Virus record (IMG/VR): IMGVR_UViG_3300020258_000011
Location: 1 to 42,408 of that record
Source: a virus
Taxonomy: Duplodnaviria; Caudoviricetes
Length of the DNA: 42,408 bases
Reading direction: 5' to 3' (one strand)
The notes below the pieces were generated by a model. That model was not told where the DNA came from, ran no database searches, and was given only the letters and a program-made list of their open reading frames with translations. Made by a program: the position numbers and the translations under genes. Each line of letters begins with the position of its first letter. The stretch's first letter is position 1. Of the stretch, positions 1-42,408 are shown piece after piece.

Positions 1-21
1 TACAACCAAATTATTCCTCCT

Positions 22-792
22 ATGATTGAACTCAGAACAGGTAACTGCCTGAACATGGCACTTGACCTTGAAGATAATTCTATTGATTGCACTGTAACTT
101 CTCCTCCTTACAATAAGAGGGGTGTTGGTGGTGGATTGTTTCGTAAGATTGAATATCAAGACTTTGATGACACATTACCAGAGGATGAGTATCAGGAACA
201 GCAGATTGAACTGCTAGATATCATCTATGATAAGACAAAGGAAGGTGGTTCATTATTCTACAATCACAAGATTAGGTATCTTGATGGTGATTCCATTGCT
301 CCATGGGAGTGGTTGACCAAGACAAAGTGGAATATCAGAGAGGAGATTGTGTGGAGCAGGGGTAGTGGACCTGAGATTTCTGGATATAGATTCATCCAAA
401 CTGATGAGAGGATCTACTGGTTGTGTAAGGGTAAGAAGCATCCAAGATTGCCCAGAAGGTCTGCCAACTGGAACAGTGTCTGGCAGTTTGCCCCTGACAT
501 GAACAATCCTCACCCTGCCCCATACCCTATCTTCCTGCCTGCCAGGTGCATTCAGGCAGTGATGCAGGCACCTGGTCTGGTATTTGACCCTTACAGTGGG
601 TCAGGCACCACTGGTCTTGCTGCCACCCTGCTTGGTCATGACTATATTGGGTTTGATCTGTCAGATGAATATCATGATATGGCAAGAGAAAGGTTTGATA
701 ATCCATCAAAAGGTGACCTGAAAAAGTTTCAACAGGAGACAGGTGTTGCTGCTAATAGTGATTCAGATGTATTCAGTTTGGCAGACTCATAA
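22..792 (+). CDS. Site-specific amino-DNA methyltransferase (N4-C/N6-A, beta class)
   Basis: TSPPY catalytic motif precedes the DPYSGSGTT SAM-binding motif; HPAPYP motif. Confidence 0.9.
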   Translation: MIELRTGNCLNMALDLEDNSIDCTVTSPPYNKRGVGGGLFRKIEYQDFDDTLPEDEYQEQQIELLDIIYDKTKEGGSLFYNHKIRYLDGDSIAPWEWLTKTKWNIREEIVWSRGSGPEISGYRFIQTDERIYWLCKGKKHPRLPRRSANWNSVWQFAPDMNNPHPAPYPIFLPARCIQAVMQAPGLVFDPYSGSGTTGLAATLLGHDYIGFDLSDEYHDMARERFDNPSKGDLKKFQQETGVAANSDSDVFSLADS

Positions 793-795
793 ATA
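789..795 (+). promoter_or_regulatory. T4-type late promoter (ATAAATA)
   Basis: ATAAATA 24 nt upstream of the ORF at 820. Confidence 0.55.
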
Positions 796-819
796 TTGTA
801 TGAGGAAATGTTATAACTA

Positions 820-2097
820 ATGAAATCCTTTTTTAGGTTCCTTAAAGAAGCAAAGACATCTCAAGCATCAGATCAGGCAGCACGTCTAAATCTGACTGGT
901 GATGGTCATGGCAACTGGTACGACAAAGATGGTGCTAGAGTTGCTGTAACCAAGAAAGGCAGACTTGAGATGCTGTCCAAAAAAGAGAAGCAAGAAACTG
1001 ATGACACATCAACTCAACAGTCAAAACAACCCCAACAATCTCAACAACAAGGAGAGTTTGGAGCATTTGCAGACGGAAGTCCAAGGAGAATGCCTCAACC
1101 TACAACAGCAGATGGATCACCTAAAGAGGATCTTGGACCTCTGACTGTCACCTTTGGTAGATTCAATCCTCCAACAATTGGACATCAAAAACTTTTAGAT
1201 GCTGCTAAGAAAGCAGCAGGCAAAGGATCACTCAAAGTCTATCCATCTAGATCACAGGATGCTAAGAAGAATCCATATGATGCAGATGAGAAAGTAGATG
1301 TAATGAGACAGATGTTCCCTGATCATGCAGAGAACATTGTTAATGATCCTAATGCTAGGACTATCTTTGACGTTTTGAAGCAGGCACATCAAGATGGATA
1401 TTCAAGTGTTAAAATTGTGGTTGGTGGTGACAGAGTTAAGGAATTTGAAAAACTCTCATCAAATTATAATGGTCAACTCTATGATTTTTCTGGTTTGGAG
1501 ACTGTATCTGCTGGAGAAAGAGATGCAGACTCTGAGGGCGTAGAGGGTATGTCTGCTTCCAAGATGAGGAAAGCAGCAGCAAATAATGATTTCAAGTCAT
1601 TTAGACAGGGTATACCTAAAACTATTGATGATAAGACTGCAAAGCAGATGATGAATAGTCTTCGTAAGAAGATGAATGTGAAAGAGGGATGGAATCTTTG
1701 GGAGATTGCTCCTAAGTTTGATTGGAAGAATCTCAGAGAAAGTTATGTCTCTGGTAAGATTTTCAATATAGATCAACTGGTAGAAAATTTGAATACTGGA
1801 TTGATTGGTAAGATTGTGCGTAGAGGAACTAACTATCTGATCTGTGTGACAGAGGATAATATCATGTTCAAGTCCTGGATTAGGGATCTGCGTGAGTATA
1901 GTGAAGTCAAGATGGATAGTAAAACCAGAGTCAAAGGTAAACCAAACACTTTGATTGGAACTTCTGGATACTTTAAGTATGCTGCTGATATGACTCCTGG
2001 TTTTGACAAGGGAGAAAAGACTAATCTTCAGACAGGTGCTAAGGCATATCAAGGATATGGGAAGGAATTCATAAATAAATACAGAAAAAAGAAGTAA
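820..2097 (+). CDS. Cytidyltransferase-like (HIGH-family nucleotidyltransferase) phage protein
   Basis: TFGRFNPPTIGH and MSASKMR motifs; N-terminus MKSFFRFLKE resembles T4 capsid-targeting sequences. Confidence 0.8.
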   Translation: MKSFFRFLKEAKTSQASDQAARLNLTGDGHGNWYDKDGARVAVTKKGRLEMLSKKEKQETDDTSTQQSKQPQQSQQQGEFGAFADGSPRRMPQPTTADGSPKEDLGPLTVTFGRFNPPTIGHQKLLDAAKKAAGKGSLKVYPSRSQDAKKNPYDADEKVDVMRQMFPDHAENIVNDPNARTIFDVLKQAHQDGYSSVKIVVGGDRVKEFEKLSSNYNGQLYDFSGLETVSAGERDADSEGVEGMSASKMRKAAANNDFKSFRQGIPKTIDDKTAKQMMNSLRKKMNVKEGWNLWEIAPKFDWKNLRESYVSGKIFNIDQLVENLNTGLIGKIVRRGTNYLICVTEDNIMFKSWIRDLREYSEVKMDSKTRVKGKPNTLIGTSGYFKYAADMTPGFDKGEKTNLQTGAKAYQGYGKEFINKYRKKK

Positions 2098-2106
2098 TCT
2101 AGTGTC

Positions 2107-3258
2107 ATGATCTCTGAGCAAGACAATACACCAGAAGAGGTGAAAAGTAGGGTCACGCAGATGACTAAAGCAATTAGATATAAAGCAAGAAAGGAAGGTG
2201 GTAATCTTTTCAAGGCATTTAACGATTATATGGGTTCACAGTCTGGAATCAGTGCCACTGAAAGAGCTGCTGTAAAACAAAAGCTTGGTTTGAGTGAGGT
2301 TTATTCATCTTGGAGAGATGAACTTGAACTTCGTGAGGTTGCTTCAAAACCTATAACTGATAATGAGATGGATAAAACCGTCAAAGAGAAGAAGGTTAAG
2401 AATAAAGTTACTATCAATCCTTCAATGCAAGAGGCAGTTGAAGAACTTGGTGGAACAATTCTTGAGGTCAGTGAGTATGATGATGATATTGATTATATCA
2501 TTGAGAGCACCTATGATGAGTTGATTGAAGAAGGATACTCAGTAGAAGATGTAGAAGAAGCAATTGAATATGCACTGACTGAGGATCTTAATGAGGCAAG
2601 TGATAAGTATTATGGTTCTGCTGTGAAGGCATCAAAAAAGAAAGGTGCTGAGATGAAGAGAGCAGAGTTTAAGAAGAAGGCAGTAGGTCGTATTAAATCT
2701 CTGAAAAATAAAGTTGGAATGGCATCTGCTAAGGCACAGGTTGCTGCCTACAATAAAGGCAGAGAAGCAAAGATGGCAGCAGGTGATAAGATCAGAAAGG
2801 CAAAGCAATCAATTGCTAATGCTCCCAAGGATGCAAAGAGTAGTGTCAAGTCTTTTGTTAAAAAGCAGGCACAGAAAGTTGTTGATCGCATGAGTGAAGA
2901 AGTTGTTGATGAGCAAAAATCTGAAGTTGATCCTGTTCAGAAGAAGCAACTTCAGATGAAAAGTCAAATGATGAAGAAGCAGCAGCTGCTTGATCGTCAG
3001 AGACTTCAAGCACAGAAGCAAGGTAAAATCCCAATGGGTCATGGGATGAGGGAAGAATCAGAACTGGAAGAGAAAGTTCTGGATAAAGCAGAGACTGATG
3101 AGAAGGAAAGAATTGTCAAGGGTATGAAGAAGAAGTTCACCAACTTCAAAGATAAGTATGGCAAGGATGCCAAGTCAGTGATGTATGCAACTGCCACCAA
3201 GATGGCAAAGAAGCATATGGATACTAGTAAGTCTGACCGTAGATACGGTGTTGAGTAA
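2107..3258 (+). CDS. Hypothetical charged protein, possible head-internal/core protein
   Basis: Long ORF, K/E rich, many L/I-x-E motifs; ATAAATA at 2071-2077 upstream. Confidence 0.6.
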   Translation: MISEQDNTPEEVKSRVTQMTKAIRYKARKEGGNLFKAFNDYMGSQSGISATERAAVKQKLGLSEVYSSWRDELELREVASKPITDNEMDKTVKEKKVKNKVTINPSMQEAVEELGGTILEVSEYDDDIDYIIESTYDELIEEGYSVEDVEEAIEYALTEDLNEASDKYYGSAVKASKKKGAEMKRAEFKKKAVGRIKSLKNKVGMASAKAQVAAYNKGREAKMAAGDKIRKAKQSIANAPKDAKSSVKSFVKKQAQKVVDRMSEEVVDEQKSEVDPVQKKQLQMKSQMMKKQQLLDRQRLQAQKQGKIPMGHGMREESELEEKVLDKAETDEKERIVKGMKKKFTNFKDKYGKDAKSVMYATATKMAKKHMDTSKSDRRYGVE

Positions 3259-3626
3259 TGAAAAAATGCAAAAAGGGCAGCTACTATTGCTATACTGATA
3301 AGAAGTGTAAGCCCATTCCAAAAGGATTCAAGGTAGTTGGTCCTGCTGGATATCTTCGCAAGGAGAATGGACACACTCAAGATGATGATTCCAAGAATGG
3401 AAAAAAGAATGGTAGTGTTTCTAATGGTAATGGTAATGGCAATGGTGGTAATGGCAACGGGGGTCATTCTTCTGGATCCAACGGGTCAAGTGGAGGAGGA
3501 ATGAGTGAGGGTTGGTCTGACAAGTACAAAAAGTCAATTGACTGTAATAATCCCAAAGGGTTTTCTCAGAGAGCACACTGTCAAGGAAAGAAAAAGACTT
3601 TCAAAGAGTTTATGGGTGATATATAG
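3258..3626 (+). CDS. Hypothetical protein with GN-rich linker and Cys motifs
   Basis: TAATG-coupled ORF; C-terminal KKTFKEF. Confidence 0.65.
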   Translation: MKKCKKGSYYCYTDKKCKPIPKGFKVVGPAGYLRKENGHTQDDDSKNGKKNGSVSNGNGNGNGGNGNGGHSSGSNGSSGGGMSEGWSDKYKKSIDCNNPKGFSQRAHCQGKKKTFKEFMGDI

Positions 3627-3650
3627 AGTACAATACCATATGAGGTTATT

Positions 3651-3851
3651 ATGCTCTCTATTCTACTTCCACTTGCATCTAAGATTATCACTGATGCAGT
3701 AAACAAGATTCCTGAGAATGAAGAACTGGGTGAGAAACTGGTTGAGATTTGCCTCGTAATCTTGGGCAAAGCAGTCAAGTTGACTAAGACTGAAATGGAT
3801 GATCAACTTCTTGAGGTTGTAACCAAGGCTATTAAGGCAAGAGAAGAATGA
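3651..3851 (+). CDS. Hypothetical protein
   Basis: GAGG SD before ATG; followed by a terminator. Confidence 0.7.
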   Translation: MLSILLPLASKIITDAVNKIPENEELGEKLVEICLVILGKAVKLTKTEMDDQLLEVVTKAIKAREE

Positions 3852-3857
3852 TAAATG

Positions 3858-3883
3858 GGAGATCCTATGGGTCTCCTATTTTT
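3858..3883 (+). terminator. Rho-independent terminator
   Basis: GGAGATCC-TAT-GGGTCTCC stem followed by a T-rich tract. Confidence 0.65.
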
Positions 3884-3890
3884 ATAAATA
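3883..3890 (+). promoter_or_regulatory. T4-type late promoter TATAAATA
   Basis: Exact T4 gp55 consensus upstream of the ORF at 3926. Confidence 0.75.
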
Positions 3891-3925
3891 TTTGATAGCA
3901 AAGTAAATCTTATAGGAACCAAGAC

Positions 3926-4459
3926 ATGGCACTTTGGGGAAATAACGACAATGTTTTATCAACTGGGACTGTAAGTCTCAACTATGCAACTCGCGTTGTC
4001 ACAGGAGCAGGTACTTCCTTTGGTATTGCTGGTGGGCTGTCTGAGGGTGATGTAATTAGATTTGGTATTAGAGGACTTGGTGGAACTTATTTTGGTGATG
4101 CAGTTGTAGCATCTATTGCTAGTTCTACCTCTGTCACTATTGCTTCCACCATGGGTCTTAGTGGTGCAGCAATTGCAAGTACTGACTTCTCTGTATCTCA
4201 ACTTCCTAAGTCATCTGTTGATGATGCTAAGTATAGTGAGGCATCTTATGGCACCAATGATTCATTGGTCTATGGTGTAAACCAAGCAGAGGGTCTTCTT
4301 GGTTCTAATCCTTCATACTATGGTATGCATGAGGGATGGGTTGGTGTCACCACATATGTGGACTGTGAAGGTGTCTTCAGAGTTAAGAAAGAAACTCTTG
4401 TTGCCATGTCAGGTATTACAACTGCACCACAAGACTTCTCATATCCTACACCTGAATGA
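3926..4459 (+). CDS. Putative virion structural protein
   Basis: Late promoter; G/S/T-rich; MALWG start and H.GWV...R.K.E.LVAMS C-terminus typical of cyanomyophage structural ORFs. Confidence 0.6.
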   Translation: MALWGNNDNVLSTGTVSLNYATRVVTGAGTSFGIAGGLSEGDVIRFGIRGLGGTYFGDAVVASIASSTSVTIASTMGLSGAAIASTDFSVSQLPKSSVDDAKYSEASYGTNDSLVYGVNQAEGLLGSNPSYYGMHEGWVGVTTYVDCEGVFRVKKETLVAMSGITTAPQDFSYPTPE

Positions 4460-4462
4460 TAA

Positions 4463-4843
4463 ATGCAGTTTACTGAATTGAATGAGAAGAATTTTCTTCT
4501 CTTTGCCATTAAACATTATCAAAATCCACAAGCTGTAACACGTGAGGACTTTGATAAAGATCTGAATCACTTCAGGTATATCAAAAGGCTCCTAAAAAGA
4601 TACAAAAAAGAGGGTGAGTTGAGAACGCATCTCTTGATAAATCACTTTATCATATTGTATAATGTGTTTGGTGATGCCACCACCCCTATGCTTTTTTATA
4701 AGGTAGACAGAGATCTCTGGGATGTTACAAAGACTTTCATAGTTTTTCTGAATAGACTTCCAGAGTACCCTAGAACTATCATCCATGATATTGAGATGGA
4801 TCAAAATTGTTTAGAGGAGTTAAAGAGGGCTACCAATGGATAA
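4463..4843 (+). CDS. Conserved T4-like phage hypothetical protein
   Basis: ORF in operon, typical codon usage. Confidence 0.75.
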   Translation: MQFTELNEKNFLLFAIKHYQNPQAVTREDFDKDLNHFRYIKRLLKRYKKEGELRTHLLINHFIILYNVFGDATTPMLFYKVDRDLWDVTKTFIVFLNRLPEYPRTIIHDIEMDQNCLEELKRATNG

Positions 4844-5147
4844 AGACAAAATTGATAGGGTAATCAATGCATTTCGTTCAGCAATGTATAATGAATTCAG
4901 TGTCTCTGAGGAAGGCATGGTGGCAAATCCTCCTGGGGGATCTGGCGGATTTAGTGGTTCCTCCCCTGCTAATGGCCCTACTGCTGGTTATGATTCAACC
5001 CTTAAGTTTGATGGTCGCAACAAGTTTGTAAGAAAGGCTATCAAAGATTTGATGGATAGAAGAGAGAAGAGAGCAGAGAGAAAAGCAAAGAAGAAGGCAT
5101 TAGATTACAATCCCTACTTCAAACCACAAAATGGAAGATCAAGTTAA
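4836..5147 (+). CDS. Hypothetical protein
   Basis: Overlapping ORF in operon. Confidence 0.65.
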   Translation: MDKDKIDRVINAFRSAMYNEFSVSEEGMVANPPGGSGGFSGSSPANGPTAGYDSTLKFDGRNKFVRKAIKDLMDRREKRAERKAKKKALDYNPYFKPQNGRSS

Positions 5148-5511
5148 GATTGCATTAGTAGAACAAAAGATAGAAGATTTGAAGCCAGTGATTCTGAAGA
5201 TAGATTCTGCTATTGAAAAATTATCTGAGGTAAATATAACAGTTAGCAGAATGCTTGCTGTCCATGAAGAGCGAATATCAAAGCAAGAGGAAATTGACAC
5301 CGTACTATTTGCAAAAATTGACAAACTCCGTGATAAAATGGACTCAGATCATGACAGTGTGTTGTCAAGATTACGTCAATTAGAGAAGAGAATGTGGATG
5401 TTTATGGGTGCCATAGCAGTAATATCCTTTGCAGTCAATAGTGGCAATCTCATTACAAAGGTCTTGACTCTTCAAGATTATCCACCTACAATAGAAAGGA
5501 ATATGAACTGA
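5131..5511 (+). CDS. Coiled-coil protein with a C-terminal TM helix
   Basis: Heptad-like N-terminus, hydrophobic MWMFMGAIAVISFAV; adjacent to primase. Confidence 0.7.
   Translation: MEDQVKIALVEQKIEDLKPVILKIDSAIEKLSEVNITVSRMLAVHEERISKQEEIDTVLFAKIDKLRDKMDSDHDSVLSRLRQLEKRMWMFMGAIAVISFAVNSGNLITKVLTLQDYPPTIERNMN
5464..5492 (+). promoter_or_regulatory. Sigma70-type early promoter for primase-nrdAB
   Basis: TTGACT-17-TACAAT. Confidence 0.7.
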
Positions 5512-5516
5512 ACAGT

Positions 5517-6506
5517 ATGGATTATATTGATGTGAAATACATCAATTTGATTTCTTCAAGACTATCAAAGTTCAAGAGAGTAAAACCTAACCTCTACAAT
5601 TGTAGATGCCCTATCTGTGGAGACTCACAGAAGAATAAGAATAAGGCAAGAGGTTACTTTTACAGAATCAAGAACAATAGCAACTACAAGTGTCACAACT
5701 GTGGTGTCAATATGTCTCTCAATAATTTCTTGAAAGAGATTGACCCAGAGACACACAAGGAGTATGTCTTTGAGAAGTTCAAGGAAGGTCACACTGGTAA
5801 GAACTTTGTGACTGAATCTCCTGAGGATGTATTCAAGAATCTTGCAACCAAACCTACCTTCAAGAAGAAGGTGAAGATTGACTTGCCTGATGCTTTTGAT
5901 GTTGATAGGTCCAAGGCATACCTTAATGACAGAGCAATCTTCTCTGGGGAGTTCTACTATGCTGAAAATTTCAAAAAGTTTATAAACATTATCAAACCTG
6001 ATACCTTTGATAGTATCAAGTATGGTGAAGAAAGAATTGTTATTCCTCTATACTATGAGGGAAAACTGATAGGGGTTCAGGGCAGAGCACTGTCTACAAA
6101 CCCTATTAAATACTTAACCATCATGTTGGATGATGATGCTCCCAAAATCTATGGACTCGACAGAATCAACACAGAAAGACCAATCTACATCATTGAAGGA
6201 CCATTTGACTCCACGTTCGTGGAAAACAGCATTGCCATGTGTGGGGCTGATGTTGATATTGGGTCGTTTGGTTGGAGCGATTATATTTGGGTTTATGATA
6301 ATGAACCTAGGAACAGAGAGATCACAAACAGAATCTCCAAAACAATTGATAGAGGAGAGAAGGTAGTCATCTGGCCATCCAACATTAAGGAGAAGGATCT
6401 AAATGATATGATCCTTGCTGGACATCATGTTCAGAAGATAGTAGAATCAAACACACACTCTGGTTTAGAAGCAAAACTTAAGTTCAACACCTGGAAAAGA
6501 ATATGA
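5517..6506 (+). CDS. gp61: DNA primase (T4 gp61-like)
   Basis: CPICGDS...CHNC zinc finger, EGPFDS TOPRIM motif, YDNEPRN, KDLND. Confidence 0.95.
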   Translation: MDYIDVKYINLISSRLSKFKRVKPNLYNCRCPICGDSQKNKNKARGYFYRIKNNSNYKCHNCGVNMSLNNFLKEIDPETHKEYVFEKFKEGHTGKNFVTESPEDVFKNLATKPTFKKKVKIDLPDAFDVDRSKAYLNDRAIFSGEFYYAENFKKFINIIKPDTFDSIKYGEERIVIPLYYEGKLIGVQGRALSTNPIKYLTIMLDDDAPKIYGLDRINTERPIYIIEGPFDSTFVENSIAMCGADVDIGSFGWSDYIWVYDNEPRNREITNRISKTIDRGEKVVIWPSNIKEKDLNDMILAGHHVQKIVESNTHSGLEAKLKFNTWKRI

Positions 6507-8803
6507 GTAACGGTACAAAGGTTAAAAAGAGAGATGGTAGAATTGAGTCTCTTGATCTAGATAAGATGCATCTTATGGTTCAAGAGGCATGTGAGGGTCT
6601 TGCAGGTGTCTCTGCCAGTCAGGTGGAGATGACTTCTGGTATTCAGTTTTATGATGGGATTACAACAGCAGAGATTCAAGAAATCCTGATTAAGAGTGCT
6701 TCTGACCTGATTGACTTAGAGCATCCTAACTATCAGTTTGTTGCTGCTAGGTTGCTTCTGTTTGCTATTAGAAAGCAGTTGTATGGTAAGGTACGTGAAT
6801 TGCCTGCCCTTTCAGATCATGTAACTGCCTGTGCTTATGATGGAATCTATGACAAAGATATCTTTGTAAATTATTCTCTGGAAGAGATTAATAAGGCAGA
6901 AACATTCATTGATCATGATCGTGATTTCCTCTTCACATATGCTGGATTGAGGCAAGTTGCAGATAAATATCTTGTGCAGGATCGTAGTTCAGGAAAGGTC
7001 TACGAGACTCCCCAATTCATGTATATTATGATTGCACTGACAATCTTCCGTGACTATCCAAAGGACACAAGGATGTCCTATGTCAAGAGGTACTATGATG
7101 CAATCTCCAAGCACAGACTCAACATCCCAACGCCAATCATGGCAGGGGTCAGAACCCCACTTAGACAATTTGCTAGCTGTGTTCTTGTTGATGTTGATGA
7201 CACCCTCGATTCTATCTTTAGCTCTGATATGGCTATTGGCAGATACGTTGCACAGAGGGCGGGCATCGGCATCAATGCAGGCAGAATCCGTGGCATCAAC
7301 TCTAAAATCAGAGGTGGAGAAGTTCAACACACAGGCGTTGTACCTTTCCTTAAAAAGTTTGAATCAACTGTCCGCTGCTGTACACAAAATGGAATACGAG
7401 GTGGCTCAGCGACTGTCCACTTCCCAATCTGGCACCAAGAAATAGAGGATATCCTTGTACTTAAGAACAATAAAGGGACGGAAGATAACCGTGTCAGAAA
7501 ACTTGACTACAGCATCCAATTATCTAAACTCTTCTATGAGAGGTTCATTAAGGATCAAGAGATTAGTCTCTTCTCTCCACACGACGTTCCAGGTCTCTAT
7601 GATGCTTTTGGGACTGATAGGTTTGATCAACTATATCTGGATTACGAACAAGATGAGTCTGTTCCTAGAAAGACGATTGGGGGTCAAGATCTTATTCTGA
7701 GTCTCCTCAAGGAGAGAGCAGAGACAGGTCGCATCTACATCATGAACATTGATCACTGCAACTCTCATTCCTCTTTCAAGGACAAGGTGAACATGTCCAA
7801 CCTGTGTCAAGAGATTACTCTTCCCACAGACCCTATCAACCATATTGATGATGAGATGCCTGGTGAGATTGCTCTCTGCATTCTCTCTGCCATCAATGTA
7901 GGCAAGGTCAAGTCTGATGATGAGTTGGAGGATCTTTGTGATCTTTCAGTCAGAGGACTGGAGGAACTGATTGACTATCAGGAGTATCCTGTGAGAGCAG
8001 CAGAGGTTGCTACAAAGGCACGTAGATCTCTTGGAGTAGGATTTATTGGTCTTGCCCACTATCTGGCAAAACTTGGGTTCTCTTATGGTTCTCAGGAAGC
8101 ATGGGATGCAGTTCATGGATTGTCTGAATCCTTCCAGTATTATCTTCTCAAGTCCTCTAATCAGATTGCAAAAGAAAAGGGACATTGTGAGTACTTTGGT
8201 AGAACAAAGTATGCTGATGGTATCTTACCAATTGATACATATAAGAGGGAAGTTGATGAAATCACTAGTGAGGGTTTAGTACATGACTGGGAATCTCTTA
8301 GATCATCTATCAATGAATATGGTCTCAGGCACTCAACACTGTCCGCACAAATGCCTTCAGAGAGCAGTTCCGTTGTGTCAAACGCAACAAATGGTATTGA
8401 ACCACCTAGAGACTACTTGTCCATTAAAAAAAGTAAGAAAGGACCCCTTAAGCAGATTGTTCCACAGTATGCTACCCTGAAGAATAACTACACACTTCTG
8501 TGGGAGATGCCTGATAACACTGGTTACATAAATGTGGTGTCTGTGATGCAGAAATTCTTTGATCAGGCCATATCTGGTAACTGGAGTTACAATCCAGAGA
8601 ACTATCCTGATAATGAGGTTCCTGTTTCTGTAATGGCAAATGATCTTTTGACTACATATAAGTATGGATGGAAGACTTCTTACTACCAGAATACTTATGA
8701 CATCAAGACTGATGAGGTGGTTGAAGATAAGTCTAAGTTAGACAATTTACTAGAAGAACTATCACAAACAGAGGAGGGAGAGTGTGAATCCTGTGCAGTT
8801 TAA
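6503..8803 (+). CDS. nrdA: Ribonucleotide reductase class Ia alpha subunit
   Basis: ATP cone (VKKRDG), PTPIMAG, ASC, SNLCQEI, C-terminal CESC. Confidence 0.97.
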   Translation: MSNGTKVKKRDGRIESLDLDKMHLMVQEACEGLAGVSASQVEMTSGIQFYDGITTAEIQEILIKSASDLIDLEHPNYQFVAARLLLFAIRKQLYGKVRELPALSDHVTACAYDGIYDKDIFVNYSLEEINKAETFIDHDRDFLFTYAGLRQVADKYLVQDRSSGKVYETPQFMYIMIALTIFRDYPKDTRMSYVKRYYDAISKHRLNIPTPIMAGVRTPLRQFASCVLVDVDDTLDSIFSSDMAIGRYVAQRAGIGINAGRIRGINSKIRGGEVQHTGVVPFLKKFESTVRCCTQNGIRGGSATVHFPIWHQEIEDILVLKNNKGTEDNRVRKLDYSIQLSKLFYERFIKDQEISLFSPHDVPGLYDAFGTDRFDQLYLDYEQDESVPRKTIGGQDLILSLLKERAETGRIYIMNIDHCNSHSSFKDKVNMSNLCQEITLPTDPINHIDDEMPGEIALCILSAINVGKVKSDDELEDLCDLSVRGLEELIDYQEYPVRAAEVATKARRSLGVGFIGLAHYLAKLGFSYGSQEAWDAVHGLSESFQYYLLKSSNQIAKEKGHCEYFGRTKYADGILPIDTYKREVDEITSEGLVHDWESLRSSINEYGLRHSTLSAQMPSESSSVVSNATNGIEPPRDYLSIKKSKKGPLKQIVPQYATLKNNYTLLWEMPDNTGYINVVSVMQKFFDQAISGNWSYNPENYPDNEVPVSVMANDLLTTYKYGWKTSYYQNTYDIKTDEVVEDKSKLDNLLEELSQTEEGECESCAV

Positions 8804-9977
8804 AGTGTCCTCAATGGATGAGAACGTGAAGAGTCAAGTTAAGGGTATGACTGTGTTCAACCCTGAAGCACACAACACAAAGAAACAACCAATGTTTTTT
8901 GGTAAACCACTGGGAGTTCAAAGATACGATTCATATAAGTATCCTATCTTTGAGAAACTAACAACTCAGCAACTGGGATATTTCTGGAGACCTGAGGAGG
9001 TCTCTCTTCAGAAAGATCGTGGTGACTACCAGTCACTGCGTCCTGAGCAGAAGCATATCTATACTTCTAATCTGAAGTATCAAATTATGCTTGACTCCAT
9101 CCAAGGACGTGGTCCTGGTATGGCATTCATTCCCTACTGCTCCTTACCTGAATTGGAAGCATGTATGGAGGTCTGGGGGTTCATGGAGATGATCCATAGT
9201 CGCTCCTATACATATATTATCAAGAATGTTTATTCAGACCCCTCTGAGGTCTTTGATAAGATTGTCACTGATGAACGCATTCTTGAGCGTGCCAAGAGTG
9301 TCACTGAGTCCTATGATGATTTCATCAACAGTGCTCAGCAGTGGGGCAATGGTAACCTGTGGAAGGAAGACTTCCGTGGTACATATACCTCACAGACAGA
9401 TATCAGAGAAGTCAAAAGAAAACTTTATAGGGCAGTTGCCAATGTCAATATCTTGGAAGGAATCCGCTTTTATGTTTCTTTTGCTTGCAGCTTTGCTTTT
9501 GGTGAACTTAAACTCATGGAAGGTTCAGCAAAAATTATCTCCCTTATTGCCAGGGACGAAAACCAACATCTCGCTATAACTCAGAACATTCTGAACAAGT
9601 GGAGAGATGGTGATGACCCTGATATGAAGACCATTGCCAAGGAAGAGGAAGAGTGGGTCTATGCAATGTTTGATAGAACAGTCAATGAAGAGAAGAGATG
9701 GGCAGACTATCTGTTCAGAGATGGTTCAATGATTGGTCTCAATGACACACTTCTGAAGAAGTATGTTGAGTGGGTTGCCAATCGTAGGATGAAGGCACTA
9801 CATTTGAAGCCTGCATATGATGTTGCAGCAAAGAACAATCCCCTCCCCTGGACACAGCACTGGATCTCTTCTAAGGGTCTCCAAGTTGCACCTCAGGAGA
9901 CAGAGGTAGAGTCTTATGTTGTTGGAGGTATTAAGCAAGATGTCAAGAAAGACACCTTCTCTGGATTCCAACTCTAG
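8784..9977 (+). CDS. nrdB: Ribonucleotide reductase class Ia beta subunit
   Basis: FWRPEE, EMIHSRSY, LEGIRFY, RDENQH diiron motifs; APQETE tail. Confidence 0.97.
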   Translation: MNPVQFKVSSMDENVKSQVKGMTVFNPEAHNTKKQPMFFGKPLGVQRYDSYKYPIFEKLTTQQLGYFWRPEEVSLQKDRGDYQSLRPEQKHIYTSNLKYQIMLDSIQGRGPGMAFIPYCSLPELEACMEVWGFMEMIHSRSYTYIIKNVYSDPSEVFDKIVTDERILERAKSVTESYDDFINSAQQWGNGNLWKEDFRGTYTSQTDIREVKRKLYRAVANVNILEGIRFYVSFACSFAFGELKLMEGSAKIISLIARDENQHLAITQNILNKWRDGDDPDMKTIAKEEEEWVYAMFDRTVNEEKRWADYLFRDGSMIGLNDTLLKKYVEWVANRRMKALHLKPAYDVAAKNNPLPWTQHWISSKGLQVAPQETEVESYVVGGIKQDVKKDTFSGFQL

Positions 9978-10026
9978 GGTTGAAGCAAAGAGACAAGACG
10001 ACTGGTGGTTCCATGAGGAACCATCT

Positions 10027-10033
10027 CTAAATA
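10027..10033 (+). promoter_or_regulatory. Late promoter variant CTAAATA
   Basis: TAAATA core followed by GAGGAG SD and ATG at 10048. Confidence 0.55.
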
Positions 10034-10047
10034 ATGAGGAGAGTATT

Positions 10048-10392
10048 ATGACTAAGTGGAAGAAAAAGGTAAAGAATATCCTGAGTACCCCAATCCCTGG
10101 ACATATTGTGACAGGATCTTTGACGGGTCTCTTATTGGGGATAACTGGGGCTTTGTTTATCGTATTACCTGTAACCCCACAGAGAAGCAATACATTGGAA
10201 GAAAGTATTTCTTTCAAAAACGAAAGCCTAGAAATTCTCCTAATAGTGGAAGGAGGAGGAGAGTTACAAGTGAAAGCAACTGGCGCAACTACTATGGAAG
10301 TTCTGACGAACTTAAGGCAGATGTTGCCAAATATGGGAGAGACGCTTTTACTAGAGAAATCCTCTCCTTACACACTACACCAGGGCGTGTAA
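10048..10392 (+). CDS. Putative membrane protein overlapping the GIY-YIG gene in the +1 frame
   Basis: GAGGAG SD 6 nt before ATG; basic N-terminus then a hydrophobic helix. Confidence 0.5.
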   Translation: MTKWKKKVKNILSTPIPGHIVTGSLTGLLLGITGALFIVLPVTPQRSNTLEESISFKNESLEILLIVEGGGELQVKATGATTMEVLTNLRQMLPNMGETLLLEKSSPYTLHQGV

Positions 10393-10547
10393 ACTATGAG
10401 GAGACCAGGCAGTTGTTTTTACACAATGTGCTGACTGAGAGCTTGACAGATGGGACACCTGCATTTTACAATAGCAATGTCCTAGGCCGTTACTATAGGA
10501 AAGATTATTTTGATTTTAGAGACACTACTAGCACTGACCCCAATTGA
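10056..10547 (+). CDS. GIY-YIG family nuclease-like protein
   Basis: GFVY-x10-YIG motif, Y.GS, FYN; GTG start. Confidence 0.75.
   Translation: MEEKGKEYPEYPNPWTYCDRIFDGSLIGDNWGFVYRITCNPTEKQYIGRKYFFQKRKPRNSPNSGRRRRVTSESNWRNYYGSSDELKADVAKYGRDAFTREILSLHTTPGRVNYEETRQLFLHNVLTESLTDGTPAFYNSNVLGRYYRKDYFDFRDTTSTDPN
10443..10472 (+). promoter_or_regulatory. Sigma70-type promoter
   Basis: TTGACA-18-TACAAT upstream of the hydrolase ORF. Confidence 0.5.
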
Positions 10548-10908
10548 CTACCACCATCTTGCACGCACAGTGCAGGTAGAAGCAGCACTTGGTACTATGG
10601 ATGAGTACTGTGTAGCAACTTCTATTCTCAACAGAGTCAAGTCACCCCTTTATCCTAATACTGTTGCTGATGTGGTCTATGCACCTGGACAGTATGAAGG
10701 ACTTACATATTACAGACCAGTTGCAAATCAAACTCTGGTCAATGAAATGAAATCAGAAGTAGGGAGAGCAAAGTTTCTTACTGCATATTCAATCATTGGA
10801 GATAGAACAGACTTTAAGGGGCAGACTATGCTTCCTTTCAGGGTATCAAGTCAAGACCCAATGTGTCATTCAAGAGGTAACTTCTTTCATTATCACTGGC
10901 AATCATGA
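10510..10908 (+). CDS. Cell wall hydrolase (SleB/Hydrolase_2 family)
   Basis: VEA...VA..ILNRV.S..YP.TV..VVY.PGQY motif. Confidence 0.85.
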   Translation: MILETLLALTPIDYHHLARTVQVEAALGTMDEYCVATSILNRVKSPLYPNTVADVVYAPGQYEGLTYYRPVANQTLVNEMKSEVGRAKFLTAYSIIGDRTDFKGQTMLPFRVSSQDPMCHSRGNFFHYHWQS

Positions 10909-11270
10909 TTTTCAGCAGATTCAAAAACAAGGTAAAGCAAGTCATTGAGACACAGACTACTCTCTTACAAAAGAAAGCAGGCACATTCAAGATTGAAGAT
11001 GTTAAAGATGATTTGGGTGATGATTACACAGGGGTTCCCGCACCTGTAATTGCTCCTACTGATCCTTGGTTTACTGATCCACCACTAACTGAAAAGCAAA
11101 TGGATTATATGGAGAGGGAAACTGAAATCAAGAAGCAGGAGAGTGGTAACGAAGATCCAGAAATCCATCAGAAGATGTATGAGGTTGCCACAGAGAACTG
11201 GAGCACAGTTCAGGACATTGATGAGGGTTGGATGTCAGGCACTGGATATCAAGGTCAATTCAAGGGTTGA
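10905..11270 (+). CDS. Hypothetical protein
   Basis: ATGA-coupled ORF. Confidence 0.65.
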   Translation: MIFSRFKNKVKQVIETQTTLLQKKAGTFKIEDVKDDLGDDYTGVPAPVIAPTDPWFTDPPLTEKQMDYMERETEIKKQESGNEDPEIHQKMYEVATENWSTVQDIDEGWMSGTGYQGQFKG

Positions 11271-11295
11271 CAATCCCCTAAGCATCAGGTATATT
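11267..11295 (+). promoter_or_regulatory. Sigma70-type promoter of the tRNA/ncRNA operon
   Basis: TTGACA-17-TATATT. Confidence 0.75.
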
Positions 11296-11300
11296 ATAAA

Positions 11301-11366
11301 GGTGGTTGAGAGACCACTGCTGTGCTCCCCTTGCTAGTTCAGGAGTAGAGGCGATAGGAACTAGCA
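11301..11366 (+). ncRNA. Candidate pseudoknotted leader RNA
   Basis: GTGGT/ACCAC hairpin; TGCTAGTTC/GAACTAGCA stem; TGCTCC can pair with GGAGTA in the loop. Confidence 0.45.
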
Positions 11367-11369
11367 CCT

Positions 11370-11443
11370 GGGTCCTTAGTTCAGATGGATAGAACAACAG
11401 CCTTCTAAGCTGTGTGTCACAGGTTCGAGTCCTGTAGGACCTG
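11370..11443 (+). tRNA. tRNA-Arg(TCT)
   Basis: Full cloverleaf; ACAGC-CTTCTAA-GCTGT anticodon arm; TTCGA T-loop. Confidence 0.95.
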
Positions 11444-11466
11444 TTAGAGAACTGATCATTCTCTAT

Positions 11467-11646
11467 AGGGTATGCCAGAATAACAGATGTGGTCATGCAC
11501 TCTGTAATGGTGAAGTAAGTCAGGGGTGGTGCCCGCTGTGGAAGCACAGAACTCTAACCAAGAGGACTGAAAAGAATGAGGATCACTATTACTACTAGTG
11601 AGACCATCTTCATTGAGGGTATAGTATAATCCCTCTACCCACCCAT
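11467..11646 (+). ncRNA. Multi-stem structured ncRNA between tRNAs (manA-type candidate)
   Basis: At least five hairpins, no credible ORF, tRNA-flanked; family identity unverified. Confidence 0.55.
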
Positions 11647-11719
11647 GCCATTCTAGCTCAGCTGGTAGAGCAGGTCTTTTGTAAAGATCAGGTCGCAGGT
11701 TCAAGTCCTGTGAATGGCT
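11647..11719 (+). tRNA. tRNA-Thr(TGT)
   Basis: Cloverleaf GCCATTC/GAATGGC; anticodon loop TTTGTAA. Confidence 0.95.
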
Positions 11720-11721
11720 CT

Positions 11722-11759
11722 GGGGATTGGTACACCTCCACCCACCAGTATCAATCCCC
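11722..11759 (+). other. 12-bp hairpin with a C-rich loop (ACCTCCACCCACCA)
   Basis: GGGGATTGGTAC/GTATCAATCCCC stem fills the Thr-Gly tRNA spacer. Confidence 0.7.
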
Positions 11760-11762
11760 TCT

Positions 11763-11834
11763 GCGGATGTAGTTCAGTGGTAGAACGTCAGCCTTCCAAG
11801 CTGAATGTCAGGGGTTCAAGTCCCCTTATCCGCT
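11763..11834 (+). tRNA. tRNA-Gly(TCC)
   Basis: Cloverleaf GCGGATG/TATCCGC; TCAGC-CTTCCAA-GCTGA. Confidence 0.95.
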
Positions 11835-11849
11835 TGTCCTCTTTATATT

Positions 11850-12020
11850 ATGGACCCTGTAAAAATCTTACTTTTAATATCAGATTTAGAGGGGAGTCAC
11901 CATCACCTTAGAATAAATGGTTTTGATGAGGACAAAGATACAATCAGAGAAATCTGTAATAGATACTACAAACTCTATTTCAAACTCTGTAAAGAACAAG
12001 GGAGAAATCCTTACGGGTGA
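11850..12020 (+). CDS. Hypothetical protein (56 aa, MDPVKILLL...)
   Basis: ATG after tRNA-Gly; stop codon lies inside tRNA-Val. Confidence 0.6.
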   Translation: MDPVKILLLISDLEGSHHHLRINGFDEDKDTIREICNRYYKLYFKLCKEQGRNPYG

Positions 12021-12086
12021 ATAACTCAGTGGTAGAGTTCCTCCTTTACACGGAGGCAGTCGGGGGTTCAAGTCCCTCTTCACCCA
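12015..12086 (+). tRNA. tRNA-Val(TAC)
   Basis: Cloverleaf GGGTGAA/TTCACCC; CCTCC-TTTACAC-GGAGG. Confidence 0.95.
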
Positions 12087-12111
12087 TTCTTGATAGGAGG
12101 ACCATGGTCCA

Positions 12112-12360
12112 ATGCTTAAAGTCAGATGTAAGTCCTGTAACAGGGAGATTATTAGCTCAACCAAGACACAATCTTGTGGTTGTCCAAATATGCTAACAGT
12201 GAAGGAGGATAACATTACAGCGGTTGACCTAAATAAGGTCATTATGTTAAACTCAAACAAGGAAACCAAACAAAAAGGAGTCCTTACTTCTCAAGATCTT
12301 GCATACCAGGAAGAGAGAAGACATAGAAAAGTTCGTAAGTTGGACTTTGATATCAGATAG
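12112..12360 (+). CDS. Small Cys-motif (CxxC...CxC) hypothetical protein
   Basis: AGGAGG SD upstream; an in-frame ATG at 12103-12106 region was not resolved. Confidence 0.7.
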   Translation: MLKVRCKSCNREIISSTKTQSCGCPNMLTVKEDNITAVDLNKVIMLNSNKETKQKGVLTSQDLAYQEERRHRKVRKLDFDIR

Positions 12361-12543
12361 ATGCCTCACCGTATGCCTAAAATCAAACCAGAACATCTCC
12401 TCACTAAGAAAGAGTGTGAGAAAATGATTGATGCAGCAATAGACAGGCACAATAAAACTGCCACTGTAATCAGCGCATGTTTAGGATCAGTTCTCCTGTT
12501 CTTTTATGCAGATGGATTACTAAGAGTGGTTGGTTATTGGTAA
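12361..12543 (+). CDS. Small membrane protein
   Basis: C-terminal hydrophobic helix. Confidence 0.65.
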   Translation: MPHRMPKIKPEHLLTKKECEKMIDAAIDRHNKTATVISACLGSVLLFFYADGLLRVVGYW

Positions 12544-12544
12544 T

Positions 12545-12629
12545 GGAAGATTGGCAGAGTGGTTGATTGCGTTAGTCTTGAAAACTAATAAGGGTAATAC
12601 CTTCCAGGGTTCGAATCCCTGATCTTCCT
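12545..12629 (+). tRNA. tRNA-Ser(TGA)
   Basis: Cloverleaf with long variable arm; TTAGT-CTTGAAA-ACTAA. Confidence 0.93.
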
Positions 12630-12649
12630 CTATTATACATATAATAACT

Positions 12650-12820
12650 ATGGATTTTTACTCCGTGGAATACTGGCAAAAGAACTGGGAAACTCTTCTG
12701 GAAAGAGTAGAAGATGGTGAAACAATAGGTGTGGAAAATAGTAGGGGTGAGAGAGCAGTAATGACACCAGCGGATGATGAACTCATACGCATATACACAG
12801 ACCACAATGAAGGTTCCTGA
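12650..12820 (+). CDS. 56-aa protein resembling a Phd/YefM antitoxin N-terminal domain
   Basis: MDFYSVEYWQKNWETLLERVEDGETIGVENSRGERAVM pattern; below the ORF-track cutoff. Confidence 0.55.
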   Translation: MDFYSVEYWQKNWETLLERVEDGETIGVENSRGERAVMTPADDELIRIYTDHNEGS

Positions 12821-12892
12821 GGGACTGTCGCATATTGGTTAATGCTCACTGCTTATAACGGTGTAAACTGGGTTCAATTCCCAGCAGTCTCA
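12821..12892 (+). tRNA. tRNA-Ile(TAT)
   Basis: GGGACTG/CAGTCTC acceptor; CACTG-CTTATAA-CGGTG anticodon arm; TTCAATT T-loop. Confidence 0.85.
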
Positions 12893-12895
12893 CTG

Positions 12896-12968
12896 GCTTC
12901 CTTAGCAATCTGGTGAATGCAGCAAACTCATAATTTGCCTAAGGAGAGTTCGATCCTCTCAGGAAGCA
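12896..12968 (+). tRNA. tRNA-CAT (elongator Met or Ile2)
   Basis: GCTTCCT/AGGAAGC acceptor; GCAAA-CTCATAA-TTTGC; lacks initiator features. Confidence 0.85.
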
Positions 12969-12993
12969 TAGGACAGATTCTTGTCTGTCCCTA

Positions 12994-13022
12994 TTGACTC
13001 ATAGAGTCCACTGTCCTATAAT
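12994..13022 (+). promoter_or_regulatory. Sigma70-type promoter
   Basis: TTGACT-17-TATAAT. Confidence 0.8.
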
Positions 13023-13044
13023 ATAAAAGTCAACACACAAGACA

Positions 13045-13260
13045 ATGACTATTACTTCTAAGTTCAAAAAAGACATTACTACTCTTCGTTCTGCAGTTCA
13101 AGGTGATTTCTTTCTGGATGTAAAGAATCCAAAACTTTACAAGAAGGTTCGCAAGTTCTATGAAAATGATGGAGTAGTCTTTTCTGGTGATCCCCTTGAT
13201 GATTATGATATTCTCATTGACTGCATTGCAGAAGATCTCCAGACCACTGAAGTTGCTTGA
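13045..13260 (+). CDS. Conserved cyanophage hypothetical protein
   Basis: ORF directly after the promoter. Confidence 0.7.
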   Translation: MTITSKFKKDITTLRSAVQGDFFLDVKNPKLYKKVRKFYENDGVVFSGDPLDDYDILIDCIAEDLQTTEVA

Positions 13261-13262
13261 TT

Positions 13263-13517
13263 ATGAAAGTCACTAGGAAACCAACTGTTCTTCTAGAACG
13301 TTTTCCCTATAGATACATTCAGGTTGGTAAGTTGGAAATCAATGGACAACCTGATTGTCGTATTCAAAAGGTGGATTCCTATACAGGAAAATACAGAGAC
13401 ATGTATCTTTGTGACAATGAAATGCAGTTGATGACTGCTATGGAAGATCATGATTATACATGTTGGTTGGACCCTGATGGTGTTCCTGCTTATGTCAAAG
13501 ACTCGGTAAGTCGTTAA
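13263..13517 (+). CDS. Conserved cyanophage hypothetical protein
   Basis: ATG at 13263 in frame with the listed ORF. Confidence 0.7.
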   Translation: MKVTRKPTVLLERFPYRYIQVGKLEINGQPDCRIQKVDSYTGKYRDMYLCDNEMQLMTAMEDHDYTCWLDPDGVPAYVKDSVSR

Positions 13518-13640
13518 ACTAGCCCTGGTCGGGATGGGTCATATGACCCCCTTGGTTTCCTAGTTCCTAAAACTAGGTGGTGGAGTCAAATCCCATGGTT
13601 TCTTGTTTCCATACAAAGAACAAGTGGCGTGCATGTAAGA
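13497..13640 (+). ncRNA. Cyanophage cis-regulatory RNA with two UGGYG-ended modules (wcaG- or manA-type)
   Basis: Tandem GGTTTC-stem-TGGYG units; upstream of an NDP-sugar epimerase gene. Confidence 0.6.
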
Positions 13641-13645
13641 CCTTC

Positions 13646-13674
13646 AAGGAGACCTCGAGGGGTCTCCTTTTTTT
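13646..13674 (+). terminator. Rho-independent terminator
   Basis: AAGGAGACC...GGTCTCCTT followed by a T-run. Confidence 0.85.
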
Positions 13675-13704
13675 CTAAATAGGGATAGCATTTATTGAAA
13701 ACAT

Positions 13705-13971
13705 ATGGCATACAAAGGCACAGCAGCAAAGTCTTCAAGTGGAGCTTCCATGTCAAAATATGATGTAGAAGTTGAAGCAAGACTTAAAGCATTGGAAGCA
13801 AAAGTTGTAGAACTGGGTGCAAAGTGTGATGAGAGAGCAGCTGCTGCTCCTGCAGCATCAGCAGGTGATGGTGGAAAGGTTGACAAGTTGATTGAGGCAC
13901 TCAACAGGGTAGACTCAATCACTGAGTATTTCCCTAAAGGTGAAGATGGTGTCAGAAAGATTGACCTCTGA
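13705..13971 (+). CDS. Hypothetical coiled-coil protein
   Basis: CTAAATA late motif at 13675 upstream. Confidence 0.7.
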   Translation: MAYKGTAAKSSSGASMSKYDVEVEARLKALEAKVVELGAKCDERAAAAPAASAGDGGKVDKLIEALNRVDSITEYFPKGEDGVRKIDL

Positions 13972-13989
13972 CCACTGAACCTCTATAAT
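13961..13989 (+). promoter_or_regulatory. Sigma70-type promoter of the glycan island
   Basis: TTGACC-17-TATAAT. Confidence 0.75.
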
Positions 13990-14011
13990 TAATTACAAAC
14001 ACTATTTTAAC

Positions 14012-15118
14012 ATGTCTGAATATAGGAAGACAGCACTGGTATTAGGTGCTGGTGGATTTATTGGTAGTCACATGGTCAATAGACTGCGTGAAGAAGGATA
14101 TTGGGTGCGTGGAGTTGACCTCAAGACACCTGAGTTTGGTGAGACAGGAGCAAATGAGTTCATCACTGGTGACTTGCGTGATGTGAAATTTGTAGAAAGA
14201 GTCATTCAATTCAAAGGATTCAATGGTAACTTCTATGGAGAAGTTCCCTACCAATATATTGAACCCTTTGATGAGATCTATCAGTTTGCTGCTGATATGG
14301 GTGGAGCAGGTTTTGTCTTCACTGGTGAGAATGATGCAGATATTATGCACAACTCTGTGACCATCAACCTCAATGTCCTTGAGGAAGTTCGTAAGTTGAA
14401 TGAAACATTCACTGGTAATGAACCACCAGCAGTTGGTCAGCATCGCCCCAACCTTGATCAACCCACTAAAATCTTTTACTCTGGATCTGCTTGCATGTAT
14501 CCTGAGCACAATCAAGTAGACCCTAATAACCCTGACTGTCGTGAAGAATCAGCATACCCAGCAGCACCAGACTCAGAATATGGATGGGAAAAGCTCTTTA
14601 GCGAAAGACTTTACCTTGCTTACAACCGCAATCACGGTATTCCTGTTCGTATTGCTAGGTATCACAACATCTTTGGTCCTGAAGGAACCTGGGAAGGAGG
14701 AAGAGAGAAAGCACCAGCTGCAATCTGCCGTAAGGTGGCTTACCTCCCAGAGACAGGTGGATCTATCGAGGTGTGGGGAGATGGCTTACAAACTCGTTCC
14801 TTCTTGTACATTGACGAATGCATTGAAGCAACTAGAAGACTAATGAAATCAGACTTCATTGGACCAGTGAATATTGGTTCTGAAGAGATGGTTACTATCA
14901 ATCAACTGGTGGAAATTGCTGCTAGGGTTTCAGGTAAAGTTGTCAGGAAGATTTATAAACTTGATGCACCTCTGGGTGTGAGGGGTAGGAACTCTAACAA
15001 TGATCTCATTAGAGAGAAACTTGGATGGGACTATGAGATGACTCTTGAAGAAGGGATTCGTTACACATATCACTGGATCCAGGAGCAAACTAAACTAAAG
15101 ACGCGTCATCAATTGTGA
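14012..15118 (+). CDS. NAD-dependent epimerase, GDP-mannose 3,5-epimerase-like
   Basis: GAGGFIG, AADMGG.GF, YGWEK, GGREKAPAA.CRK, WGDG.QTRSF. Confidence 0.9.
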   Translation: MSEYRKTALVLGAGGFIGSHMVNRLREEGYWVRGVDLKTPEFGETGANEFITGDLRDVKFVERVIQFKGFNGNFYGEVPYQYIEPFDEIYQFAADMGGAGFVFTGENDADIMHNSVTINLNVLEEVRKLNETFTGNEPPAVGQHRPNLDQPTKIFYSGSACMYPEHNQVDPNNPDCREESAYPAAPDSEYGWEKLFSERLYLAYNRNHGIPVRIARYHNIFGPEGTWEGGREKAPAAICRKVAYLPETGGSIEVWGDGLQTRSFLYIDECIEATRRLMKSDFIGPVNIGSEEMVTINQLVEIAARVSGKVVRKIYKLDAPLGVRGRNSNNDLIREKLGWDYEMTLEEGIRYTYHWIQEQTKLKTRHQL

Positions 15119-15924
15119 TTGGATTCAATTATCTTGGTAAACTGGGGCAACTGGGTAATCAGATGTTCCAGTATGCTGCTGTAAAAGGCATTGCAGCAAA
15201 CAGGGGATATAGTTATTGTATCCCCCACCACAATGAAGTTATTACTGATGTTCTTGGTAACAAACTAAGGATTGAACTGTTTAGTGTATTCAAGATGAGT
15301 ACATTTAGTTCTCTGAATGCACAGATTATTGACCAGAATAGACCCAATGTTCAAGAGGGTGGTTTTGATTTCAATGAAGAACTATTCAATCAATGTCCTG
15401 ACTGGGTGAATCTTGTTGGGTTCTTTCAGACAGAGAAGTATTTTAAGAACATTGAGGATGTAATTCGTAAGGACTTTGAGTTCTATGATGAGATCAAAGA
15501 TCCATGTGTGGAGATGATGTCTGGTGTTGATAATCCTGTTGCACTTCATATCAGAAGGGGTGACTTCTTAAAAAATGCAGGCAATCATCACAACCTGAGC
15601 ATCAGTTACTATGAGAAAGCACTGACTAGATTTGATGGTAGAAATGTAATTATATTCTCTGATGATCCAGAGTGGTGCAAGCAGCAAAAACTATTCTCTG
15701 ATGATAGATTCCTGGTAGCAGAGGGCAACACAAGTTATGTTGATCTGTGTTTGATGTCTTTGTGTTCAGACTTCATCATTGCTAACTCTACATTCTCTTG
15801 GTGGGGTGCTTGGTTAGCAAACAAGGGCAAAGTGGTTGCTCCATCAGTATGGTTTGGACCTAACAATGCACACTTAGATATCAAAGATTTGTATCCAGAT
15901 AAATGGGAGGTAATAGATGAGTGA
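15115..15924 (+). CDS. Alpha-1,2-fucosyltransferase (GT11)
   Basis: G.LGNQMFQYA, HIRRGD, NSTFSWWGAWL. Confidence 0.92.
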   Translation: MIGFNYLGKLGQLGNQMFQYAAVKGIAANRGYSYCIPHHNEVITDVLGNKLRIELFSVFKMSTFSSLNAQIIDQNRPNVQEGGFDFNEELFNQCPDWVNLVGFFQTEKYFKNIEDVIRKDFEFYDEIKDPCVEMMSGVDNPVALHIRRGDFLKNAGNHHNLSISYYEKALTRFDGRNVIIFSDDPEWCKQQKLFSDDRFLVAEGNTSYVDLCLMSLCSDFIIANSTFSWWGAWLANKGKVVAPSVWFGPNNAHLDIKDLYPDKWEVIDE

Positions 15925-16573
15925 AGTAACTATTCTGAATAGCATTGGTGGATGTGCATCCAGTCAACTATTCAAGATTGTAAATGACCTGGGTATTGAA
16001 AGCAATTCAGATCATTTCCATCAAGGTATTAACTTTGGTAGATGTAAGCATACACTATATCCACCACAGTATAGTGAGATTGATAGAGCAATCTTTGTGA
16101 TGGGTGACCCTGTTCAGTCTGTGATCTCTCTGTTCAGACGTGATATGGGTGTCACACATATTGAGAACAAAGGTTTACCTTTGCACCCTACCAGAACTGA
16201 TAATGTGGAGTTGCATCCTGAATCAAAAGAGATCTATAAGGTACACCCACAGTACAAAAAGAACTATAATCTCAAAGAGTATGTTGAGGGTGGTCTTGAT
16301 TGGTTTATGACTTATGAACACATTCATAACTGGACTACATACCCTGTCAGATATCCTATCCTGTGTGTTAAATCTGATGTGCAGTGGGACTATGGAAAGG
16401 AAATCTTTGTAGACTTCCTGAGGCAGAAGTCAGTCCCCCCTAACTATAAGAAGAAACCTAGAAACTCTACCTTGGATCTTGTTCCATCTGATAAGCGTGA
16501 GAAGTTTGAATCTATTCTTCATATAGCAACAGATCTATATAATTCACTCCCAGATTTTGAGATTAGAGAATGA
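15917..16573 (+). CDS. Hypothetical protein (possibly sulfotransferase-like fold)
   Basis: Coupled ORF; weak GGCASS and DP...IS motifs. Confidence 0.6.
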   Translation: MSEVTILNSIGGCASSQLFKIVNDLGIESNSDHFHQGINFGRCKHTLYPPQYSEIDRAIFVMGDPVQSVISLFRRDMGVTHIENKGLPLHPTRTDNVELHPESKEIYKVHPQYKKNYNLKEYVEGGLDWFMTYEHIHNWTTYPVRYPILCVKSDVQWDYGKEIFVDFLRQKSVPPNYKKKPRNSTLDLVPSDKREKFESILHIATDLYNSLPDFEIRE

Positions 16574-17259
16574 ATCAGATTACTAATTATCTCTACACTA
16601 AACAAGATCTTCAACACGCAAGAGAGGAGAGAGATAGAAGAAACTGGGAAAATGATTTTCCGCATCAAGATCTATGGAGAAAACCTGATGCTCTTGTGAA
16701 GTGGGTTGGTGTGCTGGAAAGATTTGAATACCTTTACCACAATAAGAGTGGATTGAAGGTAGTTGACCTAGGTAGTGCTAGGGGGTGTGTTCCACATATC
16801 ATCAGCTCTTGGGATCATGATGTGACCTGTGTGGATACTCCCAAGACAGGTGGTCGCCTTGATCATGACTGTGTGGGTAGTAAAGCAAAGATGGTTGAAT
16901 CTAATGTGTGGGACTGGTTCCCCCTTGTAGAGGATGAAAGTGTTGATGTATTTCTTGACCTCTGTGCAATCACACATTTCTGTGGTAGAACAGGTGTCTG
17001 TCCTGATGGTCAAACTGTATTGAATAATGTATTCAGAGAGGCATTCAGGTGCCTTAAACCAGAGGGAACATTTATCATTTCATCTGACTGTCAGTTAGAC
17101 TCTGAAGATGGTGAGTTTGTGAGTCCAGATACCTTTGTTGAAGCAGCAGAGGCACAGGGATTTAAAAGAGTTGGTTGGTGGGAGAATAGAAATAAGGATT
17201 TATTCAGAGTCCCTGGTGAACCTCATCTGAATGTTTGTAGTCTTACTTTTGTAAAATGA
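16570..17259 (+). CDS. Class I SAM-dependent methyltransferase
   Basis: VVDLGSARG motif I; LKPEG.F. Confidence 0.8.
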   Translation: MNQITNYLYTKQDLQHAREERDRRNWENDFPHQDLWRKPDALVKWVGVLERFEYLYHNKSGLKVVDLGSARGCVPHIISSWDHDVTCVDTPKTGGRLDHDCVGSKAKMVESNVWDWFPLVEDESVDVFLDLCAITHFCGRTGVCPDGQTVLNNVFREAFRCLKPEGTFIISSDCQLDSEDGEFVSPDTFVEAAEAQGFKRVGWWENRNKDLFRVPGEPHLNVCSLTFVK

Positions 17260-17972
17260 AACTAGCAGTAGTCTTTATTGGAACCAATAGATATCTTGAC
17301 TTTCTGCCTACATGGTATGAAGGTTGTGAGAAGTTCCTAGCAACTAGCACAGAGAAGAGTTACTTTGTCTTCACTGATGGAGAACTTCAAGGCATTCCTG
17401 ATAACATTGTTTTCTATGAGCAGGAACATTTGGAGTGGCCTTATATTACTCTGGAAAGGTGGGGAACTATTCTCAAAGCAGAAGAGAAACTCAAAGAGTT
17501 TGACTATGTTCTCTTCCTTGATGCTGATATGAGAGTGGTTGCAGAAGTATCAGAAGAGGAACTGTTGACTGATAAGAAGTTCATTGGTGTGCATCATCCA
17601 TGCCATGCTCTTGGTATGCAACCTCATACTAGATTCCCTGGTGCCTTTGAGACTAATCCAGAATCCCTTGCCTCTATCACTCAGGATGATGATACTACAA
17701 CCTACTGGCAGGGGTGTCTGTGGGGTGGTAGAGTCCCTTATGTGATTGATATGATTACTGAACTGGATAGAAGGACTAAGGATGATCTAGACAGGGGTGT
17801 AATTGCTGTATGGCATGATGAGAGTCAGATGAATAAGTTCTTCATTGAGAATAAGAAAGATGTTCATACTCTTGGTCCACAATACGCTTATCCAGAATGC
17901 TTCACTGAATACTGTGACTTTGAACCAGTGGTAGTTCACCTTGCAAAAGATAATTCAAAGTATCAGGTATGA
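17256..17972 (+). CDS. Glycosyltransferase family 6
   Basis: YFVFTD, WP..TL.R, FLDADM, WHDES..NK. Confidence 0.88.
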   Translation: MKLAVVFIGTNRYLDFLPTWYEGCEKFLATSTEKSYFVFTDGELQGIPDNIVFYEQEHLEWPYITLERWGTILKAEEKLKEFDYVLFLDADMRVVAEVSEEELLTDKKFIGVHHPCHALGMQPHTRFPGAFETNPESLASITQDDDTTTYWQGCLWGGRVPYVIDMITELDRRTKDDLDRGVIAVWHDESQMNKFFIENKKDVHTLGPQYAYPECFTEYCDFEPVVVHLAKDNSKYQV

Positions 17973-18850
17973 CAAACTTGAAGAGTGGTCTATCTGGATG
18001 CCATATAGAGCTACTCAAAGATGATGTATTGAGAAAGTATTCCTCTGATGTTGATTATAATCAGAGACTACTCTCTCAAATCAAGAAGCAATCTCTTTTT
18101 TCACACTTCATCTTACAGAATATTGAGACACCAAGGGTACATAGAGTCTATCAGGGGACTCTGTTTTCCTTTGATATGGAGTATGTTTCAGGGTTCTCTT
18201 TTGATGAATACTTTTCTCACGCTAATACAAAACAAGTTGACCTAGTAGTTGACTCACTCTATGGATACTTTGACTTCCTGATTAAGAATTCAAGGATGTA
18301 TCACACAGAAGTCTCCAGGTCTATCTTTGAGAAGAAGTTGAATAGTATGAAGGATAGTTCTCTGTTGTCACATATCAGAGAGCAGATTGTAGATATGCAT
18401 GTCCCATACAGTTTCTGTCATGGTGACTTGACCTTTGCTAATATCATCTTTCACTCCAATAGACTATACTTTATTGACTTCCTTGATTCATTTATTGACA
18501 GTTATCTGATAGACTTTGCTAAGTTAAAGCAAGATTTATTCTACTTTTGGAATTTAAAAATCCAAAATATAAACAATTTAAAAATCTATCAGATCTACCA
18601 CTACATCTGGAACAGGTTAGAAGAGAGATATTCTGACCAGTTAAATACAAAAGCATTCAGAGTGCTGGATGTCATGAACCTGTTGCGCATTGATCCTTAC
18701 TTGACTGATCCAGCACAAAGGATTATACTAAAAACTCTAGTAGAGAAGACTGAATTATATGAAGACCTTAGTAGTTCCCATGGCAGGGAAGTCATCACGC
18801 TTCCCCAACATGAGACCCAAGTGGATGCTAACCCACCCAAAGAAGAATAG
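17969..18850 (+). CDS. APH/choline-kinase-like phosphotransferase
   Basis: GLSG loop, CHGDLTFANI, FIDF. Confidence 0.8.
   Translation: MTNLKSGLSGCHIELLKDDVLRKYSSDVDYNQRLLSQIKKQSLFSHFILQNIETPRVHRVYQGTLFSFDMEYVSGFSFDEYFSHANTKQVDLVVDSLYGYFDFLIKNSRMYHTEVSRSIFEKKLNSMKDSSLLSHIREQIVDMHVPYSFCHGDLTFANIIFHSNRLYFIDFLDSFIDSYLIDFAKLKQDLFYFWNLKIQNINNLKIYQIYHYIWNRLEERYSDQLNTKAFRVLDVMNLLRIDPYLTDPAQRIILKTLVEKTELYEDLSSSHGREVITLPQHETQVDANPPKEE
18701..18729 (+). promoter_or_regulatory. Internal sigma70-type promoter
   Basis: TTGACT-17-TATACT, 29 nt before the ORF at 18759. Confidence 0.6.
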
Positions 18851-19811
18851 ATTCATGGTGGTTGAGTCCCTTTCAGGTCTTAACCTAGACTTCTTTGATG
18901 TCATTTACTTTGTAGTTCTCCAAGAACATGAAGACCAGTATCAGTTCACCAAGGGTATGGCTAGGGAGTTGAGAGACCTTGGTATTCTAGACAAGTCAAA
19001 GTTTGCCTACTTACAAGAACCTACATCATCACAATCTGATACTGTCTATCAGGTCTTATCTGGTGATGAGATAGAGGGGTTTGTTTTTGTAAAGGATTCT
19101 GATAACTACTATGAGTGTGATATTCAAGAAGGCAATCAGGTTGCATACTTTGATTTGAATGCGCAGGATGATATCAATGCTAGAAACAAGAGTTATATTG
19201 AACTAGATGTAAATGGAATCATCACAAACATTGTAGAGAAAGATGTTATCAGTTCCACTTTCTCCTGTGGTGGATATGGATTTGAAGATGCTCAGGAGTT
19301 CTGTAAGTCTTATGAAAAACTTTCAGACATGGAGGGAGAGTGTTACATCAGCAATGTGATCTATGACATGATGTTGTCTGGTTCTAAGTTTGTTGGACAG
19401 AGAGTTGATAACTACAAGGACTGGGGAACATTGGAGGTTTGGAACAAATATAAGAAACAATATAAGACATTGTTTGTTGATATTGATGGAACACTAGTTA
19501 CCAACTCTTCTATTCAGTTCCCACCATATGTGGGTTCAGGTGAACCACTTACACTCAACATACAGTATTTGAGAGAACAATATGAAGAGGGCAAGCTTTA
19601 TATCATTTTGACTACAAGTCGTCCTGAGTTTCTGCGTGAAGTTACAGTTGATGAAATGAAGAGACATAACATGCCTTATGATCAGCTGGTAATGGGACTA
19701 CCACATTGTAAGAGAATTGTTGTTAATGACTTTGCTAAGAGTAACACCTATCCCTCTTGTGATGCCATAAATATCCCAAGAAATCATGATAACTTGAGTG
19801 AGTATCTATGA
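18759..19811 (+). CDS. Nucleotidyltransferase fused to a HAD-family phosphatase
   Basis: PMAG.SSRF...PK N-terminus, DWGT, then FVDIDGTL and TTSR. Confidence 0.8.
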   Translation: MKTLVVPMAGKSSRFPNMRPKWMLTHPKKNRFMVVESLSGLNLDFFDVIYFVVLQEHEDQYQFTKGMARELRDLGILDKSKFAYLQEPTSSQSDTVYQVLSGDEIEGFVFVKDSDNYYECDIQEGNQVAYFDLNAQDDINARNKSYIELDVNGIITNIVEKDVISSTFSCGGYGFEDAQEFCKSYEKLSDMEGECYISNVIYDMMLSGSKFVGQRVDNYKDWGTLEVWNKYKKQYKTLFVDIDGTLVTNSSIQFPPYVGSGEPLTLNIQYLREQYEEGKLYIILTTSRPEFLREVTVDEMKRHNMPYDQLVMGLPHCKRIVVNDFAKSNTYPSCDAINIPRNHDNLSEYL

Positions 19812-20569
19812 AGATAGCGTTATGTTTTTCTGGTCAACCTAGGTTCATTGAACAGGTTGCACCCAGTATTATTGAGAACGTCATTGGGAATCATGATGTA
19901 GATGTATTTGCACATCTATGGTTTGATGAAGACCTTCAAACCCAACCATATAAGTATGGTGGTGCAGGTGGATGGAAAGATCAACGCATCACACCTGATG
20001 CTATTGAGAAGTTCACAGAGATATACAAACCAAAGAGCATCAAAGTAGAGAAGAGTAAGAAGTTTTTAGATTCAAACTTATCTGATAACTATCTTGCATC
20101 ACTCAAGAAATATAAATGGGGTGCTATTGACAACCCTGAAGAACCTGATTTTGCAGTGAGGGATGTAAACAACATCATCTCATATTATTATTCTCTGCTG
20201 CAGGTATGTACTCTCAAGAAAGAGTATGAACATGCCAATGGATTCAAGTATGATTATGTTCTGAAGATCAGGACTGACTCAGTTGTTGGAACCAAGATTC
20301 AGTATGATGGATTTCCAAAAGATACTATCTTCTTCTCTGGCAATCAGAACCAACCAGATGGTATGATCAATGATTGGTTTAACTTTGGTGGTTCCAAAGT
20401 TATGGATGCCTTTATGTCTGCTTATCCTGTGATTGATCAATGTATTGAGCAGTGTATGGAGCAAACAGAGGGTGCATGGTGTTGTGAACTCATTCATAGA
20501 AAGATGATTGACTTCTTCAACATTCCCTGTAGAGCACTTCCAATTAATATTACACTACCTAGATTCTGA
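19808..20569 (+). CDS. Putative glycosyltransferase (ALCFSGQPR family)
   Basis: MKIALCFSGQPR, YDYV.K.R.D, NDWF. Confidence 0.7.
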   Translation: MKIALCFSGQPRFIEQVAPSIIENVIGNHDVDVFAHLWFDEDLQTQPYKYGGAGGWKDQRITPDAIEKFTEIYKPKSIKVEKSKKFLDSNLSDNYLASLKKYKWGAIDNPEEPDFAVRDVNNIISYYYSLLQVCTLKKEYEHANGFKYDYVLKIRTDSVVGTKIQYDGFPKDTIFFSGNQNQPDGMINDWFNFGGSKVMDAFMSAYPVIDQCIEQCMEQTEGAWCCELIHRKMIDFFNIPCRALPINITLPRF

Positions 20570-21342
20570 TGAAAGTAGCACTTTGTTTCTCTGGTCAACC
20601 CAGATACATTGAGAAGTCATATGATCAGTTTAAGAAGAATATTCTTGATCATAATGATGTAGATGTATATGCTCACATGTGGTGGGATGATTCTTACAAA
20701 GGTAAGTCGTTTGTATGGGAGAGTAAGGACAAGTATCCAGAAGACTATTGTCCCATGGATAAGTTTAGTGAGCTATACCAACCTAAATGGACTTTTGTGG
20801 AAGCACATAAACCAAAGGAGTTCTTTGGTTATGATAAGTTCCCCACTACAAGTCAGTTTGATCCTTCTATGGATGAGGATGTCATTCGTAGTATTGTGAC
20901 TAGACAAAGAAGTCAGTGGTATTCTATCTTCTGGTCTATGTCTAATCCAAACCTAGATGACTATGATCTTATTGTAAGAGCAAGAACTGACTTAACCTTT
21001 GAGAGACCTATTAATTTCTCTGACTATACACCTGATAAAATTTATATGATGGATGGAGCATTACAGTGTGGTGGTGATAGACATTATCAAGATTGGTTCT
21101 GGTTTGGTCCACCCAGTTATATGAAAAAGATAAACAATACTTATGATAAGATTCTTCCTTTCTATAATAATGGTTTGAGACATATGCATGAACTCATGCT
21201 ACACTCTATCTCTCAGGAAGATATTCCTGGGGAGATCTTAGACCTGGGTGTTTATATGATGAAAAGAAGTGGTATAGATATCAATGAGCAGAAGAAGATT
21301 ATTAAAGGAAAAACAGAAGACCTTCAGGTTGATCTGATCTAG
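20569..21342 (+). CDS. Putative glycosyltransferase, tandem paralog of the previous gene
   Basis: MKVALCFSGQPR, YD..VR.R.D, QDWF. Confidence 0.7.
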   Translation: MKVALCFSGQPRYIEKSYDQFKKNILDHNDVDVYAHMWWDDSYKGKSFVWESKDKYPEDYCPMDKFSELYQPKWTFVEAHKPKEFFGYDKFPTTSQFDPSMDEDVIRSIVTRQRSQWYSIFWSMSNPNLDDYDLIVRARTDLTFERPINFSDYTPDKIYMMDGALQCGGDRHYQDWFWFGPPSYMKKINNTYDKILPFYNNGLRHMHELMLHSISQEDIPGEILDLGVYMMKRSGIDINEQKKIIKGKTEDLQVDLI

Positions 21343-21350
21343 GAGTTATT

Positions 21351-22265
21351 ATGAAAGTTATTATCTGGGGGTATCCTTTACATACACATACCCATTCATA
21401 TACACATGCTGCTGTTTTTAAAGCATTTGAGAGTCTGGGGTATGAAACATACTGGTTTCATGATGGTGAGTATCCAGAGGACTTTGACTATGAAAACTGC
21501 CTCTTCTTTACAGAAGGGTTTGCAGACTCAAAGATGCCTCTGAGAAAGACTAGCACATACTTTGTTCATGTATGCGTGAATCCTGATAGGTATATTGGGA
21601 AGGTAAAGAAACTAGTTGATGTCAGATATCTGATGAACAAAATGGACTCAGACAACTATAACTTTGTCCTGGATAGGTCTAACTGTGATGTGCTAGATAA
21701 GGGTGTGCTCCATGAGAAATCTTCTGGAGACTATGAGATCATCTATATGGCATGGGCTACCAATCTCTTACCAGATGAGATTGATCTTGAATGGGCAAAG
21801 ATTAAAAGATCTAACACCTATTACTTCTTGGGTAGTATCTCTGGTAGTGGTAGGTTTGCCAATGCAGAATACATTCAGCAATTTGCAGAGTGTTGTGCTA
21901 AGATAGGTGTGCAGACTTCTGTCAATGACCCATGGCAGAATCCTCTGAGTGAAGAGGATAATGTAAGACTCACACAACAATCTTTTATGTGTCCTGATTT
22001 TAGAAACAGGACTCATAAGAAATGGGGATACATTGGATGCAGGTTGATGAAAGCAATCAGTTTTGGTCAACTTGGTATGACAAACTCAAAAATTAGTCAA
22101 GAATTTATTGATGATTCTGTCCTATATTCTGAGAGCATCCCAGAACTATTCCAACTAGGGTTGGAACACAAGGATGATATTGATAGGATTCAACACCAGA
22201 TGAATATCATTCGTAAAGAGCATACATTTGTGAATAGAGCACAAGGATTACTGAAACTGATCTAG
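21351..22265 (+). CDS. Putative glycosyltransferase (GT-B-like)
   Basis: AGGAG SD; C-terminal HTF.NR motif; island context. Confidence 0.6.
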   Translation: MKVIIWGYPLHTHTHSYTHAAVFKAFESLGYETYWFHDGEYPEDFDYENCLFFTEGFADSKMPLRKTSTYFVHVCVNPDRYIGKVKKLVDVRYLMNKMDSDNYNFVLDRSNCDVLDKGVLHEKSSGDYEIIYMAWATNLLPDEIDLEWAKIKRSNTYYFLGSISGSGRFANAEYIQQFAECCAKIGVQTSVNDPWQNPLSEEDNVRLTQQSFMCPDFRNRTHKKWGYIGCRLMKAISFGQLGMTNSKISQEFIDDSVLYSESIPELFQLGLEHKDDIDRIQHQMNIIRKEHTFVNRAQGLLKLI

Positions 22266-22273
22266 GAGAAAAC

Positions 22274-22891
22274 ATGAACAACCCCTTTGGATTTAAGATT
22301 GACCCACGCTACAAACACTTTGAGTTCCCACGTGAGCACCTTCCTACTGTGGTAAAGGATACGCTTGCTGTTGATAGAACTGACCTTAAGGTTGTTGAGA
22401 TTGGTGTAGAGTATGGTGGATATCTTGACATTTATTATCCTCAACTTGAATCTGTGACCTCTGAGTTTTATTGTGTAGACTTGTGGTCCACAGAAGGCAA
22501 TGATGATTACTTCCGTAATCGTGATGGGCAGGTAGAGAGAGGTCACAAGCGTGTGCTTGAGAGGTATGGAGATAATCCTAAGGTTACATTGTGTCAGGGT
22601 GCTTCTGTAGAGAGAGCAAAAGAGTTTGAAGATGAATACTTTGATTGGATTTACATTGATGCTGACCACACTAAAGAGGCAGTGTTGAGTGACATTACTG
22701 CTTGGTATCCCAAACTTAAGAAAGGTGGTATCATCTCAGGACATGATTGTTTCTGTGAACCCACCAATGAAGCATATGACTTCTTTGATGTTGAGGGTGC
22801 CCTAGAAGAATATTTTGCAGAAGTTGTTCAGGATATCTGGATGACTAATGAAGCCTCCTATAAGAGTTGGTCCTTTATCAAACCTGAGTGA
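22274..22891 (+). CDS. Class I SAM methyltransferase (Methyltransf_24-like)
   Basis: VEIGV..G, D.IYIDADH, LK.GG...GHD. Confidence 0.85.
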   Translation: MNNPFGFKIDPRYKHFEFPREHLPTVVKDTLAVDRTDLKVVEIGVEYGGYLDIYYPQLESVTSEFYCVDLWSTEGNDDYFRNRDGQVERGHKRVLERYGDNPKVTLCQGASVERAKEFEDEYFDWIYIDADHTKEAVLSDITAWYPKLKKGGIISGHDCFCEPTNEAYDFFDVEGALEEYFAEVVQDIWMTNEASYKSWSFIKPE

Positions 22892-23730
22892 TGTCTAAAA
22901 TTACATTTGGTTATATTGTTGGTGGTGATGATAAGCATTATGAGAATCTGTTGAGGTCTCTGCGTTCTCTGGAGAGGATTGAGCAAGACCATGAGATTCT
23001 CATTCTTGATGCTGATGGTAGACTGGGTGACTCAGCAGGTCAAGAAAATGTAAGAATCATTCATTACCCTGTTCAACAGGGCAAAGGTGGTGATTGGTAT
23101 AAACCACACATCTGGCAAATGAGATATCATCTCTATGAGTATCTTGAAACAGATTATTGTTTTTACTTGGACTCTGATACAGTCATTGTGAATGACAAGG
23201 TAGATGATTTAATCAAGTATTCAGAGGATAAGTTTCTTATCTGCCCACACTGGTGGTTGAATGATATCAAAGACTACTTCACAAAAGTGAGAGTCCATGC
23301 TCCTTCTATCAGACCCTACCTTGATTCTGGTAATTCTTTCCAACGATACATTGCTTCAGGTGTATTCTTGTTTAAAAGGGGAGTTCATGATAAAATCTTT
23401 AAGACATTTTCTGAAATGTTTGATTCCATCTTTGTTGATGGTCAGTGTCCTGAAGGAATAACTGATGAACTCTTACTTGGTTTATCTTTGTACAAAGAAG
23501 GCAATTATAAGTTTGCACATGGATCTATGAATCATAGTTCTAATCATAATCAGATGCCTCTAAAATACACAGAGGGAAACTTCTATGGCAAGAATCCTGA
23601 TGATGATGAATTCCAGAAAGTATTCTTGTTCCATAATGATATCAAAGAGTTTTACACCAGTGATATCACATCAGGATTAGACACAAATACAATCAAAGAG
23701 TTGGAGAAAGTTTGCTACATTAAGGAGTGA
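22888..23730 (+). CDS. Glycosyltransferase, GT-A fold
   Basis: YLDSD DxD motif, SGVFLF, TDE. Confidence 0.7.
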   Translation: MMSKITFGYIVGGDDKHYENLLRSLRSLERIEQDHEILILDADGRLGDSAGQENVRIIHYPVQQGKGGDWYKPHIWQMRYHLYEYLETDYCFYLDSDTVIVNDKVDDLIKYSEDKFLICPHWWLNDIKDYFTKVRVHAPSIRPYLDSGNSFQRYIASGVFLFKRGVHDKIFKTFSEMFDSIFVDGQCPEGITDELLLGLSLYKEGNYKFAHGSMNHSSNHNQMPLKYTEGNFYGKNPDDDEFQKVFLFHNDIKEFYTSDITSGLDTNTIKELEKVCYIKE

Positions 23731-23731
23731 T

Positions 23732-24745
23732 ATGACTGTATTTGCAAAGGCACCTTTACGTCTTGGTCTTGCTGGTGGTGGCACTGACCTCAGTCCATAC
23801 TGGAATAAGCATGGTGGAGTAGTTCTGAGTGGAACCATTGATCAGTATGCTTACTGTAAAGTAGAGGCATGGGATGATTGGTGTTTCAAGAGTGTTGACC
23901 TTGATATTGAGGACACTCAAGAGTTTCTGGATGATCAGTATTGTGGTGGACCTTTGCAGTTACTAATTAACACCTACCAGTATCTTACACACAATCACCC
24001 AAGGAAGACACCAGTTAAGATTACAACTTACGTGGAGGCACCTCCTGGTAGTGGTCTAGGGAGCTCTAGTGCCCTTGTAGTGGCATTGGTTGCTGCTATT
24101 AGTGAATACTATGGTATCCCTAATGATGAATACCAAACAGCAAATGCAGCACTAAAGATTGAAAGAGAGATATGTGATTTGCCTGGAGGTAAGCAGGATC
24201 AATATTCAGCAGCATTTGGTGGGTTTAACTATATTGAGTTCTTGCAGGATGGTAGAACTATTGTGAACCCATTGAGGTTGAACTACAAGACACAGAATAT
24301 GTTGGAGATGAATACTGTTCTGTATTATGTTGGTTCACCTAGAAGTGATGCTAGAATCATTGAAGCAACTTCCTCTAATCTAAAGGATAATGAGAAAACA
24401 GTAGAGATCACACATAAAATTAAGGAAGCTTGTATTGAATTCAAGAGAAGTCTTTTGGTAGGAGATGTAAAGAAACTTTCTGCCCTGATGAATGACTATT
24501 GGAATCTGAAGTTGCAGACCAGCAGTAAAGTAGGTTCTCCTGCTCTCATAGATACCTATGAGTATGCTATGCTTAATGGAGCAACTGCTGCTAAAATCTC
24601 TGGTGCTGGTGGTGGAGGACATATGGTTCTCTTCACTGAATTTGAGAGCAGACACAAATTGATATCAGCATTAAAGAAAAGAGAGACAGGTAGAATTGTA
24701 CCATTCAAGTTTGTAAAACATGGAGTAGATGTATGGCGGCAGTAG
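23732..24745 (+). CDS. hddA: GHMP kinase, D-glycero-alpha-D-manno-heptose-7-phosphate kinase-like
   Basis: APLRLGLAGGGTD, PPGSGLGSSS, GKQDQY, K.SGAGGGG. Confidence 0.85.
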   Translation: MTVFAKAPLRLGLAGGGTDLSPYWNKHGGVVLSGTIDQYAYCKVEAWDDWCFKSVDLDIEDTQEFLDDQYCGGPLQLLINTYQYLTHNHPRKTPVKITTYVEAPPGSGLGSSSALVVALVAAISEYYGIPNDEYQTANAALKIEREICDLPGGKQDQYSAAFGGFNYIEFLQDGRTIVNPLRLNYKTQNMLEMNTVLYYVGSPRSDARIIEATSSNLKDNEKTVEITHKIKEACIEFKRSLLVGDVKKLSALMNDYWNLKLQTSSKVGSPALIDTYEYAMLNGATAAKISGAGGGGHMVLFTEFESRHKLISALKKRETGRIVPFKFVKHGVDVWRQ

Positions 24746-25083
24746 AGATCCATCCTAAGGGATGGGGATATGAAAAATGGATCGTCAACAAAAAAGAATA
24801 CTGCGGTAAACTCTTATTCTTTAGAGAGGGATTGAAGTGTTCTTTCCACTATCACAAGATCAAAGATGAAGTCTTCTATGTCCAGAGTGGTATGATTTAT
24901 ATCACTCATGGTGATACTGATGATATCAATGAAGCTAAGACTGAGATTCTAAGACAGGGTGATAGTTTTCATGTTCCTGTTGGTCTGCGTCACCAAATGA
25001 AAGCGATTAGAGACACAGAGTTATTTGAATTTTCCACAGAACATTTTGAATATGATAGTTACAGAGTTATCAAAGGGGATTAA
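24733..25083 (+). CDS. Cupin-fold sugar isomerase-like protein
   Basis: K.WG.E, SFHYH..KDE.F, H.M. Confidence 0.8.
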   Translation: MAAVEIHPKGWGYEKWIVNKKEYCGKLLFFREGLKCSFHYHKIKDEVFYVQSGMIYITHGDTDDINEAKTEILRQGDSFHVPVGLRHQMKAIRDTELFEFSTEHFEYDSYRVIKGD

Positions 25084-25699
25084 ACTTTATATTCTTGTTG
25101 GTGGTAGAGGCACTAGACTCAAAACCATCACAGGTGATACACCAAAACCTCTTGTGCCAATCTATGGCAAGAGTTTTTTACAGAGAGTGATAGATAATCT
25201 GTCAGGATTTGACATCACCTTGGTGTGTTCAGATCTGAACCATGAATGGTTTGAGGATTTTGATTGTGATATATTTAATGAGGGGTATCCTTCTGGAACT
25301 GGTGGGTGGTTAAGAAAGGTCAACCTACCAGAATCTTTTTACGTCATGAATGGTGATACATTCTTTGCTGATGATCTCAATGTAGATGCAGATTCAACCA
25401 CCATCTTTGTGAGTAAGGAAAGGATATCAGGAGATGAAGGTTATATTGAGGGAGATGGAGGAAAGGTCAAACAGTTTGTAGAGAAGAACCCAAAGGTGGT
25501 GGGTAAGAAGAAACTGGTCAATACAGGCATCTATAAGATCTATAAGAAAGATTTAGATTTGTCTAATAATTTCCCTATCAGCATGGAATATGATATACTT
25601 CCTAATGTAGACCTATCCTATAAGGTCGTTAAGACTAAAAAGTTTGATATAGGAACCCCAGAAAGATTGGAGACTTTCAAATCATGGTTCAATACCTAA
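25052..25699 (+). CDS. Sugar-1-phosphate nucleotidyltransferase (HddC-like); start uncertain
   Basis: GG.GTRL...PKPL, GTGG, NGDT, DIGTPE. Confidence 0.85.
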   Translation: MIVTELSKGIKLYILVGGRGTRLKTITGDTPKPLVPIYGKSFLQRVIDNLSGFDITLVCSDLNHEWFEDFDCDIFNEGYPSGTGGWLRKVNLPESFYVMNGDTFFADDLNVDADSTTIFVSKERISGDEGYIEGDGGKVKQFVEKNPKVVGKKKLVNTGIYKIYKKDLDLSNNFPISMEYDILPNVDLSYKVVKTKKFDIGTPERLETFKSWFNT

Positions 25700-26598
25700 T
25701 CACTGGTGCTGCTGGTATGATGGGTACTCATCTTTATGATGCCTTAAAGCAAGACAATAAAGATGTACTAGCAACATACCATAAGCCAACTATTGATAGT
25801 AGAGATAAGTACCTGGATAATCTAGAAGACCAGATTCATCTTGACCTTACCTCTTTCTCAAGTGTGCTCAAGAATATTGAGTTGTTTAAACCTAAGGTTA
25901 TTTTTCACCTTGCAGCACAAAGTAGACCTGATGTTTCATTCAAGTTTGTAAAGCATACACTTACTACAAACATCATTGGAACACAAAATCTACTGGAAGC
26001 TTGTAGGGTATTGAATCATAGACCATTGATCATTAATGCATCATCATCTGCTGTATATGGTGATATTGATTGGACTACACCACCAGATGAAGAGTCACCC
26101 ACCAAACCACTGTCTCCTTATGGGACAAGTAAACTTGCACAGGAGCATCTGGTTAGGAACTATTATGAGATGGGTTGTATTGACTTTGTGAATGTACGTA
26201 TCTTCAACTGCACTGGTCCTAGGAAGACTGGTGATCTTGTGTCTGATGTTTGTAGAAGAGTTGTTTTTAGTGAGGACTCTATTCCTGTTGGCAACATGGG
26301 TGCAATCAGATCTATTGTAGATGTGAGAGACCTTGTAAGAGGATTAATCCTGTGTGAAAATATCAAGAACACCACCATCAATATTGGTGGCACTGAGATA
26401 CATGGTGTTGGTAAGATTATCAATCTTATTGTAGGTGATAGATCAATCTATCAAGATAAAGAATTATTCAGACCTACTGATGAGGCAGTTATCTGGGGTA
26501 ATATAAATAAGGCAAAAGAACTTCTGGGATGGGAACCCACTATTTCCTTAGAAGAAACCATTAATGATACTCTTGATTACTGGAGAAGTTTGAAATGA
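25684..26598 (+). CDS. GDP-sugar 4,6-dehydratase/reductase (extended SDR)
   Basis: TGAAGMMG, FHLAAQS, P.SPYGTSK. Confidence 0.85.
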   Translation: MVQYLITGAAGMMGTHLYDALKQDNKDVLATYHKPTIDSRDKYLDNLEDQIHLDLTSFSSVLKNIELFKPKVIFHLAAQSRPDVSFKFVKHTLTTNIIGTQNLLEACRVLNHRPLIINASSSAVYGDIDWTTPPDEESPTKPLSPYGTSKLAQEHLVRNYYEMGCIDFVNVRIFNCTGPRKTGDLVSDVCRRVVFSEDSIPVGNMGAIRSIVDVRDLVRGLILCENIKNTTINIGGTEIHGVGKIINLIVGDRSIYQDKELFRPTDEAVIWGNINKAKELLGWEPTISLEETINDTLDYWRSLK

Positions 26599-27566
26599 AA
26601 ATCTGTTTAGTAGGACCAGGCATTATGCCTATCCCACCTGATGGTTGGGGCGCTCTAGAAAGACAGATGTGGGATAGAGCTTGTGTCTTAGGGGAGATGG
26701 GTCATGAGGGTGACATCATCAATGTCCCTGATATGGATGAGATTGTTAAAGAGTGTCTAAAAGGTGATTATGATGTGATTCATATTCACTATGATATGTT
26801 CTACCCTGTGGTAGATTATCTCTATGATAAAGTCAAGTGTCCTATATTATTCAGTAGTCACTATCCATATATTGATCAACCAGAATGGCATAAGAAAGAC
26901 GGGTACTGGAGAGTATCTGACTGGATGATTCAGAATAGAGATAAGTATTATAACTTTGCAGTATCACCTAAGGATGTTGTCTGGTATCAGAAACATGGGT
27001 GGGACAAAGATAGACTCTTTTGGTTGATGGAGGGAACTAATGACCCTGAGTTTGCATATGAAAAGGAATGCACATATCCTGATAGGTCAATCTATCTTGG
27101 TAAGATCTCTGAAAGAAAGAAGCAATACATCTATCAGGATTTGATTGGTATTGACTTTGTTGGCAAGTATGAACCTGGTACACCTTTTTATGAAAGTAGA
27201 CCCAACTACAAAGGTGAGTGGGGTAGAGAGAAGTTGTGTGGTGATTTGACTAAGTATGCCAACATGGTGCTTCTTTCTGATGGTGAAAATGGAACATCCC
27301 TTGCTATCAAAGAGGCACTGGTTGTGGGACTGGGTGTAGTTATCTCACGCCATAGTGCTGCTGAACTTGATGTGACTAAAGAGTTCATTACTGTTATACC
27401 AGATGAAAAACTGAGTGATATGGATTATATCAATCAGATGATCAAGAATAACAGAGAGTACTCTTGCACTAATAGAGAAGAGATTAGACAGTATGGAATG
27501 GATACTTTCTCTCTGACTACACTAATTGATAAGTATGTAAAAAATGTAGAAAGCATTATCAAATGA
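26595..27566 (+). CDS. Glycosyltransferase (GT4-like)
   Basis: PIPP.GWGA.E N-terminus, LLSDGE...EA. Confidence 0.75.
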   Translation: MKICLVGPGIMPIPPDGWGALERQMWDRACVLGEMGHEGDIINVPDMDEIVKECLKGDYDVIHIHYDMFYPVVDYLYDKVKCPILFSSHYPYIDQPEWHKKDGYWRVSDWMIQNRDKYYNFAVSPKDVVWYQKHGWDKDRLFWLMEGTNDPEFAYEKECTYPDRSIYLGKISERKKQYIYQDLIGIDFVGKYEPGTPFYESRPNYKGEWGREKLCGDLTKYANMVLLSDGENGTSLAIKEALVVGLGVVISRHSAAELDVTKEFITVIPDEKLSDMDYINQMIKNNREYSCTNREEIRQYGMDTFSLTTLIDKYVKNVESIIK

Positions 27567-28507
27567 AGATTAGTATTATTGGACCCAACACTCCAATTCC
27601 ACCAAAGGGTTGGGGTGCTGTTGAATCATTGATCTGGGATATGAAACTCACACTGAGTCATCTAGGACATAGTGTTCAGATTGTAAATGTTGGTGATCCC
27701 AGAAAGATCATTCAAATGATTAATGAGTTTCGTCCTGACTTTGTTCACATCAACTATGATGATTGGGTTCCCATCTACCCTTATATTCAATATCCTAGTG
27801 CAGTAACCACACACTTTGCTTACATTGAACGCCCTGAAATGATGGGTGGTTATAGACAGAGAGTGTTTGATGAATTTGCTAGAATTAAACCTAATGTGTT
27901 TGGACTATCTGAGGGTATCAATGATATCTACCACAATCTTGCTGGCATTCCTAGAGAGAGATTGTTCTTGAATCCTAATGGTGTGAACCTGGAAAAGTTC
28001 AAGGTATCTTCTAACCCAACTAATGCAGATAGATCCATATATCTTGCCAAAGTTGATTCTAGGAAGAGACAGCACTTGTTCCAGAGTATTGATTCACTCT
28101 GGTATGCAGGTAACATTGCAGATAATAGATTTGATAAAGCAAAGAATTATCTGGGTGAGTGGGAAAAAGAGAAACTACATAGGATGCTTACCAGTTATGG
28201 TAATCTCGTCCTACTGTCTGATGGTGAAGCACACCCTCTAGTCTGTCCAGAGGCATTTTCTGCTGGTCTAGGGGTTGTCATCAGTCAATGGGCTGCTGCC
28301 AACCTAGATACCACCAAGGAGTTCATCACAGTCATTCCAGAAGAAAAGATCAATGATCTGGAATATGTGGAGCAAAAGATTATTGAGAACAGAGAGTACT
28401 CTGTAAATAATAGAGAAGAGATTCTGGACTATGCAAAACAGTTTGAATGGTCTAGAATACTGAGTGAATACTTCCTGCCAAACGTTGAAAAAGTGATTCA
28501 TGGATAG
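27563..28507 (+). CDS. Glycosyltransferase (GT4-like), tandem paralog
   Basis: Same motifs; shares EFITVIP.EK and NREYS..NREEI with the previous gene. Confidence 0.75.
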   Translation: MKISIIGPNTPIPPKGWGAVESLIWDMKLTLSHLGHSVQIVNVGDPRKIIQMINEFRPDFVHINYDDWVPIYPYIQYPSAVTTHFAYIERPEMMGGYRQRVFDEFARIKPNVFGLSEGINDIYHNLAGIPRERLFLNPNGVNLEKFKVSSNPTNADRSIYLAKVDSRKRQHLFQSIDSLWYAGNIADNRFDKAKNYLGEWEKEKLHRMLTSYGNLVLLSDGEAHPLVCPEAFSAGLGVVISQWAAANLDTTKEFITVIPEEKINDLEYVEQKIIENREYSVNNREEILDYAKQFEWSRILSEYFLPNVEKVIHG

Positions 28508-29327
28508 AGATAGAAACAAATCTGTATACAAACTGAAAGGCATTGGTCCTATCTACTGTATCAATCTTGATGCGCAACCAGAGAGATGGGAATACATGGA
28601 GGATCAGTTTAAGTATTGGGAAATTGAAAACTACAAGAGAGTCTCTGCTTATGATGGTAGGGATGATGACCTTGGGGATATTCTTAAAGGCAGGTATCCT
28701 GACCATATGTCTTCTGGTGAGATTGGTTGTACCACATCACACCTAAAAGCAATTAAGGATTTCTATTACAATACTGATGAACCTTATGCTATCATGATGG
28801 AGGATGATTGCAATCTGGATCTAGTCAGGTTCTGGAACTTTACATGGAAAGACTTCTACTGTAGAATTCCTTATGACTGGGATGTAGTGCAAATTGCAAT
28901 CATCTGCACAGGTGATTTGCATGTTAGGATTCATAAACGTTTTGTGAATGAGTTCTCAACTGCGTGCTATCTTATCACCAGGCACCATGCAAAGAAGATG
29001 ATTGATCTTCATTGCAGGGGAGATAAGTACAAACTGGATAATGGAGTCAAACCACGTCCTGTGGCTGATGACCTACTCTATAATTCAGGTAATACTTATT
29101 CTCTGCCTCTCCTTCTCTATCGTATTGAGTTGGGTTCTAGTATCCACCCAGAACATATTGATGTCTTCCATAAAGGCAATTATGAGTCACAGTTAAACTA
29201 TTGGCAACATCAGGGTTGCCAGCTGACTGCTGATCAACTGATGGATTTTGACCCTTACCTTGGTAGGGTCACACAACCAACTCAAAGGGAGGAAGAGAAA
29301 CTTCCAACATATGAGGAAGGTACTTGA
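28500..29327 (+). CDS. Glycosyltransferase family 25
   Basis: YCINL....ER, GEIGC..SH, MEDD. Confidence 0.88.
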   Translation: MDRDRNKSVYKLKGIGPIYCINLDAQPERWEYMEDQFKYWEIENYKRVSAYDGRDDDLGDILKGRYPDHMSSGEIGCTTSHLKAIKDFYYNTDEPYAIMMEDDCNLDLVRFWNFTWKDFYCRIPYDWDVVQIAIICTGDLHVRIHKRFVNEFSTACYLITRHHAKKMIDLHCRGDKYKLDNGVKPRPVADDLLYNSGNTYSLPLLLYRIELGSSIHPEHIDVFHKGNYESQLNYWQHQGCQLTADQLMDFDPYLGRVTQPTQREEEKLPTYEEGT

Positions 29328-29357
29328 CAGGGGTAGACATCCCTGCTAGTATAAATA
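29324..29357 (+). promoter_or_regulatory. Overlapping early (TTGACA-17-TAGTAT) and late (TATAAATA) promoters
   Basis: Both motifs visible upstream of the OMP gene. Confidence 0.7.
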
Positions 29358-29471
29358 CTTAACCTTTTGTCTTACAGTAATTTAAGTAACAAAAGGAAAC
29401 AAACAGAACCTAGTCGAGGTTCTTTTCATCTGTGGGTAACCATTCCACAAGTAAAAAACGAGGTAATTCCA

Positions 29472-29834
29472 ATGATCAAATCTGTATTCGCAGCTACTGC
29501 TGTTCTTTTCACTTCTGCAGGTGCTGCCCTTGCAGGTCCCTACGTCAATGTAGAAGCCAACTCTGGATGGGCTGGTTCTGACTACTCTGGCACTGTTACT
29601 GATGCTCACGTAGGATACGAAGGCGCTCTTGGTGATTCCGCTGCTTGGTACATCCAAGGTGGTCCTGCTCTTGTTGCCATTGATGGCGAAGAGACTGAGA
29701 CTGAATTCAGTGGTAAAACTGGTGCTTCAGTTGCTCTGACTGAATCCCTGTCTGCTTATGGTGAAGTCTCCTTCATCACTGGCGATGATGACAACAGCTA
29801 TGGAACCAAAGCTGGACTGAAGTTCAACTTCTGA
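29472..29834 (+). CDS. Small outer-membrane beta-barrel-like protein with signal peptide
   Basis: GAGG SD, signal peptide ending ALA, alternating beta pattern, C-terminal Phe (KFNF). Confidence 0.75.
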   Translation: MIKSVFAATAVLFTSAGAALAGPYVNVEANSGWAGSDYSGTVTDAHVGYEGALGDSAAWYIQGGPALVAIDGEETETEFSGKTGASVALTESLSAYGEVSFITGDDDNSYGTKAGLKFNF

Positions 29835-29852
29835 TCTTATATGTTATAATTG

Positions 29853-29879
29853 GAGGGTCCAAGAGGACCCTCTTTTTTT
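29853..29879 (+). terminator. Rho-independent terminator
   Basis: GAGGGTCC-AAGA-GGACCCTC followed by T7. Confidence 0.9.
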
Positions 29880-29892
29880 ATGGAGAAAAATA

Positions 29893-30099
29893 ATGGACTA
29901 TGATTCTATTGACCTTTGTATAAGGTCTATTACTCCCTCTGAGACCAACCCAGAAGTGGTTGTGCTGGATATGCCATCTAGGTATGATCTATCCCCACAG
30001 AAACCTGCAGAAGTGTCACTAACAGTTGTTGACTTTATTCAAGAGAGATATAATATTGTTATGTGTCCTCCTGGTTGGCCAACACCTCCTACTGAATGA
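29893..30099 (+). CDS. Hypothetical protein
   Basis: GGAG SD. Confidence 0.6.
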   Translation: MDYDSIDLCIRSITPSETNPEVVVLDMPSRYDLSPQKPAEVSLTVVDFIQERYNIVMCPPGWPTPPTE

Positions 30100-30278
30100 A
30101 AAAGTATTTTCTTTCTCTAACATCTAATCCTATAGTTCATATCAATGTATTGCTTTTGGGATGCCTGATTATCATTGGTCAGGTACACAACAACTATCAT
30201 CATGATATGACTAAAGATGCAGATTCTTTTGTTTATAACTGGTGTAGATCAAATCCAGGTAAGTGTTCCAGTTACTAA
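30096..30278 (+). CDS. Small membrane protein
   Basis: ATGA coupling, hydrophobic helix. Confidence 0.6.
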   Translation: MKKYFLSLTSNPIVHINVLLLGCLIIIGQVHNNYHHDMTKDADSFVYNWCRSNPGKCSSY

Positions 30279-30294
30279 AGTGTCCACTTTCAAT

Positions 30295-30323
30295 TTGACA
30301 AATGTTAAAAAATTATATATAAT
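30295..30323 (+). promoter_or_regulatory. Consensus sigma70 promoter of the hli operon
   Basis: TTGACA-17-TATAAT. Confidence 0.85.
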
Positions 30324-30352
30324 GTAACAATACTTCACACATTGGAGAAACC

Positions 30353-30562
30353 ATGACTGTAACAACAGAAGAAGGTGGACGCACAAACATGTGGGCTACT
30401 GAACCAAGAATGTACATGACCAAGGAAACCCTTGACCGTTATGGCATTGAGACTCACAATGAGTTCGCTGAAAAGTTGAATGGTCGTGCTGCAATGTTGG
30501 GTATTGTCGCTGGGTTTATTTCATATGCCTTTACAGGACACTTATTCTTTGGTATCATCTAG
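30353..30562 (+). CDS. hli: High-light-inducible protein
   Basis: AEKLNGRAAMLG chlorophyll-binding motif. Confidence 0.93.
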   Translation: MTVTTEEGGRTNMWATEPRMYMTKETLDRYGIETHNEFAEKLNGRAAMLGIVAGFISYAFTGHLFFGII

Positions 30563-30592
30563 TATAACTAGAAGATATACTTAGAAGCTTAT

Positions 30593-30742
30593 ATGAGCAA
30601 CCCCAATGCTCTCTATGAAGATATGGAGAGACTAAATGCCCTATACGAAGAACTCTGCTGGGGGCACGATGATGAACTTGTTTTCACACACGAAAATGGC
30701 AGAGTTATTGTTTACAACAAAACACTAGAGGAAAAACAATGA
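30593..30742 (+). CDS. Hypothetical protein (49 aa, MSNPNALYEDM...)
   Basis: Open frame coupled to the second hli by ATGA. Confidence 0.6.
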   Translation: MSNPNALYEDMERLNALYEELCWGHDDELVFTHENGRVIVYNKTLEEKQ

Positions 30743-30846
30743 ACGAAAAAGCAGAACGCATCAATGGTTGGGCAGCTATGCTGGGTGTAGTTGCAGCAAT
30801 GGGATCTTATGCAGTATCAGGTCAAATCATTCCTGGTATCTGGTGA
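30739..30846 (+). CDS. hli: High-light-inducible protein (35 aa)
   Basis: MNEKAERINGWAAMLG...GQIIPGIW; GAGG SD; missed by the ORF track. Confidence 0.92.
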   Translation: MNEKAERINGWAAMLGVVAAMGSYAVSGQIIPGIW

Positions 30847-30911
30847 TGGGATTCCTAGTAGCAGCGCTGCTGTTACTGGTTCCAGTATTTGCAGCAGTGA
30901 GAGATTCATGA
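30846..30911 (+). CDS. 21-aa hydrophobic peptide
   Basis: MGFLVAALLLLVPVFAAVRDS; coupled at both ends (TGATG, ATGA). Confidence 0.5.
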   Translation: MGFLVAALLLLVPVFAAVRDS

Positions 30912-31057
30912 ACTACGATTGGACACTATTTCAAACACTAGTGTTCATCATTACTCCATACTTCCTCATGCTTGCACTGGCAAGAAAAGATGAGGATGAT
31001 GGTGGACCACCAGATGGTGGAATGATGACACCAATATACCAAGGAACAGGGGCTTAA
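30908..31057 (+). CDS. Small membrane protein (49 aa)
   Basis: ATG 30908; TM helix then DEDDGGPPDGGMM. Confidence 0.65.
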   Translation: MNYDWTLFQTLVFIITPYFLMLALARKDEDDGGPPDGGMMTPIYQGTGA

Positions 31058-31071
31058 TTGCCCCTTTTTTT
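31048..31071 (+). terminator. Rho-independent terminator
   Basis: AGGGGC-TTAATT-GCCCCT followed by a T-run. Confidence 0.75.
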
Positions 31072-31078
31072 ATAAATA
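31071..31078 (+). promoter_or_regulatory. Late promoter TATAAATA
   Basis: Exact consensus. Confidence 0.7.
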
Positions 31079-31099
31079 TTATTACCCTGAACTCCACAT

Positions 31100-31402
31100 A
31101 TGCTAGGCAAATCCAAAGCAAAGGAAGAGGATAATGAAGATAAAAGTGAAGTACTTGGTAATCTAGTAAAAGTTGTAGTCCTTATTTGGTCTGCATCTCT
31201 CCTCACTTTCAGTTATGTAAGACTCCCTAATGGTCAGAAGATTTTAGATTTTGATCCTACCTTCATAGCCTCAGTTTTCAGTGGATCACTCGCTGCCTTT
31301 GGATTGAGTCCAGCTAAGGCAGGTGGCAATGGGTCTGCACCAGCAAAGAAAAAGAAAGAAGAAGAACCACCAGTAGTATCAGCAGTAGAGCCTAGAAAAT
31401 AA
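31100..31402 (+). CDS. Two-TM membrane protein
   Basis: Two hydrophobic segments, charged tail, late promoter. Confidence 0.7.
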   Translation: MLGKSKAKEEDNEDKSEVLGNLVKVVVLIWSASLLTFSYVRLPNGQKILDFDPTFIASVFSGSLAAFGLSPAKAGGNGSAPAKKKKEEEPPVVSAVEPRK

Positions 31403-31601
31403 TGTACAGAGAACCTCATCTACAACAGAAGGCTGATGAGTGTTCTTTGCTATGGCACAAATGGCATTCTCTCTGGCGAAAAAAGCATTAGGTGCGCCTG
31501 AGGCGAGAGGTGAATGGGGCAAATGTTGTAAAGAATTAGGTGAAATGGTGAGTGAGGAAGTCAAGACAAATCCAAGGTATAATTCTATGCGTAAAATATA
31601 G
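31402..31601 (+). CDS. Small gene with a probable -1 frameshift at A_AAA_AAG (29 aa / 66 aa products)
   Basis: Frame 0 stops at 31491; the -1 frame stays open to 31601. Confidence 0.55.
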
Positions 31602-31624
31602 ATAGTGTAGTTGCATAGACAGTT

Positions 31625-31966
31625 ATGAAGGTTATTCGTACTGCAATTATTGCTACAATAGCAGCCATGGTATTCTTTATTCCAAAGTTAGCATATGCTG
31701 TTGATGTCACCATGGGATCAAATGGTAACTTGATTTTTGACCCATCAGAGATTACAATAGATGCAGGAGATACTATTCATTTCGTGAATGGTATGCTCCC
31801 ACCCCACAACATTATTGTTGAGGGGCGTGCAGATCTCTCAAGAGAATCACTGATGTTTAATCCTGGTGAATCACAAGACATTACCTTTGCTGATGCTGGA
31901 GATTATGACTTCTTCTGTGGTCCTCATCAAGGGGCAGGTATGGTAGGAACTATTCACGTTAACTAA
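31625..31966 (+). CDS. petE: Plastocyanin
   Basis: Signal peptide, PHN, C.PH.GAGM copper ligands. Confidence 0.95.
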   Translation: MKVIRTAIIATIAAMVFFIPKLAYAVDVTMGSNGNLIFDPSEITIDAGDTIHFVNGMLPPHNIIVEGRADLSRESLMFNPGESQDITFADAGDYDFFCGPHQGAGMVGTIHVN

Positions 31967-32619
31967 TGAAAATATTTTTAGACACAGCAGACTCCAAAGA
32001 GATTGGAAAAGCATATGAGACAGGTCTCATTGATGGAGTAACAACTAATCCTACTCTGATTTTAAAATCAGGTAGAACTATTGAAGCAGTTGCATCAGAA
32101 CTTATCTCCTGGTGTCCTAATCTGATTAGTATCTCAACAGAGGTAGTAGCAGACACAGCAGATGAGATGGTGGAGCAAGCAAGGAAGTACATCCCACTTG
32201 GTAATCCCATCACTGTGAAAGTTCCTTGCACAGTTGAGGGACTTAAAGCATGTAAGATCCTTTCAGATGAAGGAGTTTCAGTCAATGTGACTCTTATCTT
32301 TACTGTCTCACAGGCAATCCTTGCAGCAAAAGCAGGAGCAGATTATGTTTCTCCCTTTGTTGGTAGGATGAATGATAACTCTCTGAGTGGAGTTGCATTG
32401 GTTGGATCTATTGCAGACACTTACAGAACACATGGTGTGAGAACACAGGTTCTTGCTGCCTCCCTTCGTGATGTTCATCATGTTGGGCGTTGCTTTGCAG
32501 CAGGGGCACAGGTTTGTACTATTCCACCCAAAGTATTCTGGGGAATGTATAAGCACATTCTCACAGACAAAGGATTGGAACTATTTCAAGCTGATTGGGA
32601 ATCTGCTAATGCTATCTGA
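31966..32619 (+). CDS. talC: Transaldolase (TalC/FSA type)
   Basis: FLDTAD, GVTTNPTL, VKVP, NVTL.F, YVSPFVGR. Confidence 0.95.
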   Translation: MKIFLDTADSKEIGKAYETGLIDGVTTNPTLILKSGRTIEAVASELISWCPNLISISTEVVADTADEMVEQARKYIPLGNPITVKVPCTVEGLKACKILSDEGVSVNVTLIFTVSQAILAAKAGADYVSPFVGRMNDNSLSGVALVGSIADTYRTHGVRTQVLAASLRDVHHVGRCFAAGAQVCTIPPKVFWGMYKHILTDKGLELFQADWESANAI

Positions 32620-32806
32620 TGCACTTAAATGGGTAGCAATCCCATTTGTATTATCCACAATATATTTTGCATTCCATAAAGGTGAGAATGTTTATTATGA
32701 ATCAGATGCATATGATGGAAATGGGACAGCACATCCTGTCCTATTTGAAGAGACCACCTGTAAAAGGAGGGAAACAGCAGATGGATCAAGAAGAGATCAA
32801 GCATAG
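32609..32806 (+). CDS. Small membrane protein
   Basis: ATG 32609; TM helix then YYESDAYDGNGTAH. Confidence 0.55.
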   Translation: MLSDALKWVAIPFVLSTIYFAFHKGENVYYESDAYDGNGTAHPVLFEETTCKRRETADGSRRDQA

Positions 32807-32987
32807 ATATGGATTTGCAATGTGCGCTTTCTCCAGAATGTATGGACCAAGGGCAGTCAATGGGTCAACAGGCATCCACAAGTTCTGTCATCAATGGGCA
32901 GAGTCTGAGATGCCTACCCCAACAGGAACACTAGTCTCTATCAACTTTTACTTTAAGGACTTGTGGGATGTCTGGGGAAGAGAATAA
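32781..32987 (+). CDS. Hypothetical protein
   Basis: AGGAGG SD before ATG 32781. Confidence 0.65.
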   Translation: MDQEEIKHRYGFAMCAFSRMYGPRAVNGSTGIHKFCHQWAESEMPTPTGTLVSINFYFKDLWDVWGRE

Positions 32988-33108
32988 AAAGATAGAAAAC
33001 AGATGGTGCAGAAGTGCTGTCTGTGGATCAGAACCATTCATACCAGACTCTGAGTATGATGGGGAGGATTGTGAGTTAACCTGTAACGTAAATAGAGAAG
33101 AGAAATGA
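32968..33108 (+). CDS. Hypothetical Cys-containing peptide (46 aa)
   Basis: Open frame, ATGA-coupled to the next ORF. Confidence 0.5.
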   Translation: MSGEENKKIENRWCRSAVCGSEPFIPDSEYDGEDCELTCNVNREEK

Positions 33109-33254
33109 TTCTATTTGTTCGCCACTGGATGGAGTCACCACCAGCATTGGGGTTCTTAGCTTTTATTTTAATCTGTGTTCCTATCATTGGAATGGACTTA
33201 GTTCATAGATATAGATGGGAACATTGGGAACCATTTTACAAACAACATAAATGA
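33105..33254 (+). CDS. Small membrane protein (49 aa)
   Basis: TM helix, WEHWEPF tail, coupled at both ends. Confidence 0.55.
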   Translation: MILFVRHWMESPPALGFLAFILICVPIIGMDLVHRYRWEHWEPFYKQHK

Positions 33255-33460
33255 ATACAGCAGTCCTTTTAGCATGTTTATCACCCATTATTATAATTTT
33301 TATTATAATGAAGATAGTGGTGTTCTTTTCAGGAGTTTACTCTGAGGAAAAATATGTTGAATCAGAATCCAGAAAACCTCACGGACCCTACTTGGCAGAT
33401 GCATATGCAGATGTTGACGCAGAGGAAGAGGAGTATGGAGATCGCACAGATTATAGATGA
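33251..33460 (+). CDS. Small membrane protein
   Basis: N-terminal TM helix. Confidence 0.6.
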   Translation: MNTAVLLACLSPIIIIFIIMKIVVFFSGVYSEEKYVESESRKPHGPYLADAYADVDAEEEEYGDRTDYR

Positions 33461-33584
33461 TGCTCTCTATCAATACTATGTTGTGGAGCAAGGTAAAGAG
33501 GTTCCAAATTGGAGATACATAAAGGATCAAGATTGGTGGATTGAATATCTTGACTCTTTAGGTATCCCAAGAAGAAACCCATGA
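33435..33584 (+). CDS. Hypothetical protein (49 aa)
   Basis: ATG 33435 after GAGG-rich sequence. Confidence 0.55.
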   Translation: MEIAQIIDDALYQYYVVEQGKEVPNWRYIKDQDWWIEYLDSLGIPRRNP

Positions 33585-33787
33585 ACCTTTTACTTAGACC
33601 ATTAGAGAATAATAATGACCCTGTATGGAGTGTTATCATTTCCTTGATAATACTCCTTTCTGGCGTTACATATTACATATATACACTTATGGATATGGCA
33701 TTTGAGGAATTAAAAGATGTCGAATCAGATCAACCAGAAGGATGCGGACCAGGATCAACAGATAGCACTCCTGGTACATCGCATTGA
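33581..33787 (+). CDS. Small membrane protein
   Basis: TM helix; ATGA coupling. Confidence 0.55.
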   Translation: MNLLLRPLENNNDPVWSVIISLIILLSGVTYYIYTLMDMAFEELKDVESDQPEGCGPGSTDSTPGTSH

Positions 33788-33989
33788 GGATTCTGAAAAA
33801 CTTTCAGAAGAACTTCGTGACAGAGTTCGTAAATTAGAACGCTGGGTCTGGGGTGCTGGTGCTGTCATATCTGCAGCAATCACAATTATTGGTTTAGCAA
33901 TGGCAGCAGATGCCAAGGAGGTTAACTATGGGGGCTATGACACCGCCAAGCAGGAAGAGTTGCTACAATTTCAGAGTAGTAGAGATTAA
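33717..33989 (+). CDS. Coiled-coil plus TM small protein
   Basis: GAGG SD; RVRKLERWVWGAGAVI. Confidence 0.6.
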   Translation: MSNQINQKDADQDQQIALLVHRIEDSEKLSEELRDRVRKLERWVWGAGAVISAAITIIGLAMAADAKEVNYGGYDTAKQEELLQFQSSRD

Positions 33990-34389
33990 TAGAGTAGTTG
34001 ATGGTGATACCATTGATGTAACTATTGATCTTGGATTTGATCTCTTTAAGAAGGAGAGAGTCAGAGTTGCTGGTGTTGATACTCCTGAGAAACGTACAAG
34101 AAATCTAGAGGAGAAAGAACTTGGAATTGACGCAACCTACTGGCTCAAAGAGAAATTGGAAGGTGCTGTGGCTGGTGATGATGAGCTCACTGTTAGGACT
34201 GAACTTGTTGGTGGCGTCGGTAAATATGGCCGTCTTCTTGGTTGGTTATACATTGGGGACTCAGACTTGTCCCTCAATGAGCAAATGATTGTAGAGGGTT
34301 ATGCTCATGCTTATGATGGTGGAACAAAGAACATGGATCTTGAAGCACTAAAAGAGATTAGAAGGGCACACGGAACACTGGTGGATTGA
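33928..34389 (+). CDS. Thermonuclease (SNase-like) family nuclease
   Basis: VVDGDTID, R.AGVDTPE, GKYGRLL; AAGGAGG SD. Confidence 0.85.
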   Translation: MGAMTPPSRKSCYNFRVVEINRVVDGDTIDVTIDLGFDLFKKERVRVAGVDTPEKRTRNLEEKELGIDATYWLKEKLEGAVAGDDELTVRTELVGGVGKYGRLLGWLYIGDSDLSLNEQMIVEGYAHAYDGGTKNMDLEALKEIRRAHGTLVD

Positions 34390-34394
34390 TTATT

Positions 34395-34475
34395 ATGTTG
34401 AGTGGTCTTTTTGTATTTTCATTTGTTATTTTACTGTGTATTACTATGGAACTAACCTGGACTAGGAGATCATAA
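34395..34475 (+). CDS. 26-aa hydrophobic peptide
   Basis: MLSGLFVFSFVILLCITMELTW; TAATG-coupled. Confidence 0.45.
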   Translation: MLSGLFVFSFVILLCITMELTWTRRS

Positions 34476-34684
34476 TGGCAGCACTTTACAGTTTTTACAT
34501 CACATCAGCAGTCATCTTATTAATGTTTGCTTATGCTGGGTATGAGGAGACAATGAGATTCTTCTCATACTTGAACTTACAGATTAGATATTTTCCACTA
34601 AGATTAAAAATTGAGTTTGTTAAGTTTAAACTTAGGAAAGAGCTAGATAGAGATGTGAAACGTTTGATGAAGGGCAGAAAATGA
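34475..34684 (+). CDS. Small membrane protein
   Basis: AGGAG SD; N-terminal TM. Confidence 0.6.
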   Translation: MAALYSFYITSAVILLMFAYAGYEETMRFFSYLNLQIRYFPLRLKIEFVKFKLRKELDRDVKRLMKGRK

Positions 34685-34842
34685 TTAGTCCTATGAGTTG
34701 TGTTAAGAACACAAGAAAAGTTTATGATAGACAACTTGAACAAGTAATCACTGAGGTTCAAGTTCAGTTTGACAATGAGCATCCTGCATGGATCCCATAC
34801 ACAACACTTCTTTCTATTGAGAAATTAAAATGCAAAAAATAA
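34681..34842 (+). CDS. Hypothetical protein (53 aa)
   Basis: ATGA-coupled; EVQVQF....PAWIPY.TL. Confidence 0.55.
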   Translation: MISPMSCVKNTRKVYDRQLEQVITEVQVQFDNEHPAWIPYTTLLSIEKLKCKK

Positions 34843-35060
34843 TTAATGGTGTAGCACTGTTCTCTGGTGTAGTATCTCTTGGTATTGTTGTTGGTGGATC
34901 ACTTCTTTATTTCAATAAAGATAACATTGTAGAAGGTGCTAAGGCACAGATTGCTGCATCAATCACAGCATCTATTCAAAATGCTTTACCAGGCATTGTG
35001 GATGCATCTGTGCCAGTTATCCCTGAAACAACTGGTCCTGCTATCCCCACATTCAGATGA
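34830..35060 (+). CDS. Membrane-anchored small protein
   Basis: N-terminal TM helix. Confidence 0.7.
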   Translation: MQKIINGVALFSGVVSLGIVVGGSLLYFNKDNIVEGAKAQIAASITASIQNALPGIVDASVPVIPETTGPAIPTFR

Positions 35061-35635
35061 CTCCTAAATCTCCCCTTAAGTGGTTTGCTATTGCTGTTGG
35101 TGGAACTGTGGCTGTTGCCCATATTGGCATCCTAGGTCACATTCTAAACCAAGATACTGGAGTAGCACAAACACCAACAATCAATATCCCTAGAGGTCCT
35201 TATTCATCTTATAGCATAAGAGCAGGTAAGGATGGATATGAGATTGAATATAGAGCAAATGATCCTACTATTCTAGAATCAGAAAGGACATTGGATCTAG
35301 ATCATGAAAGAAGAGGGTTGTTTGGGGGAGGAAGAGAACAAAGAACTGAAACCAGAAGAGATCAGTATACAATGGATGGTGTTAGGAATATAGGAGGTGA
35401 AATAGGTGAAGTGGGAAAGATCGCAAGTGTGAGCGCAGAGTGTATAGCGGCGGACGCTGGAGCACGATCTCAAGGTGCAATGGCAGGAACTAGTATTGCT
35501 GCTGGTGTTATTGTCCCTGCTGTTTCCAATATTCCTTATGTTGGGTGGTTAGCAAGTGGATGGGCTCTGTTGCTAGGACAACAAGCAGGTAGTTATGTTG
35601 GTGGTGAAGTAGGTTCTATCTTTAATGATTGCTAA
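35057..35635 (+). CDS. Membrane protein with a glycine-zipper-like C-terminus
   Basis: N-terminal TM; G/A-rich hydrophobic C-terminus; internal G_GGA_AAG site. Confidence 0.75.
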   Translation: MTPKSPLKWFAIAVGGTVAVAHIGILGHILNQDTGVAQTPTINIPRGPYSSYSIRAGKDGYEIEYRANDPTILESERTLDLDHERRGLFGGGREQRTETRRDQYTMDGVRNIGGEIGEVGKIASVSAECIAADAGARSQGAMAGTSIAAGVIVPAVSNIPYVGWLASGWALLLGQQAGSYVGGEVGSIFNDC

Positions 35636-36420
35636 TGGAAATAGGGGACATTCAAGTTAGAAATTTAGACATTCCTGATATACCAGTATTATTGTCTAAT
35701 CCATCTACAGCATTGCCACCTATCCCTCCTGTGGTTTTGGATATTGGTATACCTGTTGTAGATATGCCTGGTTGTATAGAGGCACATGAAAGTAACAGTA
35801 AATCAAATACGGTAGGTCAAGATGACGAAAATGGATTGGTTACGTATTGTGACGCTGATGTTCCCAGTTTTAATCCTATTTCTTATGAACCTGAAAACTT
35901 AGTCATCACAAGACCAACTCCTGTACCTAAAACAGATACAACTCCAGAACCAGAAGTAAACCCCAATATACCAAAGGCAGAGACACCACCAATACCTACC
36001 ATTCCAGATTGTCCTACTGATGTGCAGAAAGCACAAGAACCTGTAGGAACATATATTAATGGATACAGAGATAAGGTCACTGAGTATAAGTTAATTGATA
36101 ATATCTGTGTTCAAATCACAGAACCTGTACCCATCCCAGAGCAAGTATTAGTTGGTCTTCCTAGTGGAGGTCAGGTGGCACAGGTAGGTGGTATTGCTGT
36201 GATTGCAACTACATCTGCACTTCTTGCTAAACCATTAGCAGATATTCTTTTGAAAGCTGTCAAACCAGCAGTCAAGAAAATAATGAAAAAGATTGCTACT
36301 ATTAGGAAGAAACCTATTCCTGTGAAGTCGTCAGGGGAGCGCCGAGCAGAGCAGCGTCAGATGAACCACGCTGTGAAGGAACTGAGGTCTGTGTTCCCAA
36401 GGAAGAAGAAGAAGGGATAG
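35629..36420 (+). CDS. Pro-rich protein with C-terminal hydrophobic and basic segments
   Basis: Long ORF with paired Cys; overlaps a convergent gene by 107 nt. Confidence 0.75.
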   Translation: MLMEIGDIQVRNLDIPDIPVLLSNPSTALPPIPPVVLDIGIPVVDMPGCIEAHESNSKSNTVGQDDENGLVTYCDADVPSFNPISYEPENLVITRPTPVPKTDTTPEPEVNPNIPKAETPPIPTIPDCPTDVQKAQEPVGTYINGYRDKVTEYKLIDNICVQITEPVPIPEQVLVGLPSGGQVAQVGGIAVIATTSALLAKPLADILLKAVKPAVKKIMKKIATIRKKPIPVKSSGERRAEQRQMNHAVKELRSVFPRKKKKG

Positions 36421-37198
36421 GGTGAGTGTGAGGAACCATAAAGTTCACTCCTCTAACTTGTACATCAGCACATATCCTTGCATACTTTGTGCCAGGTGCA
36501 AATCTGATTCCTGCCTTTAACAACTCACCACAGTTCTTAAGTCTTGCAATCTCAAAGTCCAATCTCTTATTGGCAGTTGTTTGTTGCACTAATGCAATGT
36601 TAGATGATGCTGCTTCTTTACAGAGTTGTTGTAACTTCTTATCAGTGGGTCTACTCCATGTCATTGAGAAACCTGCTGACAAGTTGTAGTTATCCTTCTG
36701 TCCTGTTCTAGTGGGTTGTTGCCATAAAATGGAACCTGGATTATCTGGTGCTCCATCTTCATTCAAATCTCTCATGTCATACACAGGTTCATTGTAATAG
36801 GGTTCCCAAGGTTTTTGTTGAGAAACACTACCTGTTACAAAGGGTGTGAAATTTAATGTGGGACCTTGACATTGTATTCCATTTCCATACGTATTGGTAA
36901 TGTAGGGTCCTTGAAGGACTTGAATGGCTTGGTTGGTAACAGAGCCAGAGCTATTAGCGACGGGAGAAGCAGTAGCAGACACACCACCAACAGTTTCTGC
37001 AATAGAGTGTGAAGGTAATACTGCACTTAAGATTACTGGGAGAAGATAGAAACTGTATCTGTGACGCTTTGTATTTCTGTTTCTCTTTGAATAATTGTGT
37101 GTTGACTTAAACCTGGGCCTTGATAAGTTTCTGTGAACTGAAATGCTGCCCCTGGTGTTGTCTGTGTGAATGTTGGTCTTCTGTTGATTCCTGTCCAT
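36314..37198 (-). CDS. Secreted hypothetical protein; start uncertain
   Basis: Signal-peptide-like segment YLLPVILSAVLPSHSIA; paired Cys. Confidence 0.7.
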   Translation of the reverse strand: MDRNQQKTNIHTDNTRGSISVHRNLSRPRFKSTHNYSKRNRNTKRHRYSFYLLPVILSAVLPSHSIAETVGGVSATASPVANSSGSVTNQAIQVLQGPYITNTYGNGIQCQGPTLNFTPFVTGSVSQQKPWEPYYNEPVYDMRDLNEDGAPDNPGSILWQQPTRTGQKDNYNLSAGFSMTWSRPTDKKLQQLCKEAASSNIALVQQTTANKRLDFEIARLKNCGELLKAGIRFAPGTKYARICADVQVRGVNFMVPHTHPIPSSSSLGTQTSVPSQRGSSDAALLGAPLTTSQE

Positions 37199-37470
37199 GA
37201 TGAGGTCACTCCATCAATAGTTACATTAGTTGATCCAGTACCAGGGGAAAGATTACCTGATGCTGATATGCCACTTCCTGTAGCAGAGTATTGATACCCT
37301 GTATTATAGTCCATGCTATTAATAGTTTCAGTTACCTTAGAAGTGGTTTCCGTGTGGCTCGTCATTGAGCCTTGGGTGAAGTTTGGGATAACAGGGACTG
37401 CCTTCACTGACAGTCCACTCATCATACTTAAGATCAATCCAAGACTAAATGCCTTTGTTAATCCATTCAT
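37033..37470 (-). CDS. Secreted S/T/G-rich beta protein
   Basis: Signal peptide ending VKA. Confidence 0.75.
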   Translation of the reverse strand: MNGLTKAFSLGLILSMMSGLSVKAVPVIPNFTQGSMTSHTETTSKVTETINSMDYNTGYQYSATGSGISASGNLSPGTGSTNVTIDGVTSSWTGINRRPTFTQTTPGAAFQFTETYQGPGLSQHTIIQRETEIQSVTDTVSIFSQ

Positions 37471-37482
37471 ATTTACCCCAGT

Positions 37483-37974
37483 TTACTTTACAGTAATTTC
37501 TGTAACAAATTGTCCTGTAGCACTAGTGCCTGCGCCTCCAGCTGTCAATGCCATAGTCCCAGCAGTATTGAGAGTACCAGCGAGAGACCCAGCCACACCG
37601 CCAGCAGTGGTTGTGACACTTCCAAACGCGGGCAAGGAGGCAGCCACACCACTAGTGATGGCTGTATTTCCTGGTATTGCGTCTCCCTGATTAAAGGACT
37701 CGGACAGTGTAAATGCACTTCCTGCTGTGGTTTGGGCATAAGTACCTTCACTTAAGGTAGCAGCGGCAGTTGCACTACTAGGGGCAGTAAGACCACCCAT
37801 AGTAGAAGCAGTAATATTACTACCACTGACTGAATAAGTACTTCCAAGTCTGGTGGCTTGAGAAGCAGCAGCATCAACTGTAAGTTGAACACTAGTTGAA
37901 ATCTTATGTGTAAGATCGGCATTTGCAGGTGCCGCCATCAAAAACATACCCAAAAGCAAACTAGCTTTTCTCAT
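37483..37974 (-). CDS. Secreted A/S/T/G-rich beta protein
   Basis: Signal peptide ending ANA; CTAAATA late motif upstream on the minus strand. Confidence 0.8.
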   Translation of the reverse strand: MRKASLLLGMFLMAAPANADLTHKISTSVQLTVDAAASQATRLGSTYSVSGSNITASTMGGLTAPSSATAAATLSEGTYAQTTAGSAFTLSESFNQGDAIPGNTAITSGVAASLPAFGSVTTTAGGVAGSLAGTLNTAGTMALTAGGAGTSATGQFVTEITVK

Positions 37975-38097
37975 TTGATTCCTAATACACGCATATATTT
38001 AGAATATGTATTTTTGAAACACTTGTCTTTGTATCCTGGCAAACATCTTAAATTTGTATAAAGTGTATTAAATAGTATATCCCTCTCACTTTTAAAA

Positions 38098-38355
38098 ATG
38101 GAAGACAAAGAATTCTCTGATTTTAAGATGGAGAGAATTGAATGTCCAAAATGTGGAGCAACTTGGTTGAATGGTCAACATTATTGGAAGACAGGGCGTG
38201 TGGGTGACACCAAAGCTTTGTCAAACTTAGTTTGTGGAGTAGCACCAGGGCCAGGTTGTATCAATGAGGATCACAAAGAAGGTCATGTGTATGGTGAAGC
38301 AGACACCTGGCAAAAGAGAGCACAATTTATTAACAGATGGTATGAGGAAAGGTGA
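38098..38355 (+). CDS. Small CxxC protein
   Basis: CPKC plus two further Cys. Confidence 0.7.
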   Translation: MEDKEFSDFKMERIECPKCGATWLNGQHYWKTGRVGDTKALSNLVCGVAPGPGCINEDHKEGHVYGEADTWQKRAQFINRWYEER

Positions 38356-38510
38356 TGCCTAGAGGACCCATTACAAGATATGAAATCCAAGCAAAACTTT
38401 TTAAGTTAAAGGATGAACTCAAAGTAGAAAACGCACCATCAGAATTTAAGTACCTTGCTGACCAGTATCTAAATAAGGTATTAGATTACGTAGAGCAGTT
38501 TAGATACTAA
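38355..38510 (+). CDS. Hypothetical protein (51 aa)
   Basis: Coupled at both ends (TGATG, TAATG). Confidence 0.6.
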   Translation: MPRGPITRYEIQAKLFKLKDELKVENAPSEFKYLADQYLNKVLDYVEQFRY

Positions 38511-39058
38511 TGTCTTGCAGGTCAGCAATACTTATAGATAACTTTCTGTCACAAGATAAGTTTGATGAGGTAACATCTCTTGTTACAGCATCACCTTATT
38601 ATACAAGTGGCAACTTTGAGGAACCAAGGGATGAACTCTGTAGAAAAGTCAGAGGATATGTTCTTGCAAGACTTAAAGAGATAGGTCTATATCAACCTCA
38701 CTTTGATGAGGCAGCAGAGTTGTTTGGATACAATCAATTCAGACCAGCAGACTATGGACATGGAAATATGAATGGACCCCATTCAGATAATGGTGGGTAT
38801 GTGTTCTATATTCACCCAGACTGGGATGAAGAATGGGATGGAAGATTGACTATCACTAATGCAGTAGAAGAAGAGCACAAGAATATCTTTGCCAAACCAA
38901 ACAGGTTTATCTGGATAGAACCATCTACCCTACATGATGTATCAACAACTTCAAAAGATACAACTCATGCAAGAGTAACCAACATTGCCTTTATGGGTGG
39001 GAACATTCATACAAACCCCATCAACACTGACTACATAAATATTTTTACGACTATCTGA
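38510..39058 (+). CDS. 2OG-Fe(II) oxygenase
   Basis: IDNFL, H.D, W...W.G.L, PNR, H.V, R. Confidence 0.8.
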   Translation: MSCRSAILIDNFLSQDKFDEVTSLVTASPYYTSGNFEEPRDELCRKVRGYVLARLKEIGLYQPHFDEAAELFGYNQFRPADYGHGNMNGPHSDNGGYVFYIHPDWDEEWDGRLTITNAVEEEHKNIFAKPNRFIWIEPSTLHDVSTTSKDTTHARVTNIAFMGGNIHTNPINTDYINIFTTI

Positions 39059-39068
39059 CCCTAGTTCT

Positions 39069-42000
39069 GTGAATAGATATAGTAAGTTAATTAAGACTTT
39101 AAAAGAAGCACCTACTAACAGTATGGGTGGTCTTTATGCGGTGAATCCACCAGGGTTTCGTGTGAGTGGTAGAGATAGAGAGAAAAGATTTCTTCCTGAT
39201 ATTGATGGCAACTTCACTGATGGCATTCCAGGCAATCCAGGTGACCCATTCTATTTGAGACCAGAAGGTTATTGGAATGGTGGGAATGATTGGCAAACAG
39301 AGCAGATTCCAGATGCCACACAGGACTACTTAATTGATGACCCAACAGGAAAGAGTACAGGAGATTTGATTGCAGAAGATGGCACTGTAAAGACTTTCCT
39401 CCCACCCAACAGCAGACATTTTATTCTTGGACCACTAGTTGATGGGTATGTTCAAAACCACGGATACGATAATTATTCAAACATTGGGTATCTTCAAAAA
39501 GATACAAGACAATTTGTATTGCTAGCAAGAATTCAAGGGCAGTTTACTGCTGACTTACATCAAGAAGGAGCAAGAGTTTGGGATGGGACTGAAGGACAAC
39601 TGACAATCTTTAACTCTAACTTTACTCTTGCTATGGCAGAGTGGTTTAGGGATCAAGTTACTGCTGGCACTTTCACTGAAAACGTTCCTTATTTTTATAG
39701 TGGTGGTGTGCCTCAACAACCTATTAGTGGTGGTCCAAGTTGTCCCAACTGTGCGCCCAATATGTTTGGTGGTGTTGGTGCTGGTACACCAAAAGCAGGT
39801 GGTGGTTTTGGTCAGGGTGGTCCTGGACCCAAACTAGGTTCACCACAAGGTCCACCTAATGCAACTGGACCAGATGGAGCTGGATATCCTTGGGGTCCAA
39901 GTCCAACACAAACAGGTCCAACATCAGAAACATCAACAAACAATAAACCAAAAGGAAGTCTCCTAGCAGGATTTGCTGCGATTGATGGTGCTTACACTTC
40001 CAGTCTAGGGGTTGAGGCACTTGCTTTGGGATTTGCTGGTGTTGCTTGGTTAGGAACACAACTTTATAATGCTTTAGCATCAGTTGTTGGTGGTTTAATA
40101 TCCAGTTATACCTGGACTCCTGAAGAGGAACGTGCTCTAAATGCTTATGCATCACAGAAAGCACAGCAGGGATCACAAACTATGTCTGCTGAACTTTCCA
40201 ATGAGCAGTGGGAGAGACAAGCAGAAGCAGGTAGATTACAAGATCAAGCTGACGCAAAAGAGGCAAATGAGAGAGTAGAAAGAACTGAAGAGCAAGTTAA
40301 AGAAGCAAAGACACCAGAACAAAAAGCAAGAGCAGAAGAAGCATTAGAAAATGCACTTAAAAATAAAAAACGTGTTACTGATAACAATACTAGAAATAGA
40401 CAGCAGAGATCAAAAGAAAGGAGAGCAAGAGGACTGAACAATCCAGGTGGCATTCAGGGTGGAGGAGAATTGGGGATGTATAACTCCTACACTCCTGCTC
40501 TTAAGTCAGTTCAAAAGATAATCTTTGAACAGGAAGGAGTTACATCTGGTGCTGCTAGTGGTGGAGGATCTGAACCAATTTCTGCTGAACCAGAATCAAA
40601 CTTTGGTGGTGGTGGAAGAGTTGAATATACTACTTCTTTAAATGGAACCATTTCTAGGTTGAAAGGAAATAGTCTTCATTTTGTTTCTGGATATGTTTCA
40701 GGATCAGTTGAATCTGGACCTGAAGCATTAGATGCTATAACCAGAGGAACTAATCTCAGTCAATCAACCATCAAAAGTATGGCTTCTGATATTGATTCTC
40801 AGTGGAAAGAGATGGAATCATTATCAGATAAGTATCTTGAAGTAAGTAATAGGAATAGACCCAAGATTGATTCATTACTAGCTCGAGCATATGCTGCTCC
40901 AGATACTAATGAAGGATTATATGGCATTTACCTTCCTCTGATGCGAAGAGTTGATGCTCTCTATGCAGAATCAGAAGCAGTATTCCAACAACAAATAAGA
41001 GCAGCAGCAAAATGGCACAGTTTAAATAGAAGACTGGGTAGTTATGTTATTAATGGAAGGATTCTAACCAGACAAGAAATTGATCCCTTTTCTCTTGATG
41101 ATCCTAATGTTGGTTCTGAAAAGAACGCAAAGGATAAGGATAAGCAGATTCAAGATCAAATTAATATTTTGATGCAGGAGAATGATGAATTAGAACAAGC
41201 ACAAGCACTTAATAAACTCAAGGCTCTTGGGTGGGGTGCTCTGATGGCAGGTGGTATCATTGTTGGTGCTGCTGTTCTTGCCAAACCAGCAATTGTTGGT
41301 GCTCTTGGATTGGGATTAGTTAGAACTTTGAAAGGTTTAATCAGGACTGCACCCAAATCTAAACCACCTATCAAATATCCATCAAGTCAACCTAAACCAG
41401 ATTCTGGGACAGGTCCTTGGACATCCAGTAGTTACAATCCAAATAAACCTGGTGGTGGTCCTGGAAGAAAAAGATTTCCAGTTGGAGATTCTTATGAACC
41501 CAATAGCAGAAAGAAACTTCTGTCAGAGATTAGAAAACCAGTTCAAATTAAAGAAGGTCCAACTAAGTACAAGATGAACTTTGCAGGTAGGTATTCCTCA
41601 CAGAATACACCTGATAAGACTGGTTCAAATATTTCTGATGACTTGACAATGAAGGCAAATGCCAGAGGTCAGAGATGGAGAGCAGAAGATAAGTATTGGT
41701 CTGGTTATGAGACTACTGAGAAGATGAACATCATTCAGGATAGAACAGGTCATGGTCAGCAAGCCTGGGATCATATTGTTAATGAAAATGCAAACAAAAA
41801 AGATTGGAGAGATGCAGAGATTCAAGAGAAGCTCAATATGATTGCTCATGAAAGAGCAATGTTGAAAGAGAATCCTGATTTCTCAAGTCCCTTTGGTAAT
41901 GTTGATGTATCACCTACAACTACAAAGAATAAAAAGAACTTTGATAAGGTGAATAAAATTAAAAGAGTAATGGCAGATAAGAATACAGAGAAGTTAATGT

Positions 42001-42200
42001 CTCAAATTGCTCCTGAATATCCTTCTAATGCTGTACCACAACCAGATGAAGTAACTAATCTACATCCTAAACTTCAGTCTGGTGAGAATGCTTCTGCTTA
42101 CTACAAGAGATTAGATCCTATCTCTGCTGACTCAATGCCTGATGCTGCTTATCCACAGATTGATGATTTCAAGAATAAGGCTCGAAAGAAAGCTAAGTGA
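39069..42200 (+). CDS. Large modular protein, probable virion/head-internal protein
   Basis: ATAAATA at 39035; G/P-rich linkers, coiled coils, two hydrophobic regions. Confidence 0.75.
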   Translation: MNRYSKLIKTLKEAPTNSMGGLYAVNPPGFRVSGRDREKRFLPDIDGNFTDGIPGNPGDPFYLRPEGYWNGGNDWQTEQIPDATQDYLIDDPTGKSTGDLIAEDGTVKTFLPPNSRHFILGPLVDGYVQNHGYDNYSNIGYLQKDTRQFVLLARIQGQFTADLHQEGARVWDGTEGQLTIFNSNFTLAMAEWFRDQVTAGTFTENVPYFYSGGVPQQPISGGPSCPNCAPNMFGGVGAGTPKAGGGFGQGGPGPKLGSPQGPPNATGPDGAGYPWGPSPTQTGPTSETSTNNKPKGSLLAGFAAIDGAYTSSLGVEALALGFAGVAWLGTQLYNALASVVGGLISSYTWTPEEERALNAYASQKAQQGSQTMSAELSNEQWERQAEAGRLQDQADAKEANERVERTEEQVKEAKTPEQKARAEEALENALKNKKRVTDNNTRNRQQRSKERRARGLNNPGGIQGGGELGMYNSYTPALKSVQKIIFEQEGVTSGAASGGGSEPISAEPESNFGGGGRVEYTTSLNGTISRLKGNSLHFVSGYVSGSVESGPEALDAITRGTNLSQSTIKSMASDIDSQWKEMESLSDKYLEVSNRNRPKIDSLLARAYAAPDTNEGLYGIYLPLMRRVDALYAESEAVFQQQIRAAAKWHSLNRRLGSYVINGRILTRQEIDPFSLDDPNVGSEKNAKDKDKQIQDQINILMQENDELEQAQALNKLKALGWGALMAGGIIVGAAVLAKPAIVGALGLGLVRTLKGLIRTAPKSKPPIKYPSSQPKPDSGTGPWTSSSYNPNKPGGGPGRKRFPVGDSYEPNSRKKLLSEIRKPVQIKEGPTKYKMNFAGRYSSQNTPDKTGSNISDDLTMKANARGQRWRAEDKYWSGYETTEKMNIIQDRTGHGQQAWDHIVNENANKKDWRDAEIQEKLNMIAHERAMLKENPDFSSPFGNVDVSPTTTKNKKNFDKVNKIKRVMADKNTEKLMSQIAPEYPSNAVPQPDEVTNLHPKLQSGENASAYYKRLDPISADSMPDAAYPQIDDFKNKARKKAK

Positions 42201-42256
42201 ACCCTTTCATCCTGGACAAACCTAGTCTAGACAGTTTTTGAACTGGTGTCAAGGGG

Positions 42257-42290
42257 TTGACGATCAGACCCTAATGGGTTAATATAAATA
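42257..42290 (+). promoter_or_regulatory. Overlapping early (TTGACG-17-TAATAT) and late (TATAAATA) promoters
   Basis: Both motifs visible. Confidence 0.7.
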
Positions 42291-42322
42291 CATGGACAGG
42301 TGAGGGTTTCCTCACTTGCCAT

Positions 42323-42408
42323 CCACGCCTTACCAGGACTAAACAGCGTGTCTAAACAACAGTCCTTCATACCCACTCTGGAGGGTAGAGTGGGAATACT
42401 ATACCCAG
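42323..42408 (+). ncRNA. PhotoRC-II-like leader RNA (probably a psbA 5' UTR, truncated by the window end)
   Basis: CACGC/GCGTG stem, AGGACT/AGTCCT pseudoknot pairing, CCCACTCT-GGAGGGT-AGAGTGGG hairpin. Confidence 0.65.

Follow-up and report, generated by a model that had tools for sequence, protein, structure and literature searches.

The 42,408-nt window described here, a fragment of a T4-like cyanomyophage (an ocean virus of cyanobacteria), appears to carry a layer of small genes in the +1 frame of its conserved genes. Since these second frames stay free of stops across dozens to more than 100 related viruses, they are likely to be genuine small genes that have been overlooked, most of them encoding predicted membrane proteins. 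Dual coding is highly probable for two ORFs inside nrdA, called nA1 and nA2, and for one inside the primase gene. Support is strong for these three, moderate for the ORFs in nrdB, the SNase-like nuclease, the epimerase and the phrog_570 gene (35822), and limited to a clade for the 5264 ORF, the long form of the 10048 ORF and the 37545 ORF (Table 1). No publication describing these nested ORFs was found, and the accessible parts of PMC10976474 and PMC3037559 do not mention them.

A sequence-only reading of the window had proposed such a hidden layer from eight ORFs, all of which are open over the intervals in Table 1 and +1 relative to their host genes. The layer held up and gained the Cys-rich nA2 and the nrdB ORF, both missed by that reading, with the qualification that three of the eight (5264, long 10048 and 37545) are clade-restricted. 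Homolog alignments showed stop depletion and synonymous constraint, and start turnover and conserved internal TAAATA boxes were found as well. The null for frame openness was synonymous recoding of the host gene. Within this single genome the recoded controls spoke against an excess, with 10 +1 ORFs of at least 60 aa observed and 11.0 in recoded genes, while TM-bearing +1 ORFs of at least 78 aa numbered 4 against 1.9 (P = 0.09). The beyond-chance signal is visible only through homologs. It is also particular to one frame, as across primase, nrdA and nrdB neither the +2 frame nor the antisense frames showed sustained stop depletion, and in the saturated-subset analysis 381 control windows never fell below 0.52.

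Table 1. Nested ORFs and their putative expression signals in the window.
Feature	Coordinates	Strand	Remarks
TAAATA late-promoter core, synonymous sites of DUF7201 gene (5131-5511)	5231..5236	+	homolog count
Nested +1 ORF in DUF7201 gene	5264..5383	+	39 aa, basic, no TM; clade-restricted
TAAATA late-promoter core inside primase	6107..6112	+	18-23 nt upstream of nested ATG run
Nested +1 ORF in primase gp61 (5517-6506)	6130..6366	+	78 aa, one predicted TM, leans N-in; strong support
Three interchangeable +1 ATGs (7080, 7095, 7098) and SD-like AGAGGT at 7087	7080..7100	+	homolog alignment
nA1, nested +1 ORF in nrdA (6503-8803)	7095..7445	+	116 aa (121 from 7080); strongest case
nA2, nested +1 ORF in nrdA	8283..8480	+	65 aa, soluble, four Cys; strong support
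Nested +1 ORF in nrdB (8784-9977)	9442..9579	+	45 aa, one predicted TM; moderate support
TAAATA and GAGGAG SD, intergenic, ahead of 10048 ORF	10028..10047	+	sequence
+1 ORF over GIY-YIG (SegE-like) gene (10056-10547)	10048..10392	+	114 aa, N-terminal TM; phrog_8965
Nested +1 ORF in nucleotide-sugar epimerase (14012-15118)	14580..14843	+	87 aa, one predicted TM; moderate
Nested +1 ORF in SNase-like nuclease (33910-34389)	34121..34288	+	moderate to good support
Nested +1 ORF in phrog_570 gene (35629-36420)	35822..35902	+	26 aa TM peptide; moderate to weak
Nested +1 ORF in phrog_564 gene (37483-37974, minus strand)	37545..37751	-	68 aa; weakest case

The nA1 frame is open in 119 of 120 homologs, with 2 stops against 365 expected; the 56 saturated homologs contain none against 187, and on the nrdA tree stop-risk sites flip 0.06 times each inside nA1 and 13.4 times outside. 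Beyond what NrdA forces, 32 of 117 residues are fixed, among them P37 (0.98 vs 0.17). A polar N-terminus is followed by a predicted TM with a selected Thr-Pro and by a long amphipathic helix; the AF2 model has two helices (pLDDT 67, pTM 0.25), and the K/R bias favours the C side in 58% and the N side in 14%. The start is flexible: homologs without any of the three ATGs number 0/120 against 25.5 expected, each ATG site having undergone 16-29 parsimony changes, and the SD-like AGG Arg codon covaries with ATG 7095 (48/9/14/49).

Further along nrdA, nA2 is open in 113/120 homologs and begins with ATG in 112/120, with 12 stops against 235 expected. Its C20, C32 and C46 are fixed at 0.93-0.97 vs 0.11-0.21, and its hydropathy lies below that of recoded sequence (0.3 vs 1.34). 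The C-terminal length varies among homologs (65-116 aa), and the predicted model (pLDDT 47) is too low for use. In both ORFs there are host codons with a free first base and a fixed third base, such as CTG (77) or TTG (39) at 8339 and ACC (101) or TCC (18) at 7202, and fixed third positions with varying first positions are the signature of a second frame. Two other +1 ORFs in nrdA, 7455-7700 and 8046-8279, were rejected as nested genes at stop ratios of 0.78 and 1.1. Within the cyanomyophage clade 25 of 26 rows have both nA1 and nA2 open, and in RB69 and fHe-Yen9-04 both are closed; this lineage restriction, narrower than that of the host frame since nrdA outgroups carry stops, fits overprinting. 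The range test concerns the nrdA ORFs, with few genomes only for primase and nrdB.

The primase ORF is open in 110/126 homologs where 4.5 are expected (stops 41 vs 386; 11 vs 77 in the saturated subset), has a KD of 2.23 against 1.65 recoded, and carries an ATG within 6127-6156 in 124/126. As the sequence-only reading had noted, TAAATA occurs at 5231, 6107, 6964 and 10028, and the SD-like AGAGGT, GAGGAG and AGAGGAG at 7087, 10036 and 34108. The boxes ahead of the 5264 and primase ORFs are held on synonymous sites. That at 6107 is kept in 107/126 homologs (28.7 expected); its link to an open primase ORF is not significant (p = 0.07), it is absent in S-PM2 and Syn9 though the ORF is open there, and it may serve nrdA/nrdB. 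The box at 5231 is found in 52/90 homologs (10.7 expected) and co-occurs with the open +1 frame (52/0/1/37) in what is essentially one clade. The 5264 ORF is open in 53/87 homologs vs 7.8 expected, and synonymous identity in the open clade is 0.72 inside and 0.50 outside. The box at 6964, present in 58/119 against 42 expected, was rejected as a conserved late promoter; by eye, and uncounted, a TAAATA also precedes the 10048 ORF in many homologs.

In 39 saturated homologs the nrdB ORF has 38 stops against 125 expected, and on the tree stop-state changes number 24 over 38 codons inside vs 709 over 339; it is broken in S-PM2, S-WAM2 and ACG-2014i. The full-length nrdB ORF, 9226-9579, is open in 0/115 homologs and was discarded. 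The SNase ORF is open in 51/72 homologs (stops 51 vs 198), the depletion being deeper over 34172-34288 (17 vs 127) than over 34121-34171 (34 vs 71); the start is more likely an ATG near 34178 than TTG 34121, and the conserved part from that ATG is 36 aa with a TM. The epimerase ORF is open in 44/69 homologs vs 24.2 expected, with the same stop in 64 and an inconsistent start (ATG in 52/69). Its first/second-position change ratio is 3.39 vs 1.51; in this test the nrdB ORF is the only other positive, and primase and 35822 come out slightly reversed. The 35822 ORF is open in 45/65 homologs (stops 20 vs 48.8), with no synonymous-rate drop on the tree. The 37545 ORF is open in 28/28 homologs of at least 72% identity and in 9/49 below that; its start site varies, and its carrier clade is young and not saturated.

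The 10048 ORF has 256 stops against 245 expected over its whole interval and 25 against 69.5 over 10110-10240; its TM part is widespread and its long form clade-restricted. It matches phrog_8965 (hypothetical protein P29B0810_180, S-WAM2 and relatives; E 2e-27), a family annotated beside or in place of the GIY-YIG gene with no function attached. The ORFs had been called unannotated; this one is already a hypothetical protein in S-WAM2 and ACG-2014i. The other nine matched no family in PHROGs or Pfam, nor any in NCBIfam above its cutoff (the nrdB ORF was scanned in its 9442 form against NCBIfam and in the longer 9226 form against PHROGs and Pfam). Nothing was matched in PDB sequence and BFVD fold searches. 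Among 16 of 136 nA1 matches and 16 of 44 primase-ORF matches no free-standing homolog was recognised; judged without genomic context, these resemble the same nested frame or frameshift chimeras of the host protein.

The ORFs had first been flagged by CpG patches. The depletion of CpG is genuine (observed/expected 0.18 in the window; 1 CpG in 1-840, 0 in 5517-6150), and the further point that most patches examined coincide with an open +1 frame is weaker than claimed: by the patch definition used here just 8/19 overlap the listed ORFs, and as a flag CpG lacks both specificity and sensitivity. The eight intervals hold 47 CpG against 12.4 expected, a circular test because they were chosen on CpG. 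The remaining patches lie on tRNAs, wcaG RNA, a likely -1 frameshift site and overlaps between annotated genes, and those in 29367-29834 and in the hli, 31100, petE and 13257 genes have no alternative-frame stop depletion. Inside nested ORFs, the patches come from the second frame, which requires Thr, Ala, Ser or Pro where default T-ending codons would yield Met, Val or Leu and thereby imposes C|G across codon boundaries. The C share of Y|G rises from 0.15-0.19 outside to 0.30-0.37 inside the ORFs of four genes, and from 0.12 to 0.24 in the epimerase. The ORF at 3367 (45 aa, Met-rich) lies over a Gly-Asp repeat in a host gene with 0 homologs among 584 loci.

The nested membrane proteins are likely to be made late in infection, judging from the promoter boxes. 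The late sigma factor (gp55) would start transcripts inside the DUF7201 gene and primase. On these transcripts the 5264 and 6130 ORFs would be 5'-terminal, and the message would continue through nrdA and nrdB, with ribosomes perhaps initiating internally at nA1, nA2 and the nrdB ORF. RNA run X1 covers the region as contigs only and is thus blind to transcript starts and levels. The late promoter is given as NATAAATA in the accessible part of PMC2984593, which also has the r genes of T4 missing from cyanophages; the available portion of PMC6139136 counts S-PM2, Syn9 and S-SM2 among the phages without spanins, and large genomes were not scanned in all frames there. The frames are likely translated into small de novo proteins, mostly predicted to be single-pass membrane proteins, whose most plausible action would be on the host envelope at lysis. 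A lysis role for at least one nested ORF is our leading guess and a tentative one. As a guess, nA1 might work like phiX174 E or a holin-type protein, through one kinked TM and a cytoplasmic tail. That late genes dispersed over the replication genes, overprinted de novo and driven by late promoters within synonymous sites, hide both the lysis machinery not yet found in T4-like cyanophages and a broader set of late membrane proteins, with nA1 as a family-wide holin-like or E-like lysis timer inside ribonucleotide reductase, is a doubtful proposition. With respect to holins, hydropathy predicts a TM in these small proteins and TAAATA suggests late timing; as to i-spanin topology, nA1 charge leans N-out/C-in and the primase ORF leans N-in with only about 20 C-terminal residues. 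No holin-family homology (PHROG, Pfam, NCBIfam) or homology to phiX174 E (PHROG, Pfam, PDB) was found, and a pattern scan of the window's six frames gave no o-spanin or u-spanin lipobox ORF, hence no linked o-spanin there.

It is evenly balanced whether the ORFs are instead real genes for something other than lysis, such as host takeover, superinfection exclusion, thylakoid or energy control or anti-defence, with nA2 perhaps a metal-binding regulator. The products are heterogeneous, the soluble nA2 and the TM-less 5264 product standing beside TM peptides of both apparent orientations; nA1 is unrelated to the primase ORF, and the outgroup ranges of nA1 and nA2 differ. Several ORFs are clade-restricted, and ACG-2014f has lost three, both nrdA ORFs and the primase ORF, which are therefore not essential family-wide. 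De novo viral proteins are often accessory. Against this, exclusion and takeover genes are usually early, whereas TAAATA boxes indicate late timing for three ORFs, and nA1 is open in pelagiphage Mosig, a phage of a non-photosynthetic host, so that a general envelope role fits it better than a photosynthetic one.

It is improbable that the frames are kept open for translational coupling, frameshift tolerance or mRNA stability, the peptides being by-products. Such a view would suit the synonymous slowdown in nested intervals of only about 20-35% and the scarcity of residue-level constraint outside nA1 and nA2, the only two clear cases: residues fixed more than the host protein demands number 1/79 in primase, 1/51 in nrdB, 0/40 in 5264, 0/27 in 35822 and 0/111 in 10060-10392. 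It does not suit the fixing of specific residues against codon bias in nA1 and nA2 (the Pro in the TM, the three Cys), the covariation of nA1 starts and SD, or hydropathy that leaves the null in both directions. Chance with shared ancestry, by which T-ending codons give long hydrophobic +1 frames that relatives inherit, is very improbable. The reading's own caveat to this effect was partly right, as the TM of nA1 is largely present in recoded sequence already (hydropathy 1.93, vs 2.25 in the real one), and the genome has no +1 ORF excess; chance is still plausible for 37545-37751 with its young clade and partly for 35822, but for nA1, nA2, primase, nrdB and SNase it is excluded by the saturated subsets, control windows and tree counts. 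That conservation of an RNA structure or DNA site removed the stops as a side effect is scarcely credible: short fixed-codon runs do occur at 7178-7222 and 8360-8380, but in nA1 and nA2 the consensus folding index does not exceed 0.19 and there is no Rfam match, first bases vary freely, and the depletion is +1-specific across the entire ORF.

Cyanophages like these account for much of the killing of the main primary producers in the ocean. Ten candidate hidden genes in 42 kb would, by extrapolation, mean dozens per genome. The nrdA gene is both a marker gene and the textbook case of a metabolic gene, and with roughly one quarter of its length dual-coding in this case, dN/dS and trees would be biased. 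In the laboratory models Syn9 and S-PM2 the primase ORF and the two nrdA ORFs are all open, so that the question can be tested directly.

Among known systems, the lysis protein E of phiX174, a 91-aa MraY inhibitor overprinted in gene D, invites comparison with nA1. Both use an overprinted frame on the same strand, and in both a single TM precedes a tail that is likely cytoplasmic. Pro21 of E lies inside its TM, according to the available text of PMC5039524, and is paralleled, by analogy only, by the selected Pro37 in the predicted TM of nA1. Unlike E, nA1 has about 28 polar residues ahead of the TM, and here such ORFs are numerous, sit in a dsDNA phage of 200 kb and in some cases have an internal late promoter. 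In the Rz/Rz1 spanin of lambda, too, one gene lies within another in the +1 frame (accessible part of PMC6139136), and nA1 resembles the i-spanin in having a predicted TM and a long helix; the hosts here, however, are replication enzymes and not an i-spanin, no lipobox was found in the window, and the charge bias of nA1 leans the opposite way. A further comparison is nblA, a small functional gene missed through its overlap with a replication gene, the exonuclease of marine T7-like cyanophages. As described in the part of PMC12695635 available, that overlap is terminal and at most 110 nt long, and nblA is host-derived and of a known family, whereas the ORFs reported here are fully nested, apparently de novo, and lie in T4-like phages.

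A layer of small +1 ORFs nested in conserved genes is real in this piece of a T4-like cyanomyophage genome and is wider than the list of the sequence-only reading, but its strength is uneven between ORFs. The closest records are Synechococcus phages, at a DNA identity of ~77%. The CpG figures of that reading were reproduced, and each of its eight +1 ORFs is present where claimed, as are the four TAAATA boxes and the three SD-like motifs. In the window alone, 10 +1 ORFs reach 60 aa, vs 11.0 in recoded host genes (41 genes, 200 recodings), and 4 TM-bearing ones reach 78 aa, vs 1.9 (P=0.09); ORFs in a single genome are no proof of a second coding frame.

Homologous genes, whose alignment had been proposed as a check, show depletion of +1 stops for most of the listed ORFs. 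The homologs covered at least 70% of the protein in a first round, and at least 65% at 45-99% identity in a second, near-duplicates being dropped in both. De-duplication reduced nrdA from 142 to 120, primase from 153 to 126, nrdB from 133 to 115 and epimerase from 78 to 69, and in the second round SNase from 111 to 72, the 37483 gene from 136 to 77 and the 35629 gene from 104 to 65. The interval 10057-10392 is without depletion across homologs (256 stops vs 245 expected). Its 10048 ORF is phrog_8965, exceptional in being annotated (S-WAM2, ACG-2014i); the TM part is widespread, and ~7/45 rows shown have the long form, which begins at a separate start farther upstream.

Host genes and nested +1 ORFs, with stops in the +1 frame across homologs (expected values computed per homolog from its own protein and codon usage; a number naming an ORF is its start coordinate)
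Feature	Coordinates	Stops, observed vs expected	Frame open	Remark
primase gp61	5517-6506			PHROG/Pfam matches
nrdA	6503-8803			PHROG/Pfam matches
nrdB	8784-9977			PHROG/Pfam matches
GIY-YIG gene	10056-10547			PHROG/Pfam matches
cell-wall hydrolase	10510-10908			PHROG/Pfam matches
epimerase	14012-15118			PHROG/Pfam matches
SNase-like nuclease	33910-34389			PHROG/Pfam matches
nA1 (in nrdA)	7095-7445	2 vs 365	119/120 vs 5.2 expected	
nA2 (in nrdA)	8283-8480	12 vs 235	113/120	absent from sequence-only reading
primase ORF	6130-6366	41 vs 386	110/126	
5264 ORF (DUF7201 gene)		127 vs 227	53/87	
epimerase ORF	14580-14843	29 vs 77	44/69 vs 24 expected	
SNase ORF	34121-34288	51 vs 198	51/72	
35822 ORF (35629 gene)		20 vs 49	45/65	
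37545 ORF (37483 gene)		109 vs 154	37/77	

Shared ancestry might leave stops rare in related genes, and the homolog sets are biased to close relatives, because the viral-contig scans took only top-ranked loci (for nrdA, primase, epimerase, SNase and the 37483 gene, the best 80 of ~600 each; for the 29367 gene, the best 80 of 317; the 35629 gene was represented by all its 59 loci). Depletion persists when only homologs close to saturation at four-fold sites (mean identity ~0.4) are counted, with 0 stops vs 187 expected in nA1 (56/120 rows), 6 vs 119 in nA2, 11 vs 77 in the primase ORF (26/126 rows) and 38 vs 125 at nrdB 9427-9579 (39/115 rows); the minimum stop ratio of 381 control windows is 0.52. 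State changes on the nrdA tree number 1274 for the 95 stop-risk sites outside the nested ORFs, one for the 16 sites in nA1 and eight for the 10 sites in nA2. For the other ORFs, a codon inside changes stop state 3 to 8 times less often than one outside, and the two clade-restricted ORFs have no such change inside, the zero of the 5264 ORF being partly by construction. The 37545 ORF is open in 28/28 homologs above 72% identity and 9/49 below, and its case remains weak, since a median four-fold identity of 0.70 makes this a young clade.

RNA structure does not account for the constraint.

Selection on the peptides is clearest in nrdA. Counting residues that reach 85% or more across homologs at sites where the host protein permits at most 55%, nA1 has 32/117, nA2 15/66 and the remainder of nrdA 12/553; the remaining ORFs have 0-6, near background, SNase (4/56) being a possible exception. 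In the codon tables of nA1 and nA2, first bases vary freely and third bases are held. Synonymous change is 20-35% lower in the primase ORF, nA1, nA2, nrdB ORF (9442-9579) and epimerase ORF, and not significantly lower in the SNase and 35822 ORFs. Set against recoded sequences, hydropathy is raised in the GIY-YIG ORF (2.0 vs 1.25), the SNase ORF (1.93 vs 1.2), the primase ORF (2.23 vs 1.65) and the epimerase ORF (2.54 vs 2.08), slightly raised in nA1 (2.25 vs 1.93) and lowered in nA2 (0.3 vs 1.34).

The CpG patches proposed to flag nested ORFs do so poorly: 8/19 patches (at least 4 CpG per 150 nt) overlap a listed ORF. Position three of a host codon falls in the middle of a +1 codon and so sets the nested residue, C giving Thr, Ala, Ser or Pro and T giving Met, Val or Leu. 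Across homologs, the share of C at codon boundaries where a pyrimidine precedes G doubles within ORFs; given this second-frame demand for C, CpG marks any kind of constrained sequence. The patch at 35311-35590 is attributed to a likely programmed -1 frameshift at 35413-35490 (+) in the phrog_605 gene (35057-35635, +). There, an in-frame slippery heptamer G_GGA_AAG occurs in 63/63 homologs (counted wherever it lay in the gene; in the alignment it falls at this site), and the -1 frame is open for 22-28 codons, with 0 stops vs 2.14 expected per sequence and a conserved, basic, Cys-bearing C-terminal tail. CpG avoidance spans the window (observed/expected 0.18), which carries an N6/N4 DNA methyltransferase (PF01555) at 22-792 (+). 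Epimerases, glycosyltransferases and methyltransferases are clustered over 15 kb at 14012-29327 (+), with CpG very scarce past ~15200.

Further overlaps were seen. Annotated-type genes at 36314-37470 (-) and 35629-36420 (+) have long conserved overlaps, one of 166 nt between genes on the same strand (37033-37198) and one between antisense 3' ends (36314-36420). In each, stops are depleted and synonymous variation is low. Small PHROG genes 33251-33460 and 33354-33584 (+) share a ~34-codon +1 overlap (33354-33460) in which both frames stay open, and a glycosyltransferase shows brief antisense stop depletion at 15130-15190 (-), in n=11 homologs only. Seven tRNAs, including tRNA-Ile(TAT), lie in 11369-13638 and 42312-42407, as do the RNA motifs manA (11445-11645), wcaG (13551-13638) and PhotoRC-II.

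With respect to starts, 0/120 homologs lack ATG at all of 7080, 7095 and 7098 (25.5 expected), each site having changed 16-29 times on the nrdA tree, and the AGG codon forming the nA1 SD co-occurs with ATG 7095. At the nA2 start, 8283, ATG makes up 0.97 of ATG+ACG, modest evidence by itself since it ranks second among 25 comparable nrdA sites. Of the upstream TAAATA boxes claimed as late-promoter cores, those at 6107 (107/126 homologs vs 28.7 expected) and 5231 (52/90 vs 10.7) are conserved, but that at 6964 hardly is (58/119 vs 42). The 5231 box follows the open 5264 frame (52/0/1/37), which amounts to about one clade; association of the 6107 box with an open primase ORF is not significant (p=0.07), and this box may also act for nrdA. 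The published late motif is NATAAATA (PMC2984593); CTAAATA and TTAAATA are among the apparently intergenic boxes of the window. A cluster of fixed synonymous choices at 6418-6445 (+), at the primase end directly upstream of nrdA, where 98% carry a +1 stop at 6442 (30% expected), is possibly a promoter or regulatory site. Contigs of RNA run X1 stack at 5017-5233, giving a summed depth of 161 where the flanking sequence has 2-10; a short back-joint lies at 5059-5092.

On an nrdA tree of 44 rows (FastTree, long outgroup branches), both nrdA ORFs are kept in 25/26 rows of the cyanomyophage clade; neither survives in ACG-2014f, which is nested within it. Among sister rows, 6/9 have nA1 open, including pelagiphage Mosig, and nA2 is open in a separate 5-row group without nA1; RB69 and fHe-Yen9-04 have neither. 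Matches to the frame by tblastn (451 phage records for nA1, 405 for nA2, 67 for the primase ORF) partly reflect host-gene conservation and do not imply an open frame; among the matches listed (60, 12 and 25), each has one host-gene annotation only.

Dual-frame constraint is shown by these comparisons. The frames would be translated, presumably late in infection, and their products may insert in the membrane. A lysis role is a guess that we hold rather doubtful; it draws on the late boxes, single predicted TMs, a selected TM proline in nA1, persistence in a non-cyanobacterial phage, the adjoining cell-wall hydrolase gene and the lack of recognised spanins in these phages (PMC6139136). Against it, no lipobox was found in six frames of the window, the charge bias of nA1 and of the nrdB and epimerase ORFs runs opposite to that of an i-spanin, there are losses in ACG-2014f and two members (nA2, 5264) are soluble. 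Other host-directed roles have about an even chance. The DUF7201 gene (5131-5511; L001:2583-3014) has a homolog in S-SCSM1 labelled 'holin-like protein'.

Full-text searches, in a collection with few subscription papers, turned up no account of ORFs nested within the primase or nrdA of cyanomyophages. Overprinting as such is already known, phiX174 E being overprinted in gene D. The properties of phiX174 E are treated in PMC5039524, and lambda Rz1 (PMC6139136) and cyanophage nblA (PMC12695635) are further known cases.

Follow-up and report, generated by a model that had tools for sequence, protein, structure and literature searches.

The nrdA locus and its nested reading frame

The DNA analyzed here, called the window below, is a 42-kb piece (42,408 nucleotides) of a T4-like marine cyanophage. 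It includes nrdA, which is flanked by a primase gene on one side and nrdB on the other and shows 79.7% nucleotide identity to Synechococcus phage Bellamy (Table 1). The window as a whole is strongly CpG-poor (CpG observed/expected 0.18), and its nrdA has a ratio of 0.21 compared with a mean of 0.64 in the nrdA genes of relatives. The depletion may be due to a host restriction or methylation site that the phage avoids.

A 116-aa open reading frame with an ATGATG start lies in the +1 frame of nrdA, as stated in the original prediction, which was made from the window alone. In addition to the start at 7095 given there, an in-frame ATG at 7080 would give a 121-aa form. The GAGGT sequence named as a Shine-Dalgarno site is likewise present. 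Also the ATAAATA motif is present, but a role as a late promoter was not supported: the motif is a by-product of the Asp-Lys-Tyr codons of nrdA, it is not conserved (32 of 78 relatives, with about 22–27 expected from codon rates), and its upstream base is odd, this being the only one of the ten ATAAATA copies in the window preceded by G and not by C or T. No conserved internal late promoter for the nested gene was found in the alignment of relatives (n = 78).

Table 1. Features of the nrdA locus in the window
Feature	Position	Strand	Basis or remark
nrdA, class Ia ribonucleotide reductase alpha subunit, 766 aa	6503..8803	+	Pfam PF02867, PF00317, PF03477; phrog_84
ATAAATA, unlikely to serve the nested gene as promoter	6963..6969	+	not conserved
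Alternative in-frame ATG, nrdA codon 193, 121-aa form	7080..7082	+	sole usable start in 78/173 relatives
Shine-Dalgarno-like GAGGT	7087..7091	+	built on an AGG arginine codon of nrdA
Nested +1-frame ORF, 116 aa, nrdA codons 198–314	7095..7445	+	ORF scan, open frame of relatives
Predicted transmembrane segment, central Thr-Pro-Ser in the cyanophage form	7170..7241	+	hydropathy, synonymous constraint
Predicted long amphipathic helix, Ser/Thr-rich, then conserved SGTKK-type end	7242..7442	+	structure prediction, alignment
TAG stop of the nested ORF	7443..7445	+	rare nrdA ATA isoleucine codon, then G
Second nested +1 ORF in nrdA, 65 aa, Cys-rich, codons 594–659	8283..8480	+	less strictly kept

Conservation of the open frame

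A single sequence of this kind has a 0.5–2% chance of being open, and the case for a gene therefore rests on the relatives. Translating the +1 frame of close nrdA homologs was the check set beforehand, and the frame proved to be open. No +1 stop was present in nrdA codons 195–313 in any of 81 sequences (the window and 80 IMG/VR nrdA loci). When three near-duplicates were removed, the remaining 78 sequences (mean nucleotide identity 75%) contained no +1 stops in the ORF against 250 expected, and all 16 stop-capable columns inside the ORF were free of stops, compared with 3 of 115 elsewhere in nrdA. A wider set of 253 loci was reduced to 196 non-redundant ones after four partial loci had been removed; 181 of these were open, all with an ATG.

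Within the core cyanophage clade, assigned by eye on a FastTree tree without support values, 175 non-redundant sequences included only three stops against 662 expected. The three belong to ACG-2014f and S-CAM7 (loci L081 and L082), which share the stop site and have a form shortened to about 82 aa, still with the hydrophobic segment. These shortened forms have no Thr-Pro-Ser motif, and the second nested ORF has been lost from them too. A later scan found 18 of 18 further core sequences open, bringing the total to 191 of 193.

Parsimony changes were counted on the tree of the tract itself, leaving out the two shortened forms, which guards against effects of shared ancestry and recombination. 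At 12 stop-capable columns there were 167 independent codon changes, none of them a stop gain. In the control stretches the changes touching a stop numbered 126 of 281, 134 of 411 and 241 of 662 (33–45%).

The signals that delimit the frame vary together. Among 173 core sequences a start ATG is present at nrdA codon 193 in 78, at codon 198/199 in 80 and at both sites in 15, and none lacks a start although 36 would be expected to. The AGG codon of the ribosome site occurs in 38 of the 95 sequences that have the downstream ATG and in 5 of the 78 that do not. At codon 314, where nrdA ATA forms the hidden stop, this codon is used in 97 of 173 sequences, compared with 66 of 1207 (5.5%) at comparable sites outside; the remaining relatives end the nested ORF at nrdA codons 317–349. 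On the tract tree the nested starts are gained or lost about 40 times and the stops about as often, one start always being kept. Changes in start, stop and ribosome site thus compensate for one another.

Constraint, codon usage and recombination

Synonymous variation in nrdA was reduced to 0.77 of the expected over the nested ORF (P = 3e-8), most strongly in codons 221–240, which cover the membrane segment (0.55 of expected). Minor codons tend to yield similar +1 residues, with a BLOSUM excess of 0.53 over 60 columns compared with −0.07 over 140 (P = 2e-6). The serine sites of nrdA within the membrane segment use AGC, AGT and TCT, read as Ala, Val and Leu in the +1 frame, while TCA and TCG account for about 0% of 318 codons at these sites compared with 24% outside. 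Because minor codons conserve the +1 residues and the serine codon swaps stay hydrophobic, selection acts on the hidden residues.

The CpG patch was confirmed: about 12 CpGs had been reported for 7131–7491, and exactly 12 lie at 7131–7490, the maximum of any 361-nt stretch in the window (2.5 expected, Poisson P = 1.4e-5). The accompanying switch in nrdA codons was upheld in the 78 relatives for GGC (32% inside the ORF vs 7% outside), GCG (19% vs 7%) and CGA (27% vs 9%), but not for ATA, which makes up 2% inside and 6% outside; ATC rises from 30% outside to 80% inside. CpG arises from CTC-GAT in 87% and from ATC-GGC in 90% of the core sequences. The patch is thus explained by the hidden protein, which favours these nrdA codons in all relatives. 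RNA structure was ruled out as the cause of the constraint, as the 101 nt under the strongest constraint had no supported fold in 25 sequences (−1.8 kcal/mol, none of eight pairs compensatory).

The median identity of the tract between phages was 84.5%, compared with 69–71% in the flanks, and the nearest relatives of the window differ between 7100–7440 and the rest of nrdA. Frequent recombination of the tract is therefore likely. Both observations, and the rate at which a single sequence is open by chance, would suit a recombined or structurally constrained DNA tract that encodes no protein and in which the open frame is a by-product. Such an explanation is nevertheless barely credible, given the lack of stops in 167 changes on the tract tree, the start that always remains, the conservatism at protein level and the lack of RNA structure in the 101 nt. 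A recombinant tract from a CpG-normal donor with no ORF conservation had been named at the outset as an alternative; the ORF is conserved, and such a tract was ruled out as the sole cause since codon choice accounts for the patch and no stops were gained. A pile-up of assembled contigs over 7126–7488 and 8336–8456 was rejected as a sign of expression, since it represents DNA shared among relatives.

The open frame, the start and stop signals and the selection at residue level across relatives together bear out the view that the nested frame is a real overprinted gene, of which there is very little doubt. Judging from these sequence patterns, it is likely to be translated from the nrdA message.

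Predicted protein

In the product a polar tail of 25–30 residues precedes a hydrophobic segment of 24 residues, which is followed by a C-terminal part rich in Ser and Thr. The hydrophobic span noted originally is more hydrophobic than random synonymous codons would make it (Kyte-Doolittle mean 2.43 vs 1.10 ± 0.56, P = 0.004), and the 19-residue hydropathy maximum was at least 1.5 in all 78 sequences (mean 2.25); hydrophobic stretches are common in the nrdA +1 frame, with 4.1 per gene outside the ORF. The nested product is very probably a membrane protein. AlphaFold2 gave one helix over residues 20–117 (mean pLDDT 72, pTM 0.29), with little information on tertiary structure.

The heptad-like character ascribed to the helix was not found in the cyanophage form, in which the hydrophobic period is 97 degrees, the moment at the heptad angle is only 0.10, and most residues at heptad core positions are Ser, Thr or Ala. 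The hydrophobic moment of the helix did not significantly exceed the null (P = 0.06). The period of the T2 i-spanin is 104 degrees, and the form present in SAR11 phages peaks at 102 degrees. The two forms differ also in other respects: Thr-Pro-Ser is near-invariant in the cyanophage forms and absent from the SAR11-phage forms, which have a Pro in 1 of 26, and the flanking charges are opposite. In the cyanophage form K+R is 0.83 before the segment and 1.50 after it, which is weakly N-out, whereas the SAR11-phage form has K+R of 3.1 in the N-terminus and is acidic after the segment, an N-in-like pattern. The C-terminal part contains no Cys in 168 of 175 core sequences.

Searches of Pfam, PHROGs and NCBIfam gave only scattered weak family matches, and a PDB sequence search with the family profile gave none. 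Fold searches of viral and PDB libraries found nothing at E 0.001; the VIA-align matches were all long helices of a generic kind, with Z no higher than 7.0, and the best ESM Atlas scores, 0.83 and 0.76, were to unnamed clusters. According to these models the product would comprise a single membrane segment and one long helix, with no known relative.

Distribution

The nested frame is intact in Syn9, S-SKS1, P-HM2, S-SRM01, S-CAM3, S-CAM4, S-SSM6a and S-PM2 as well as in the SAR11 phages HTVC008M and Mosig, and the records of all these ten phages lack an annotation of it. It is broken in S-CRM01, ME01, S-H34, T2, K64-1 and SFHK24. In the HTVC008M-like clade 26 of 44 sequences are open and 18 broken, with 7.4 stops expected in each and none open by chance. 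Another sister clade has seven open and five broken sequences out of 12, the seven open forms showing only a weak hydrophobic segment (0.5–1.4). Since the frame is broken in part of the sister clades, the gene is dispensable in some branches, and since it is kept in phages of both cyanobacteria and SAR11, it is not tied to photosynthesis. Some relatives with NrdA at least 90% identical in the ORF region lack or shorten the nested ORF.

No stand-alone copy was found: each of the 13 genomes searched had one match, always inside nrdA. A profile search of 1.84 billion representatives gave 122 matches, and all of the 35 inspected looked like either further +1 forms or parts of nrdA with a frameshift. 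The distribution of these sequences suggests that the gene probably arose inside nrdA in a marine T4-like lineage. No description of the nested gene was found in the literature within reach, as judged mainly from titles and the first lines of abstracts.

Second nested ORF and neighbouring genes

The second +1 ORF of nrdA has four well-kept Cys, a basic end and no signal peptide. Its ATG is present in 152 of the 175 core sequences, which have 34 stops against 306 expected; it is open with Met in 140, open without Met in 16, closed in 17 and partial in two. It is closed in the sister clades and in HTVC008M and Mosig. It had a weak match to the TerY-C metal-binding domain (E 0.1) and could possibly encode a small metal-binding protein. 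The lack of a signal peptide, together with its broken state in 15 core sequences with an intact first ORF, led to its rejection as an o-spanin. A +1 ORF of nrdB (9226–9579) was rejected as a further nested gene, as it is interrupted in relatives, with 208 stops in one 20-codon bin.

Downstream, a hydrophobic ORF at 9916–10392 (+; phrog_8965, E 6e-27) overlaps in another frame a SegE-type GIY-YIG gene at 10056–10547 (+), with weak matches located over that gene in Syn9 and P-HM2 as well; this is possibly another overlap. A gene for a cell-wall hydrolase at 10510–10908 (+; PF07486, PHROG endolysin matches) lies 3 kb downstream of the nested gene. It had no tblastn match in five reference genomes, which was counted against a lysis role. 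Before the primase gene, a DUF7201 protein (5131–5511, +) with matches in P-HM2, HTVC008M and Mosig combines a coiled coil with a C-terminal hydrophobic segment, a layout reminiscent of XhlA-type lysis proteins; it had no XhlA-type Pfam match.

Comparison with known lysis proteins

The original prediction likened the product to inner-membrane spanins. Two-component spanins (lambda Rz/Rz1, T4 PseT.3/PseT.2) share with it a size near 120 aa, a single membrane segment and a long helix, and the T2 spanin pair sits 3.4 kb after nrdA. Syn9, P-SSM2, S-SM2, S-PM2 and P-HM2 are listed as spanin-less in Table 10 of Kongari et al. (PMC6139136), and five phage names looked for in its supplement did not occur there. 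The text available from the same source defines two-component spanins by their lipoprotein partner, describes overlapped coding as common among spanin genes, and lists more than 120 i-spanins without a predicted coiled coil, so that a coiled coil is not a general property of i-spanins. Nesting in spanins places the lipoprotein gene inside that of the i-spanin, whereas here the gene of a membrane protein lies within that of an enzyme.

Lipoproteins were sought with a six-frame pattern scan of our own, T2 serving as positive control; the scan recovered the T2 o-spanin and three other clear T2 lipoproteins. No credible partner was found in the six frames of Syn9, P-HM2 and S-CAM3 (six, two and three unconvincing candidates, respectively). 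Near nrdA no conserved lipoprotein was found, as any candidate at all was present in only 14 of 252 loci, one of them the T2 control. The sole forward-strand lipobox-like candidate in the window, which is only 42 kb of its genome, is a 60-aa ORF at 30096–30278 (+); it is hydrophobic after the Cys, more likely a membrane peptide, and has no family match. HTVC008M and Mosig do encode lipoproteins, none of which matches Syn9, P-HM2 or S-CAM3. In HTVC008M a 46-aa lipoprotein-like ORF (L379:18442) lies about 2.4 kb before the nested ORF, just before a DUF7201-like gene, and has no match in Mosig or the three cyanophages.

Similarity to the T2 i-spanin was negligible (hhalign probability 0.1%), and an Rz-like PHROG was matched by one of 78 members (E 0.053) among 17 stray families. 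The missing similarity is a weak argument, since spanins are very diverse. Together with the lack of a lipoprotein partner and of heptads in the cyanophage form, it nevertheless speaks against the i-spanin reading.

Other lysis proteins offer parallels too. E of phiX174, nested in D, is a proven lysis protein (PMC8227390, accessible part). Like E, the nested ORF is probably a de novo gene; both lie wholly inside an older gene, and in both T at third positions of the host gene becomes T at second positions, producing a hydrophobic membrane segment, as that source describes for E. The nested ORF differs from E in lying within a core enzyme gene, in its longer helix and in having only a putative function; its carriers are T4-like phages of roughly 140–250 kb, while phiX174 is a 5-kb phage. 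Class III holins, described in the available text of PMC9636201 as N-in/C-out with a large periplasmic domain, resemble the predicted nested product in that a short N-terminal tail precedes a single membrane segment. They differ from it in that the product has a single predicted helix, a C-terminal part of only about 65 residues and no family match, and in that the nested ORF has repeatedly been lost in one clade. No word beginning with holin, lysis or nrdA occurs in the accessible part of Sullivan et al. 2010 (PMC3037559).

Function of the nested gene

The leading reading, though a tentative one, is that the nested gene, likely born by overprinting, may be a non-essential helper of host-cell lysis. 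It is favoured by the analogy to phiX174 E, the missing envelope-lysis genes and the independence of host type. In mid infection, ribosomes would initiate within the nrdA message at 7095/7098 or 7080 to make the protein, whose residues from about 26 to 50 would insert into the inner membrane with the 65-residue helix behind them. It might then accumulate, self-associate through the helix and weaken the envelope or tune lysis, a guess that is the weakest step, in phages in which no spanin has been found. The stronger version, that nrdA of marine T4-like cyanophages is a three-gene locus whose hidden 116–121-aa protein arose de novo within the core enzyme gene and is a missing envelope-breaking lysis protein of these very abundant phages, spanin-replacing or holin-type and acting without a lipoprotein partner, is doubtful. 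What speaks against a lysis role is the timing of the nrdA message in P-HM2, a middle transcript (cluster Mid C) and not a late one according to the accessible parts of PMC5082946 and its supplement.

The same middle timing would suit a membrane effector unrelated to lysis, acting on a host membrane complex, in blocking superinfection or against a defence system based in the membrane. Small single-pass proteins often regulate larger complexes, and both the patchy loss in the SAR11-phage clade and the Thr-Pro-Ser motif, near-invariant in cyanophage and absent from SAR11-phage forms, point in this direction, the motif suggesting a host-specific partner. No candidate partner was found, and near-universal retention, as seen in the 191 of 193 cyanophage sequences, is unusual for counter-defence genes. 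The effector is nearly as likely as the lysis helper. Next comes a tether that would hold the phage's ribonucleotide reductase, replisome or head-assembly machinery at the membrane and be produced in parallel with NrdA from one message. It would account for a gene that lies inside nrdA, adjoins the primase gene and is independent of host type, and the flanking charges of the cyanophage form lend slight support to a C-terminal helix in the cytoplasm; these charges are reversed in the SAR11-phage form, however, relatives with at least 90% identical NrdA in the region lack or shorten the ORF, and overprinted genes are usually unrelated in role to their host gene, as with E in D (PMC8227390, available text). 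The tether is thus unlikely.

Less probable still, and by a good deal, is a canonical inner-membrane spanin whose outer-membrane lipoprotein partner is encoded elsewhere. Size, the single membrane segment, the long predicted helix, the position of the T2 pair, the lack of recognised spanins in these phages and the many i-spanins without a coiled coil (PMC6139136, accessible part) all agree with it, as do the N-in-like charges, the 102-degree period and the lipoproteins of the SAR11 phages. Against these stand the failure to find a credible lipoprotein in three cyanophages or a conserved one near nrdA, the near-zero hhalign probability, the period of 97 degrees compared with 104 in T2, the C-terminal part mostly without Cys and the unsuitability of the second nested ORF as an o-spanin.

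Overprinting as such is known already; this family, and its place in the core enzyme gene of a large phage, were not found in the literature within reach. The case would be one of de novo gene birth inside one of the best-conserved parts of a gene that encodes an essential enzyme in a large DNA phage, and it means that synonymous sites of the marker gene nrdA are not neutral. Syn9, S-PM2, P-SSM2 and P-HM2 are much-studied model phages, and three of them, Syn9, P-HM2 and S-PM2, carry an intact frame; the nested gene would rank as near-core in the group while having escaped gene callers. For phages without a recognised spanin (PMC6139136, accessible part), it would offer a concrete candidate for the breakage of the outer envelope.
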